Of a stretch of 45,935 bases of DNA, positions 1 through 45,935 are shown piece after piece (within the stretch, counting starts at the first letter, position 1; each line of letters begins with the position of its first letter). The notes under the pieces are model-generated. The model ran no database searches. It saw nothing but the letters and a program-made list of their open reading frames with translations, and was not told the DNA's origin. The DNA is taken from positions 951,416 through 997,350 of the forward strand of contig CP070751.1 of the NCBI GenBank assembly GCA_020348445.1, in the 5' to 3' direction. Position numbers and translations under genes: made by a program. The DNA is from Thermoplasmata archaeon (GTDB lineage: Archaea; Thermoplasmatota; Thermoplasmata; GCA-020350865).

Positions 1-3000
1 GTAACAGTATAATTTCCGGGATAATTGTAGATATGAGTTACCCACTCTCCGTTTCCTGAGGTTCCATCACCAAAGTCCCAGTGATAAGAAACTATGTATC
101 CATCTGGATCATATGAGCAATTTCCTGAAAACCAGGCTTCATCTCCGACATTTATCATTTGAATAGGGGGTTCTGCCATTGCAACCGGAGGCTGATTCTG
201 CGGTGGGCCCTCCTCTTCGACTATTACAAGTACCTGGTAAGAATCTGTGGCACCATCATTGTCTACTACTGTAAGGGTAACCTCGTAAATACCTGTCATG
301 TTATAGATATGTGTTACCCAGATTCCCCTACCAAAGGTTCCGTCCCCAAAGTCCCAGCGATAGGCAACTATGTATCCATCTGGATCATATGAGTAATTTC
401 CTGAGAACCATGCCTCTTCTCCGACATATACCATTTGAATAGGGGGTTCTGCCATGGCAACTGGGGGAAAATTCTCAGGCGGTTCGCCGAGGACCGTGAC
501 TGTCACAAAATCTGAATCTGAGTCACCGTCGTCGTCTGTTACAGTTAGCATTACAGTATAATTCCCTGGGATATTGTATATATGAGTTACTGTTACTCCG
601 CTTCCGTTGGTCCCATCACCGAAATACCAGTGGTAGGACACTATATAGCCGTCAGGATCATATGATCTATTCCCAGTGAACCACGCTTCTTCCCCAGCAT
701 ATATGACCTGATGATCAGGCTCTGCATCGGCAACTGGGGGACGATTCACAGGCGGCCCCTCTTCCTCGACTATCACCATTACCTCATCTGAATCGGTGGC
801 ACCTTCATCATCAGTCACCGTCAGTGTAACATTGTAAATACCCGGCATCGTGTAATTATGCGTCGTATAAACCCCGTTTCCAAAGGTTCCGTCCCCGAAG
901 TCCCAATGATAGGACACTATATGTCCATCAGGATCATATGAGCGATGTCCAGAAAACCATGCTTCCCCTCCAACATAGGTTGTTTGAATGGGAGGCTCTG
1001 CCTCTGCATGCGGAGGTATGTTTATTGTACCGCCTGGGCCAAAAGCAATTAGAGTATATCCCATACTTGCATACAGATTTCCGTACGCTATTGCCAAAGA
1101 TTGATGCAAATACCAAGACGATGACCGGGTCGGGAAAGTCCAGATAACTGATCCTGTGGCTGCGTCCAAAGCACATATCCTGCCGTCGTAAAAGCTGTTG
1201 AATACCTTGTTATCTGCAACTGCGGGCGAGGATACCACTGCTGTGGAGATATCATATCTCCATAAAACCTCTCCTGTGTCCTGATCTAAAGCAAAAATTG
1301 GATCAACGTACTCTGTAGTATCATTTTGTGTGATGACCTCGTTGGCTCCCACAAAAACCTTTGAATAGGCCAAAGCCGGGGCAGTGAAGGAGTAATTTGC
1401 ACCCAAGGATGTCTGCCAGATTATACTGCCTGAGTTTGCATTTAAACAGTAAAACATGTGTGTATTATCACAACCAATAAACAACTTCCCGTTCAAAACA
1501 GCAGGGGCTGACTCGAACCAAGCAGGGCGGTTATTGTAGAATGTCCAGAGCAGGTCACCATTGCTCTCATCCAGAGCAAACAGCTGATTGGCTGAGCATC
1601 CAAATATCATGTTGTTCGCAACTGTAAGTGGAACATGCATGTAATCAAGACCCAAATCAGCGAGGTTAACACTCCAGATTAGATCCCCAGTGGTTTCGTC
1701 AAGGCATATTATCATACTCCCACCTTGGCCTCCCGGGTCGGGTATCGCTGATAATCCTAGATAAATATGGTTGTTTGCTATAGTAAGAGGTGGACCTTCC
1801 AAAAATAGAGGAGGGGATGAAGGCCAATTTAATTCGCTGGAGTTCCACTCCCAAATAAGATCACCCAAGAACTCGTTTAGACAATAAACATGAACTTCAT
1901 CGCTTGTGTTTTGAAACTCCAAAGTGCTTACAAACACCCTTTGGTTTGCCAGAACAGGTTGAGAGGGCCACCCCCAGAAATCGTAGGTCCATATGGTTTC
2001 TCCAGTGCTTGCATTGAGTGCTGTCAAAGATGACCACCCACAAGCCACGAACACCAAGCCATGAGAGACAGAGGGGGATGTCATGGGCCACGAACCTGTG
2101 AACGTCCAGAGCAATGAGGAGTTGTCGGGAGCAGTAGATGTTGAAAAACCTGTGTGCTCTGGGTCGTGGTTGAACATGGGCCAATCGTCATTACTTGGTG
2201 GTGGGGGTGGAGGAGGAGGAGTTTGATTTCGTACACTGACTGTGCATGTATCCTCGTCTGTTAGGCCATCGTTATCTGTGACCGTCAGTGTAACATTAAA
2301 ATTCCCGATAGAATAGTATATATGTGATACAATCATGCCGCTTCCTGTGGTTCCATCCCCGAAATCCCAATGATAACAAACAATGTGACCATCTGGATCG
2401 TAAGATCCATTGCCTGAGAACCATACCTCCTCCTCGACATAAACGACCTGATGATCAGGTTCAGCATCTGCAACGGGGGGCAGGTTGTCAACAAGAATAT
2501 CTACATCATCGATGAAGGCTTTGTAATCTATGGGTATCCCGTTTACTCCATCAGAGCCGATGTACACTCTTAATTTCATAATATGTCCGTGGTAGGCGCT
2601 CAAATCAAACCATACATTTGTATAATTTTCTTTTTTATCAAAATATCCCTGAGTGATCTGTGTATTCTGAGTTTCATCATACAAGGACCATCCCGAAAGT
2701 AATCTGTATCCTCCATAATCGATGTTTGGACCCGATTGCATATTTGCCTTGTAATAAAATGAGAGTGCCACGTTCTGTGAAACATTAAATCGCTGTTCCA
2801 TACTTCCACATTCACCAGATAAATCAATTGACCCTTTTGCCGCATAATAGCCGGAATGAGAGTCGTTTGTAATAGAAAACTCTGCAGGATATGTTGAAGA
2901 GGTCCAAATATCCCAACCAGTAAAATCTCCTGTTTCAAATCCTCCGTTGACGATCCCCTGAGCTTTTGCACTGTTAATGCTGAAGGTCCCAAAAACCATT

Positions 3001-3056
3001 CCTATCATAAAGAAGCTCACAATCCCAATCGCGAAATTTTTCCTTTTCATTTTCAT
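1..3056 (-). CDS. Large surface protein, 3' end outside the window: signal peptide, CBM-like jelly roll, PKD, Pro linker, PQQ-type beta-propeller, at least 4 more PKD domains
   Basis: Absent from the ORF track because there is no in-window stop. Manual translation from ATG 3056 (MKMKRKNFAIGIVSFFMIGMVFG...AQGIVNGGFETGDFTGW) gives the same frame at 2183 (WPMFNHD, PQQ-propeller start), at 80 and at base 3. Repeated SYDPDG..VSYHWDFGDG PKD motifs. Confidence 0.9.
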   Translation of the reverse strand, partial: MKMKRKNFAIGIVSFFMIGMVFGTFSINSAKAQGIVNGGFETGDFTGWDIWTSSTYPAEFSITNDSHSGYYAAKGSIDLSGECGSMEQRFNVSQNVALSFYYKANMQSGPNIDYGGYRLLSGWSLYDETQNTQITQGYFDKKENYTNVWFDLSAYHGHIMKLRVYIGSDGVNGIPIDYKAFIDDVDILVDNLPPVADAEPDHQVVYVEEEVWFSGNGSYDPDGHIVCYHWDFGDGTTGSGMIVSHIYYSIGNFNVTLTVTDNDGLTDEDTCTVSVRNQTPPPPPPPPSNDDWPMFNHDPEHTGFSTSTAPDNSSLLWTFTGSWPMTSPSVSHGLVFVACGWSSLTALNASTGETIWTYDFWGWPSQPVLANQRVFVSTLEFQNTSDEVHVYCLNEFLGDLIWEWNSSELNWPSSPPLFLEGPPLTIANNHIYLGLSAIPDPGGQGGSMIICLDETTGDLIWSVNLADLGLDYMHVPLTVANNMIFGCSANQLFALDESNGDLLWTFYNNRPAWFESAPAVLNGKLFIGCDNTHMFYCLNANSGSIIWQTSLGANYSFTAPALAYSKVFVGANEVITQNDTTEYVDPIFALDQDTGEVLWRYDISTAVVSSPAVADNKVFNSFYDGRICALDAATGSVIWTFPTRSSSWYLHQSLAIAYGNLYASMGYTLIAFGPGGTINIPPHAEAEPPIQTTYVGGEAWFSGHRSYDPDGHIVSYHWDFGDGTFGNGVYTTHNYTMPGIYNVTLTVTDDEGATDSDEVMVIVEEEGPPVNRPPVADAEPDHQVIYAGEEAWFTGNRSYDPDGYIVSYHWYFGDGTNGSGVTVTHIYNIPGNYTVMLTVTDDDGDSDSDFVTVTVLGEPPENFPPVAMAEPPIQMVYVGEEAWFSGNYSYDPDGYIVAYRWDFGDGTFGRGIWVTHIYNMTGIYEVTLTVVDNDGATDSYQVLVIVEEEGPPQNQPPVAMAEPPIQMINVGDEAWFSGNCSYDPDGYIVSYHWDFGDGTSGNGEWVTHIYNYPGNYTV

Positions 3057-3755
3057 TCCCCATCTATTTGATGGCTTTTATGAACACGAGTATATAAATA
3101 AAGATTGGTTCACTTTCGAAAAGTCATAACTTTATTTGCTTGAACTCGATCTTCGCTGGCTATTTTCGGCTCTTGGGTTAAATCGGATTTAGTAAAACCC
3201 AGATAGAGAGCCCCTGTCTTTACAACTATAATGACCTGATTATTTATATTTAGTGGAACGACTTTTGCCTATTGTTAAAAAAGTTACTATCCATCTTAGC
3301 TGATATATTTAATAATTATTCCTATAAAATTTTTTTTCTCGATGTTGATTTGTATCCAAAAAATTTTAAATACATTTATTTCATTCCTTTTATTATTCAA
3401 GATCAAATTGTAGTTTTTAAAGCTGAAAGGGACCCTGACTCCCAATATGTGGGGAGGAGGTAAAAACCTCGGAAAAAGAATCCGAAATTTTTAACCCATG
3501 TATTTTTCGAGAGCCAGGGATCGTACGTTTGTTACTCATTACTAATAAAACCTTCGGTAAAATCGAGGAAATCAGAGGAAAAAATAAAAAAAAAGATTTT
3601 CAAATTACAGCGGAGCTTTTAATAAAAGATAGTAGTTTTCGTGAAAGTGATTTGAATTTTGGTACTGAAAATCGCTTTATTCATGATTTTCGCGATACAT
3701 ATTTATGCATGAACCCCGATTCAGCGCTGGACACTTTTCAGAAAGGTGAGGTAAC

Positions 3756-5762
3756 ATGAAATCAGAAGAGAAAGGAATCGGTGCTATACCCTTGGTTTTA
3801 ATTTGGGTGTTTGTGTGTGCGATCTTAATCTGTCTGTCGAATTCAGTGGAGAATGCAGAGGCCGGACCTCCGGGAACTGAGATGCGGATAACTGACGATC
3901 CCGCCAATCAAACAAATCCGGATGTTTACGGTAACTACATCGTTTGGCAGGATGACAGGAACTATACTGAAACTGGATGGGACATCTATATGTACGATAT
4001 AGCTGGCGAAAAGGAGATTTTGGTGACAAATGCCACCGGAAATCAGACCAATCCCGCAATTTACGGTGACATAATAGTATGGCAGGATGCAAGAGACATA
4101 TCCGACTTTGGTTGGGATATCTACATGTACCGAATATCAGATGAAAAAGAATTCCGTGTAACATGGGATAAATACAATCAAACAGATCCCGCTATATATA
4201 TGGACAGGATCGTTTGGGTGGATAACAGAAATAGCTCAACAAATACCGATATTTATATGAACGATACCGCCACAAACGAGGAGATTATAATATCTAATTA
4301 TGATGGCATGGAATACTATCCAGACATATACGAGGATAAAGTTGCGTTTGTATATGATACAGATTTTATCCCAGATGTTTTTATGAATGACACATCCACC
4401 GGTATCATACACCAAATATCAATTGATCAAAAAAGTTGGGGGAATGTGGCAATATACGGTGATTACATTGTATGGGTTGACACCAGGGACGGTGTAGAAA
4501 CAGAGATTTATCTGCATAATTTTGCCTCAGGTAACGAATCGAGAATGACAACAGATTCCTTTCGCCAAGAAAAGGTGGACATGTACAAAGATTATATTGT
4601 TTGGGTGGATAACAGGAACTTTGGCATTGCTGGAACAGATATCTACATGTACAATCTGGCATTGGGCGAGGAGATTCGGCTCACAACAAATACTGCATCA
4701 CAGTGGAATCCAGCTGTTGCACAGGACCGTATAGTATGGCAGGATTACAGGAACTTTAGGACTTCAGGTCTGGACATATATATGTTGACTTTGGACTCTG
4801 ATAACGACGGTGTTTCTGACTCCAATGATGAATTCCCCTACAATCCCAACGAAGCCAACGACTTTGATGGTGACGGGATAGGCGATGGATTTGATTACGA
4901 TGATGATAATGACGGTTATCCTGATGTAGATGATCGTTTTCCATTGGACTCTTCTGAGCACGCGGACTTTGACAACGATGGAACAGGTGATGTCGCTGAT
5001 TTGGATGACGATAATGACGGCATCCCCGACACCTTGGATCCATATCCCTACAGTGATGTGAACGACATGGTGAGTATGATCGACCAGATAAATGACAGGT
5101 TAACAGAAATTGAGAATAATATCACAGTCCTTCAGAATAATGTATCGAGCCTTCAAAGTGATTTTACAGCCCTTGCCTTGGATATCGAAGGATTGAGATC
5201 AGATTTACAGGACCTCGCAGGGGATCTTTCTTATTTGAATCAGTCCCTATCAGGAGACATTATTAGACTCGTGGGTAGAATCCAAGGATTTCAGGAAAAC
5301 TCCAGTCAGGACTTTGAAGACGCCCTCTCAGACATCGATAATCTTAATGAGTCTATGCAGAACATGGATGAGGATCTGAAGAAAAAAATCGAGGATGAAT
5401 CCTCAAAAGAGGAAACTGGCACTGTCTTGGCAGTATCATCTGTTGTGGCCGCAGGTGTTCTGGGAAATATTGCCATATCCTCTGCAGGCACCAGGGGAAT
5501 CAGCCTTGCAAGGGCTGCCATGGGTTCTGGAGCCGGTATACAACCCGAGGGCAAAATGCCCCTTAAGAAGATGGACAGGATCGACAAGCCCAAGGGAATG
5601 GGTAAGGACATTGGATTTGATGAGGATATTCCTGATGTGGATAGGGGAGACTCAGGAATGGAGGCCGAGGAATCCTTTGAGGGTGAGGAAGATACTGGAA
5701 TGGAGCTTGAGGATGACGTTTTTGAAAGAGATAAAAAGGAAGGAGATCTTGAGGAGGGTTAG
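3756..5762 (+). CDS. Cell-surface protein: archaeal TolB-like beta-propeller repeats, thrombospondin type-3 repeats, coiled coil, TM segment, acidic tail
   Basis: Signal peptide. Repeated NQTNP.I.G..IVWQD.R....DIYMY units (TIGR04275-like). DxDxDG Ca-binding repeats. Heptad region. Hydrophobic VLAVSSVVAAGVLG segment. GGTGAGG SD-like site before the ATG. Confidence 0.88.
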   Translation: MKSEEKGIGAIPLVLIWVFVCAILICLSNSVENAEAGPPGTEMRITDDPANQTNPDVYGNYIVWQDDRNYTETGWDIYMYDIAGEKEILVTNATGNQTNPAIYGDIIVWQDARDISDFGWDIYMYRISDEKEFRVTWDKYNQTDPAIYMDRIVWVDNRNSSTNTDIYMNDTATNEEIIISNYDGMEYYPDIYEDKVAFVYDTDFIPDVFMNDTSTGIIHQISIDQKSWGNVAIYGDYIVWVDTRDGVETEIYLHNFASGNESRMTTDSFRQEKVDMYKDYIVWVDNRNFGIAGTDIYMYNLALGEEIRLTTNTASQWNPAVAQDRIVWQDYRNFRTSGLDIYMLTLDSDNDGVSDSNDEFPYNPNEANDFDGDGIGDGFDYDDDNDGYPDVDDRFPLDSSEHADFDNDGTGDVADLDDDNDGIPDTLDPYPYSDVNDMVSMIDQINDRLTEIENNITVLQNNVSSLQSDFTALALDIEGLRSDLQDLAGDLSYLNQSLSGDIIRLVGRIQGFQENSSQDFEDALSDIDNLNESMQNMDEDLKKKIEDESSKEETGTVLAVSSVVAAGVLGNIAISSAGTRGISLARAAMGSGAGIQPEGKMPLKKMDRIDKPKGMGKDIGFDEDIPDVDRGDSGMEAEESFEGEEDTGMELEDDVFERDKKEGDLEEG

Positions 5763-5928
5763 AGAATTACCTGCCTGTGAATCTCCCTAAACCTGCACTT
5801 ATTTGCCAAAAAATGCACATGGTTATGTAACATCTTTAAAATACGCCAACATCGACAATGGTCTAACAAAAAATTATTAAATGACGAAGTCCATATAAAT
5901 TACTGGATATTCAAAAGAGCGGCATGAG

Positions 5929-6723
5929 GTGAGGCTCTTGAAAAGGTATTATATCGTAGGTTTTATACTACTTTTGGCTTTTTTGGTGTTCGTTTTTGCG
6001 GGCACGGCAGGCTCTGATTCCGAGGTTGTGGTTGGTACGGTGGGTTTCTTTGGAATTGTTGCAATGCTGCCTTTGTTTCTTTACCTTTTGTTTATCGATA
6101 CTAGGCTTCATCCAGAAGAAATCCAGGAGCAGGCACCTGATATCGAGGGTGAAAAACAGTTCATTGAAGGTGCAGGGGCAACTGTACCACAGCACGCAAG
6201 GGCAGATAAACCAGAAGATTCACATGATTTGGGTAGAGAACCGATTCCTACAACAGTAAAAGGAGTCGATAGGGATTTTATAGAGAGCATAAGAGCAAAG
6301 CAAAAGGATACACCAGAAGAAATCCATGAAAAAACCGAGCCTGAACCTGCAAAAGAAATCCAAGAGCATCCAAAAGAGATAATGAAAACCGGGCTTATAG
6401 ATTTACCTCATTCCGTGCAAAAAGAAACAGAGCCTGAGTCTGAACCTGAAAAAGGAATTGATCAGCAGCTTGATTTGGGAAAGAGAGTGGGACAGGTGGA
6501 TATACACCAACAAGCGGGCATGGAGCCTGTAACAAAAAAAGAGATGGATGAACAGCTTATTGAGAAAATAAGAGGAGAACAAACTCGAACAAAAGAGGAT
6601 GTGGCAAAAGAATCAGACAAGGAAGATGCTGTCAAAGATTCTGATAAAAAAGAAAAACTTGAGGATTCCCCCCACGAAGAAGATACCGAGAAAATCCATT
6701 CCGAGGAAGAAGGAAGTGGTTAA
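5929..6723 (+). CDS. Hypothetical membrane protein (2 N-terminal TM helices, charged low-complexity tail)
   Basis: 264-aa ORF with GTG start, two hydrophobic helices and then an E/K-rich region. Co-oriented with its neighbours. Confidence 0.75.
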   Translation: MRLLKRYYIVGFILLLAFLVFVFAGTAGSDSEVVVGTVGFFGIVAMLPLFLYLLFIDTRLHPEEIQEQAPDIEGEKQFIEGAGATVPQHARADKPEDSHDLGREPIPTTVKGVDRDFIESIRAKQKDTPEEIHEKTEPEPAKEIQEHPKEIMKTGLIDLPHSVQKETEPESEPEKGIDQQLDLGKRVGQVDIHQQAGMEPVTKKEMDEQLIEKIRGEQTRTKEDVAKESDKEDAVKDSDKKEKLEDSPHEEDTEKIHSEEEGSG

Positions 6724-6742
6724 CCGGGCCCATGATCCTGAG

Positions 6743-9700
6743 ATGGTGCACAACATGCAAAAGTTTCGAAATACAATATCTGGAATTTCCAAAAGAGCAG
6801 ATAAATTCGTGCCAAAGCACGACCTTTTTTTCAAATCAATGTTCACGCTCTTTTTTGTAATTCTTGTGGCACTGCAACCTGCCCTACTGGAGGGTAATAT
6901 CTCTGATAAGATCCCCAAAGCCTATCATGATTTCGGAGTCTACGAAGGAAGAAATGCACTTCTTTCGAACATATCTGCAATAGAGGAATCCCAAGAGATT
7001 GCTGAAATCGCAGAGGGGGTCCTTGATGTCACCATCCATGATAATACCGACGATATACAGTTCTGGGATGGAGTTTCGGATGCCATGAGCTTCAGGACTT
7101 TAGATGTGCCCGAGATGGAAATGCCAGGAATCATAGGTCGAGCCCAGGACTTTGGTGTAAAGACCATAATAGGCACGATAGCAGAGGGAAGATCATATTA
7201 CATTTATGCAAATTCAAGTGATAATCCAGATGGGACATGGGTTACACATTTGAGTGTCGGTGATATGACAAAGCGTCCTGTGATTCATTCGAAGCTGGTT
7301 TCTAACGAAGTGGTAATTGAACCCTTAAATCCCACCCCAGTGGATATCGATTCCGACGGCACAGACGATATCGAGGTCGAGCTTGTGATTGAAGCCACTG
7401 TGGACGGGGGTCTTTCAACAAATTTTAGTGATCCTTTGGGCAACATTCCCATTCCCTCGATTCCTCCAATCCCTAATACCAGCGATAATCCCCCCAGGGT
7501 GCGCATAACCTACCCTCCCACCAGCTTATGGATCGTTGGAAGAAGTCTGATCTCAGATACGTGGCGGATCGGGGGCTGGACCTGGGAATTCGATTTGGAG
7601 ACTGATTCTCCAGAAATTGAAAAGGTGGTGGTTGCATTTGACGATAACGGTGAAAATGCAACATGGGAGGAGGCGACACTCTCAAAGATAATCAATCCCC
7701 CAAATATCCTCCTCAATTGGTTCAGGTGGACCTATGATATTAACCTACGGGATTTTGATAATGGGTTGCATACCGTCTATGTTCGGGCCTATGAAGGGGA
7801 TGATTTTACCGAGGACAGTGTCACGATACTTGTATCCAATCCCGTTTACAAGGGTATGAGGCTCCTTGTGAATGTGGATCGCATCAATTCAGCATTTGAT
7901 CAGGCATCCGAGATAAACATATTAAGACCATTATCTCATGGAGGCAATCAATACATCTGGTCACTTGGCATGAACTTTGACGACATTCCAGATTCTTTTA
8001 AAGCATACCTGAGCCCTGATGCCCTTAGCCTGAACAATCATTTACCTACCCCTGGAAGCCCTTTACTTGGATCTGTTATAGTGGAGTATCTCGAAGGCCC
8101 ATTTCATTTAGGTTGGGATGCATCAGCCACTCCGCCAGGTCTTGGATTCTGTTTTTCCCATGCACAGGTTGACTCAACAGAGAATAACCTTACAGAAGCC
8201 ACATGGCTCAAACTGAATTTCACAGGTTCTGATCCCCCGCAATTTGCGGAGATCATGCTGAGCCTCAACACAACCATGCAAATAGGCCTAAACTTCAGTG
8301 CCGATGCAAACCTGCTGTCATGGCAAAGCGACAAGGAAACGAACCTGCAACTGGTGTACCATGATGAAAGAGATAAGGATACCATTCACATGATAGCTAC
8401 GGTTTTTGGTTTGCCCCGAAATTTAGAAATAGAACTTGAAAACCAGTCATCCATTAAACCCTATGATGTCTACACGTCCATTCACCTGAACGCAAGCAGT
8501 GGTATAGCTGGCCTTGTTATAAAAGAGTATATATTCGAGGATGAAAAGCTCCACATTGGTTTGGGTGTGAACATCTCGAACCTGCCAAAGAATTTCTTTT
8601 TAAATGGAACATATTCGGCCTTTAGTATTAAATCACCCAAAATTCAGGATATAGCAGGAGACTTCATGTGGCCATATTTGTGGGATGTAATCTCAATGCT
8701 TGTTGGTAGAATCTTTGTCCAGGTCGCCGAAAGAGTGGTGTCCCTGCCCCTTCGGTTTTTGGACTCAGGACTTCTTTCAGGGGAGTACATCTTGAGTATG
8801 CCCGAAGGCGAAAAAATAGATAAGCTTTCCTTCTACCTAACCGATTATGAGTACCCCCAGTCAGATGGTAACTTCCTTTGCTTTTACAGTACCTCAGACA
8901 CCAACCTTTCTTTGAGTGGTAGGTTCTTCAACATCCAGGGTTTACATGCACTCTCCAACGAATCAGGTATCCTCCTTGACGCTGAGCTTATTACAGATCA
9001 GAAGCTTACCATCATCAACTGCCATGGTACCGAAGGAAAGGATTTCGAATATGTTCATCTCTCCAACATACCAAGCCATTTCATTATGAGTATCAACGAA
9101 TCCAATCTTAACTATTCAGCAAATGAAAATATAGACTGGCTCGAATTCTTAAGCAACAACTCTGGAACGCATATCTATATCAAGATCACTGACATGCCCA
9201 AAAAGTTAAATTTTGTACAAGGCGAATCCAGTATCATGCTGGATACGCATGGCGAGGGCATAACCTCATTGGAATTTGTTGTCTCTGATTCACGTGCCAA
9301 AAGCCTGGATGGTAATTACCTGATGCTAATCTCAAATCCCGATATGAAGATGTTAAGCGGCAGGATCAGCAACATAAAAAGACTATACTACTCCAATGCC
9401 TTGCCTCAAACTCTGGCATTATCTCTAAAAGGGGGTTATCCTCTTCAAATCGCGGGTAGAATTGAATCGCAGAATATACAGGATAATCTGGTTTTAGATG
9501 CACAGATCGCCAACCTCCCTGATGAGCTTACCATATCTGTTCCCAACGACAGGTTCTCTGCATCCTTTGACATCCTCAACATCACCTCGGTGTCAGGGGT
9601 AAAGGATCTTGTTGGGAAGTTCGCAAGCTTATCTGATATCGGGAACACTTTTTTGGGATTGATGGTCAATATCACAGAGCTTCTCACGACCGAACTCAGT

Positions 9701-11572
9701 GAGCTTGTTGGAGGGGTCTTTATCTCCTATTCTTTTGAAGAGGAATACAATATGGATCTGATGGCCAGAATCGAATTTGGTGATGTATCGCAGATTGGAG
9801 ACTGCATATGGACCCACGGTATAAGCATGAAATCAAATGAAGAGGGCTCCATATTCACAAAGGTCTTTCTAACTGGTCTTCCGCAGAGTGCAGAACTAAG
9901 ACTGGAGCTTGCAGGTGACAGACGTGTCGTTGATTTTACGCTTATCAACTTCCAGCCTAGATACGATTTTTTGATATTTGATGTAAAGGCAATGGATGAT
10001 ATTGAGGTTCTATTTTATATCGATGATATCGCGGGAAAAATCCACGAGATTTCATTTAACTCCAGTTTCAATATCTCCTTTTCAAACACCATAGCAAATC
10101 TTGACTGCCGGGTACGATCAGATGAGGACCTTGGGAGCATATTTCTCGAGGGGCGAATAGATGAACCTTATCCCACACAGGTTGAAATGTACCTATCCAG
10201 TGTTCCTAAAAATCTTGATACAAGGATCTCTGCACAAAATGATATCAGCCTTTCACACAACGCTAGTAGATTTATAGAGCATCTTTTGCTGAACATTGAA
10301 AGAGAAATCGAAGACAGTTGGTACAACGGAACTGTGATTGCACACGAGATTCCCACCAATCTCGATATCGCTTTTAAGACAAATACCAAATACACGAAAG
10401 ACACACCACTTGTGGGAATGCCTGGCGTTAACGTGAAGACAGACCACGATACACTTGATCTTTACATGAACATGGATGGCAGAGCTTTTGGAAGAAGGGG
10501 AAGCTATGAAGTGTACGTCGAGAACCTGAGATCAGGACTTTCGGCCGGCCTTATAGGTGACTCTTACAAGATAAGAGCTGAAAATCTTGATCATTTTGTA
10601 TTGGTCTCTAGAGATATGCCAATTATGCCCATGTACCACCTGAAATCCATGAGCCTTTGTGCCAATGATTTAAAGAGCCTTGATCTAAAAGTACAACTAG
10701 CAGCTAACTCTCTTCCCGTAATTCAATTGGATAATGCACGTTGCAAAGATCTGAGGCTCGCACTTTCACATGACATGGATTTTCTAGGTGCCAGACTTTC
10801 CCCAAATATCGTTTTGTCAGAGGCCACGTTCTACCAATCAAGTAATTCTAATCTACTGATATTGTTCAAGAGCCCAACACATATCAACGGCATCTCCACG
10901 AGTCTTGAAAAGGGAAGGACTGTGGTTCTCGTTCCAAACCTTTTTATGACACTGGTGGTCACATTTGCACCTCTTTTTGTGGTACTTCATGTTCTTCTTT
11001 TTGCACTGTGGGGCATGGTGAAGATCCGTCAGGGTATGAAAAAAGGATATGAAGAGAACCCCGAAGACGAAGAACCACAAGATGACAAGGCAAACAATAA
11101 ATCCAATCCTAACGACAAAACCCAAAGCACAAAAGAAGATAAAAAGTGGGGTAAAAGGAAAAAAATGGTTGTGGTGGTTTTCCTATTGATTATTCTTGCT
11201 AGTCTATTGTATTATTTCATGGTGCCCTGGGTGGAACTTTCTGTCTCCACAAGCTTTTCTGAGACCCCTTCAGGTATTTTTGTGGTCTGCGAAGCTTCAA
11301 ATACAGGTACCGTTATGGTCGAGGATCTAAGCATTAATGTCAATGTTTATAACTCCTCTGGAGTGCTTATGAACACTACTTTCTTTTCCTCCTCCATCCT
11401 AAAAAGATGGCAGTATGCACATGGTTATGTGCAATATTTTGGAGATCAGTTTGAATCCTACAAAATCGAAATCTCGGTTTACTTCAAAGCAAATGGCAAG
11501 GGATACAGAGACACTTTTTCTCACGAGGCCAGTGATTACATGAGACTGGCCTTCGAAAAAAAGGTACCGTAA
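6743..11572 (+). CDS. Giant multi-TM surface protein: Ig-like domain, long beta-rich repeat region, two TM helices, C-terminal Ig/FxLYD-like domain
   Basis: ORF track gives 6599..11572, but its first 48 codons overlap the previous gene; ATG 6743 (or 6755) is more plausible. TM near the N-terminus, DIDSDGTDD Ca-like motif, PPRVRITYP...GLHTVYVRA Ig-like strand pattern, two late TM helices. Confidence 0.82.
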   Translation: MVHNMQKFRNTISGISKRADKFVPKHDLFFKSMFTLFFVILVALQPALLEGNISDKIPKAYHDFGVYEGRNALLSNISAIEESQEIAEIAEGVLDVTIHDNTDDIQFWDGVSDAMSFRTLDVPEMEMPGIIGRAQDFGVKTIIGTIAEGRSYYIYANSSDNPDGTWVTHLSVGDMTKRPVIHSKLVSNEVVIEPLNPTPVDIDSDGTDDIEVELVIEATVDGGLSTNFSDPLGNIPIPSIPPIPNTSDNPPRVRITYPPTSLWIVGRSLISDTWRIGGWTWEFDLETDSPEIEKVVVAFDDNGENATWEEATLSKIINPPNILLNWFRWTYDINLRDFDNGLHTVYVRAYEGDDFTEDSVTILVSNPVYKGMRLLVNVDRINSAFDQASEINILRPLSHGGNQYIWSLGMNFDDIPDSFKAYLSPDALSLNNHLPTPGSPLLGSVIVEYLEGPFHLGWDASATPPGLGFCFSHAQVDSTENNLTEATWLKLNFTGSDPPQFAEIMLSLNTTMQIGLNFSADANLLSWQSDKETNLQLVYHDERDKDTIHMIATVFGLPRNLEIELENQSSIKPYDVYTSIHLNASSGIAGLVIKEYIFEDEKLHIGLGVNISNLPKNFFLNGTYSAFSIKSPKIQDIAGDFMWPYLWDVISMLVGRIFVQVAERVVSLPLRFLDSGLLSGEYILSMPEGEKIDKLSFYLTDYEYPQSDGNFLCFYSTSDTNLSLSGRFFNIQGLHALSNESGILLDAELITDQKLTIINCHGTEGKDFEYVHLSNIPSHFIMSINESNLNYSANENIDWLEFLSNNSGTHIYIKITDMPKKLNFVQGESSIMLDTHGEGITSLEFVVSDSRAKSLDGNYLMLISNPDMKMLSGRISNIKRLYYSNALPQTLALSLKGGYPLQIAGRIESQNIQDNLVLDAQIANLPDELTISVPNDRFSASFDILNITSVSGVKDLVGKFASLSDIGNTFLGLMVNITELLTTELSELVGGVFISYSFEEEYNMDLMARIEFGDVSQIGDCIWTHGISMKSNEEGSIFTKVFLTGLPQSAELRLELAGDRRVVDFTLINFQPRYDFLIFDVKAMDDIEVLFYIDDIAGKIHEISFNSSFNISFSNTIANLDCRVRSDEDLGSIFLEGRIDEPYPTQVEMYLSSVPKNLDTRISAQNDISLSHNASRFIEHLLLNIEREIEDSWYNGTVIAHEIPTNLDIAFKTNTKYTKDTPLVGMPGVNVKTDHDTLDLYMNMDGRAFGRRGSYEVYVENLRSGLSAGLIGDSYKIRAENLDHFVLVSRDMPIMPMYHLKSMSLCANDLKSLDLKVQLAANSLPVIQLDNARCKDLRLALSHDMDFLGARLSPNIVLSEATFYQSSNSNLLILFKSPTHINGISTSLEKGRTVVLVPNLFMTLVVTFAPLFVVLHVLLFALWGMVKIRQGMKKGYEENPEDEEPQDDKANNKSNPNDKTQSTKEDKKWGKRKKMVVVVFLLIILASLLYYFMVPWVELSVSTSFSETPSGIFVVCEASNTGTVMVEDLSINVNVYNSSGVLMNTTFFSSSILKRWQYAHGYVQYFGDQFESYKIEISVYFKANGKGYRDTFSHEASDYMRLAFEKKVP

Positions 11573-11583
11573 GAGAATGTGTT

Positions 11584-12858
11584 TCACAAGGTGGGATCAA
11601 CGACCCTACCTATGAATAATATGTTCCCTGTTTCTTTGTCCTGTACGAGGAATATGAATGGATGATCTGCATAGAATGTGGGTGGGCCGGAATACGTTCC
11701 AATTGTCACGGCAGTTGCCGCTGCAGCCTCTGTTCCTTTTTCGTTCACCTCGATAAAACCCTGATGAATTACAGATGTAATATAAAGGTCTTTTTTGCCG
11801 TTCATTCCCGAAAAATCTGCCTGTGCTTCCGAAAATGCAGTTAGCATGCCCATCTCTTTCAGGGTATCGGACATGAAATATTTGGTCTCCAACTTGAATT
11901 TGGGCATGTAAACCTCAATTTCCGTTTCCCTAAGTTCACTTCTTAACTGGTTCAAGCTCTCTGCACTTAAGGACTCTTCAAGGGAATCCAGGTTATCCTC
12001 TGTAGGAAGAAGTATGAGCATGGATAGATCATCTCCCTTATATGGCAGCTCAATGATTTGGGCTATATCTGTCGCCGTGTAATTGAAGGACTCACCACTT
12101 AAACCCATCATCTGGACCTTAACTGTTTTTTCTGAGCTGACTCTAAAATCCGCTTCCTGGGTGTTTTCCTCGTCAAATTGTGTGGCCCAATCTCCTTTAA
12201 AATAGATTGCATTGGTAAGAACGAGCCTTGTTAACTCATTGATTACCCCCGGCGGGATTAGATCCTGTATTTTATCGTTTGTTCGCTCTTCTACCCAGTT
12301 ATTTATGGTTTCCCTTGATTCTTCAGGCTCTCCTTTAAAGTCTAAATCGGTGGTCTTCCCCATGTAGTATTGTTCTATTATATTCAAATAATCAGTTAAG
12401 AATTTATAATCCTCTTGGGTCCATAATGCATTTGCCGTACTGAGGATGTAATCTGTATTATCTATATTGTATTCGTTATACAATCTAGCAAATGCTGCTC
12501 TTCGTGTAATATCTTCCTCTGGAAAATGAAGAACAGATTGCATCTCTGAGGCTGTCTGCCCCCTTGCGCCCTCGTAGGTCATTGCAAGGGCAACAGAGAT
12601 GCTGTACGGAGAGAAAAAGATGTTATCCTCCTTATCCTTATATTGCAGATAGAGCTCAAATGCAAATTGATTATTAGCGTAAACAACACTGGCTACACCT
12701 TGTGAGGTTGCCATGCTGTCATCTGCAAAGGATCGTATTTGGTCCTCTTCTCCCACAAAGGAATCCGTAACTGGTTGGTTGATACAACCGCCGAAAAAGA
12801 TGTTAAAGGTAACGACGATGGTGGCTATCATCCCAATGAAAACTGTTTTTCGGGTCAT
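11584..12858 (-). CDS. Serpin-family protease inhibitor, predicted lipoprotein
   Basis: NIFFSPYSI, LVLTNAIYFKGDW, hinge EKGTEAAAATAV and C-terminal FYADHPFIFLV...ILFIGRVVDP are serpin signatures. N-terminal hydrophobic segment ends in FFGGC (lipobox-like). Confidence 0.96.
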   Translation of the reverse strand: MTRKTVFIGMIATIVVTFNIFFGGCINQPVTDSFVGEEDQIRSFADDSMATSQGVASVVYANNQFAFELYLQYKDKEDNIFFSPYSISVALAMTYEGARGQTASEMQSVLHFPEEDITRRAAFARLYNEYNIDNTDYILSTANALWTQEDYKFLTDYLNIIEQYYMGKTTDLDFKGEPEESRETINNWVEERTNDKIQDLIPPGVINELTRLVLTNAIYFKGDWATQFDEENTQEADFRVSSEKTVKVQMMGLSGESFNYTATDIAQIIELPYKGDDLSMLILLPTEDNLDSLEESLSAESLNQLRSELRETEIEVYMPKFKLETKYFMSDTLKEMGMLTAFSEAQADFSGMNGKKDLYITSVIHQGFIEVNEKGTEAAAATAVTIGTYSGPPTFYADHPFIFLVQDKETGNILFIGRVVDPTL

Positions 12859-12899
12859 GTTTAAATGAACGTTTATAATGATATATTATACTTATCTTA

Positions 12900-12939
12900 A
12901 CATGTCATTTACATGTCAAGTCATGTTGATTACATGTCA
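12900..12939. promoter_or_regulatory. Four phased ACATGTCA-like sites upstream of the serpin promoter
   Basis: ACATGTCA at 12900, 12911 and 12932, with TCATGTTG at 12921. A TATA-like AT tract lies at about 12873-12890, before the ATG at 12858. Confidence 0.5.
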
Positions 12940-13050
12940 GTACAATGAACTCGATTATAGAAGGACGAAAGAGGAATTGATAAAGAGGGGATGACAAAGA
13001 GAAGGGATGAGAAGTGTGAGTGAACTTAGTATATTAATTGGTTACGAACC

Positions 13051-14889
13051 TCACAAGGGAACTTCCCATTCACATTTTGAAATAGCATGAATATAATATC
13101 CCCTTCCAGGTTCAAAATGATCTGAGGGACCTAATCCTATCCACTTTTGTGCGGTGGCATTGTAAGTCCATATTGCGTTCACATCCACGTCAAAGGTGAG
13201 GTTGTTCAATCCCTTAGTCCTATCATGGCTCGAAAGTGAGGGATATCCAACCATGTTCCAGCCAGGATAAAGGGTAATTATTTGGTTCTCTGTTGGTTCT
13301 GTACCATTATAATAGAATATCGTATCTCCAGATTGCGTGATATGAATCCAGAAGCCCATTTTTTCATTTATCAGGTTCAAATCATTGCCATAGGGCTCCC
13401 CCTTTTTGTAATGCTTCCAGTCTTTATTTAGATCTAGCCATTGAACTGCATCATAGGAGCCACTAATTGAACCAAGCACATCATTTAAATCCTGATCAGT
13501 TTGAACCCAGGGAACTGAAACCAGGTTCCATCCTTTCTTTAAAATGGTATAACTCCCGGGAGGCGGTTCGACATAACTTCCAAAGCAGTACAGCCTTCCG
13601 CCATTGCCATGTGTCCCCACAAAAGCCCTTCCATTGGAGATTGCAGCCGTGGCGTCCACATCACCCTGCGTATCAAATCGCCATAAATAATCCTCTAAAC
13701 CTGGAGTTTGGGTCAAGTTAAAGCAGTAGATGAAGTTGTCTTTTGAGCCTATGTATAATCTATTATTTGTCACAGCAGGGGATGACCAGGTACTATGGAT
13801 GTTGTACTGCCAAATTACAGTGGTTACGCCTCCACCTCCCGTGGCATCAAGACAAAATAGGTTGCCTGAATTACTGTCGGAAATTGAGCCTACATATATC
13901 CTTCCATTGTAATAGCCTGCAGAGCAGAAGAAAGAAACTGGGTAGCCAGGATAGAACTCCCAGATCTTTGTCAGGTTCGACTCGTAAAGGCAATACAGCC
14001 GATTTACGTCCTTTGCAGTATCGTAACCGCAGCCCACATATATTCTATCATTTACAATCAGAGGAGAAAAATACGAGGCATAGGCCATATCAAATGTATT
14101 GTTTGCAGTTGCAGTTGCTGTTGGCTGGTTCTCTTTTATTTGGTACAAATATCCATCGCATGCAGAAAGATACACATGACCATTTGAATAGGCAGGTGCC
14201 GCATACAATCCCCAATTATCTAATCCACTGGATAATGTTTGAAACTTCCACAATACTTCACCTGTATATTGATCAATACAGTACAGCTTCCTGTCACTGC
14301 CTCCGATAAATACCTTGCCATTTGCCACAGTGGGTGAACCGTCACCGTGCTTGTAATTACCTGGATCGTCCACCCTCCATTTGATTGTGCCATTATTTGC
14401 ATAAAGGCAATATATCCTGTCTCCTCCAAAATAGATGTAACCGTCAGAGTATGCAGGTGAAGAACATACCCCAAATGTACCTGTCACAGGCTCGATAGTG
14501 TAAGTTCTCCAGGCAAGTGTGCCATTGTTCTCATAATAGCAATTCATTGCCTCGTCAGCACCTATAAATACCCTGCCATCTGCAAGACAAGGGGAGCTGT
14601 AAGTTGAGCCACCAGTTGAACTGTACCAAGAGTATTCGTTTATTGTAGGGCCGAAAGATGTAGTATAGCTGGTGTGCTTTGGATTGTTAAGATACATGGG
14701 CCAGGGCTCGCCTGCCCTTGTTGGGCGGCTCATATCCTGATCAGAAGCGGTGTAAATCTCATCTTCCACATCCTCGTAGTCCACGGTCTCTTTCGGCTGA
14801 GTGCGAATAACCATACTACTTGCCATAATAAGAACAGTGATAAGAAATACAATAAATACTCTAATACTAAAACTTCTCATCTTCATCAC
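13051..14889 (-). CDS. Secreted PQQ-type beta-propeller protein with C-terminal WEVPL module
   Basis: Signal peptide, WPMYLNNPKHTSY start of propeller, repeated SSP(A/T)V..G..(F/Y)IG..D..LYC motifs. C-terminus is GWNL...GFWIH...GWNM...GYYIH...CEWEVPL. Confidence 0.9.
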   Translation of the reverse strand: MMKMRSFSIRVFIVFLITVLIMASSMVIRTQPKETVDYEDVEDEIYTASDQDMSRPTRAGEPWPMYLNNPKHTSYTTSFGPTINEYSWYSSTGGSTYSSPCLADGRVFIGADEAMNCYYENNGTLAWRTYTIEPVTGTFGVCSSPAYSDGYIYFGGDRIYCLYANNGTIKWRVDDPGNYKHGDGSPTVANGKVFIGGSDRKLYCIDQYTGEVLWKFQTLSSGLDNWGLYAAPAYSNGHVYLSACDGYLYQIKENQPTATATANNTFDMAYASYFSPLIVNDRIYVGCGYDTAKDVNRLYCLYESNLTKIWEFYPGYPVSFFCSAGYYNGRIYVGSISDSNSGNLFCLDATGGGGVTTVIWQYNIHSTWSSPAVTNNRLYIGSKDNFIYCFNLTQTPGLEDYLWRFDTQGDVDATAAISNGRAFVGTHGNGGRLYCFGSYVEPPPGSYTILKKGWNLVSVPWVQTDQDLNDVLGSISGSYDAVQWLDLNKDWKHYKKGEPYGNDLNLINEKMGFWIHITQSGDTIFYYNGTEPTENQIITLYPGWNMVGYPSLSSHDRTKGLNNLTFDVDVNAIWTYNATAQKWIGLGPSDHFEPGRGYYIHAISKCEWEVPL

Positions 14890-15089
14890 CCACTCCGAAC
14901 TTACTTGTTTTATAGTTTCCGATACGCTTTTGTAAATATAAATAATTTATCATGAATATATATACCAGTTTATACAAGGATTAACTGGTTTTAAAGGGTG
15001 TAGCATCGGGTTGAATTGGACAAATTAATTATTTATAATATGTGTTATAGTGTGCGGAAAATGGTCCTGAGGATTTAGATAAATTTTTT

Positions 15090-17006
15090 CTACTCAATCC
15101 CATGAGTTTTTTTCATATGTTTTTCGAGATTGATTTTTTTTAGTCGTACATTGCATTTTGGACATTTTGTCCATTCCTCTTCATCTTCTTCACTTTCTGA
15201 CTCTTTATCGGATTGTTGTCTCTTCTTCAGCATTATTATGCTAGCCACGATAATGACAATCAAAATGACAATGATTATGATTAGCCATCCATAATCCCAA
15301 ATATTCCATTCCTCATCACGAGGATAATCGCCTTTATCTGTTGGATCAGTTTCTGCCTTGTACTCATCAAGGTTGGAAAAACCGTCGCCGTCTGCATCTT
15401 TATTGGCATCTGTTGGATCGGTGGTATTTAGGCCATATTTCTCCTCCCAGGAATCTGGTATTCCATCATTGTCATCATCAGGATCAGCATTATCCCCTAT
15501 TTCATCATTATCAGAATCTATCCATTCACTGGAATTATTTGGAAATGCATCTTCATTATCTGGATGTCCATCACCATCACTGTCAATAAATTTTGAAATA
15601 TCGCTTAAAAGACTTTCATACCAATACACAGTCAACCAGGGCTTGTACGACACATTATCATTAACTGCATCGCCACTGCCTTCTCCAGATCCACTGGGCC
15701 CATCCTCAGATCCCCACCAATTGTACCTTGCATCCACATATGCCTCGGCAAACACTCCATATTCTAGATTGTTGTATATATTATTATGAGTCAGTTTATT
15801 ATTGACGTGATCATGTTTAATATGAATACCATACTGTCCATTGTGAGCTATAGTGTTATTTTCTACGATATTTCCTCCTCCCATACCTGAGATATATATC
15901 CCCGAGGCTGAGTTATTGTTAATTCTGTTTCTGATCACTGTATTATTTGGACCCCATAAAGTTACCCCATGTTCTACATTATTGGTAATTGTATTATTTT
16001 CAATTATTATGTTTGATCCGTACCATAAGTAAACACCGCCATAATCCATTATGTTATTTTTTATCAAAAAGTAATGACAATCTCTTAGAATAACCGTGCC
16101 TGCTTTCCCATCAATGGTTATTGGGCTATTCTCAGTCCCTGATATGCCATCAAAATAATAAACTCCCTGTCCATTCAATGTATTATTTAATACCTCAATA
16201 CCGTCGCATACATTAATGGAATTATTAATCAGAGTATTGTTGTTTATTTTATTTTTTGTTCCACCTTTTGCAGCGATCCCATGACCCTTGTTATCTGTAA
16301 CCACGTTGTTCTCAACAACAGATTTATCGCCCCAGCTAACAGCAATACCTTCGTATTGGTTATTGCTAACTACATTGTTTTTTACGATGTTGCCTGTTCC
16401 ACCTGCTATCTCAATACCCAATCCTGCATTACCACTTACCAAATTAGATTCTATTATATTCCCGGATCCATATGCCGAGACAATTCCATTGGCTCCGTAA
16501 CCAAGCACTATATCTTCAACGATATTGTTTTTTATTACGTTATTTGAACCATCATTGTTAGGTATTCCTACCCATCTGCTCCGTCTGACTGAATTGTTCT
16601 CAATTAGGCAGTTCGATCCCGTTATTTTAATGCCGTTACCGCCGTCTTCAACATCAAAGCCCTTGAACGTGACCCAACTCGCAGTAATCTCGACAACTGT
16701 CTTTTGTTGTGTCGGGTCATTTATCGTATTGTTGATACTAACGTCCTCTGTTTCTTCTCCAATCACTGTCAGTTTTTTGTCTATTACTATATTCTCTTCA
16801 TATTTACCGGCAAATACATGTACCGTATCCCAATCACTTGCATTATCTATGGCCTGCTGAATAGTTGGATAATCTGTTGGGACATAGATTGTTGTCTCGC
16901 CCTCTGCCTCCCCAACGAACTTGTCAAAAAACCCGATTATCCCGGTGAACATCCATCCCAGAAACAGAAAAACCAACACCATTGAAATTATCTTTTTCAT
17001 TTTCAT
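15090..17006 (-). CDS. Right-handed beta-helix (NosD/CASH-like) surface protein with TSP3 repeats, TM anchor and cytoplasmic C2H2-type finger
   Basis: IYVPTDYPTIQQAIDNA start, Asn-rich N.I.NN.. repeats, DSDGDGHPD repeats, poly-Ile TM, terminal CPKC-x11-H-x4-H. Confidence 0.9.
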   Translation of the reverse strand: MKMKKIISMVLVFLFLGWMFTGIIGFFDKFVGEAEGETTIYVPTDYPTIQQAIDNASDWDTVHVFAGKYEENIVIDKKLTVIGEETEDVSINNTINDPTQQKTVVEITASWVTFKGFDVEDGGNGIKITGSNCLIENNSVRRSRWVGIPNNDGSNNVIKNNIVEDIVLGYGANGIVSAYGSGNIIESNLVSGNAGLGIEIAGGTGNIVKNNVVSNNQYEGIAVSWGDKSVVENNVVTDNKGHGIAAKGGTKNKINNNTLINNSINVCDGIEVLNNTLNGQGVYYFDGISGTENSPITIDGKAGTVILRDCHYFLIKNNIMDYGGVYLWYGSNIIIENNTITNNVEHGVTLWGPNNTVIRNRINNNSASGIYISGMGGGNIVENNTIAHNGQYGIHIKHDHVNNKLTHNNIYNNLEYGVFAEAYVDARYNWWGSEDGPSGSGEGSGDAVNDNVSYKPWLTVYWYESLLSDISKFIDSDGDGHPDNEDAFPNNSSEWIDSDNDEIGDNADPDDDNDGIPDSWEEKYGLNTTDPTDANKDADGDGFSNLDEYKAETDPTDKGDYPRDEEWNIWDYGWLIIIIVILIVIIVASIIMLKKRQQSDKESESEEDEEEWTKCPKCNVRLKKINLEKHMKKTHGIE

Positions 17007-17239
17007 GACATATCCCTTTTATGACTGACTTTTATTATCTTTTTAACTCCGTATCCCACCCTCTGCTCGCTTTATTTATTGCTAACCTTGCCAAATGGAA
17101 TTAATAAAATACAGGCTTATAACTCTTTTTGTGGCTTCATAAATTACCTATGGCCTTTCGCTCTACTCCCTGATTCCTTAATTTATTCTCGGAAACGATT
17201 GGTAGGGATTCTGTTATTGGATTTGGCAGGCACAGAAGA

Positions 17240-17256
17240 GGGGATGCAGAATCCCT
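17240..17256. other. GGGAT-n5-ATCCC hairpin abutting the stop codon of the WEVPL gene at 17257
   Basis: GGGGATGCAGAATCCCT directly precedes TTA (minus-strand stop). It matches the right end of the G-rich repeat. Confidence 0.65.
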
Positions 17257-19266
17257 TTACAATGGAACTTCCCAGATGCACTCTTCTTTGGAATGAATGT
17301 AGTATCCCTTTCCAATCTCAAAATAATCAGATTCCCCTAGCTTTTTCCATTTCTGGGTTTTGCCATTATAGGCCCAGATGGCATCGACATGCATTCCAAA
17401 CGTGAGGTTGTTCAAACCTTCTGTTCTGTTGTAGTTCGATAGAGAAGGATAGCCCACCATGTTCCATCCTGGATAGAGTGTTATGGTTTGGTTTTCTTTT
17501 GGTTCCGAACCATTGTAAACAAAAATCGTTTCCCCCAATTGGATGATATGAACCCAAAAGCCCATTTTTTCATTTATATAAAATAGATCGTTTCCGCTGA
17601 GCTTGCCCACCTTATAGTGCTTCCAGGGATCAGCAGAATCAGTTGGATCATACCATTGAACAGCATCATAATATCCGTCAATATCCTCAAGAACGGTAAT
17701 CAGATCCTGATCTTCCTGGATAAACGGTATCGATACGAGATTCCAGCCGCATGATAAATATGTGAAATTGGCTGCGAACATCGCCTCAAGCTCCAGGTCC
17801 ATGTAGGCGTCGGAGGATCCAGCAGTGTTGTAGACATAGACCGCCAGTGTATTTGCCCCAATTTGAAATGCACCTGAGGATACGTCAACGACCCTGTTCC
17901 AGTAATCGAACTCGTGATCATTCCCCAGATCATCGTCGATAATCACTCCATTGAGATACACCCGGGCGCAGTTGTCAGAGGCAACCTTTACCCTGGCCGA
18001 TATCACCTCTAGCCCAGGATCTATTGAAAATGTCTTTCGAAAGTAATAGCTGCCGTTGTTGTCATTTAAAACTGTGCCGTAAGATTCGTTGTCCCCAAAA
18101 CCGAATGCCGTCCAGCCCAGAAGCCAGTCGCTGTCATCAAATCCCTCCTCGAACCATTCTGGAGTTGACGGAGGCTGTGGATATGTCTCATTGTAGAGCC
18201 ACTCTTCACCAGATGAAACAAGTGTAACCTCCTCGGTTTTAGGAGGCGCACCGGGATACGGACCGTCTAAGGCAAGCACGCGGAAGGCACTTAGGGGAAT
18301 GGGATCAACAGTGTTTGACTGCAGAATCCCGCCCCAACCTGCAGTGCCCTCGTACTCTGCATATATCTTTGGACGTCCCGCATTATCAATTACTATCATA
18401 CCGTAGTCCTGCAGGGCGTGGGCTATGATCTTGCCAACCTCGTCCAGTCCCCAGGCATCAAAATCCGTGTCATCGAGGGTAGGATCCAGCTGCAGACGTG
18501 CTCCCTCGGGAAGATCGGGGGGAAAGGTTCCCAGACCATCGCTTTTTGTTGCGGGAAAGACATAGGTGTCTGCAGGGTAATCGTACGCAAAGGCGATAGC
18601 GTGATCGATGTGAGCCCGGTCTATCTCCCAGGGGCGTATAAGTCCCGCGAGGTAGGGGACACCGGCACCGCGGCTGGCGAAACCGTCGGGCGGAACACCA
18701 TAGAAGGTGGTATTGTAGTGGTACCCGTTTGTCACATTCCAGGTCCCGTTAACATTCTCTGAGGCGTGGTAGAAACCCCATTCATCCCCTGTTTCCGGAT
18801 TCCACATTACGATCTGTGCATCGGTTCCCGCTGATTCCTCGGCACCGTCTGGAATGGGGACCTGGATTGAGCCGCCACCCTGGTTCCATAGAGTATCATC
18901 GTTTACGACGTGACTGAACCATCCGCCAATGTACACCGTCTTAAGGGGCGTCGAAGAGTTGACCTCGTAGACCGGATAGGTGTACTGCGTGGGATCAGAA
19001 GAGAGGGTTTCAGCGCCAAATTCGGCTATCAGAGCAGAACTGTTTGGATCTATTGGTGGATTTGGGCCCAGGAGTGTATTCCATGGACTCGTATCACGGT
19101 ACGGGCGGATCTGTGTCTGCTGTGCTCTTGCCGAGCCGATCCAAAAATTACCTGGGGGTATTATGGAAAGAATGAACAATAATATAAGAGCTAGCACCGA
19201 TAAAAAACGAAATCTCGACTCTTTATTATGGTTTGTTAAAAATGACCCTACCATGATTCCCATCAA
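17257..19266 (-). CDS. Secreted protein: unassigned N-terminal domain, galactose-binding-like jelly roll, C-terminal WEVPL module
   Basis: Signal/TM segment. The central FGFGD...YYFRKTFSI...DNCARVYLNG pattern is typical of sugar-binding jelly rolls next to glycosidases. C-terminus ends CIWEVPL. Confidence 0.85.
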   Translation of the reverse strand: MMGIMVGSFLTNHNKESRFRFLSVLALILLFILSIIPPGNFWIGSARAQQTQIRPYRDTSPWNTLLGPNPPIDPNSSALIAEFGAETLSSDPTQYTYPVYEVNSSTPLKTVYIGGWFSHVVNDDTLWNQGGGSIQVPIPDGAEESAGTDAQIVMWNPETGDEWGFYHASENVNGTWNVTNGYHYNTTFYGVPPDGFASRGAGVPYLAGLIRPWEIDRAHIDHAIAFAYDYPADTYVFPATKSDGLGTFPPDLPEGARLQLDPTLDDTDFDAWGLDEVGKIIAHALQDYGMIVIDNAGRPKIYAEYEGTAGWGGILQSNTVDPIPLSAFRVLALDGPYPGAPPKTEEVTLVSSGEEWLYNETYPQPPSTPEWFEEGFDDSDWLLGWTAFGFGDNESYGTVLNDNNGSYYFRKTFSIDPGLEVISARVKVASDNCARVYLNGVIIDDDLGNDHEFDYWNRVVDVSSGAFQIGANTLAVYVYNTAGSSDAYMDLELEAMFAANFTYLSCGWNLVSIPFIQEDQDLITVLEDIDGYYDAVQWYDPTDSADPWKHYKVGKLSGNDLFYINEKMGFWVHIIQLGETIFVYNGSEPKENQTITLYPGWNMVGYPSLSNYNRTEGLNNLTFGMHVDAIWAYNGKTQKWKKLGESDYFEIGKGYYIHSKEECIWEVPL

Positions 19267-19488
19267 TGCATAATTATATTGTCTGGATATAAACCTTACG
19301 TTACAATTATCATTGTACCATATATATCCAGAATCCGATGGTGACGGAATTTTGAGGTTTTGAGGATTCTATGAGGTGTGGTGGACTTTTTTGTCCCAAA
19401 TAGAGGATTTTTACCCATGGTTCTTAAGGAAGGTTGAAAAAGATCATGGGTAATAATGAAAATAAAAGGAATATTTGAAGAAAAATGT

Positions 19489-19947
19489 TCACTTAAAATG
19501 TCTGCTTCTCCTGTAGGATTCCAAGGTTTCAATTGCTTTGATGGATTTTCTTGAATCAATGGGCTGAAACACAGCCGAAACCCGAGAAGTGAGCATATAG
19601 GCGATTATGCCTGCACTGATCAGCACAATCAAAATCCCTCTAACGGTATCAGATAACATCACAATAATACCATGGATTACTACAATAATGCAGAGAACTA
19701 TGAGAAGGTTCCTGCCCCATGAGGAGGACTTTAGGATACTGGCTCCTGAGGTCAGAATCAGGATGCTGAAGGCTATGATAACATATAAGTGGTGACTTTC
19801 CGATTCTAAAAACTGAAGGATCCCGTCATTCCAGAATTTACCTCCATAGAAAAGAACATACACTGATATTGCGATAAAGATCAGTGACAATACCCACAGT
19901 ATATAGGCCAGTAGTGAGAGTGTTAAAGGTTTGTCATAATCGACCAT
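19489..19947 (-). CDS. Small multi-pass membrane protein
   Basis: 152 aa with about 4 hydrophobic helices; no family recognised. Confidence 0.75.
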   Translation of the reverse strand: MVDYDKPLTLSLLAYILWVLSLIFIAISVYVLFYGGKFWNDGILQFLESESHHLYVIIAFSILILTSGASILKSSSWGRNLLIVLCIIVVIHGIIVMLSDTVRGILIVLISAGIIAYMLTSRVSAVFQPIDSRKSIKAIETLESYRRSRHFK

Positions 19948-20523
19948 TATATTGTATATTCCCTCTGCACTATAAAATAATTTGTGCTATAGTTGAAGTA
20001 AGAGATGCTTATGGGGCATCCATGGTTAAAAAAAAGTCCTTTTTCCTTATTTTTGGGGGTAATTTAAATCCTTACCTTCCAGTTTCGTAAGTTAGCTTAC
20101 CGTACAAACCATCTTATACTCTAAAGTATATTACAGTGATGAAAGGTGTTACTCAGTGATTGAGAAAATCAACTTGAGAAACAATGAAGAATTTTTCAAA
20201 GATCCACTACACATATTTCACTGACACTTTCTGCACAAGTTTTTACCTTCCACCTTTCAGGAGATGGTAGGAATGACTAGGGATGGTCATAGAGAATATA
20301 GGATTATAAGGAAAGTATATGATGTATATGTTAAGCCATGTACCTACTGGAAAATGAAATAGGAAAAAAACTGAAATACCCGTAAATGGTACAGATTCCC
20401 TGATTGGAGTCGATATTGAAAAGCCCTTGCATCTTATGTATTTGGAAATCGCATTCTAGATTTAGGGTACATTTACGGTTCGATGTCATACGCAGATTGT
20501 TCCACAATTAGGAGGAAATCATA

Positions 20524-20853
20524 TTGGTTTCAAAAACAAAAAGGCGAAAGAACCATGAAGCAGTAATTGAAATTGACAAACTACTGCATGAGCCTGCCAG
20601 ATTGAAGATAATGTCAAAGATCTATAATATGGACAGTGCAGATTATCTCGTATTGAAAAAGCAAACAGGTCTTTCCTCTGGAAACCTCTCGGCACACCTG
20701 ACAAAGCTGGAAAAGGCAGGTTACTTGAATATTGAAAAGAAATTTCGGGGAAGAAGACCTCATACGACATTGAAGATCACCAAAAAAGGCAGGGATGCAT
20801 TCTCCTCCTACAAGAAGAAGATAATTTCTGTATTCGAGGATAATTCTGAATGA
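20524..20853 (+). CDS. Winged-helix transcriptional regulator (ArsR/HTH_34 type)
   Basis: IDKLLHEPARLKIMS...LSSGNLSAHLTKLEKAGYL...GRRPHTTLKITKKGRDAF pattern; TTG start. Confidence 0.88.
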   Translation: MVSKTKRRKNHEAVIEIDKLLHEPARLKIMSKIYNMDSADYLVLKKQTGLSSGNLSAHLTKLEKAGYLNIEKKFRGRRPHTTLKITKKGRDAFSSYKKKIISVFEDNSE

Positions 20854-20915
20854 TTGAACCTTTTTTAATGCCATATCTGATTTATCATTTTACCACTATT
20901 TGAGGTCCAATACTG

Positions 20916-20955
20916 TGGGTGGATTTGGGAGCCACCTCTCGGATTTGGCATGCCC
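20916..20955. repeat. GGCATGCC-family palindrome, left arm only, abutting the WEVPL gene stop
   Basis: TGGGAGCCACCTCTCGGATTTGGCATGCCC then TTA (stop). Aligns with 25965-26004. Confidence 0.6.
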
Positions 20956-23433
20956 TTACAACGGAACTTCCCAGGTGCACTCGGATTTGGCGTGGATGTA
21001 ATATCCTTTTCCGGGTTCAAAATAATCTGAGGGCCCTAGCTTTTTGTACTTTGGTTCTGCAGCGTTGTAAGTTAGGATGGAATCCACATGAGTCCCAAAG
21101 ATGATATTGTTCAAGCCTTCTGTTCTGTTGTGGTTTCTGAGAGATGGGTAGCCTACCATGTTCCATCCTGGGTGGAGAGTGATGGTCTGGTTTTGGGTTA
21201 GTTGGGTGCCATTGTATATGAAAATCGTGTCTCCTGGTCGAGTGATGTGAATCCAGAAGCCCTGTGTTTCGTTTAGCTCGAACAAATCGTTTCCGTAGGG
21301 TTTACTTACTTTATGGTGCTTCCATGGATCATTTGAATCCTTACTATCATGCCATTGGACCGCATCATACAATCCGTCAATGGAGTCAAGAACATTAGGT
21401 AAATCCTGCTCTGTTTGGATCATTGGTACAGAAATCAGGTTCCAGCCCTGCTTTAGAATAGTGTAGTTACCAAGTGTGCTTTCCCTTATTAAAATTACTC
21501 CTTGCCCACCCATTAATTCTATCGTCTCAGCAGGTGTGCCAAGGATTCCATCTGCATTTAACAGACTGTAATTTCCGTCGAGATCATAAGCGATAGTTGT
21601 ATTATCACCGGCATTAAATGGATTTCTAAGCAGAACCGTGGCATTTTGAAAATCTCGGGAAAATACTGTATACTTATCATAACTGCCAGTGGTCAGATGA
21701 AAATCATCGAACCATGCCGTGCCGGTACCATCTTTAATTCTATATTTTATATTACCTTCCGTGTCTGAACCGGTAGTAAAGGTCATGCTGTAGAACGTCC
21801 AATCAGTGGTGTCCTTAACCACTATCCAGGAATCGCTTTCCTGCAAATCACTAAACTCATAAATATATATCTGAGCACCTTGGCCCGTTACATTCTCTGT
21901 TTTTATTCGTCCGCTGAGTGTGTAGGTCGCATATGGTTCTAATGAAACAGATTGCCAATTAATATTATTGATCTCTGTATCCGATTGGATTTTCACTGAG
22001 TAGTTACCTTCATATTTTATATCAGGATCCAATTCCACAGGTTCTGCTGCCACCCAATAATCCGGATTTCCATCGGAATCATCATCTATGTCAAAGTCCC
22101 CGTTGATAAGGATGTTGTTGGTTTCCTTGGTGTAACCAGAGCTATCATCGAAAATGTAGTATGAGCCCAAGGGCTGGCCGATATCGTAGTTTATGGCGTC
22201 AAACCATTTCTCCTCATCCAAACTGTAACCACCATGAACTCCATAGCCGTAATAGGTATGGTTACCATGAACAAGATAATAAAGGGCAAGACTGTAGAGT
22301 TGATCCCTCTCAAGAGTTACACCTTCAATATAATAATCAGGTCTGTTGGGATTGGCGATCTCATCATAAATCGGATTGTATTGAATCAACTGTATATTCC
22401 CTTTTTCATCCCTATCAATTATCGTATCCAGTTTTGCAGGGTCAATTGATGTGGTAATTCTTGCCCAGTTTTCATATTCACTACCTGATATTATTATCGG
22501 ATCCGAGTACCAACCGTTTCCCACTATGATCGTTCCATTTGGCAAGGAGCTCTTTAGATCTGAAAGAAGAGTCTTTATGTCTGCAGTATAGTTGCTCACA
22601 ACAGGGTATTCGAGAACTTCTGTATCGCCTTGAACTGCTGGCGTAGTACGCAGTGTATCGAGAAAAAGACCATCATATCCCTCATTCTCTTCCAGTATTT
22701 TAGGAGCATAATAATTAACAATGAAATCCAGGTAATCATCATTACCGATATTCATCACATAATCTGTTGGTGGACCCCAATAATATATTGGAATTCTTGA
22801 TTCATTCTTGTATCTTGCACTTGCATTGGGATTTGCACGGCTGGCAAACTCGGTATCGTTGACGTGATAATCGCCATTTAGGTCATTCACTGGGTCCCAC
22901 CCAGGAACCAGCTTGGTAACCTTTGGATCCAGCTCCAGTGGTTCCCCCAAGGTATAATTGACATCCTCTTTTGCATGAAGGAACATATCCTCTAGTTCAT
23001 TAGAAGTCAAATTATGCAAATCGCAATAGTCGAGGAGAGCCTGATATTTTTGATTAGAAGCCCCCGCAACCATGGTTCCAAAATAATCATAGAGCAGATT
23101 GATATTATTTGGCTTCTGATGCTCCCCCACTCTACCCATTCCGAAATCTATAATAACATCAAAATGTTGGCCCAAAAATTCATCTGAACTCCCTCCATTT
23201 ATGAAGGTTCTTATATGACTTCTAAGTGGTGTAAAATTACCCTCGGCTGTCCCGTTATCCCCCCTAGTCCCAGTCCTACCGTAACTGGAGTCCTCTGAAG
23301 GAGTTGTTACCTCTTCCTCGATAGGAGGTACAGCAGTCCTTTCAATGTTAAAATGTAATATAAACAACAATGCTATCGAGATTATCATTACTCTTTTAAA
23401 TATTCCCGTACGTATTTCTTTAATTCTATCCAT
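20956..23433 (-). CDS. Secreted putative glycoside-hydrolase-like (TIM barrel) protein with CBM4/9-like domain and C-terminal WEVPL module
   Basis: Signal anchor. YDGLFLDT and LYSLALYYL segments resemble putative GH barrels (family not certain). ILINGDFDID...WFDDFHL is CBM-like. Ends CTWEVPL. Confidence 0.8.
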   Translation of the reverse strand: MDRIKEIRTGIFKRVMIISIALLFILHFNIERTAVPPIEEEVTTPSEDSSYGRTGTRGDNGTAEGNFTPLRSHIRTFINGGSSDEFLGQHFDVIIDFGMGRVGEHQKPNNINLLYDYFGTMVAGASNQKYQALLDYCDLHNLTSNELEDMFLHAKEDVNYTLGEPLELDPKVTKLVPGWDPVNDLNGDYHVNDTEFASRANPNASARYKNESRIPIYYWGPPTDYVMNIGNDDYLDFIVNYYAPKILEENEGYDGLFLDTLRTTPAVQGDTEVLEYPVVSNYTADIKTLLSDLKSSLPNGTIIVGNGWYSDPIIISGSEYENWARITTSIDPAKLDTIIDRDEKGNIQLIQYNPIYDEIANPNRPDYYIEGVTLERDQLYSLALYYLVHGNHTYYGYGVHGGYSLDEEKWFDAINYDIGQPLGSYYIFDDSSGYTKETNNILINGDFDIDDDSDGNPDYWVAAEPVELDPDIKYEGNYSVKIQSDTEINNINWQSVSLEPYATYTLSGRIKTENVTGQGAQIYIYEFSDLQESDSWIVVKDTTDWTFYSMTFTTGSDTEGNIKYRIKDGTGTAWFDDFHLTTGSYDKYTVFSRDFQNATVLLRNPFNAGDNTTIAYDLDGNYSLLNADGILGTPAETIELMGGQGVILIRESTLGNYTILKQGWNLISVPMIQTEQDLPNVLDSIDGLYDAVQWHDSKDSNDPWKHHKVSKPYGNDLFELNETQGFWIHITRPGDTIFIYNGTQLTQNQTITLHPGWNMVGYPSLRNHNRTEGLNNIIFGTHVDSILTYNAAEPKYKKLGPSDYFEPGKGYYIHAKSECTWEVPL

Positions 23434-23580
23434 CTAAACCAATTAATATATAACCATTTCATATAACAATGTTTGTATACTCTTTTCATTTGTAATAATC
23501 AAAAAAGGTGTCATCCTCCTAATCCCGTTTCTAAAGGTCATTTTATCCTCCTGACTTCCATTTTTATAGAGATAGGAAGT

Positions 23581-23693
23581 AAGATGGGGGCTAGGAGTGT
23601 GGGGAATTTGGTGGTGGATCGAGAAAACCAGGGGAGTCGGGAGGATGTTTTGGGGGTGGGAAAGGGGGGAGGAGGAGGGGATGCGGCGTCCCT
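23581..23693 (+). repeat. G-rich dispersed repeat, copy A
   Basis: Core GGGGCTAGGAGTGTGGGGAATTTGGTG-n-GAAAACCAGGGGAGTCGGGAGGATG-n-GGAAAGGGGGGAGGAGG-n-GGGGATGCGG. Confidence 0.92.
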
Positions 23694-23732
23694 TTACAAT
23701 GGAACTTCCCAGGTGCACTCGGATTTGGTATG
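23694..23732 (-). pseudogene. Orphan 3' tip of a WEVPL-module gene (HTKSECTWEVPL*)
   Basis: 23694-23728 differs from 20956-20990 at 1 base, and its first 27 nt are identical to 40801-40827. The upstream reading does not continue the module. Confidence 0.8.
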
Positions 23733-23891
23733 CCAACTCTGGGAGGTGGGGGCGGTTTATGTAGGCCCAAAAAGGGGATAACCTTCAACTAGTTTCTCTT
23801 CAAGGTATGTATCCCGATACCATCACCTTTGCCTCGTTTCATTTTCCCCCTACTTTCTTTAACCCTCTCGGAGTTCAATTTATTCATCTTC

Positions 23892-24209
23892 TTATAAATA
23901 ATCTTCCCTAGGTGGAGAAAAAAAGGTTACCTCCTTCGAGTCTTCCAGCGCATTTATACTATGTTCTGTTCCTCCAGGTATTGAATAACTATCTCCTGCC
24001 TGGAGGATTTCGTTATACTCGTCGAACTTCATCTGTATCTTTCCAGAAATCACATATCCGCTTTGTTCATGCGGATGGCTGTGAAAAGACACATGATCGC
24101 CCGCTTTGTAGTTCATTTTTGTGACCATCGATTTCTCGCCTACACTAAGCACATCGAATGAAATCCCTAAGAATCTCCCTTTTTTAGCATCTTCCTTTTT
24201 TACTATCAT
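23892..24209 (-). CDS. Cupin domain protein
   Basis: FHSHPHEQSGYVISG and YSIPGGTEHS cupin metal motifs. Confidence 0.92.
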   Translation of the reverse strand: MIVKKEDAKKGRFLGISFDVLSVGEKSMVTKMNYKAGDHVSFHSHPHEQSGYVISGKIQMKFDEYNEILQAGDSYSIPGGTEHSINALEDSKEVTFFSPPREDYL

Positions 24210-24260
24210 TTTAAACCTCCTTAATGTTCATTGTTTCTTAACCCATATAATTGAATAAAT

Positions 24261-24599
24261 CTACTTTGATTTGTATCTGTCCTTTTGATTAAACAATGTT
24301 AAATCCTTGTAACCCTTTTTTATTTTTGCACTGTGCTTTACACCTTTGGGGATAAAGTAAGTATCTCCTTTTGAATAATTATTCTTCACACCATTAATAT
24401 TCAATTCGAGTTCTCCATCTAATATGACACCCCATTGTGCCTCATGAGAATGCACAGGAATCTCAATATCATTTTCAAAGCTCATAAAGAGAATTTGCCG
24501 ATTTCCGCCTTGAAAAAGGTGTGCTCGAAGTCCCTCAATAGGTATATCTGCTTCGGGTAAGCTTGTAATTATTTCTGGAAAGAAATTTTCTTTTGACAT
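24261..24599 (-). CDS. Cupin domain protein
   Basis: VHSHEAQWGVILDG and YFIPKGVKHS motifs. Confidence 0.92.
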   Translation of the reverse strand: MSKENFFPEIITSLPEADIPIEGLRAHLFQGGNRQILFMSFENDIEIPVHSHEAQWGVILDGELELNINGVKNNYSKGDTYFIPKGVKHSAKIKKGYKDLTLFNQKDRYKSK

Positions 24600-24601
24600 T
24601 T

Positions 24602-25057
24602 CTATTCCTCCTTTTTGTTTTCTTCATTTGAGAACAGCTTGAGCTTCTCGATAAAATCCTCTCGCACTGGATAGAAGATATCTAGCATTATGAAGGACTT
24701 ATCACCAATGCAGGTGTCACCATGCGGAACATTCCCTGGAATACGGTAGAAATCCCCCTTTTGAACAATTCGTTCCTCGTCCCCAATGCGCAGTTTCGCT
24801 TTGCCAGAGTATACAAATCCAACTTGTTCATGTGGATGAGAGTGCAATGGCACGGTATGACCCGGTAATGTGTCATTGAGTACCATCATCATCCTCTCAC
24901 CATGCAACCCAGTAAGGATCGTTGTTTCCAATCCTATCATCTGAATGAATCTGGGGGCATCCGCAGGGACTATGAAATATGGTACTTCCTTTCGCTTTGC
25001 AACTTTCTGCTTCCAAGTAGGTCTGTCCTTTTTGCACAAATATGTCGATGACATCAT
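24602..25057 (-). CDS. Cupin domain protein
   Basis: LHSHPHEQVGFVYSG and YRIPGNVPHG motifs; exact start uncertain. Confidence 0.88.
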   Translation of the reverse strand: MMSSTYLCKKDRPTWKQKVAKRKEVPYFIVPADAPRFIQMIGLETTILTGLHGERMMMVLNDTLPGHTVPLHSHPHEQVGFVYSGKAKLRIGDEERIVQKGDFYRIPGNVPHGDTCIGDKSFIMLDIFYPVREDFIEKLKLFSNEENKKEE

Positions 25058-25204
25058 TCAAAAGATATAATGCACCAAGAGATTATGTTAATTCTACCGC
25101 CCCACGGAGGCTCTTGAATGCAGGCAAATAGTAATATCGCCAAAGTGCTGGCCCAGTAGCAAACCGCCCCTCGGTGGGAAAATCATTATATATAATCCCT
25201 CAGA

Positions 25205-25921
25205 TTGAGTTTCATGCATTTCATAGATACCCGAATTCTTGTGCAACATTTGTGTCCTTTTTGTGACTTCTCCAAAGTCTTCCCAGAAGCAGAGATTTCC
25301 CTTTGGTGTAATCGGTCCAATGAGGTTCTACAGATTACCGCTTCCGACCCATCACATCTCATGGAGATCGTGCAAGCCGCACATGAATACCTTGGTGCAC
25401 ATGAGATATTCAGCGATGACCAATCTGCCTTAACGATGATCAAAGATTGTACTTGTTCAGAGACGGGTTCCGTCGCTGCAATTGCTGATGAATATGGTTG
25501 CTGGATCGTTCCACCTGTGACATATCGAGGTGGCTGGGAGACTCACCGTGTAATCTCATCCGACAATGATTCCATGCGCAAACTCATTACAGAGATCAAG
25601 AAAACTGGAAAGGTCAAGATACTGTCTAAACGTTCTCGAGTTCAGCTCGACGTGATACGGGACATTGGGGTGGTACCCGTACATTTCTTTGAAGGTCTGA
25701 CAGACCGCCAGATTCACGCCCTTGTTGTCGCATACGAAAACGGCCTTTTTGATATCCCTGCTCGAAATAAAATGGATCATGTTGCACTGAAGGAAGAGAT
25801 TTCCCGCTCCACCTTTGGAGAGCATTTACGGAAGGCACAGCTTCAGCTAATGAAGAACTCGTATCCTCTTCTTAAGCTCAAGGACGTCCGCAAGTCTTCG
25901 AAACGTAAGCCTCACGCCTAA
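25205..25921 (+). CDS. Bacterio-opsin activator-like regulator (HTH_10)
   Basis: C-terminal LTDRQIHALVVAYENGLFDIPAR...ISRSTFGEHLRKAQ is an HTH_10 pattern. TTATATATAA at 25186-25195 fits ATG 25214 as an alternative start. Confidence 0.88.
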   Translation: MSFMHFIDTRILVQHLCPFCDFSKVFPEAEISLWCNRSNEVLQITASDPSHLMEIVQAAHEYLGAHEIFSDDQSALTMIKDCTCSETGSVAAIADEYGCWIVPPVTYRGGWETHRVISSDNDSMRKLITEIKKTGKVKILSKRSRVQLDVIRDIGVVPVHFFEGLTDRQIHALVVAYENGLFDIPARNKMDHVALKEEISRSTFGEHLRKAQLQLMKNSYPLLKLKDVRKSSKRKPHA

Positions 25922-25964
25922 GCGATTTGTGCATAGTTCTTGTCTTGTTCGAGATCCAATAGTG

Positions 25965-26020
25965 TGTGGGGTTTTTGGGAGCCGCCACTCGGACTTGGCA
26001 TACCGCTTGTGAGAGGTGAA
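25965..26020. repeat. GGCATGCC-family imperfect palindrome
   Basis: TTGGGAGCCGCCACTCGGACTTGGCATACCGCTTGTGAGAGGTGAAGG. Left part aligns with 20916-20955; right part aligns with GTGAGAGTTGTGAAGG at about 40519-40534. Confidence 0.6.
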
Positions 26021-26273
26021 GGGTTTTGGGGATTTGATATCCTTACTCTTTATTCTACATAACTGTCTTTTTATACTCTAGTTAGTTCCAAATGGATTTA
26101 ATTTTATCTATTACCTCAGGGTACCGGGAAGGCTCTAAAATTTCGTGAATTTTTTTTATGATATGATGTAAAATATATCTTAACCGAAACGTTTAAAAGC
26201 TTTTAGAGAAGCGAGCCAATCTTTATTTATAAACTTTTTTACATAGTATTTTCCATATTTGAAAAACATGTAG

Positions 26274-27959
26274 GTGATTCAGATGATGGAGAAAAAAAAG
26301 AGATATATGAAACCCTTCATAATCTGCACGATTATGTTGGTTATGTTGGTATTGGGTTCGGGGATGCTTGTGGTAGCAGATCAACCACCTGTTGCTGATG
26401 CGGATCCCGATCATCAGACAGTCAAGGCCGGTGAAGAGGCCCGGTTCTCGGGGAGCGGTTCCTACGATCCCGATGGTTACATAGTCTCGTACTATTGGGT
26501 GTTCGGGGACGGTCTTTGTTACCCAGGGGAGAACATATCATATACCTTTAATGCTCCCGGAAATTTCACTGTAATCCTGACAGTCATAGACGATTGTGGT
26601 AACGAGGATACAGATTCTGTTACAGTGAATGTGGTGGACGAAGCACCTCCTACAAATAATATTACAGTGTGGATCGAATCCCTCACAACAGATAAAGGGG
26701 AATATGAAGTAAACGAGACGGTTTATACACAGGTGATAGTTCAAAGAGGCAACGATATTCTAACCTATGTCTGGGAGGGCACTCTTGTTTTGGAGGTTTT
26801 CGACGATACCATGATCCTTGCCTTTACAGACGATCGGCAGGTATATCTTCCAAGTGGCGGAACGACAGAAACTCATGATTTTGAATATACATTATTTCAG
26901 TTGGGTGATTACCTTGTGAGAGCCACATTGTTCGATTTTAATGGTGAACTAATGGACACAAAGGAGATTTGCATAACTGTTGGCGATGACAATTCCGGTG
27001 GAAATGGGACCAAACCTCCCAATAATGGAATCAGGATGGTCTGGATCGAATCCCTTACAACCGATAAACAGGAATATAATGTAGACGAGGTAGTCGATAC
27101 AACAGTTGTAGTCAAAAGAGGTGACGATATTTTAACCTATGTCTGGGAAGGCACCCTGGTTTTGGAGGTTTTCGACGATGCCATGATCATTGTCTTTTCA
27201 GATGATAGACCGGTATATCTTCCAAGTGGCGGAATGACAGAAACTCACAATTTCCAGTACTCGCTAACCGAGCTAGGGGATTATTTGGTGAGAGCGACAC
27301 TCTTTGACTTTGAGGACAATCAGGTTGACATAATGGAGATCTGCATAACTGTTGGCGATGATAATTCTGGTGGAAATGGGACCAAACCTCCCAATAATGG
27401 AATCAGGAGGGTCTGGATCGAATCCCTCAACACCGATAAACAGGAGTATAATCCAGACGAGATAATCGAAACAACAGTTGTAGTGAAAAGAGGCCTTGAT
27501 ATGTTAACCTATGTCTGGGAAGGCACTTTGGTTTTAGAGGTTTTCGATTGTGCCATGGTCATTGTCTTTTCAGATGATAGACAGGTATATCTTCCAAGTG
27601 GTGGAATGACAGAAACCCACATTTTCGAGTATACGCTAACCGAGCCAGGTGATTATTTGGTAAGAGCGACATTGTTTGACTTTGAAGACAATCAGGTTGA
27701 CATAAAGGAGGTCTTCATAACTGTTTGCGACGATCCGTCCGGTGGAAATGGGACCGTGCCTCCCGGTGGGGATGGTACAGTACCTCATGATGATAATGGA
27801 ATGGGCCTTTCTACCGCAGATAAAACCGGAGTTTTCCAAGAAGGTAGCAGTTGGCTGATTGCCCTGATGGCTGTTGGCGCGATTACGATAATGGCCCTAT
27901 CGGCATTGGTTACAATTCGCTACTTCAAGGATTCCCAAAATAAAAAAAAGAAATCATAA
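26274..27959 (+). CDS. Membrane-anchored surface protein: PKD domain, three Ig-like tandem repeats, C-terminal TM
   Basis: Signal peptide, PKD (SYDPDGYIVSYYWVFGDG), three 124-aa repeats, WLIALMAVGAITIMALSALV TM and basic stop-transfer tail. Confidence 0.9.
   Translation: MIQMMEKKKRYMKPFIICTIMLVMLVLGSGMLVVADQPPVADADPDHQTVKAGEEARFSGSGSYDPDGYIVSYYWVFGDGLCYPGENISYTFNAPGNFTVILTVIDDCGNEDTDSVTVNVVDEAPPTNNITVWIESLTTDKGEYEVNETVYTQVIVQRGNDILTYVWEGTLVLEVFDDTMILAFTDDRQVYLPSGGTTETHDFEYTLFQLGDYLVRATLFDFNGELMDTKEICITVGDDNSGGNGTKPPNNGIRMVWIESLTTDKQEYNVDEVVDTTVVVKRGDDILTYVWEGTLVLEVFDDAMIIVFSDDRPVYLPSGGMTETHNFQYSLTELGDYLVRATLFDFEDNQVDIMEICITVGDDNSGGNGTKPPNNGIRRVWIESLNTDKQEYNPDEIIETTVVVKRGLDMLTYVWEGTLVLEVFDCAMVIVFSDDRQVYLPSGGMTETHIFEYTLTEPGDYLVRATLFDFEDNQVDIKEVFITVCDDPSGGNGTVPPGGDGTVPHDDNGMGLSTADKTGVFQEGSSWLIALMAVGAITIMALSALVTIRYFKDSQNKKKKS
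26670..27764 (+). repeat. Intragenic tandem repeat, 3 x 372 bp
   Basis: TGGATCGAATCCCT anchors at 26670, 27042 and 27414; units 2 and 3 are nearly identical at DNA level. Confidence 0.92.
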
Positions 27960-27969
27960 TAGTTGGATT

Positions 27970-28057
27970 AATGACCCCCGATTTCCTGATCCTTCCTCGC
28001 GTAATCAGGGCTATCTGATTAGAAAGTTTTTCCTCTATAAGGGAGTTGGGGGTCATT
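27970..28057 (+). other. Intergenic stem-loop (17-bp outer stem with G-U wobbles)
   Basis: AATGACCCCCGATTTCC pairs with GGGAGTTGGGGGTCATT; inner CCTGAT/ATCAGG stem. Starts 10 nt after the stop at 27959. Confidence 0.6.
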
Positions 28058-28328
28058 GTTTTATATTAATTTAATAATGACAGAAGTAAAATATTATCTT
28101 AATTTATGATTATTAATTACTTGTATTGAAAATATCACCGAGGATTTTAGTTATTCGAAATAGAATAAATAAGGACGAAATTGGAATATGATTGCATCAA
28201 AAGCTTTAAATACTTTTTGATGAACGTGCCAAAATTTATTTATATGTATTTTTTATAATTGTTATATATCACTCATATTTATTTATCATGACAATTAATA
28301 AATTGGATGATTAGGGATGCGATAGAAA

Positions 28329-30227
28329 ATGACACTCACTAGTCGCTTTTTTGCCTGTACGGTAATGATAGGCATGCTGGTTTTAGGTTCAGCCATGCTG
28401 GTTTGTGCAAATCAATCTCCTATTGCAATTGCACTGCCCGATAATCAAACAATATATGCTGGAGAGGAAGCATGGTTCAGTGGTAATGACTCTTATGATC
28501 CGGATGGCAACATTGAATCTTACTTTTGGGATTTTCAGGACGGAACTTATAGCAGTGAATCAAATACAACTCATGTATATAACAATCCTGGAAATTATAC
28601 TGTAATCCTTACAGTAACAGACGATTTGGGTGCAAAAGACCAGGATTACGTAAATGTAACGGTTCTTGAACTTCCACAAGAAAATACCACTGTATGGATC
28701 GATTCTCTTACCACAGAAAAGCAGGAGTATAATGTGACCGAGACAATCAATACAACTGTCATAATCAAGAGGGATTACGGCAATGGACCTCCTGTCTGGG
28801 AGGGGACCTTGATTTTTGAGGTTTTTAATGACGCTATGGTCTTGGTTTATAATGATGTACGAGAAATATTTCTATCGGACGTTGCAGTGTCAGAGATTTC
28901 CTATTTCGATTTTAACTTAACTGAGGTAGGCGAATATCTTGTGAGGGCATCTTTGTACGATAATGCCAGTGTATTTGTTGAAAAGAAAGAAATTGACATA
29001 TCCATTACCCAGGAACCACAAAATCAATTACCCATTGCGATTGTGAATTCAGACGGTGAAATATTCGATATCGGTGAATCCGTGAGGTTCTATGGGCACT
29101 TATCCTACGATCCTGACGGCTTCATTGCATCCTATGTTTGGGAATTTGGAGATGGAAACTCAGGTTCTGGAATGAATGTATCGTATACCTATAATATACC
29201 AGGGAATTACACCATTATTTTAACAGTAAAAGATAATTTTGATGCGATAAATACTGATATTGTAACCGTTATAGTCTCGGAACCTGAGAATGAACCGCCT
29301 ATCCCCCATGCAAAACCTGATATTCAAAGGATTAATGTTGGAGAGGAGGCGTGGTTTTACGGTCATTTATCGTACGATCCTGATGGTTTCATAATATCAT
29401 ATCATTGGGATTTAGGTGATGGGAATTTTAAGAGTGGAGTAAACATATCCCATGTCTATGATTTTCCCGGGAATTACTCGGTAACCTTAACAGTTACAGA
29501 TAATGAAGATGCAACATTTGTGGATATTATCACGGTTGAGGTTGTAGAATCGGGCGGGGGGCTTTCTGATGAAAATAAGCCTTCCAACGAGGAGAGCAGC
29601 CATTGGAATACATTCTTATTAGCAATTGCAGCTGCAGGGATCTTATCGATTTTTACAATATTCTTTGGTACAGAAGCGGGAAGGTACAGATTTTTCGGCT
29701 TCCTTGTGCCTCTTTATACAAGGCTGAAAAAAAAGGAGATTCTCGATCATTTTACAAGAGGGAAGATATACGGCTATATATTGGCCAACCCAGGGGATCA
29801 TTACAATTCCATAAAAAAAGCCCTGGATTTGTCGGACGGAACATTTTCCCATCATATCCACATTTTGGAAAAGGAGGGAATTATAAAGTCCGCAAGGGAG
29901 GGAATATACAGGTGCTTTTATCCGGCTGGAATGCGGATACCGTCAAGTGAAAATTCTTTGAAGAAAAGTCAACTAATCATTATTGAAAAAATAAAGGAAA
30001 CACCTGGAATATCCCAAAAAGATATAGCTTCCCTTCTGGGTGTAAGCTCCCCTACAGTTAATTACCATTTAAAAGAATTGCTCAAACTCGGAATAATCGA
30101 GTCGGAAAGAGCGGGCATGAGGTTGAGGTATTTCGTTAATGCCGAGAAAGAGGATATAGAAGTGGAAATAATTCCAAAGGGCAAACTAAAGAAGGCACGA
30201 AAGAAGGAATTCATTGATTACAGTTGA
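28329..30227 (+). CDS. Membrane-spanning one-component regulator: 3 PKD plus 1 Ig-like extracellular domains, TM, cytoplasmic tandem winged-HTH
   Basis: PKD motifs, TM FLLAIAAAGILSIFTIFFG, then DHFTRGKIYGYILANPG...LSDGTFSHHIHILEKEGII and IKETPGISQKDIASLLGVSSPTVNYHLKEL wHTH patterns. Confidence 0.9.
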   Translation: MTLTSRFFACTVMIGMLVLGSAMLVCANQSPIAIALPDNQTIYAGEEAWFSGNDSYDPDGNIESYFWDFQDGTYSSESNTTHVYNNPGNYTVILTVTDDLGAKDQDYVNVTVLELPQENTTVWIDSLTTEKQEYNVTETINTTVIIKRDYGNGPPVWEGTLIFEVFNDAMVLVYNDVREIFLSDVAVSEISYFDFNLTEVGEYLVRASLYDNASVFVEKKEIDISITQEPQNQLPIAIVNSDGEIFDIGESVRFYGHLSYDPDGFIASYVWEFGDGNSGSGMNVSYTYNIPGNYTIILTVKDNFDAINTDIVTVIVSEPENEPPIPHAKPDIQRINVGEEAWFYGHLSYDPDGFIISYHWDLGDGNFKSGVNISHVYDFPGNYSVTLTVTDNEDATFVDIITVEVVESGGGLSDENKPSNEESSHWNTFLLAIAAAGILSIFTIFFGTEAGRYRFFGFLVPLYTRLKKKEILDHFTRGKIYGYILANPGDHYNSIKKALDLSDGTFSHHIHILEKEGIIKSAREGIYRCFYPAGMRIPSSENSLKKSQLIIIEKIKETPGISQKDIASLLGVSSPTVNYHLKELLKLGIIESERAGMRLRYFVNAEKEDIEVEIIPKGKLKKARKKEFIDYS

Positions 30228-30285
30228 TGAAAATTCTGAATTCCAGTAATTCTTGATGGGCTCAACTTTTGGATTACAAAGCTCA

Positions 30286-30389
30286 GGATATCCCCAAATT
30301 CCATGCCCTCGCACACCCTTCTCTCACTTAGGTGTTCTTTGCATTCCCCTTTCCTTCATCGAGGTCTAATAATATGGGTGGTATTAGAT
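30286..30389 (+). repeat. Pyrimidine-rich flank element Y, copy 1
   Basis: Aligns over about 105 bp with 45551-45654 (GGATATCC...CACCCTTCTCTC.CTTAGGTGTTCTTTGC.TTCCCCTTTCCT...TAGAT). Confidence 0.8.
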
Positions 30390-30406
30390 TTCCTTTAACA
30401 AGACTC

Positions 30407-30518
30407 AAGATAGGGGGTAGGAGTGTGGGGAATTTGGTGGGATGTTAGAAAACCAGGGGAGTAGGGAGGATGTTTCGAGGATGGGAAAGGGGGGAGGAGA
30501 AGGAGATGGGGGATGCGG
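30407..30518 (+). repeat. G-rich dispersed repeat, copy B
   Basis: Same core as copy A. Confidence 0.92.
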
Positions 30519-30600
30519 GAGAAGCAGCAAGGGGTAAAATACTTACTTAATTATTCATCATTTACTTCGTATAACCTATTATTTGCTTTTTGTTGTTTAA

Positions 30601-30987
30601 TTATTTCACATATTTTCTGACCCAGATAAGAAACAATTTTGCAGATCTAAGAAGATACTCTGCATCTTTTTTTGAGATCGGTGTACCAAGGTATCCAACG
30701 TATGCTCTTTTATCCATAGCTTCCTTGAATCTACTCCTCTGGGATCCATCATTAATTATCTTAACCACATCAACATGCATCTTTATTGCCTCTCTGTGAT
30801 CCTTTGATGCCCGTCTTTCGAGATGATATATTGTAAGGGCGTCATTGGCATTGATCATGGATTGAATAGCTGAAAAGCCAGCTGCATTGAATCTCTTTTC
30901 ATTTAGATTCTGGCTTGCAGAAGCCAGAAATTCCTCAGCCTGATTCAGGTATTGGAACGCTTCCTTTTTCCTTACTTCTTTAACCAT
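30601..30987 (-). CDS. HEPN domain toxin (HEPN-MNT pair)
   Basis: YLNQAEEFL...A.F.AIQSMINANDAL fold pattern and R-x4-H (RASKDH). Overlaps the stop of the MNT gene. Confidence 0.88.
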   Translation of the reverse strand: MVKEVRKKEAFQYLNQAEEFLASASQNLNEKRFNAAGFSAIQSMINANDALTIYHLERRASKDHREAIKMHVDVVKIINDGSQRSRFKEAMDKRAYVGYLGTPISKKDAEYLLRSAKLFLIWVRKYVK

Positions 30988-31559
30988 GTCTTATCACCAT
31001 ATAGGATTATACCTTCGTTCATTATTCTAAAGATGAAATCATCCAGATCCTTAATCCTTTTTTTAGTTTCCTTTTTGGATAGGAACACAGGGGAAATCAC
31101 AATATCATATTTTTCAAGGAAATCCATGATATGTTTCTTGATTTTTTGCTGCACAGTCGAATCTGTGTAAATGAAAAGAAGATCAATATCCCCGGCTTCA
31201 ATCACTTCCTCTCTTGCTACAGAACCAAACAGAATGATATTTTCTATACCCTTTTTTTCCACTAAATCTGCAAATTCAATGGTTTTTTGCTTGAATGCGG
31301 AAGATTCGGATTTAAAAAGGGCCCTGATATCAGTGAACAGAATATGGATCTGGTTTACCTTGTACGCTATGGATCGCCCTATCTTTTGGGCCACTACTAT
31401 TCGGCTATCCACAAGACTCTGCATTGCAGGGTGCACTGTCCCGTATGACATCCCAGTGTCTTTCACAATATCTTCCATTGAATAACTTCTTTTCGGATTT
31501 CTTAACAAACTTCGAAGAATCCTGATCTTTGACTTGGAGCCGAGAATCTTTTCAAGCAT
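30972..31559 (-). CDS. Minimal nucleotidyltransferase (MNT) antitoxin with N-terminal winged HTH
   Basis: LFGSVAREEVIEAGDIDLL (GS-x-DxD motif) and N-terminal HTH (SMEDIVKDTGMSYGTVHPAM). Start moved from 31616 to ATG 31559 to fit the TATA and operator. Confidence 0.88.
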   Translation of the reverse strand: MLEKILGSKSKIRILRSLLRNPKRSYSMEDIVKDTGMSYGTVHPAMQSLVDSRIVVAQKIGRSIAYKVNQIHILFTDIRALFKSESSAFKQKTIEFADLVEKKGIENIILFGSVAREEVIEAGDIDLLFIYTDSTVQQKIKKHIMDFLEKYDIVISPVFLSKKETKKRIKDLDDFIFRIMNEGIILYGDKTWLKK

Positions 31560-31603
31560 AGTACTGATAAAGCTTTCTTGTAGTATATATTCTTTTCGAT
31601 ATT

Positions 31604-31619
31604 TCGATGTATACATCGA
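31604..31619. promoter_or_regulatory. Perfect 16-bp palindrome, candidate operator of the MNT-HEPN operon
   Basis: TCGATGTATACATCGA, 45 bp upstream of ATG 31559, flanked by extra TCGAT half-sites. Confidence 0.6.
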
Positions 31620-31668
31620 TTTCTCGATATTATTTCTCTTTAATATAGATAAAGTTATGCGATCTGGG

Positions 31669-31705
31669 TATATTAATTCGGGTCTGGGGGGAAGATGAAA
31701 GTATT
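31669..31705 (+). repeat. ~37-bp direct repeat, left of the GH16/M23 gene
   Basis: TATATTAATTCGGGTCTGGGGGGAAGATGAAAGTATT versus 34646-34682 TATATTACTCACGGTCCTGGGGGTGGATGAAAGTATT. Confidence 0.6.
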
Positions 31706-31907
31706 GACTCTCTCTACTCTGATTTTTATTATTGATAACCGTTTAAAAACTTATATAATCGAATTTCTGGATATTATATATTACTGTAAAGGGCGTTATT
31801 CAGAAGAGAATCATGGTAGCTTCCTTTATAATGTACTGTCCAACCATAGGAAGTGCTCCTGATAGCATCATTCTGTTTTTGCGTCTTTTGCATCTGGGGT
31901 ATGTCTG

Positions 31908-34493
31908 ATGAGCAATGGATTGAAAGTCTTCATACTCGCATTCTTCTTTTTAATTGTTATTTTACCTATTCCAGTGCAGTCAGCAGGATCCATCACCGTA
32001 AACCTTCCCAACGACGGAGAGGCGTACCAGCGCGCAAGAACAAGGACAATTACCTGGAGCACCACAGGAAGTCCGGGAGCCAACGTTGATATTGATCTCT
32101 ACAAGAACAGTATCTACCACAGCCCCATTGTCTCTGGAACCCCCAATGACGGGAGCTATTCCTGGGGTCTTTCCTCGAGTCTTCCTCCCGATGTGGATTA
32201 CACTGTGAAGATCACGAGTTCGTCCGACCCTTTGATATTCGATTACAGTGATTCCCCCTTTGCAATCGGTCTTGACAAACTTACTTTTTCCGGGATCACC
32301 TGGTATGTGAGGGATACCAATGAAGCCCTTGTTGGCCCCGGTCCCAACTACTTCTCCTGCAGTCCAGAGAACATCTGGCTTGACCCTTCCGGCCAGCTGC
32401 ATCTGAACATTACGTATCGCAACGGCAACTGGTACATGGCAGAGGTGTATTCACAGGAATCCTACGGATACGGTCAGTATACCTTTATGACCAACGGCAG
32501 ATACGATTACATGGATGTGAACGCCGTTCTTGGTCTGTTCACATATCTTGATGACAACAATGAAATCGACATCGAGTTCTCGAGATGGGGCTGGGAGACG
32601 GGAACGAATCTGGGATATGCATGCCAGCCCTGGCAGACCGAGGGGAATGTCCATGCCTTTCACGCAAATCTTACAGGTAACTATTCCACCCATAGGTTCG
32701 ACTGGCAGGCGAATGAGATAAAATACCAAAGTTGGAATGGTCAACACTATTCTCCGCCAACTCCCGGGGATGTGATTCAGATCTGGAACTATACAGGTCC
32801 CGATATTCCCACTGAGAGCACTGAGCGTGTCCACATCAACTTCTGGCTCATGGGGGGACTTGACCCTGCAGATGGTCTGGAGATGGAGGCAGTGGTCACG
32901 GAATTCAATTTTACTGAGGGCACCCCCGGCAGTCTCGCAGAGGAACTTCAGAGCCGTTGGCCCCTATCGAATTCCACCACCCCCGACGAGATGCGAAGTC
33001 CCTTCGGGCCGCGGATCCAGACCGGGGTAGGTTACGATTTCCATAGGGCGATCGATCTTCCAACCCCCGAGGGAACACCGGTGGTGGCTATCATGCCGGG
33101 GCAGATAAGGCTGGCGGGTGACTACCCGTTCTATTCCCAACCGGTGGTGCAGGTACGGCACGAATACAACGGCACCACGTTCTATGCCAACTACCAGCAT
33201 CTCTCTGTCGTCCATGTGGTAGAAGATCAAGTGGTGGAGGCAGGAGATGTGCTTGGAGAGACCGGAAGTAGCCCTTCTGGCTTTGCTCACCTTCACTTTG
33301 GGATCCGGGAAGAAGGGGTCAATCTGCGGGACTGCAGCCACCCCCTGAGCTTTCTCCCCTACACGGACCTTGGGCCCCCTCAACTGGAGGTAAATTGGCA
33401 GGATGATACGCTTCACGTGAATGTGAGTGTGGGTAACCAGGAGCTTGACTTTGTCCAGCTGGATATCTCCGGGGAAGGAGTGGATATCCACCTTAATTTT
33501 GTTGAGCTCAACCACGCCACGGAAGAGCCCGATGATCTTGATAATGACACGATGCTCATCAAGGGGGTGGAGATGACAATCATCCCAAGAACCTATTCAG
33601 AGAATCAGCCTCGGGACTATTGGTTTCAGTTCCGGTTTGTAAATGAGACCGATGATCTGGTAATTGAGGTCAGTGACGTGTTGGGACAGACCACAACTGC
33701 GGCTCTGAGCCGCGGGCCTGAGCCTCCACAAAATGTTCAGGTTAAATTGGTTCCCATGGGTGTCTTTTCCGATCTGCAATTGACATGGGACGCATCAAGT
33801 GATGATGGTTCTATTTCGGAGTATGTCATTTACAGATCACTTGATCCTGCAGGACCTTACCTGGAGATTGCCAATGTATCTGCAAATGGTTCAACTTCGT
33901 ATTCCTACATTGATTCGGGTTCCGGAGTTGGGGATATCAATTCCTATTTTTACAATGTTCACACCAGAGAGAGTTCTGGTAATGAAAGTCAGAAAGGGAA
34001 GCAAGTAACAAAGTGGGTAACGCATCTGAATTCAGGTTGGAATGTTTTTTCTGTTCCGGTAATCACTGCAAGTAACCTAAGAACTGATATTCTCGCTTCT
34101 ATTGACGGTAAATATTCCGCCCTGCAGGGATACCTTTCCGGTGAATGGGAACACTGGCACAGCTCCAAGCCTTCCCAGCTCAATGACCTTGTAAACATTG
34201 ACTATAAAAGAGGTTACTACATCCTCATGGAGACCGATGATTATCTTGTAACTTGTGGAGAGGTTAATGTAAATTCCCAAATCGAGCTTGATAAGGGCTG
34301 GAATCTTGTTGGCTTTCCATTGAACCAACCTCTTTCGCAGGTGGATGCTGTCAACGGCCTTGCAGGTCCTGTTACGGTGTTTGGTTACGATTCGTCTGCT
34401 GGTAAGGATATACTTCTTGAACCTGCTGACCTCATGAATCCCACCCAGGGCTACTGGATGCATTCTTCGGTTGACCAGACGTGGACAATATAG
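31908..34493 (+). CDS. Secreted multidomain hydrolase: Ig-like, GH16-like, M23 peptidase, FN3-like, divergent WEVPL-type module
   Basis: EIDIE (ExDxE, 32562-32576), HRAID (33042-33056) and HLH (33288-33296) M23 zinc ligands, PEPPQNV...LTWDAS FN3 pattern, paired GWNV/GWNL...GYW C-terminal repeats. Confidence 0.9.
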   Translation: MSNGLKVFILAFFFLIVILPIPVQSAGSITVNLPNDGEAYQRARTRTITWSTTGSPGANVDIDLYKNSIYHSPIVSGTPNDGSYSWGLSSSLPPDVDYTVKITSSSDPLIFDYSDSPFAIGLDKLTFSGITWYVRDTNEALVGPGPNYFSCSPENIWLDPSGQLHLNITYRNGNWYMAEVYSQESYGYGQYTFMTNGRYDYMDVNAVLGLFTYLDDNNEIDIEFSRWGWETGTNLGYACQPWQTEGNVHAFHANLTGNYSTHRFDWQANEIKYQSWNGQHYSPPTPGDVIQIWNYTGPDIPTESTERVHINFWLMGGLDPADGLEMEAVVTEFNFTEGTPGSLAEELQSRWPLSNSTTPDEMRSPFGPRIQTGVGYDFHRAIDLPTPEGTPVVAIMPGQIRLAGDYPFYSQPVVQVRHEYNGTTFYANYQHLSVVHVVEDQVVEAGDVLGETGSSPSGFAHLHFGIREEGVNLRDCSHPLSFLPYTDLGPPQLEVNWQDDTLHVNVSVGNQELDFVQLDISGEGVDIHLNFVELNHATEEPDDLDNDTMLIKGVEMTIIPRTYSENQPRDYWFQFRFVNETDDLVIEVSDVLGQTTTAALSRGPEPPQNVQVKLVPMGVFSDLQLTWDASSDDGSISEYVIYRSLDPAGPYLEIANVSANGSTSYSYIDSGSGVGDINSYFYNVHTRESSGNESQKGKQVTKWVTHLNSGWNVFSVPVITASNLRTDILASIDGKYSALQGYLSGEWEHWHSSKPSQLNDLVNIDYKRGYYILMETDDYLVTCGEVNVNSQIELDKGWNLVGFPLNQPLSQVDAVNGLAGPVTVFGYDSSAGKDILLEPADLMNPTQGYWMHSSVDQTWTI

Positions 34494-34645
34494 TAAGATT
34501 ACAATCCCCGGGGTGGTGGAAAAGGATGTTTTTTAAGAAGGATAATTCCCCCTCCCACACTTTATTTTACATATATTTTGACCCTATTATTTTCGATCTT
34601 TCGAAAAGAACTGGTATCTTAATGGACGAGATTAGGTTATTTATC

Positions 34646-34682
34646 TATATTACTCACGGTCCTGGGGGTGGATGAAAGTATT
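34646..34682 (+). repeat. ~37-bp direct repeat, right of the GH16/M23 gene
   Basis: Partner of 31669-31705. Confidence 0.6.
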
Positions 34683-34830
34683 TGAATTGGGAATCCTATT
34701 TCCAGCTGTCACCACTCGGTTTTGGGAGTCCTTCTCGAGTTCAACCATTTGAATTACGGCGGTAGGGCTGGTGGCGAGTGAGGCGGTAGACAAAGAAAAA
34801 CCTCAGAAGGGCCCTCTTGACTTATTGTGA

Positions 34831-34960
34831 GATGGAGAGGAGAGGGATGTGGTGGGGGTGATAGAAACACCAGAGGGGAGACGGTGGGGGTGTTGGGTGT
34901 TAGAGGGAGTGGGGTGGATGTTTTGGGGGTAGGAAAGGGGGGAGGAGGGGATTGGATGGG
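34831..34960 (+). repeat. G-rich dispersed repeat, degenerate copy C
   Basis: Retains GGATGTTTTGGGGGTAGGAAAGGGGGGAGGAGGGGAT and GAAACACCAG; the left half is rearranged. Confidence 0.7.
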
Positions 34961-35090
34961 TGGGTTTGGTATATTTTGAGATCGAGGGTGATGAGGGGGG
35001 TATATAGAAGACTGAGAGAATTAACAATTTAAACAAATAGGTTTCGGCTTGATGGATTTTACTAGGATTAAAGGGAAAGTTATTTAAATG

Positions 35091-35113
35091 ATAATTACCA
35101 TAATGGTAATTAT
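35091..35113. promoter_or_regulatory. Inverted repeat operator of the AbiE-like pair
   Basis: ATAATTACCA-TAA-TGGTAATTAT lies between a TTATTTAAA TATA-like box and ATG 35112. Confidence 0.65.
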
Positions 35114-35735
35114 GAATAAATATACAAAAATGTATGGCTGGTTATATGAAGCCTTTGGAATTCGGGAATTCACAATAGATGAATTCAAGGCGACTTTTCC
35201 CAGTCCTCAGCATGCAAAGATTATTTTTGATTTGATTCGATCTGATTTCATCAAGCGGGTAGCTAGGGGCAAATATAAGGTCACACCACCGAAAGAATTC
35301 GTACATCAGATTGTTATGGATAGCTTGAAACAAGAACATATTTTAATGGATGCGAAAAGAAGATATGCATACTGTGCAAACGATGCAGTGGGTATATGGA
35401 CCGATGGCTATTATTGGACTGGATTCACAAGGGGATACAAGCCTATTCACATAAAGATCTTTAGAAAGGACTTAAGATTTTGGAAAGAATTCTTCATGAA
35501 GAAAGATGCCGAGTTTGCATTGGAAAACGAGAATAGAACTTTATTCGGAATAACTTATATCTTACATCCAGTAAGGGATTTGAAAATAGAATCGAAAGAT
35601 GGGATTTTCGTGATTCCGTTAAAAGAGGTAATCGATTTCTGCATTGCAAATGAATTGTCATTTCGACCTGCATTGGAATATTTGGATGAGAGATATAGCT
35701 TGAACTTGTTTCAAAGTTACGAGCATGTACATTAA
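35112..35735 (+). CDS. Putative type IV (AbiEi-like) antitoxin with N-terminal wHTH
   Basis: FTIDEFKA...LIRSDFIKRVARGKY wHTH wing pattern; directly upstream of a nucleotidyltransferase. ORF track start is 35088; 35112 is preferred. Confidence 0.65.
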   Translation: MNKYTKMYGWLYEAFGIREFTIDEFKATFPSPQHAKIIFDLIRSDFIKRVARGKYKVTPPKEFVHQIVMDSLKQEHILMDAKRRYAYCANDAVGIWTDGYYWTGFTRGYKPIHIKIFRKDLRFWKEFFMKKDAEFALENENRTLFGITYILHPVRDLKIESKDGIFVIPLKEVIDFCIANELSFRPALEYLDERYSLNLFQSYEHVH

Positions 35736-35744
35736 GGTGAGAAT

Positions 35745-36455
35745 TTGAAAGAGAGAATCTTTACAAGGGAAAGAACATGTTTTGATTTTCTGAGAAGTAT
35801 TCCATCCAAAAGAAAGTTCGTTGTTATAGGAGGTTTTGCTGTTTCTGCCTACGAATTTCCGAGATTATCTGTAGATCTTGATATAGTAATTCCAGAAGAG
35901 GAATTGAAATTCTTCATGAACCTTATTAAAAACCAGGATTTTGTTTTTAAAAAGGAAAAATCGGATTTTGATGATATTTATGGTGGGAAATATGAAAAAT
36001 ACATAAAAGAAGAGAAGCTACCCGTATCCGTGGATTTATTGATAAACTCGGTTATGGCCAGACAAACAAATTATTCATATTCATTTCAGTATTTGTTTAA
36101 ACATTCAAAAGCCCGGGAGATTCGTGGCTGGCATCCCGAAGCTAAGGTTACAGTTCGAGTCCCAAAGAAAGAGATGTTGATTGCTCTTAAGGTGAACTCC
36201 ATGAGAATGGCAGACAAACGGGATATTATTATGCTCTGTTATGAGAAACCGAATGCTGATATGATTATTAGGCATTTAAAGGACTGCCCAAGGGATAGTA
36301 TTATGGACAATCTGAATGAGCTTTTGGAATTGGTTGGGTCCCAGGATCATGATAACATGATCAAGGGAGTGTTTTCACTTTCCGATGATGTTTTGAAGCG
36401 TGCCGTAATAAGGTGTGAGAAGGTCATGGGAGAGGTTCTTGAGATGATTGAATAG
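35745..36455 (+). CDS. AbiEii-like nucleotidyltransferase (type IV TA toxin-like)
   Basis: FVVIGGFAVSAYEFPRLSVDLDIVI motif, KKEMLIALKV...ADKRDI; AGGTGA SD before the TTG start. Confidence 0.8.
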   Translation: MKERIFTRERTCFDFLRSIPSKRKFVVIGGFAVSAYEFPRLSVDLDIVIPEEELKFFMNLIKNQDFVFKKEKSDFDDIYGGKYEKYIKEEKLPVSVDLLINSVMARQTNYSYSFQYLFKHSKAREIRGWHPEAKVTVRVPKKEMLIALKVNSMRMADKRDIIMLCYEKPNADMIIRHLKDCPRDSIMDNLNELLELVGSQDHDNMIKGVFSLSDDVLKRAVIRCEKVMGEVLEMIE

Positions 36456-36462
36456 GGATCAT

Positions 36463-36576
36463 CGACGCAAAATGGGGCTAGGAGTGTGGGGAATTTGGTG
36501 GGAGGTGAGAAGACCAGGGGAGTCGGGAGGATGGTTCGGGATCAGGAAAGGGGGGAGGAGGAGGGGATTAGGGGGG
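36463..36576 (+). repeat. G-rich dispersed repeat, copy D
   Basis: Same core as copy A. Confidence 0.92.
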
Positions 36577-36675
36577 TTTTCAAGCTTGCTATGAGATCGA
36601 GGGGATTGGGGATTCGTGGGTGGGAGGAGATTGTACTCTAAAAGGGATGAGGATTATAAAAGAGTTAATTGTTAG

Positions 36676-37074
36676 TTAAACATTTCTTGGATCTTCCGCT
36701 AAAAGATCAGGTATCATTTCAAATATATGATCTGTGGACAATATCTTTTCACCATGGAGCTTTGCGGTTGCGATATGAAGTGAATCAAAAGTTCCAAGGA
36801 AATCGAATTGTTTCATCATTTTATTAGATTCCTTTAAGATTCTTTCATCTAACGGGAGTAATTTTATCTTCAAATTCTTTAGTATATCTTCAACCCGTAA
36901 GGCAACATCAATATTCTCATCTCTTATCAAAACCAATCTGGATTCCACAACTGAAAGAACTGAGGTGCATAATTTCTTTTCCTTTTTTATCCTTTTCTCC
37001 ACTGACTTCTTTAACCAGTCTTTTTCTTTGACTAAAGCCAAAATGCAGTCTGTATCAAGATACACGCTTACCAC
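36676..37074 (-). CDS. vapC: PIN domain ribonuclease toxin
   Basis: VYLDTDCILAL, SVLSVVE, FDSLHIATA, ILSTD: the conserved acidic PIN residues. Confidence 0.92.
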   Translation of the reverse strand: MVSVYLDTDCILALVKEKDWLKKSVEKRIKKEKKLCTSVLSVVESRLVLIRDENIDVALRVEDILKNLKIKLLPLDERILKESNKMMKQFDFLGTFDSLHIATAKLHGEKILSTDHIFEMIPDLLAEDPRNV

Positions 37075-37282
37075 GTCTTAGTCGGCGTTTGGTTTCCTCG
37101 TAACCGTATTCCTCAGCCCTGAAATGTACCCTGTTGTAGAAAAGAACCGCTAATCTAGCACCATATCTCAAAGCCTCTGATCTTGAACTGAAAACTTTTT
37201 CTTCTATCAATTGGTCGATCTCATTTGCCAGGCCAATTGGAAGAGAAACTGCGGTAGATACACGATCTTTTGTTCGGGACAT
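37055..37282 (-). CDS. vapB: Ribbon-helix-helix antitoxin
   Basis: VSTAVSLPIGLANEIDQLIEEKVFSSRSEALR RHH pattern; overlaps the start of the PIN gene. Confidence 0.85.
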   Translation of the reverse strand: MSRTKDRVSTAVSLPIGLANEIDQLIEEKVFSSRSEALRYGARLAVLFYNRVHFRAEEYGYEETKRRLRRGKRVS

Positions 37283-37302
37283 ATTTATACATATGTATAA
37301 AT
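37283..37302. promoter_or_regulatory. Perfect 20-bp palindromic operator of vapBC
   Basis: ATTTATACATATGTATAAAT immediately upstream of the antitoxin ATG. Confidence 0.75.
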
Positions 37303-37370
37303 CATTATTTTATCTTTTCGGTACTTTTTATGATCTTTTTTTTTACTAATTATTCTTTGTCCCACTATCT

Positions 37371-37406
37371 CCCAATGTTCCCATCGTTCCCAATGTTCCC
37401 GATGTT
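37371..37406 (+). repeat. Tandem 9-mer x4
   Basis: CCCAATGTT CCCATCGTT CCCAATGTT CCCGATGTT. Confidence 0.8.
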
Positions 37407-37427
37407 GATATAGGGGATTTTGTGGAT

Positions 37428-37543
37428 CATCTCACGAATTTGGCATGCCATTCATCTCACGGATTTGGCGGTAAATTTAGGGCTCATCTCACGAATATGG
37501 CCATTGAATTCTTGATTCTATATCACGAATTTGGTATGCCATT
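37428..37543. repeat. Cluster of 4 GGCATGCC-family units
   Basis: ATCTCACGAATTTGGCATGCCATT-like units at 37428, 37453, 37485 and 37520; inverted CGTGAGAT at 37546 and 37681. Confidence 0.8.
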
Positions 37544-37696
37544 TGCGTGAGATAAGAGAGTGAGGCATATTGATTGATTTCAGAGCACTGGCTACCCTCA
37601 ATTTATACCTCTCATAACTTGCATTTTTAGCGGATCAGACAGGGTATGTGCGCTGGAAATGAGGAAAAATTTACCAGATTCGTGAGATGGGCTGGG

Positions 37697-37810
37697 TTTT
37701 GGGCCCAAAAAGGGGCTAGGAGTGTGGGGAATTTGGTGGGATGTTAGAAAACCAGGGGAGTCGGGAGGATGTTTTGGGGTGAGGAAAGGGGGGAGGAGGA
37801 GGAGGGGATG
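37697..37810 (+). repeat. G-rich dispersed repeat, copy E
   Basis: Same core, starting with the palindrome TTTTGGGCCCAAAA. Confidence 0.92.
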
Positions 37811-37952
37811 TTTTTTTTCAGGATATCCTCCGTACCTTCCGCTTCTCCGCTCTGCGAGGTCTCTCTTTGTTCATCCTCAAGGTTTTCAAATTTCTTCGAA
37901 ATCCGAAAACGAGCCACGCCCCCTCCTCAGAGTGGGTAAAATAAAAAATTGT

Positions 37953-39131
37953 TTAACGTATTTTGCCTAGAGCCGAATTTAAACCTGCCATATCAACAAA
38001 GGAAACCTTACAGCCATTAACCTTCTTGGTTCCTTTTTTACCTTCGTAAAATACAATGTATGCTTTCTTTGGTTTGTAATTATTGATAAATGAATGTAAA
38101 CTCTTGTCAATCGAATATGACCCTTCGGAGACCTTAACTTCTATGGGAATTACATCTTTTTTATGCTCTAAAACGAAATCAACTTCCACTTTTGATTTTG
38201 TCCTCCAATATTTTGGTATATAACCTGCTTTTATTACTTCGGAAAATACATAGTTTTCAAATACTTTTCCATCAGGTTTTACTGGGAAATCATCTATAAT
38301 TATATTTCTTAAACCGCAATCTAAGAAATATATCTTTGGTTGCTTTGTGAGTTCTTTGTTCTTATTTGTGAAATATGGTTTTACCCTCACAATAAAATAG
38401 CTCTTTTCCATTGCATCTAGATACTTCTTAAGTGTGGGGAAGGTAATGCCTAAAGTCTTTGTTGTGTTATCATAAGATATCAGATTGGCCGTGTTAATTG
38501 CCAAATATCTTGAGAGCTGTTCAAGAGCATTCATGTCGGAAATTGAAAATGTTCTTGCTACATCCTTGAGAATCATTGTCTCGTAAAGATCTCTCAGAAT
38601 AATTTTTTTCATGTTTGGATCCTTTGTCAGCACAACTTTCGGGTAACCACCATAGGTCATATGTTCCCAAACCATTCTTTTTGAAATCGTGATTGTTGTA
38701 GCTTTTTGTTTTTTTGCTTTTATGAATTCTGAATGAGAGAAAGGATACAATCTGACAATAGATACACGTCCAACCAAATAAAATAATATTTCCTTGGACA
38801 TCAATATTTCAGAGGAAGAGGTTATCCATAGTTTTCGTCCGGTGTCCACAAGATATTTCAATTTCGATCCCGAGTCCCTGCAATGCTGTACCTCGTCCAG
38901 AACAGAAAGTTCATGTCCTTCAATATATTGCATTTCAAATTTTTTGACATCCTCGTCAAACAATGCCCTTGCATCAGGATCATCGAACAACACGTACGAA
39001 GAATCGTATTTTTTCATTTGTTCCTTGAGAAATGTGGTTTTGCCTGCCTGTCTTGCTCCAACCACAGCTATCATATTATAGCTTTCGGAAACTGAACTGA
39101 AATGTTCCTTAAGGTCTCTTTTTACATACAT
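37953..39131 (-). CDS. AAA_14 + DUF4143 ATP-binding protein
   Basis: Walker A VGARQAGKTT, LDEVQ, GGYP, KIYFLDCGL, FENYV, YWRT...EVDFV...IPIEVK. Start at 39131 (MYVKR) preferred over 39152. Confidence 0.92.
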   Translation of the reverse strand: MYVKRDLKEHFSSVSESYNMIAVVGARQAGKTTFLKEQMKKYDSSYVLFDDPDARALFDEDVKKFEMQYIEGHELSVLDEVQHCRDSGSKLKYLVDTGRKLWITSSSEILMSKEILFYLVGRVSIVRLYPFSHSEFIKAKKQKATTITISKRMVWEHMTYGGYPKVVLTKDPNMKKIILRDLYETMILKDVARTFSISDMNALEQLSRYLAINTANLISYDNTTKTLGITFPTLKKYLDAMEKSYFIVRVKPYFTNKNKELTKQPKIYFLDCGLRNIIIDDFPVKPDGKVFENYVFSEVIKAGYIPKYWRTKSKVEVDFVLEHKKDVIPIEVKVSEGSYSIDKSLHSFINNYKPKKAYIVFYEGKKGTKKVNGCKVSFVDMAGLNSALGKIR

Positions 39132-39244
39132 CAACTTTGATATACAATCCATTGTATTTAAACCTTACTAAAATTAATGTGCACTTTAACTTTAGTATTA
39201 CCAAAATTAAAGTCAATAATAGTTTTGGTAATGATGAAATAGTA

Positions 39245-39360
39245 AAGATAGGGCTAGGAGTGTGGGGAATTTGGTGGGATGGGAGAGAACCAGGGGAGTC
39301 GGGAGGATGTTTCGGGCCAGGAAAGGGGGAGGAAGGATGGGATGAGGGGATGCGGTATCT
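39245..39360 (+). repeat. G-rich dispersed repeat, copy F
   Basis: Same core as copy A. Confidence 0.92.
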
Positions 39361-39402
39361 CTTTCTTCCGTTCCTGCACTGGGCTACACCCCTTGCTTAG
39401 AG

Positions 39403-39526
39403 CTGATCGATTACAATACTTCCTGGGGGAGAAATCCCCCTGAACCGCAGGAAATCGCAGATTTCCGAGGGGCAGTGCTCATCTTTGATGAGCATGAGTC
39501 CCCCCTTTTCTTTTTCATTTCTTGAG
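39403..39526 (+). ncRNA. Candidate structured RNA or DNA element S, copy 1
   Basis: Three hairpins: GGGGGA-GAAA-TCCCCC, GGAAATC-GCA-GATTTCC, GGGG..TGCTCATC-TTT-GATGAGCA..CCCC, then a T tract. Paralog at 44045-44168. Confidence 0.55.
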
Positions 39527-39664
39527 TGGCTGTCCAAATAAGATTGTTACTATACAGAGGGAGTGCGGAGGGGTAAAGATATGGTTGTCCTTACCTTCCA
39601 TCCCTTCTCTAGGCCATGCCCTTTGCTCGGGGCGGGGAAAAATTTGTAAGCTCTATATTTAGAA

Positions 39665-39952
39665 TTAGATATCGGGTAAAAGTCTCGCACCGTGAACGAT
39701 GGCGACTATCTCGATGGCCTCCTCCTTAATTCTGTAAACTATCCGATAATTTTGAAATATTCTTTCCCTTAAATCATCCCGCTGATATTCCGGAACCACT
39801 CGCCCAGCTTTAGGAAAACCCGGTATCTTTTCGATCAAAGTTACGATTCGTTGTGCAAAAAGCCGCGCGTAATGCTCCGAATCAAGAGCAATGTAGTTGC
39901 ATATTTCCTCAAGATCCGCAGCTGCTCTGGGAGACCAGATCAGCTTAACCAT
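39665..39952 (-). CDS. parE: RelE/ParE family toxin
   Basis: LIWSPRAAADLEEICNYIALDS...FPKAGRVVPE...RERIFQNYRIVYRI...IVAIVHGAR. Confidence 0.92.
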   Translation of the reverse strand: MVKLIWSPRAAADLEEICNYIALDSEHYARLFAQRIVTLIEKIPGFPKAGRVVPEYQRDDLRERIFQNYRIVYRIKEEAIEIVAIVHGARLLPDI

Positions 39953-40125
39953 TTTTTCAATCGCTCCTTGGCCTCCTCATGGGAAATGCCCTTCCCTTCA
40001 TCTAGTTCCTTCAGACCCTTGTCCACCTTTTGTCTAAAATAAAGTTCGGCCATAATATCAGCTATACTGGCATCGTCCGGCATCTGTTGAATCATGGCTA
40101 TTACATTTTCTTTTAGATTTTGCAT
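39940..40125 (-). CDS. Small antitoxin of the ParE-family toxin
   Basis: 61 aa MQNLKENVIAMIQQMPDD...GKGISHEEAKERLKKWLS; GGAGG SD before ATG 40125; overlaps the toxin start. Confidence 0.85.
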   Translation of the reverse strand: MQNLKENVIAMIQQMPDDASIADIMAELYFRQKVDKGLKELDEGKGISHEEAKERLKKWLS

Positions 40126-40260
40126 GATCAAGGCCTCCATATGGGAATTTTTAGTATTTGAGGTACTATTATTCAATTTATATTTAAGTGTTGCTCTATT
40201 TTTATGTTTACCCGAAAGATCATCGTTCAATCTGGTCATAATAAGCACCATTATTACACG

Positions 40261-40289
40261 TGTTACATACCATTGTAACATTTGTAACA
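40261..40289. promoter_or_regulatory. TGTTACA/TGTAACA inverted and direct half-sites
   Basis: TGTTACA 40261, TGTAACA 40274, TGTAACA 40283; about 135 bp upstream of the antitoxin start. Confidence 0.4.
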
Positions 40290-40370
40290 TTAGGCTTTTG
40301 GGGTATATTAATCCTAATTTGGGGGGAGAATGTAAGTATTTGGATCATGGGTATGGTTTTTGGCATCCAT

Positions 40371-40527
40371 CACTCGTATTTGGCATACCATATGAGGGAG
40401 TTAACGCTCGTAATTGGCATGCCATCTAACGCTCGCAGTTGGCACCTAATTCAGGGTTTACCTCTCGTATTTGGCATGCCATCTGCGGGAGTTAGCGCTC
40501 GTAATTGGCATGCCAACTGTGAGAGTT
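40371..40527. repeat. Cluster of 5 GGCATGCC-family imperfect palindromes (REP/BIME-like)
   Basis: Units at about 40371, 40403, 40428, 40462 and 40494. Consensus AAC(G/T)CTCGTA(A/T)TTGGC-AT-GCCA..TG.G.GAGTT. Confidence 0.85.
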
Positions 40528-40670
40528 GTGAAGGTGAGTTGTGATTGGTGTTTTTTGAGGACTGGCTGTGGTTTTAAACGAGGCTGGAAAATGGGATTTT
40601 TTGGGAAGGCAGATGGGGTAGGTGGGCTGAGAATTTATGGATTTTTGCCATCTGCGAGAGGTGGCTTGGG

Positions 40671-40800
40671 TTTTGGGGCCCAAAATGGGGGCTAGGAGTA
40701 TGGGGAATTTGGTGGGATGTTAGAAAACCAGGGGAGTCGGGAGGATGTTTCGGGGGTAGGAAAGGGGGGGAGGAGAATGGGTGTGGGGATGCGGCAATCC
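40671..40800 (+). repeat. G-rich dispersed repeat, copy G
   Basis: Same core; ends at the base before the stop codon of the WEVPL gene at 40801. Confidence 0.92.
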
Positions 40801-43800
40801 TTACAATGGAACTTCCCAGGTGCACTCTTCTTTTGCGTGGATATAGTATCCTTTTCCAGGTTCAAAATAATCTGAAGGACCTAGTTTTATCCATTTTTGT
40901 TTTGCGGCATTGTATGTGAGGATTGCATCCACATGAGTGCCGAAGATAAGGTTGTTCAATCCTTCTGTTCTATTGTGGTTTGTTAGGGAGGGGTAACCAA
41001 CCATGTTCCAGCCTTTGTAAATTTGGATAGTCTGGATAACTGATGGTTGGGTGCCATTATAGAGGAAAATTGTGTCTCCTGGATGGGTGATGTGAATCCA
41101 GAAGCTCTGGGTTTCGTTTATCTCAAATAGGTCGTTTCCGTAAGGTTTGCCAACCCTATTGTGTTTCCAGGGATCGTTTGGATCTGTTGGATCATACCAT
41201 TGGACTGCATCATAATAGCCATCGATCATCTCAAGGACTTTTATCAAGTTTTGATTAATTTGGATAAAGGGGATTGAGATCAGGTTCCATCCTTGTTTTA
41301 AGAGGGTGTAATTTTCTAAGGATTGGTAGATGTAGGGTTCCATGAGAGGATAATTATCTACTGAATCTGAATCAATCGAGTAATTTGTATCTCCAATACC
41401 ATCACTGCCGGGTATATCCTGATTAGGACCTTTAAATTTGTCAACACCGACATAATTCGACCAGTAATTTCCTCCTAAAGGATACCCGTTGTCCCATTGG
41501 TTAGCGTTGTTTGTATAATCATAGGCTTGTACTGTATTATTTATAAAATTATTGTGATAAATAAGGTTGTTCGATGGTATTGACATCCCGATCCCAAAGA
41601 AGTTGTTTGTAACATTATTGACGGAGATTGTATTGTCAAATGAATCATCGAGCGAGATACCATAATAATTATTTGAAACAATATTTTCTTTGAAATTATT
41701 TTCATTGGATTCTTCATCGATAAAGATTCCATTATTGTTGAAGAAGGCGGTATTATTACTAATATTATTTCCTTTGGACCAACCTAGACATATTCCGTAA
41801 TCATTATTTGAGACATTATTTTGGATGATGGTATTATTCGTAGAAAATCCAAGTTCAATTCCACAAGAACTATAATTGCAATTCTGCTGCTCAATCTTTA
41901 CATTTGAGCAGTTGGCAAGTATGATTTCCCCCGCTCCAAACGGCACTATTCCTCCTGTTTGGTTCTTCAAGTAGTAAACTGGCTTGCTGTTTACAGTATT
42001 TGAAGTATCGATATTGTGCGTGTTCCAATGCTCAACGGTAGGGCCCCAAATAAATATCCCATCATTTGTCATTGTATTGTTTGAGACGATGATCTCCTTT
42101 GAATATGCAAGATGGACACCCATTCCATCATTTGAAGAGATATTATTGCTTTTTATAGTGTTGTTTGACGAAATAAGAAAGATGCCATCCTCTTTATTCG
42201 AATATACATTGTTTTTTGAAATATTGTTGTTATTTGATGCAAAACCAAGATAAATACCTTTTTCAGTATTTGAATATACGTTGTTGCCCAATATGGTGTT
42301 ATTCGTAGATGTAATAACCTCGATACCTACAATATCATTCAAATAAACATTATTGTTCATTATTTTATTATTTGATGATAAGTAAAGATATAGACCATCT
42401 GCTTCGTTCAAATAAGCATTGTTATTAGTGATTGAATTGTTTGATGAAGAGTAAAGATCGATGCCAATCCAGTTATCTGTAACATTATTGTTTGTTATGT
42501 TGTTATTTGATGAGGAGCTTAAAGAAATGGCCTTAATATTGGACGAGAAATTATTGTTATTTATACGGTTGTATGATGATCCCTCAAGCATAACAGCCCA
42601 TGAGCGTGTTACAAAATTCGATACATTATTGTTTGTTATAGAATTATTGGTTGAAGAAAAAAGGGTGATGCTATCTGGATTTTGTGAAAAATAGTTATTA
42701 TTAATAATATTATTTGATGATGAATCCAGATAAATACCATCTGCATCATTTGAAATGAAATCATTTTCATCTATGCTGTTATTCAAAGATTCAAAAAGAA
42801 ATACACCGTAGTCATTGTCAGTAACATTGTTACCAGTAATATCGTTATCATGTGCAGTGTCCAGATAAATACCAGGATTATTGTTCGATACATCGTTTGA
42901 GGATATATTGTTCTTGTGGGAATTGTCAAGGTATATCCCGTTTTCAGTACTAAAAGAGACCAGATTGTCCCTAACATTGTTGAAATCAGATAGATCCAGA
43001 TGTATACCATGATAACAATGAGAAAGGTTATTGCCAGTGACTTGATTTTCATTGGAATAGTAAAGATAGACACCGCGATCCCAGATGGATGAAATGTTGT
43101 TGTGTTTGACCGTGTTATTTCTCGAATATGATACACAGATTCCGTCACCGTTATTCCATCCGATGTTTTTGAATACCGTATTATCATTTGAGTACAACAA
43201 GTAAAATCCTATGTCGCTATTTGTAGCATTGTTCTCAGTAATCGTATTATTGTTCGAGTTTCTGATGGAAAAACCAAAGTCCCAATTATCCACGGCATTG
43301 TTGCTAAAAAGAGTGCTTCTATTTGAGTAATATAATAGGAAACCGCGAGAATTATCTGTTGCAATGTTGTCTGTGATTCTGCATTGTTCCACTGAATCAA
43401 GATCTATACCTGCGTCGTACCAGTTTACTCCGCTGTGTGTAACAGTGAATCCACTGATGTTCACCCAGTTAGAGGATACGTATATCACATCATTGGCCCA
43501 TCCACCATCCACAATCGTTGTGTTCTTGTTCTCACCCGTCAAGGTCAGGATTTTGTTCACAATAACATTCTCTATGTACGTCCCGTTGTAGACAAAGATC
43601 GTATCCCCATCTATAGCCGCATTTATCGCATCCTGAATACTCGTGAAATCCTCGGGGGGATTCCCGGGTCCGGAACCAGGTACATCATCAACATACCAAG
43701 TAGTAGGGGCTTCTACAACTTGTGCAATCTCGATAATAATGACAATTAAGCCCAACATCATAGCCAAACTTACCCAAATTGCGACTATCTTATTGTTCAT
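40801..43800 (-). CDS. Secreted right-handed beta-helix (NosD/CASH-like) protein with C-terminal WEVPL module
   Basis: TWYVDDVPGSGPGNPPEDFTSIQDAINAA start, many GI.L..S.NN.I..N repeats, WDNGYPLGGNYWS, ends ECTWEVPL. Confidence 0.92.
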   Translation of the reverse strand: MNNKIVAIWVSLAMMLGLIVIIIEIAQVVEAPTTWYVDDVPGSGPGNPPEDFTSIQDAINAAIDGDTIFVYNGTYIENVIVNKILTLTGENKNTTIVDGGWANDVIYVSSNWVNISGFTVTHSGVNWYDAGIDLDSVEQCRITDNIATDNSRGFLLYYSNRSTLFSNNAVDNWDFGFSIRNSNNNTITENNATNSDIGFYLLYSNDNTVFKNIGWNNGDGICVSYSRNNTVKHNNISSIWDRGVYLYYSNENQVTGNNLSHCYHGIHLDLSDFNNVRDNLVSFSTENGIYLDNSHKNNISSNDVSNNNPGIYLDTAHDNDITGNNVTDNDYGVFLFESLNNSIDENDFISNDADGIYLDSSSNNIINNNYFSQNPDSITLFSSTNNSITNNNVSNFVTRSWAVMLEGSSYNRINNNNFSSNIKAISLSSSSNNNITNNNVTDNWIGIDLYSSSNNSITNNNAYLNEADGLYLYLSSNNKIMNNNVYLNDIVGIEVITSTNNTILGNNVYSNTEKGIYLGFASNNNNISKNNVYSNKEDGIFLISSNNTIKSNNISSNDGMGVHLAYSKEIIVSNNTMTNDGIFIWGPTVEHWNTHNIDTSNTVNSKPVYYLKNQTGGIVPFGAGEIILANCSNVKIEQQNCNYSSCGIELGFSTNNTIIQNNVSNNDYGICLGWSKGNNISNNTAFFNNNGIFIDEESNENNFKENIVSNNYYGISLDDSFDNTISVNNVTNNFFGIGMSIPSNNLIYHNNFINNTVQAYDYTNNANQWDNGYPLGGNYWSNYVGVDKFKGPNQDIPGSDGIGDTNYSIDSDSVDNYPLMEPYIYQSLENYTLLKQGWNLISIPFIQINQNLIKVLEMIDGYYDAVQWYDPTDPNDPWKHNRVGKPYGNDLFEINETQSFWIHITHPGDTIFLYNGTQPSVIQTIQIYKGWNMVGYPSLTNHNRTEGLNNLIFGTHVDAILTYNAAKQKWIKLGPSDYFEPGKGYYIHAKEECTWEVPL

Positions 43801-43880
43801 CAGAAAAAGTTATCAATTTCACGGGATAAATACCTTCCGCTCTATCCTCGAAAGTGGTTGGTAGGGATTCGCTGATTGGT

Positions 43881-44004
43881 TCGACCCAAAATGGGGCTAA
43901 GAGTGTGGGGAATTTGGTGGAGGGTGAGAAAACCAGGGGAGTCGGGAGGATGGTTCGAGGGTAGGAAAGGGGGAGGAGGAGGGGTGTGGGGATGCGGCAT
44001 CCCT
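43881..44004 (+). repeat. G-rich dispersed repeat, copy H
   Basis: Same core, with terminal hairpins CCCA-AAA-TGGG and GGGATG-CGG-CATCCC. Confidence 0.92.
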
Positions 44005-44044
44005 ATCTTACGCTCCTGGTCTGGACGACGCCCCCAGCTCGGAC

Positions 44045-44168
44045 CTGATTGATTCCAATACTTCCTGGGGGAGAAATCCCCCTGAGCCGCAGGAAATCAT
44101 TGATTTCCGAGGGGTAATGCTCATGTTTAATGAGCATGTATCCCCCTTTTTCTTTTTCATTTCTAAGT
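44045..44168 (+). ncRNA. Candidate structured RNA or DNA element S, copy 2
   Basis: Same three hairpins as 39403-39526, with differences mostly in loops; ends on the ATPase stop codon. Confidence 0.55.
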
Positions 44169-45449
44169 GAGATCCAACAACCATTTCCATACAGGAATGA
44201 ACTCGATCTTCTTTTTATCAATGATACTTTCATCTTCATAATCCCAAGTGATTATCTTCAGATTCTTGCATTTTAATAATTCAGCTCCTTTTAACAGACT
44301 TTTTATTTCCCTTCTTTCTACTTCGTCGGAACCTGATGCCTTTGTAACCTGGATAAGAGAGTCAATTTTCTTTCCTTTTTGGAGTACAAAATCGATTTCC
44401 CTGCTCTGATAATCTCTCCAATAATATATCTTTAGTTTCCTATCAATTGATCTTCTTCTCATCAAGTCTAGATATACAATATTTTCCATCAATCGTCCAA
44501 AGTTCTCACTTACGGAATGCGATATAGTGTTTATTAGTCCACAATCTATTACATAAACCTTTTTAGGAGAATTCATCACTTCTTTAGGTTTTGATGAGTA
44601 CTTATCAACGAGCTGGACAAGATAGGCTTCGGAAAGATAGTCCCCATAATTCTTTGCCGTATGTACGCTTTTTATATCATGAGTATTTTTAAGCTTGTTA
44701 TAACTGATTAGATTCGAGAAATTCGAGATTATTGTAGTGGACATTTCTTTGAATGTTTTTACATATTTTAGATTATGTCTGAGAATGATATCTTTTGATA
44801 TTATCGAAGAATATAGAGATGATATATATGTGTTCATTATAGTGGGTTTCTTAACGACTTCCGGAAAGCCACCGATTTTAATATACTCCTCAAGATATCG
44901 TTTGAGCGCAGCTTTGCCTCTAGTAGTGGTCTTTGGAATTTTAACACCCTTCCAAACAAGAAATTCGCCAAACGAGAATGGCAGCATCTCGATTTGAACT
45001 GTTCTGCCTGTGAGATGAGTGGAAAGCTCCTGGCTGAGCAGGTTTGCGTTGCTACCTGTGATAAACAAATTTATTTTACTTCTTTGCAGTCTGTTTACAA
45101 AGAGCTCCCAACCGTAAATATTCTGCACCTCATCCAAAAGGAGTTCTTTGAAGTCACCATAATGCTGATAAAGGGCCTCCAGTATGTTATTCAGATCCTC
45201 TTTTTCTGCAAAGGCAAGCCTCTCATCATCGAAATTCACTGATGCATATCTTTTATTCTGTAGAAGAAGATGAGTAAAAACCGTTTTACCAGATCTTCTG
45301 ACACCTGTCGTGACCTTTACAAGGTCATTATTAACGTAATCTTTGTAGAAATCTAGCTGCTCTCTTTCGATTAGATTCTCGTGTTTGTAGAATCTATCTC
45401 TTTCCTCGGCCTGGTCCTCGATAACATCCCTTATTGCTGTTTTCTTCAT
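44163..45449 (-). CDS. AAA_14 + DUF4143 ATP-binding protein
   Basis: TGVRRSGKT, LLDEVQ, ITGSN, GGFPE, KVYVIDCGL, LMENIV, YYWRD...EIDFV, IQVT. Confidence 0.93.
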   Translation of the reverse strand: MKKTAIRDVIEDQAEERDRFYKHENLIEREQLDFYKDYVNNDLVKVTTGVRRSGKTVFTHLLLQNKRYASVNFDDERLAFAEKEDLNNILEALYQHYGDFKELLLDEVQNIYGWELFVNRLQRSKINLFITGSNANLLSQELSTHLTGRTVQIEMLPFSFGEFLVWKGVKIPKTTTRGKAALKRYLEEYIKIGGFPEVVKKPTIMNTYISSLYSSIISKDIILRHNLKYVKTFKEMSTTIISNFSNLISYNKLKNTHDIKSVHTAKNYGDYLSEAYLVQLVDKYSSKPKEVMNSPKKVYVIDCGLINTISHSVSENFGRLMENIVYLDLMRRRSIDRKLKIYYWRDYQSREIDFVLQKGKKIDSLIQVTKASGSDEVERREIKSLLKGAELLKCKNLKIITWDYEDESIIDKKKIEFIPVWKWLLDLT

Positions 45450-45461
45450 GTTAAATAGTAA

Positions 45462-45504
45462 TGCACACTTTATATATAAAGTTTGCAGTCATAGTGCACA
45501 CTTT
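45462..45504. promoter_or_regulatory. Near-perfect palindrome centred on a TATA box, plus an extra half-site
   Basis: TGCACACTTT-ATATAT-AAAGTTTGCA (45462-45487) and TGCACACTTT (45495-45504), 13 bp upstream of the ATG. Confidence 0.65.
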
Positions 45505-45550
45505 CAAACACCCTTCCGTATGTCCACTTTGGCTTTTTTTCTCAAACATT

Positions 45551-45654
45551 GGATATCCAGAAATCCCATGACCTCGTGCACCCTTCTCTCCCTTAGGTGT
45601 TCTTTGCGTTCCCCTTTCCTCATTCCTGGTCCTATAATGTGTGCGGTTTTAGAT
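45551..45654 (+). repeat. Pyrimidine-rich flank element Y, copy 2
   Basis: Partner of 30286-30389; again just left of a G-rich repeat. Confidence 0.8.
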
Positions 45655-45684
45655 CTACTATAAGGCGCTGCAAAATAGTAAACA

Positions 45685-45801
45685 TCGACCCAAGATGGGG
45701 GCTAGGAGTGTGGGGAATTTGGTGGGGGATTGGAAAACCAGGGGAGTCGGGAGGGTGGTTCGGGGTTGGGAAAGGGGGGAGGAGGGGATTAGGGGATGCG
45801 G
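45685..45801 (+). repeat. G-rich dispersed repeat, copy I
   Basis: Same core as copy A. Confidence 0.92.
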
Positions 45802-45935
45802 ATTGTGGTGGGAAATTGACATCAGAGGGATTGCCGGCCTTCACACGGCACAAAAAAGTGTCTGAGGAAGGGCGATGTGAGGAAATATATTGAGGATGAT
45901 ACTTTCTAATAGATGCAGGGATTAAAGAAAGAGAT

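Follow-up and report, generated by a model that had tools for sequence, protein, structure and literature searches.

The attC repeats of the sedentary chromosomal integron of Vibrio cholerae are 123-126 bp long, and clusters of attC sites that have no integrase are known as CALINs. Other short intergenic sequences, REP/BIME in enterobacteria and NIME/dRS3 in Neisseria, form mosaics of short repeat types that recombine independently, and they are concentrated near surface-protein and accessory genes. Integrons have also been described in Archaea (PMC9668308). The stretch of DNA that we analysed (the window, 45,935 nucleotides) is one entire contig of a draft MAG, G000, which is 82% complete and comes from an uncultured archaeon of sediment. 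Its organization recalls these systems, while the repeat on which it is built is of a different kind: a non-coding DNA element of about 120 nt that is neither a structured RNA nor a hairpin site.

A sequence-only reading of the window had noticed nine copies of this repeat, all with their G-rich strand on the plus strand, and this is what nhmmer recovers when it places the cores, which we term F1. Copy A (23577-23698, plus strand, E 2e-24) is followed by an orphan WEVPL tail and is 94% identical to a copy at 117969 in G001, a closed genome of the same genus labelled Methanomassiliicoccales archaeon. Copy B (30402-30518, plus, E 2e-24) has a left-flank module, 30286-30413, common to copy I and G001. 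Copy C (34857-34957, plus), placed by nhmmer (E 7e-9) and alignment, is degenerate in its left half. Copy D (36463-36582, plus) begins 6-8 nt past the stop of an AbiEii-like gene; copy E (37704-37816, plus) carries the left palindrome TTTTGGGCCCAAAA; copy F (39243-39361, plus) comes next, followed by copy G (40678-40800, plus), which adjoins the stop codon of a 999-aa NosD/WEVPL gene. The flanks of copy H (43882-44003, plus) are similar to the core-less 3′ flank of a WEVPL gene at 17200-17256. Finally, copy I (45686-45802, plus) lies 133 nt from the contig end, and its right-flank module is also present on two short contigs. Positions 1-23500, where no copy had been seen, indeed contain none; there are only short right-end remnants, GGGGATGCAGAATCCC, at the WEVPL gene stop near 17240. 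Intact copies were said to lie 0-310 bp downstream of a minus-strand unit on their right, and we find 0-303 nt for A, B, D, E, F, G and H. The right neighbour of copy C is a plus-strand gene.

From C to I the cores are spaced by 1.2-3.2 kb, an arrangement matching that of an attC array (two or more sites of the same orientation with cassettes between them, less than 4 kb from one site to the next). The proposal that the repeat partitions the region into single-module cassettes stands for the intervals C-D to H-I, where Pfam upholds the predicted contents, but not for A-B and B-C, which hold several modules each. Interval C-D contains a pair of 215 and 236 aa with a weak AbiEii match (35088-36455, plus), a copy of which exists on contig G003:C309 of a relative at 80% identity. 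Then come a PIN toxin with its 75-aa partner in D-E (36676-37282, minus; copy on G002:C70, 76% identity), an AAA_14+DUF4143 ATPase in E-F (37953-39152, minus), a ParE toxin with a 116-aa partner in F-G (39665-40290, minus), the 999-aa NosD/beta-helix protein with its WEVPL end in G-H (40801-43800, minus) and a further AAA_14+DUF4143 ATPase in H-I (44163-45449, minus). To the right of core B, Pfam identifies a HEPN and nucleotidyltransferase pair (30601-31616, minus). A second type of junction repeat consists of units of some 25-45 nt, both tandem and inverted, that are based on the palindrome GGCATGCC (37419-37560, no strand assigned), and the same palindromic units are found between the start of the ParD-like gene and core G (40373-40518, no strand assigned). 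Toxin-antitoxin pairs, AAA_14/DUF4143 ATPases and NosD beta-helix proteins make up most of the array content; PIN, HicAB, HEPN/NTase, ParE, Fic, MazE-like, NYN, AAA_14 and NosD recur in every array.

The core itself carries a clear signature of selection. Among 21 copies from two species, 48 of 87 columns are invariant and 10 are hypervariable, variation being limited to two short patches (index of dispersion 4.3). One strand is 45-50% G and 7-12% C, with 7-12 G-tracts in each of the 20 complete copies, five in the copy truncated where its contig stops, and a homopurine run of about 24 nt. The canonical quadruplex motif (four tracts of at least three G, loops of 1-7 nt) is present in 7 of the 21 copies. 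Within G000 no pair exceeds about 90% identity in global alignment. Homologous recombination is poorly served by cores that share 80-90% identity along some 100 nt, a point that weighs against such a use. The element has no internal inverted repeat, and single-stranded folds of eight copies, on both strands, give no hairpin (MFE −0.5 to −9.7 kcal/mol, z −1.0 to +1.9 against shuffles). The small end hairpins previously pointed out, CCCA-n3-TGGG and GGGATGCGGCATCCC, do exist, but in a subset of copies only.

Several identities can be discarded. A structured RNA or sRNA gene finds no Rfam match at the gathering threshold over the whole window, the alignment-wide fold is weak (consensus −4.7 kcal/mol on the plus strand, −0.6 on the minus strand) and the left flank shows no conserved promoter-like sequence. 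Single-base indels among copies, with lengths that are not multiples of three, dispose of a protein-coding sequence, and a self-alignment score of 18 against a shuffle mean of 17.7 leaves no place for internal iteron-like direct repeats. The core matches no known repeat or RNA family.

Genome-wide, there are 21 F1 copies rather than hundreds in core regions in both orientations, and they are co-oriented on every contig with more than one (9/9, 4/4, 3/3). A second G-rich family, F2, also of 21 copies, populates two further arrays, again co-oriented (13/13 and 8/8), and a spaced motif is common to F1 and F2. Taking these contigs together, co-orientation is far beyond chance, as had been argued from the window. 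It extends to G-rich, C-poor intergenic segments in general, which point in a single direction on each of three array contigs (n = 9, 11 and 12). Gene direction is ignored: in array 2a, 17 genes are on the plus strand and 10 on the minus strand, and three cores lie between divergent genes. Genus-mates have further G-rich families at the same type of junction, among them F3, a third family found only in G001 (co-oriented 3/3 and 3/3); F1 is shared by G000 and G001, F2 by G000 and G004. BLAST found the G-rich repeat in none of 36 class-level relatives, and a pattern search did not find it in viral and metagenome collections; within the six-genome order it is restricted to G000 and G001. The repeat is one of a group of intergenic repeats, strongly G-skewed and confined to the genus, that are placed at the junctions of self-contained accessory modules.

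Comparison with relatives reveals the same modules in another order and in unchanged orientation. Cassettes are reordered between species without inversion (VapBC, ATPase, ATPase on G002:C70; M23, ParDE in G001; MaoC, MazE-like on G003:C337), and in each of the five cases open to test the cassette points the same way with respect to the G strand, also when the G-rich family beside it is another one. Core F, core D and F2 copies 5 and 7 each have a homology breakpoint at their left edge; the homology of the E-F cassette to G002:C70, for instance, stops at 39236, the left edge of core F. Copy A and its G001 counterpart have their right flank in common, while the left flank has been replaced. Inter-species homology, by contrast, mostly stops where a gene with its promoter stops, and not at cores. 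Contig G002:C70 carries three cassettes of the window with no G-rich core in its fully assembled gaps; arrays and reordering therefore do not need the core. A search for strain-level variants found no near-identical alternative contigs in the MAG, exact-protein look-ups of the cassettes matched only contigs of about 1 kb from a single run (SRR14739665), and the sole assembly-graph branch found was a break within a Fic gene rather than at a core. In practice, nearly all copies of these repeats interrupt short-read assembly, which leaves the lineage's accessory islands under-assembled in MAGs.

How could such an element be maintained? We tentatively favour the view that the F1 core is a selected, recombination-prone junction repeat. 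Selection keeps its blocks, most likely through recognition by a trans-acting protein, and the cores would act as portable patches of homology between accessory modules. Host recombination machinery, or an unlinked enzyme, might then use them for gain, loss and reordering of cassettes, the cores themselves being the putative crossover points. Because all copies in an array point one way, recombination between them can delete, duplicate or transpose modules but never invert them. The sequence-only reading had proposed an undescribed cassette-delimiting or recombination element. Undescribed it is, as well as co-oriented and placed at module junctions in arrays rich in toxin-antitoxin pairs, but a role as a cut-and-join site sits uneasily with the core-less G002:C70, the break in the Fic gene, the homologies that end at genes and the several modules in A-B and B-C.

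The repeat could also be a selfish mobile element that is not autonomous (MITE-, REP- or PATE-like) and spreads locally into the intergenic DNA of accessory islands, with an enzyme supplied in trans from another locus; this is a possibility worth keeping in mind, if a rather unlikely one. Its single direction would reflect a strand-specific mechanism of insertion, for example by way of single-stranded DNA at the replication fork. Similar junctions do occur with and without the core (the WEVPL 3′ flank at 17200-17256 and copy H; G003:C92 and F2 copy 7), yet every ‘empty’ site differs in its neighbouring sequence too, so that none is a clean insertion. Families differ by species, none having been found on G002:C70, but there are no near-identical copies of the kind left by a recent burst, and the closest pair is between species. 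The genome encodes five Y1 (IS200-type) transposases, the flanks of which share nothing with the repeat. Orientation in the closed G001 is the same at four of five loci (G strand on plus at 118-123, 308, 2165-2168 and 2581 kb), and these would lie on one replichore if the origin were at the cdc6 gene near 2.0 Mb (cdc6 genes are at 2.00 and 2.99 Mb); the array at 175-178 kb, however, runs in the opposite direction, on minus. A MITE or an IS200 derivative is rejected: there are no inverted arms at the ends, no duplicated target in the flanks aligned across 21 copies and no relation to the flanks of the Y1 genes. As for PATE or REP-RAYT elements, hairpins are present in some copies only and are not conserved at the ends.

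It is unlikely, too, that we are dealing with an element of the host that acts in cis, according to its direction, on expression or chromosome structure. It could serve as a 3′ UTR or as a terminator-insulator between modules, be bound by a nucleoid or silencing protein that coats the islands, or form a barrier prone to G-quadruplexes or triplexes. Purifying selection in blocks fits this account, and so does position: of the 17 F1 copies whose right neighbour is known, 14 are found 0-380 nt downstream of a gene whose transcription would pass through the C-rich strand and reach a T-run at the far end, and the T-run/palindrome/A-run of some copies would offer oligo-T to transcription from both sides. 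Yet with F2 the usual position is the reverse, most cores following genes for which the G-rich strand is sense, and some cores are located between divergent promoters. The G-tracts and the homopurine run of the cores favour the barrier, but the canonical quadruplex motif is limited to a third of the copies. Furthermore, G002, without the core, still has a conserved promoter for the E-F ATPase.

The arrays are not integrons, and no integron component was found. Pfam detects no recombinase in or beside any array among array and flanking genes, and the search for an integrase nearby was likewise negative; PF00589 matches are two short fragments in the 82%-complete G000 (at 1864225 and 2412539), neither of them near an array. 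That the cores are non-palindromic, purine-skewed sites of a candidate recombinase, absent from an incomplete MAG or of an unrecognized family, in a site-specific, integron-like cassette system is quite improbable, for while species-specific repeats of about 120 nt, single-module intervals, toxin-antitoxin cassettes, strict co-orientation and recurrent breakpoints at left edges of cores still linked to their right flank are as in sedentary chromosomal integrons, the hairpin and the integrase are missing, G002 has a core-less array, one breakpoint falls within a gene and some intervals hold several modules.

If the selected junction repeat does mediate cassette exchange, it would be a second, independent route to integron-like arrays of defence and surface genes, in Archaea. 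A conservative reading is a clear example of a long, non-palindromic, strand-asymmetric intergenic repeat under selection. In either case strict array-wide polarity, unexplained by gene direction, demands a mechanism.

Placed among known systems, these arrays are like those of attC sites in that repeats of some 120 nt, homogeneous in each species, all point one way and delimit cassettes that for the most part contain a single module, often a toxin-antitoxin pair, and that are shuffled between relatives. The element had been thought unlike attC and is clearly not one: the F1 core has no imperfect dyad symmetry, folds into no single-strand hairpin and is devoid of RYYYAAC/GTTRRRY ends. Unlike integrons, the arrays have no IntI, their cassettes possess their own promoters and lie in both directions, and a related genome has these cassettes without the repeat. 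With MITEs and the palindrome-associated elements of IS200/IS605 the repeat shares being short, non-coding, multi-copy and lineage-specific, with some variation in presence at similar junctions; it differs from them in having no terminal inverted repeats, target duplications or conserved subterminal hairpins, and in copies that are old and evenly diverged, not burst-like. Unlike REP, the G-rich core is non-palindromic, three to five times longer and strictly co-oriented over tens of kilobases, and no RAYT-type gene is flanked by it as in REP-RAYT. The likeness to REP/BIME and NIME/dRS3 lies in the mosaic of several repeat types, where the GGCATGCC units that accompany the cores are themselves REP-like.

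The first observation, of co-oriented G-rich repeats set between gene units, is confirmed and extended. The repeat, family F1, was claimed at nine places in the window (copies A to I), and all nine, between 23577 and 45802, are genuine: repeat search and MAFFT alignment gave eight well-conserved copies and a degenerate one, C, each with its G-rich strand on the plus strand. A profile built from them found no copy in positions 1-23500, as the sequence-only reading had stated. Genome-wide, the same search counts 21 F1 copies in the source MAG, not hundreds, co-oriented on every multi-copy contig. Twelve lie outside the window, spread over seven shorter contigs (co-orientation 4/4 on a 9.8-kb contig and 3/3 on an 8.1-kb contig). 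Eight contig ends, the right end of the window included, are at most about 600 nt from an F1 copy, six of them at most about 260 nt. Since contig ends cluster in this way, F1 breaks the assembly, and its true copy number is above 21.

The F1 core, about 120 nt long, is 43-53% G and 3-14% C. In the consensus, GGGGCTAGGAGTGTGGGGAATTTGGTGG, AAACCAGGGGAGTCGGGAGGATGTTTCG and AGGAAAGGGGGGAGGAG follow one another, separated by two variable patches (the first of 7-9 nt), and after them comes a G-rich tail of varying length, often with a terminal GGGGATGCGG. Of the 87 core columns, 48 do not vary among 21 copies taken from two species, and the ten columns with at least six departures cluster as two patches (index of dispersion 4.3). 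Pairwise identity overall is only about 70-90%. By global alignment the closest pair (94%) is copy A and its counterpart in G001, the nearest closed relative (CP070739.1, same genus, 'MAG: Methanomassiliicoccales archaeon bin396'; the GTDB order holds six genomes only); locally, copy A matches the copy at 1919653 over 103 nt at 96%. Low identity combined with invariant blocks indicates that the copies are old and that specific blocks are maintained; this block conservation argues for a putative sequence-specific recognition, not for decaying junk. A non-autonomous element that spreads locally is an unlikely account of the family: F1 copies show neither inverted termini nor target duplications.

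Rfam holds no match to F1, and on neither strand does the RNA consensus fold appreciably. Folded as single-stranded DNA, none of eight copies beats shuffles on either strand (z -1.0 to +1.9), which excludes an attC-type site. One-base indels between copies rule out coding, and a suspected internal direct repeat is no better than shuffles. The two small end hairpins reported earlier do exist, but only in some copies.

The repeat phenomenon exceeds the window. A search for segments rich in G and poor in C discovered a second family in the same MAG, F2, whose consensus includes ...GCGCGCAAAAAGGGGCGTGTCGGTGGATTGGGAGGTCAGGGGAAACGGTGGAGG... and whose 21 copies form two arrays, one spanning 40 kb with 13/13 copies co-oriented and one spanning 25 kb with 8/8. 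Common to F1 and F2 are a spaced motif (AAAAWGGGGC, then GGTGG, then CAGGGGA), matched by six F1 and five F2 copies and by none in a reversed control, and a left-flank module, AGATTCGTGAGRTGGG...TTTTGGG. On three long array contigs all intergenic G-rich segments, of any family, take one direction per contig (9, 11 and 12 segments). Among genus-mates, G001 carries F1 and a family of its own, F3 (co-oriented 3/3 and 3/3), G004 carries F2 (3/3 co-oriented), and a G003 contig carries F2-like and F4 elements; 36 class-level relatives and the viral and metagenome collections searched gave no copy of a G-rich family. The source MAG (G000), a draft, totals 5.16 Mb (completeness 81.7%, contamination 3.8%); 100-N runs link its roughly 350 contigs, whose order in the joined file is meaningless, and the window is one entire contig of 45,935 bp. 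Its size, at only 82% completeness, compares with 2.3-3.7 Mb in its four genus-mates; in the file, all contigs with F1 belong to the first part, which is sorted by length, and all those with F2 to the second. Two related populations may be mixed in this MAG.

Within each array, polarity is certainly uniform. Of the 17 F1 copies whose right neighbour is known, 14 stand immediately downstream of a minus-strand gene, as had been claimed, a regularity that would suit a regulatory or structural element acting in a direction-dependent manner. We find such an element improbable: in F2 array 2a, with 17 plus-strand and 10 minus-strand genes, all 13 cores are co-oriented, mostly following plus-strand genes – the opposite sense to F1 – and three lie between divergent genes, so that gene direction does not account for co-orientation. 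The closed G001 genome, with cdc6 genes at 2.00 and 2.99 Mb, has its G strand on plus at 118-123, 308, 2165-2168 and 2581 kb and on minus at 175-178 kb; a link of polarity with replication direction is at most a possibility.

One module per interval, as first proposed, holds from C to I, where an AbiEii-like pair, a PIN pair, an ATPase, a ParE pair, a NosD/WEVPL protein and an ATPase succeed one another, but A-B and B-C hold several: three cupins with an HTH regulator and PKD proteins in the former, HEPN/NTase and an M23 peptidase in the latter. Other F1 contigs carry HicAB, Fic, DUF5678 with an aspartyl protease, and giant surface proteins; the F2 arrays carry PIN_2, MazE-like, NYN, HEPN, HicAB, MaoC, HEPN/NTase, AAA_14 and five NosD proteins. 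Within F2 array 2b, flanked by two G-rich cores, stand 13 co-oriented tRNA genes (Glu, Cys, Val, Ala, Gly x2, Phe, Tyr, Asn, Asp, His, Met, Thr; L034:6736-9566, G000:C1:4640736-4643566). In several surface proteins a conserved, WEVPL-ending C-terminal module of about 300-420 nt (13049-13470, 17255-17676, 20954-21375, 40799-41220) is joined to differing N-terminal domains (PQQ propeller, unassigned protein, GHL15/CBM, NosD), and an orphan tail of 12 codons follows core A (23694-23745).

Other repeats occupy junctions and flanks. A second type of junction repeat consists of tandem and inverted units, each some 25-45 nt long and based on a GGCATGCC/GGTATACC palindrome (CGCTCGTATTTGGCATGCCATCTG...); they occur at 37419-37560 and 40373-40518, to the right of F2 cores and at L036:4252-4394, in species-specific variants (ACACCGGATTTCGTATA on contig G002:C70). 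A 65-nt promoter-like module with a TATA-like GGGTATATTAAT (31641-31705, 34618-34682, 40276-40340), also found in G001, G002 and G003, precedes unrelated TA operons (MNT/HEPN, a ParD-like gene), with an orphan copy near core C. Immediately right of cores F and H lies a 184-nt segment rich in short hairpins (39339-39522 and 43981-44164, 84% identity). A 3'-flank repeat, GGGCATTTTCCATACCTTC...CCACGCCCCCTGCTCGGGGCGGGG, contains a GC-rich hairpin; it is found repeatedly behind genes of G002 (L024, from G002:C70, 5932-6224, 7677-7909, 9161-9262) and has remnants in the window at about 37920-37945 and 39620-39650.

The same modules are found in relatives at 76-92% identity, but dispersed and in new orders: on G002:C70 the order of the E-F ATPase, the H-I ATPase and VapBC is rotated, in G001 ParDE precedes M23 on its upstream side, and on G003:C337 the MazE-like and MaoC modules have changed places. 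None of the modules has been inverted with respect to its partners, and module direction against the local G strand matches the source MAG in 5/5 testable cases. Most homology ends are those of gene plus promoter, which speaks against a dedicated cassette site; several coincide with a core's left edge (39236 for F, 36457 for D, and F2 copies 5 and 7). Between copy A and its G001 counterpart, core and right flank are preserved and the left flank differs, and flank modules on both sides are reshuffled between copies. The single branch found in the assembly graph (overlaps of 99 nt) leads from an intact Fic gene and from a 5'-truncated one into a single shared 3' contig (G000:C1:1876463-1878135, 1919573-1921000 and 1821195-1823235; L020, L021, L019), which puts that breakpoint inside a gene and likewise tells against such a site. 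The truncated remnant sits behind an aspartyl-protease cassette; the branch represents either two loci or two strain variants. Exact-protein look-ups returned only contigs of about 1 kb, all from a single run. We favour, tentatively and at somewhat less than an even chance, a selected junction repeat whose uniform polarity would direct recombination to gain, loss and reordering without inversion.

A genuinely new site-specific system is very doubtful: no recombinase was found in or beside any array, and the genome's PF00589 matches are two fragments distant from the arrays. The sequences that flank its five Y1 transposase genes bear no relation to the repeat. The G-rich core is also absent from all assembled intergenic gaps of G002:C70, which have other shared repeats instead. 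Two junctions look 'empty' (the WEVPL 3' flank at 17200-17256 against copy H; G003:C92 against F2 copy 7); neighbouring sequence differs at both, so neither is a clean insertion. As to the integron, with which these arrays had been compared, every mechanistic test of membership failed, and the likeness that stands is one of layout.

Follow-up and report, generated by a model that had tools for sequence, protein, structure and literature searches.

The window, a 45,935-nt stretch of the genome of a sediment archaeon of the Thermoplasmata, carries two copies of a non-coding unit of about 105 bases, comprising three hairpins and a T-run, at positions 39418-39522 (copy 1) and 44060-44164 (copy 2). 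Both are contained in an 84% direct repeat (39339-39522 versus 43981-44164), the alignment of which confirmed that each copy is located to the right of a G-rich repeat: repeat F (39244-39355 (+), with the sharp right end ...GGGGATGCGG) forms the left border of copy 1, and repeat H (43887-43997 (+)) that of copy 2. The genes beside the window copies are encoded on the - strand on both sides; - strand cassette genes near the copies of the unit include those for ParE, AAA_14 and an aspartyl protease. The G-rich repeat occurs in 21 copies in the genome, and the arrays of co-oriented repeats are rich in toxin-antitoxin genes. When the 23 largest ORFs in the interval 20956-45449 were scanned against Pfam, 19 of them matched families, none of these a recombinase, and 4 remained unmatched. 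No tRNA genes were found in the window.

In copy 1, the linker (39356-39424 (+)) was aligned with solo1 and solo2, two paralogues in the same genome that lack hairpins 2 and 3 and are here called empty, and with the metagenome contig L134, which carries a full copy. The linker is a decayed version of the upstream module of the empty paralogues, with a small hairpin (GGGCTACACCC, near 39381-39391) and then a degenerate GATTACAATAC where the paralogues are TATA-like. Folding places hairpin 1 (GGGGGA-GAAA-TCCCCC), part of what we refer to as the host element, at 39425-39440 (+). The twin-hairpin insert of 56 nt, delimited as a clean indel against the empty paralogues, spans 39444-39499 (+) and consists of CCGCA (39445-39449), hairpin 2 (39450-39466), GAGG (39467-39470) and most of hairpin 3; because CC is present on either side, its ends can be placed only to within about 2 nt. 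Hairpin 3, likewise defined by folding, extends over 39469-39502 (+), with an inner stem GTGCTCATC/GATGAGCAT, a TTT loop, and an outer stem GGGGC/GTCCC in which G residues of the insert pair with the C-run of the host. This C-run and the subsequent T-rich tract (CCCCCCTTTTCTTTTTCATTTCTT, 39500-39523 (+)) constitute the terminator-like tail of the host element and are present in all copies as well as in the empty paralogues; the T-rich tract had been described for the window copies in the first-pass annotation. The adjoining tail GAGTGGCTGTCCAAATAAGATTGTTACTATAC (39524-39555 (+)) is common to the third genomic copy, L134 and the empty paralogues. Copy 2 has the same parts, with the linker at 43998-44066 (+), hairpin 1 at 44067-44082 (+, by folding), the insert at 44086-44141 (+; hairpin 2 at 44092-44108, hairpin 3 at 44111-44144), and the C-run with T-rich tract at 44142-44164 (+). 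The GAGTGGCTGTCCAAATAAGATTGTTACTATAC tail is missing from copy 2, and the 3' end of a gene starts there instead, with the end of the T-rich tract overlapping the stop codon (44163-44165 (-)) of a 428-aa AAA_14/DUF4143 gene.

All three hairpins proposed for the + strand in the first-pass annotation were reproduced by folding, with z = -3.6 for each of copies 1 and 2 and none of 200 shuffles folding as well; on the - strand, the same copies gave z = -2.5 and -2.7. For L134 the values were -3.5 (+) versus -4.0 (-), and energy does not separate the strands. As described there, hairpin 1 and the stem of hairpin 2 are invariant between the window copies, the loop of hairpin 2 is exchanged (GCA versus ATT), and hairpin 3 shows one compensatory change (C-G to U-A), one G-U to A-U change and one broken terminal pair. 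Between copies 1 and 2, 26 of 27 pairs are retained (P = 0.025). The proposed bias of changes towards loops is absent from these two copies alone, in which 5 of 11 changes fall in paired positions (P = 0.46), and appears once L134 is added: among the three full copies (1, 2 and L134), 6/54 paired columns vary versus 10/27 unpaired ones (Fisher P = 0.0085). Across the copies, 96% of the hairpin 3 cells are paired, with one compensatory pair and two G-U/A-U pairs; covariation inside the three-hairpin unit is limited to a single pair. Two further structural proposals were not upheld. The GNRA loop of hairpin 1 is not conserved, as GAAA becomes AGAA in L134, where the stem gains one A-U pair, and the helix of TTCCTG with CAGGAA, suggested to compete with hairpin 2, is without an equivalent in L134, which has GCCCAG, and in the empty paralogues, which have GTCCAG.

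The unit is not restricted to the two copies originally noticed. A third is found in the same genome (G000 1400940-1400998 (-)), with hairpin 3 interrupted by a 100-N scaffold gap, and a fourth on L134 (1370-1481), which is 82% identical, scores 90 bits against the model, and keeps all three hairpins with every pair retained and zero non-canonical pairs. The 21 nt of hairpin 1 recur at G000 1323846 (+) and 4635888 (-), where hairpins 2 and 3 are absent. In the empty paralogues, hairpin 1 is followed directly by CTGA, the C-run and the T-run, and comparison with the filled paralogues gives a clean indel of 55-59 nt between CTGA and CCCCC, with homology resuming on both sides; the existence of empty paralogues therefore identifies hairpins 2 and 3 as a 56-nt insertion, or deletion, as the empty copies could be secondary. 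L134 is of the filled form, yet in place of a G-rich repeat it carries an upstream module of the empty-paralogue type. In total, the 5.16-Mb genome holds three copies and two empty ones.

On these alignments, the element appears to be a composite, a small hairpin-plus-T-run host with an inserted 56-nt twin hairpin, and not an orphan RNA. The initial view of a unitary three-hairpin RNA thus gives way, as the pair of hairpins 2 and 3 is an indel module and the element of hairpin 1 and T-run also occurs alone. We consider it unlikely that the three hairpins form one + strand unit of a free-standing small RNA gene, whether sRNA, riboswitch or ribozyme, acting in trans or in cis. Such a gene would account for the preservation of the hairpins in L134, for stems varying less than loops, for the U-tract that follows, and for the TATA-like box located 17-20 nt upstream of hairpin 1 in the paralogues and L134. 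It is at odds with the host element that lacks hairpins 2 and 3, with the free variation of loops, junctions and the GNRA loop, with the loss of the switch helix, and with the small number of copies, none beyond the four having been found among 151 genomes of the class. Moreover, the TATA-like box is degenerate in both window copies, which have no conserved promoter, and the unit contains no conserved unpaired nucleotides hinting at a ligand pocket or catalytic core.

The homology of copies 1 and 2 is unbroken from the G-rich repeat to the T-run, while the outer flanks on both sides, at about 42-45% identity, are unrelated. Within it, identity amounts to 83.5% in the G-rich repeat segment, 74% in the 54-nt linker, and 89.5% (94/105) in the three-hairpin core with the T-run. 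A neutral segmental duplication, in which ordinary terminator palindromes look conserved only as the copies are young, would be in line with the few copies, with homology extending over the G-rich repeat and linker, and with the minimal covariation within the unit. We regard this as quite improbable, given that the core has diverged less than the linker next to it, that every pair persists in the homologue from another organism (82% identity), and that hairpin 2 recurs, with covariation, in several Thermoplasmatota families. The data support the three-hairpin unit as real, conserved, structured and non-coding.

The hairpin 2 family was defined by the pattern CCGCA, RGAAANC, a 3-nt loop, GNTTTCY and GAGG, with the 7-bp stem fully paired, which both window copies and L134 fit with 0 mismatches. 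Among the 151 class genomes, 29 matches were obtained in 17, with 0 in reversed controls. A search of 185,579 species genomes with the exact pattern gave 12 matches, 6 in Thermoplasmatota and 6 scattered, single bacterial ones, and viral contigs gave none; the scattered matches aside, the motif thus appears confined to Thermoplasmatota. As the pattern derives from the window, independent support consists of the 27 further matches versus 0 reversed ones, and of covariation. In an alignment of 27 instances, gathered with the window-hairpin pattern and including several from related genomes so that counts overstate independent events, pairing reaches 98.4% in the stem, where both sides change at 6 of the 7 pairs; its covariation score was reached by 0 of 500 shuffles, and pairing in slid controls amounted to 28-56% of cells. 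A GCA/GA internal loop closes the stem, often together with another helix outside it that covaries as well.

Family stems contain 16 G-U and 0 A-C oppositions, which suggests that the window's + strand is under selection in single-stranded form and agrees with the earlier preference for + as the functional strand. Read from the - strand, the element could stabilise the 3' UTRs, or terminate the transcripts, of the ParE, AAA_14 and aspartyl-protease genes, as in that reading a gene ends 0-165 nt before each of the three genomic copies and the - strand folds too (z = -2.5 to -4.0). This is very unlikely: the G-U pairs would turn into A-C mismatches, no T-run follows the hairpins on the - strand, and ParE has its own T5 run before the element. 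In addition, L134 lies downstream of a co-oriented Fic gene and solo1 downstream of a co-oriented VapBC-like pair, so that both are sense to the upstream gene through the + strand. The antisense orientation originally noted therefore applies to the three copies joined to G-rich repeats, and not to L134 and this empty paralogue. The host element is located beside toxin-antitoxin and defence-type genes.

Elsewhere, members of the hairpin 2 family adjoin genes for tRNA-Trp, -Tyr, -Leu, -Gly and -Ile or duplicated tRNA ends. The motif is also present inside a predicted tRNA intron; in two genomes, a twin hairpin of 52-54 nt splits a duplicate of the initial 36 nt of tRNA-Ile; several instances are located at contig ends; and another repeat bearing hairpin 2, in G002, has 12-nt inverted ends. 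Family members behave as insertional modules. The window copies have no copied tRNA end and are joined to the G-rich repeat instead, and the unit shares no meaningful 10-mers with 69 predicted tRNA genes. Hairpin modules of the GTTCGAGCTTAAG type in the same genome have no sequence in common with hairpin 2. Short structured inserts at several tRNA positions and in several genes are described for the transposed tRNA introns of Thermoproteales and for disrupted archaeal tRNA genes (reviewed in PMC4090602); at the borders of the window copies, no bulge-helix-bulge motif could be drawn. Inspection for K-turn, box C/D, H/ACA and bulge-helix-bulge motifs yielded none: the loop sets GCA opposite GA without tandem GA, UGAUGA is present in copy 1 only, and there are no staggered bulges.

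In agreement with the first-pass annotation, no Rfam family was matched, with 0 hits in the whole window at gathering thresholds; between 39200 and 39700, the best Rfam 15 matches reached 13-16 bits versus thresholds of 38-85. A related tRNA-linked module gave nothing in Rfam at E <= 1, and no family for hairpin 3 was found outside the four copies.

The closest parallel among repeats is with the REP/BIME palindromes of bacteria, which are moved by RAYT, an IS200-like Y1 transposase. Like these, the element consists of short imperfect palindromes with conserved flanking bases, in mosaic intergenic clusters mostly at gene 3' ends, with strand-specific features and putative secondary roles as terminator or RNA stabiliser. 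It differs in being archaeal, in its 1-5 occurrences per genome, in the conserved internal loop and A-rich stem, and in the links to tRNA genes and tRNA introns elsewhere. No link to a RAYT was found; one weak Y1-like match lies in a 342-aa ORF, and copy number is low. The genome has five Y1 transposase matches, of which two identical resident copies were compared (2/5); these end in AATGAATAC and hairpin motifs unlike hairpins 1-3, so that, for these, the unit is not an end of a resident IS200-type element. In contrast to a MITE, the window copies have no terminal inverted repeats, and the insert is bordered by no more than a CC dinucleotide.

In being folded and located 3' of gene cassettes, within a co-oriented array that holds many toxin-antitoxin genes, the element also recalls integron attC sites, and it might be a DNA-level recombination substrate whose single-stranded hairpins, as in attC or REP, serve cassette capture or shuffling at the G-rich repeat. 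The three genomic copies sit exactly between the G-rich repeat and the 3' end of a cassette gene, and the strand-specific tolerance of G-T would also be expected of hairpins recognised as ssDNA. We nevertheless judge this improbable: only 2-3 of the 21 repeat junctions carry the element, which is also found away from any array, the G-rich repeat is absent from L134 and the empty paralogues, and neither a recombinase among the Pfam-matched ORFs, an integrase, nor the R''/L''-L'/R' boxes of attC were found.

As regards termination, hairpin 1 or hairpin 3's outer stem, each G+C-rich, together with a T-rich tract directly after it on the same strand resembles archaeal oligo-T or bacterial-type intrinsic terminators, and solo1 and L134 are located downstream of co-oriented genes. 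On the + strand, C6 and T4CT5 come right after the outer stem of hairpin 3, as in a terminator; a simple terminator scan omitted hairpin 3 because of its internal loop. The element differs from a terminator in having three hairpins, one with conserved sequence, and in its conservation beyond what termination needs; moreover, copies 1 and 2 point towards the 3' ends of genes encoded on the opposite strand, and no co-oriented gene lies upstream of them.

We therefore favour, with a probability of roughly 0.5, a nested, repeat-borne non-coding module formed by a host element and a twin-hairpin insert. The host would be an intergenic element of about 200 nt, with an upstream module of small hairpin and TATA-like box, hairpin 1, the C-run, oligo-T and a short tail, whose hairpin and T-run resemble an archaeal + strand terminator or a short transcription unit. 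Between hairpin 1 and the C-run it would have received the 56-nt twin hairpin, the first hairpin of which (CCGCA, a 7-bp A-rich stem, a free 3-nt loop and GAGG) belongs to the Thermoplasmatota family. This family is probably selected as a folded single strand of + here, most simply RNA, and its invariant sequence features may be the recognition site for a protein that processes or propagates it. Against the nested module stand the degenerate TATA-like box of the window copies, the spacing in the paralogues, which would put a transcription start near or inside hairpin 1, the failure of folding energy to separate the strands in L134, and the limitation of covariation within the unit to a single pair. 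Beyond this module, we tentatively entertain a bolder proposal, possible but on the whole doubtful, that the twin hairpin is an undescribed, gene-less miniature mobile element of Thermoplasmatota of about 55 nt, which inserts at CC into tRNA genes, tRNA introns and small terminator-like elements, passes through a single-stranded intermediate (RNA or DNA) recognised by a host- or element-encoded protein, and was caught here inside a small transcription unit that was later amplified along the cassette array. For the nested module itself, the composite would have arisen once and then been copied three or more times in this genome, attached to the right-hand end of the G-rich repeat that marks cassette boundaries. 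Its most likely effect in the window would be that + strand transcription stops at the U-tract, before the convergent 3' ends of the ParE and AAA_14 genes.

The feature that the first-pass annotation had proposed as a new structured RNA is real and conserved. A composite repeat with an insertional twin hairpin inside it is a better description than a unitary RNA. The two copies form part of a genuine direct repeat (window 39339-39522 versus 43981-44164), in which homology runs unbroken from a G-rich repeat to a T-run and ends on either side. Identity between copy 1 (39418-39522, +) and copy 2 (44060-44164, +) amounts to 83.5% over the G-rich repeat, 74% over a 54-nt linker and 89.5% over the 105-nt hairpin core with its T-run, with flanks at about 42-45%. 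As claimed, the + strand of each folds into three hairpins (-46.1 and -43.1 kcal/mol, z = -3.6), folding of the - strand being weaker (z = -2.5 and -2.7), and 26 of 27 base pairs are kept between them (P = 0.025). One further copy was found in the whole source genome with nhmmer and BLAST (copy 3, 1400940-1400998, - strand); it is interrupted within hairpin 3 by a 100-N gap, shares an identical hairpin 3 with copy 2, and has a 32-nt tail resembling that of copy 1.

All three copies lie 0-165 nt past the stop of an opposite-strand gene, namely ParE (copy 1), AAA_14 (copy 2) and an ORF resembling an aspartyl protease, which forms a pair with a DUF5678 ORF (copy 3). The latter pair, in which the protease is retropepsin-like (L003:635-1335, corresponding to genome positions 1400076-1400776), has a 4-nt overlap, adjoins copy 3 and resembles a two-gene cassette of the toxin-antitoxin type. 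Small + strand ORFs crossing the T-run were rejected, as their frames and ends are not alike between copies. Exact-pattern scans for hairpins 1 and 2 jointly gave no matches in genome, metagenome and viral collections. Other assemblies with the same genes came down to two short Logan contigs from one run, both of which were calculated to end within the element, as one would expect for a repeat.

Two more sites of the source genome, 1323846 (+) and 4635888 (-), have hairpin 1 alone (CCAGGGGGAGAAATCCCCCTG), with (A)CCCCC and a T-run immediately after it. In an alignment to copies 1 and 2, these sites show homology on both sides of a clean gap of 55-59 nt, which corresponds exactly to hairpins 2 and 3 and extends from just past CTGA to just ahead of the C-run; the alignment takes in the upstream module and tail as well. 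A host element, made up of hairpin 1, CTGA, C-run and T-run, therefore exists in an empty form, and the twin hairpin, delimited by this alignment as 56 nt on the + strand of the window (39444-39499 and 44086-44141), has insertion-like states. The anatomy of the element is nested, and hairpin 3 has a hybrid outer stem, in which G residues of the insert pair with the C-run of the host.

A divergent filled copy (L134, metagenome contig Ga0209536_100054980) was found in a motif scan of metagenomes with a looser pattern for hairpin 2 only. All of the filled element is present in it (a model score of 90.2 bits, no non-canonical pairs, 82% identity to copy 1), and the three hairpins form again on folding; it lies 110 nt downstream of a Fic/DOC gene in sense orientation. 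Its upstream side is without the G-rich repeat and carries the module of the empty paralogues, in which a small hairpin is combined with CTCTAACCCC and a TATA-like box rich in A/T; in the window copies, this module survives in decayed form as the linker. Orthology between L134 and one of the empty sites (solo1) was rejected: their downstream ORFs are unrelated, and the two are thus paralogous copies, not two states of one locus.

The proposed bias of changes towards loops was absent from the two window copies alone, in which 5 of 11 differences are paired and 6 unpaired (P = 0.46), and appeared once L134 was added: with this third full copy, variation affects 6 of 54 paired columns, 10 of 27 unpaired columns of the hairpin region and 16 of 31 in the flanks (Fisher P = 0.0085). 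Stems are conserved more strongly than loops, and the hairpin 2 loop reads GCA, ATT and CTC in the three copies, sequences unrelated to each other. In L134, hairpin 1 has one A-U pair more. One G-U pair of hairpin 3 is replaced by A-U among the copies; true covariation within the three-hairpin element is found at one pair only. Two details of the initial proposal fell away, in that the GAAA of hairpin 1, regarded as a conserved GNRA loop, is AGAA in L134, and the alternative helix TTCCTG/CAGGAA is without counterpart in L134 and the empty copies.

The upstream module, comprising a GGGC...GCCC hairpin, TCTAACCCC or TTTAATCCC and the A/T-rich TATA-like box, recurs in the genus, at times in tandem (source genome 1320641-1320757, +, and 2344268-2344369, -; contigs L143 and L146, - strand). 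In L143 it stands about 33 nt ahead of an ATG and so resembles a shared promoter cassette, and the combination of hairpin and TATA-like box is found repeatedly before genes in the genus. In view of this recurrence ahead of genes, the host element may be a tiny promoter-plus-terminator unit, or a leader. Its T-run would end + strand transcripts and so, in the window, keep them from reading into ParE and AAA_14 in antisense direction. The evidence points against a discrete small RNA in the window: copies 1 and 2 have only a degenerate TATA-like box, and the spacing in the paralogues would put the transcription start at or inside hairpin 1.

A model built from copies 1 and 2 gave weak matches in other Thermoplasmata families, all of which share hairpin 2 and its flanks. 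The derived motif (CCGCARGAAANCNNNGNTTTCYGAGG), searched with up to two mismatches in 151 genomes of the class, had 29 hits in 17 genomes, and a shorter exact form had 9 hits in 401 class genomes, with no hits for the reversed control of the former or the control of the latter. In 185,579 species genomes, for which about 1 hit was estimated by chance, an exact search returned 12: six in Thermoplasmatota MAGs, one of them named Candidatus Proteinoplasmatales SG8-5, and six single hits in unrelated bacteria. The exact form had no hits in viral contigs. Across 27 aligned instances, pairing reaches 98.4% in the 7-bp stem, compared to just 28-56% of cells in slid controls, with both-sided changes in 6 of 7 pairs; the observed covariation score was reached by none of 500 shuffles, and an outer helix beyond the stem covaries in a subset of instances. 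Hairpin 2 is a member of a Thermoplasmatota family.

At the two closing pairs of hairpin 2, G-U was counted 16 times (with fewer independent events, as several instances come from related genomes), A-U 7 times and A-C not once, the penalty of the motif pattern being equal for G-U and A-C. G-U without A-C is what selection on a folded single strand yields; at the level of the family, the strand under this constraint is the one that is + in the window. The folded strand is probably RNA and not single-stranded DNA, and the invariant parts of hairpin 2 (flanks, GCA/GA loop and A-tract) constitute a putative protein recognition site.

Many family members adjoin opposite-strand tRNA genes, downstream of tRNA-Trp and tRNA-Tyr and upstream of tRNA-Leu, tRNA-Gly and tRNA-Ile, where they stand directly next to a spare copy of the end of the tRNA. 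In two genomes of family f10, the first 36 nt of tRNA-Ile are present a second time upstream of the gene, and this copy is split in the D-loop region by a twin hairpin of 52-54 nt (L097:1440-1590 and L098:1439-1590). In the sense of the motif, this insert starts at GCAG after a CC and is followed by CC, equivalent to a GG repeated at both borders on the other strand; CC...CC borders are common to it and the window insert. A tRNA predicted by ARAGORN with introns allowed (L103:397-512, genome G067) contains a 42-nt intron that is largely a hairpin of the hairpin 2 type. The loop of this hairpin, TGTAAG, is the complement of the CTTACA that immediately precedes the intron; we read CTTACA as the anticodon loop of this gene, which ARAGORN calls tRNA-Ser(tga).

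In L088:1440-1620 (genome G121) and in L108 (G067), three tandem 53-nt units, each with a hairpin 2-type hairpin and a second hairpin, begin right where an opposite-strand tRNA-Gly has its 5' end. A genome of the same genus as the source (G002) has a different repeat, in which a hairpin 2-type hairpin (GGAAAC...GTTTCC) and two other hairpins are combined with 12-nt inverted ends (GAACCACTGGTC/GACCAGTGGTTC); two of its three copies (L109:1430-1570, -; L100:43-230, +; L084:1-110, +) are at or near contig ends. The GTTCGAGCTTAAG-type tRNA modules of the source genome were rejected as members; though similar in layout, they belong to another sequence family.

No Rfam family matched the element, in agreement with the first-pass annotation, and it is not an end of a resident IS200/IS605 element, judged by two identical copies whose end hairpins are unrelated to hairpins 1-3. 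These two IS200-type elements (genome 2860419-2860769 and 3339079-3339429) are identical over 661 nt, with AATGAATAC before each of their subterminal hairpins; one of them adjoins a scaffold gap. The single Cas12f1-like_TNB (TnpB-type) match in the search was weak and far from the element, and Pfam scans of 23 of the largest ORFs (20956-45449) found no recombinase gene adjoining it. A decayed AAA_14/DUF4143 3' end, as at copy 2, was considered for the right flank of copies 1 and 3, where tblastn gave nothing above chance; tRNA-end copies or tRNA-derived sequence were not found in the unit; and, by inspection, the conserved internal loop fits neither a K-turn, box C/D or H/ACA (guide RNA) nor a bulge-helix-bulge.

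The source genome (5.16 Mb, 41.5% G+C), with five species genomes in its family and six in its order, is a scaffolded assembly containing 35,300 N, equal to 353 runs of 100, one of which was seen directly; the window is one whole contig of it. Cassettes of one or two genes each form an island that occupies the right half of the window: ParE and PIN, each with a partner, HEPN alongside a nucleotidyltransferase, an AbiEii-like pair, two AAA_14/DUF4143 ATPases, NosD-type beta-helix surface proteins, and cupins. Between them sits the co-oriented G-rich repeat of about 112 nt, which has 21 copies in the genome, in few clusters and each with the sharp right end GGGGATGCGG (nine in window 23582-45801; others at genome 1344716, 1391436-1399568, 1456464-1464492, 1592676, 1821798, 1876604 and 1919665). 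The repeat is found 3' of genes on either strand, also in another genome of the genus (G001), and many copies are followed by a T-run after 5-40 nt. To its right stand a few alternative modules, namely the 3' end of a NosD-type gene, TATTTTGAGATCGAGGG, ATTGTGGTGGGG..., or the three-hairpin unit; an empty host element right of the G001 repeats was rejected, other modules being present there instead. The interval from the ParE cassette to the G-rich repeat that comes next contains a GGCATGCC-centred palindrome cluster (window 40371-40527).

The main value of the feature lies in the Thermoplasmatota-wide hairpin family that it revealed. Small structured repeats of bacteria (REP, BIME, MITEs) are well described; those of archaea are, to our knowledge, described poorly. 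The motif, restricted to Thermoplasmatota, covarying, constrained on one strand and present in filled and empty states, is now directly searchable, and joins three oddities of these genomes that would otherwise seem unconnected: hairpin modules next to tRNA genes, a hairpin carried in an intron, and clusters of hairpins within arrays of toxin-antitoxin and defence cassettes. If it is merely a terminator, the finding is an ordinary one; if it is mobile or protein-bound, it would offer a route to studying the interruption of archaeal tRNA genes and the assembly of cassette islands.
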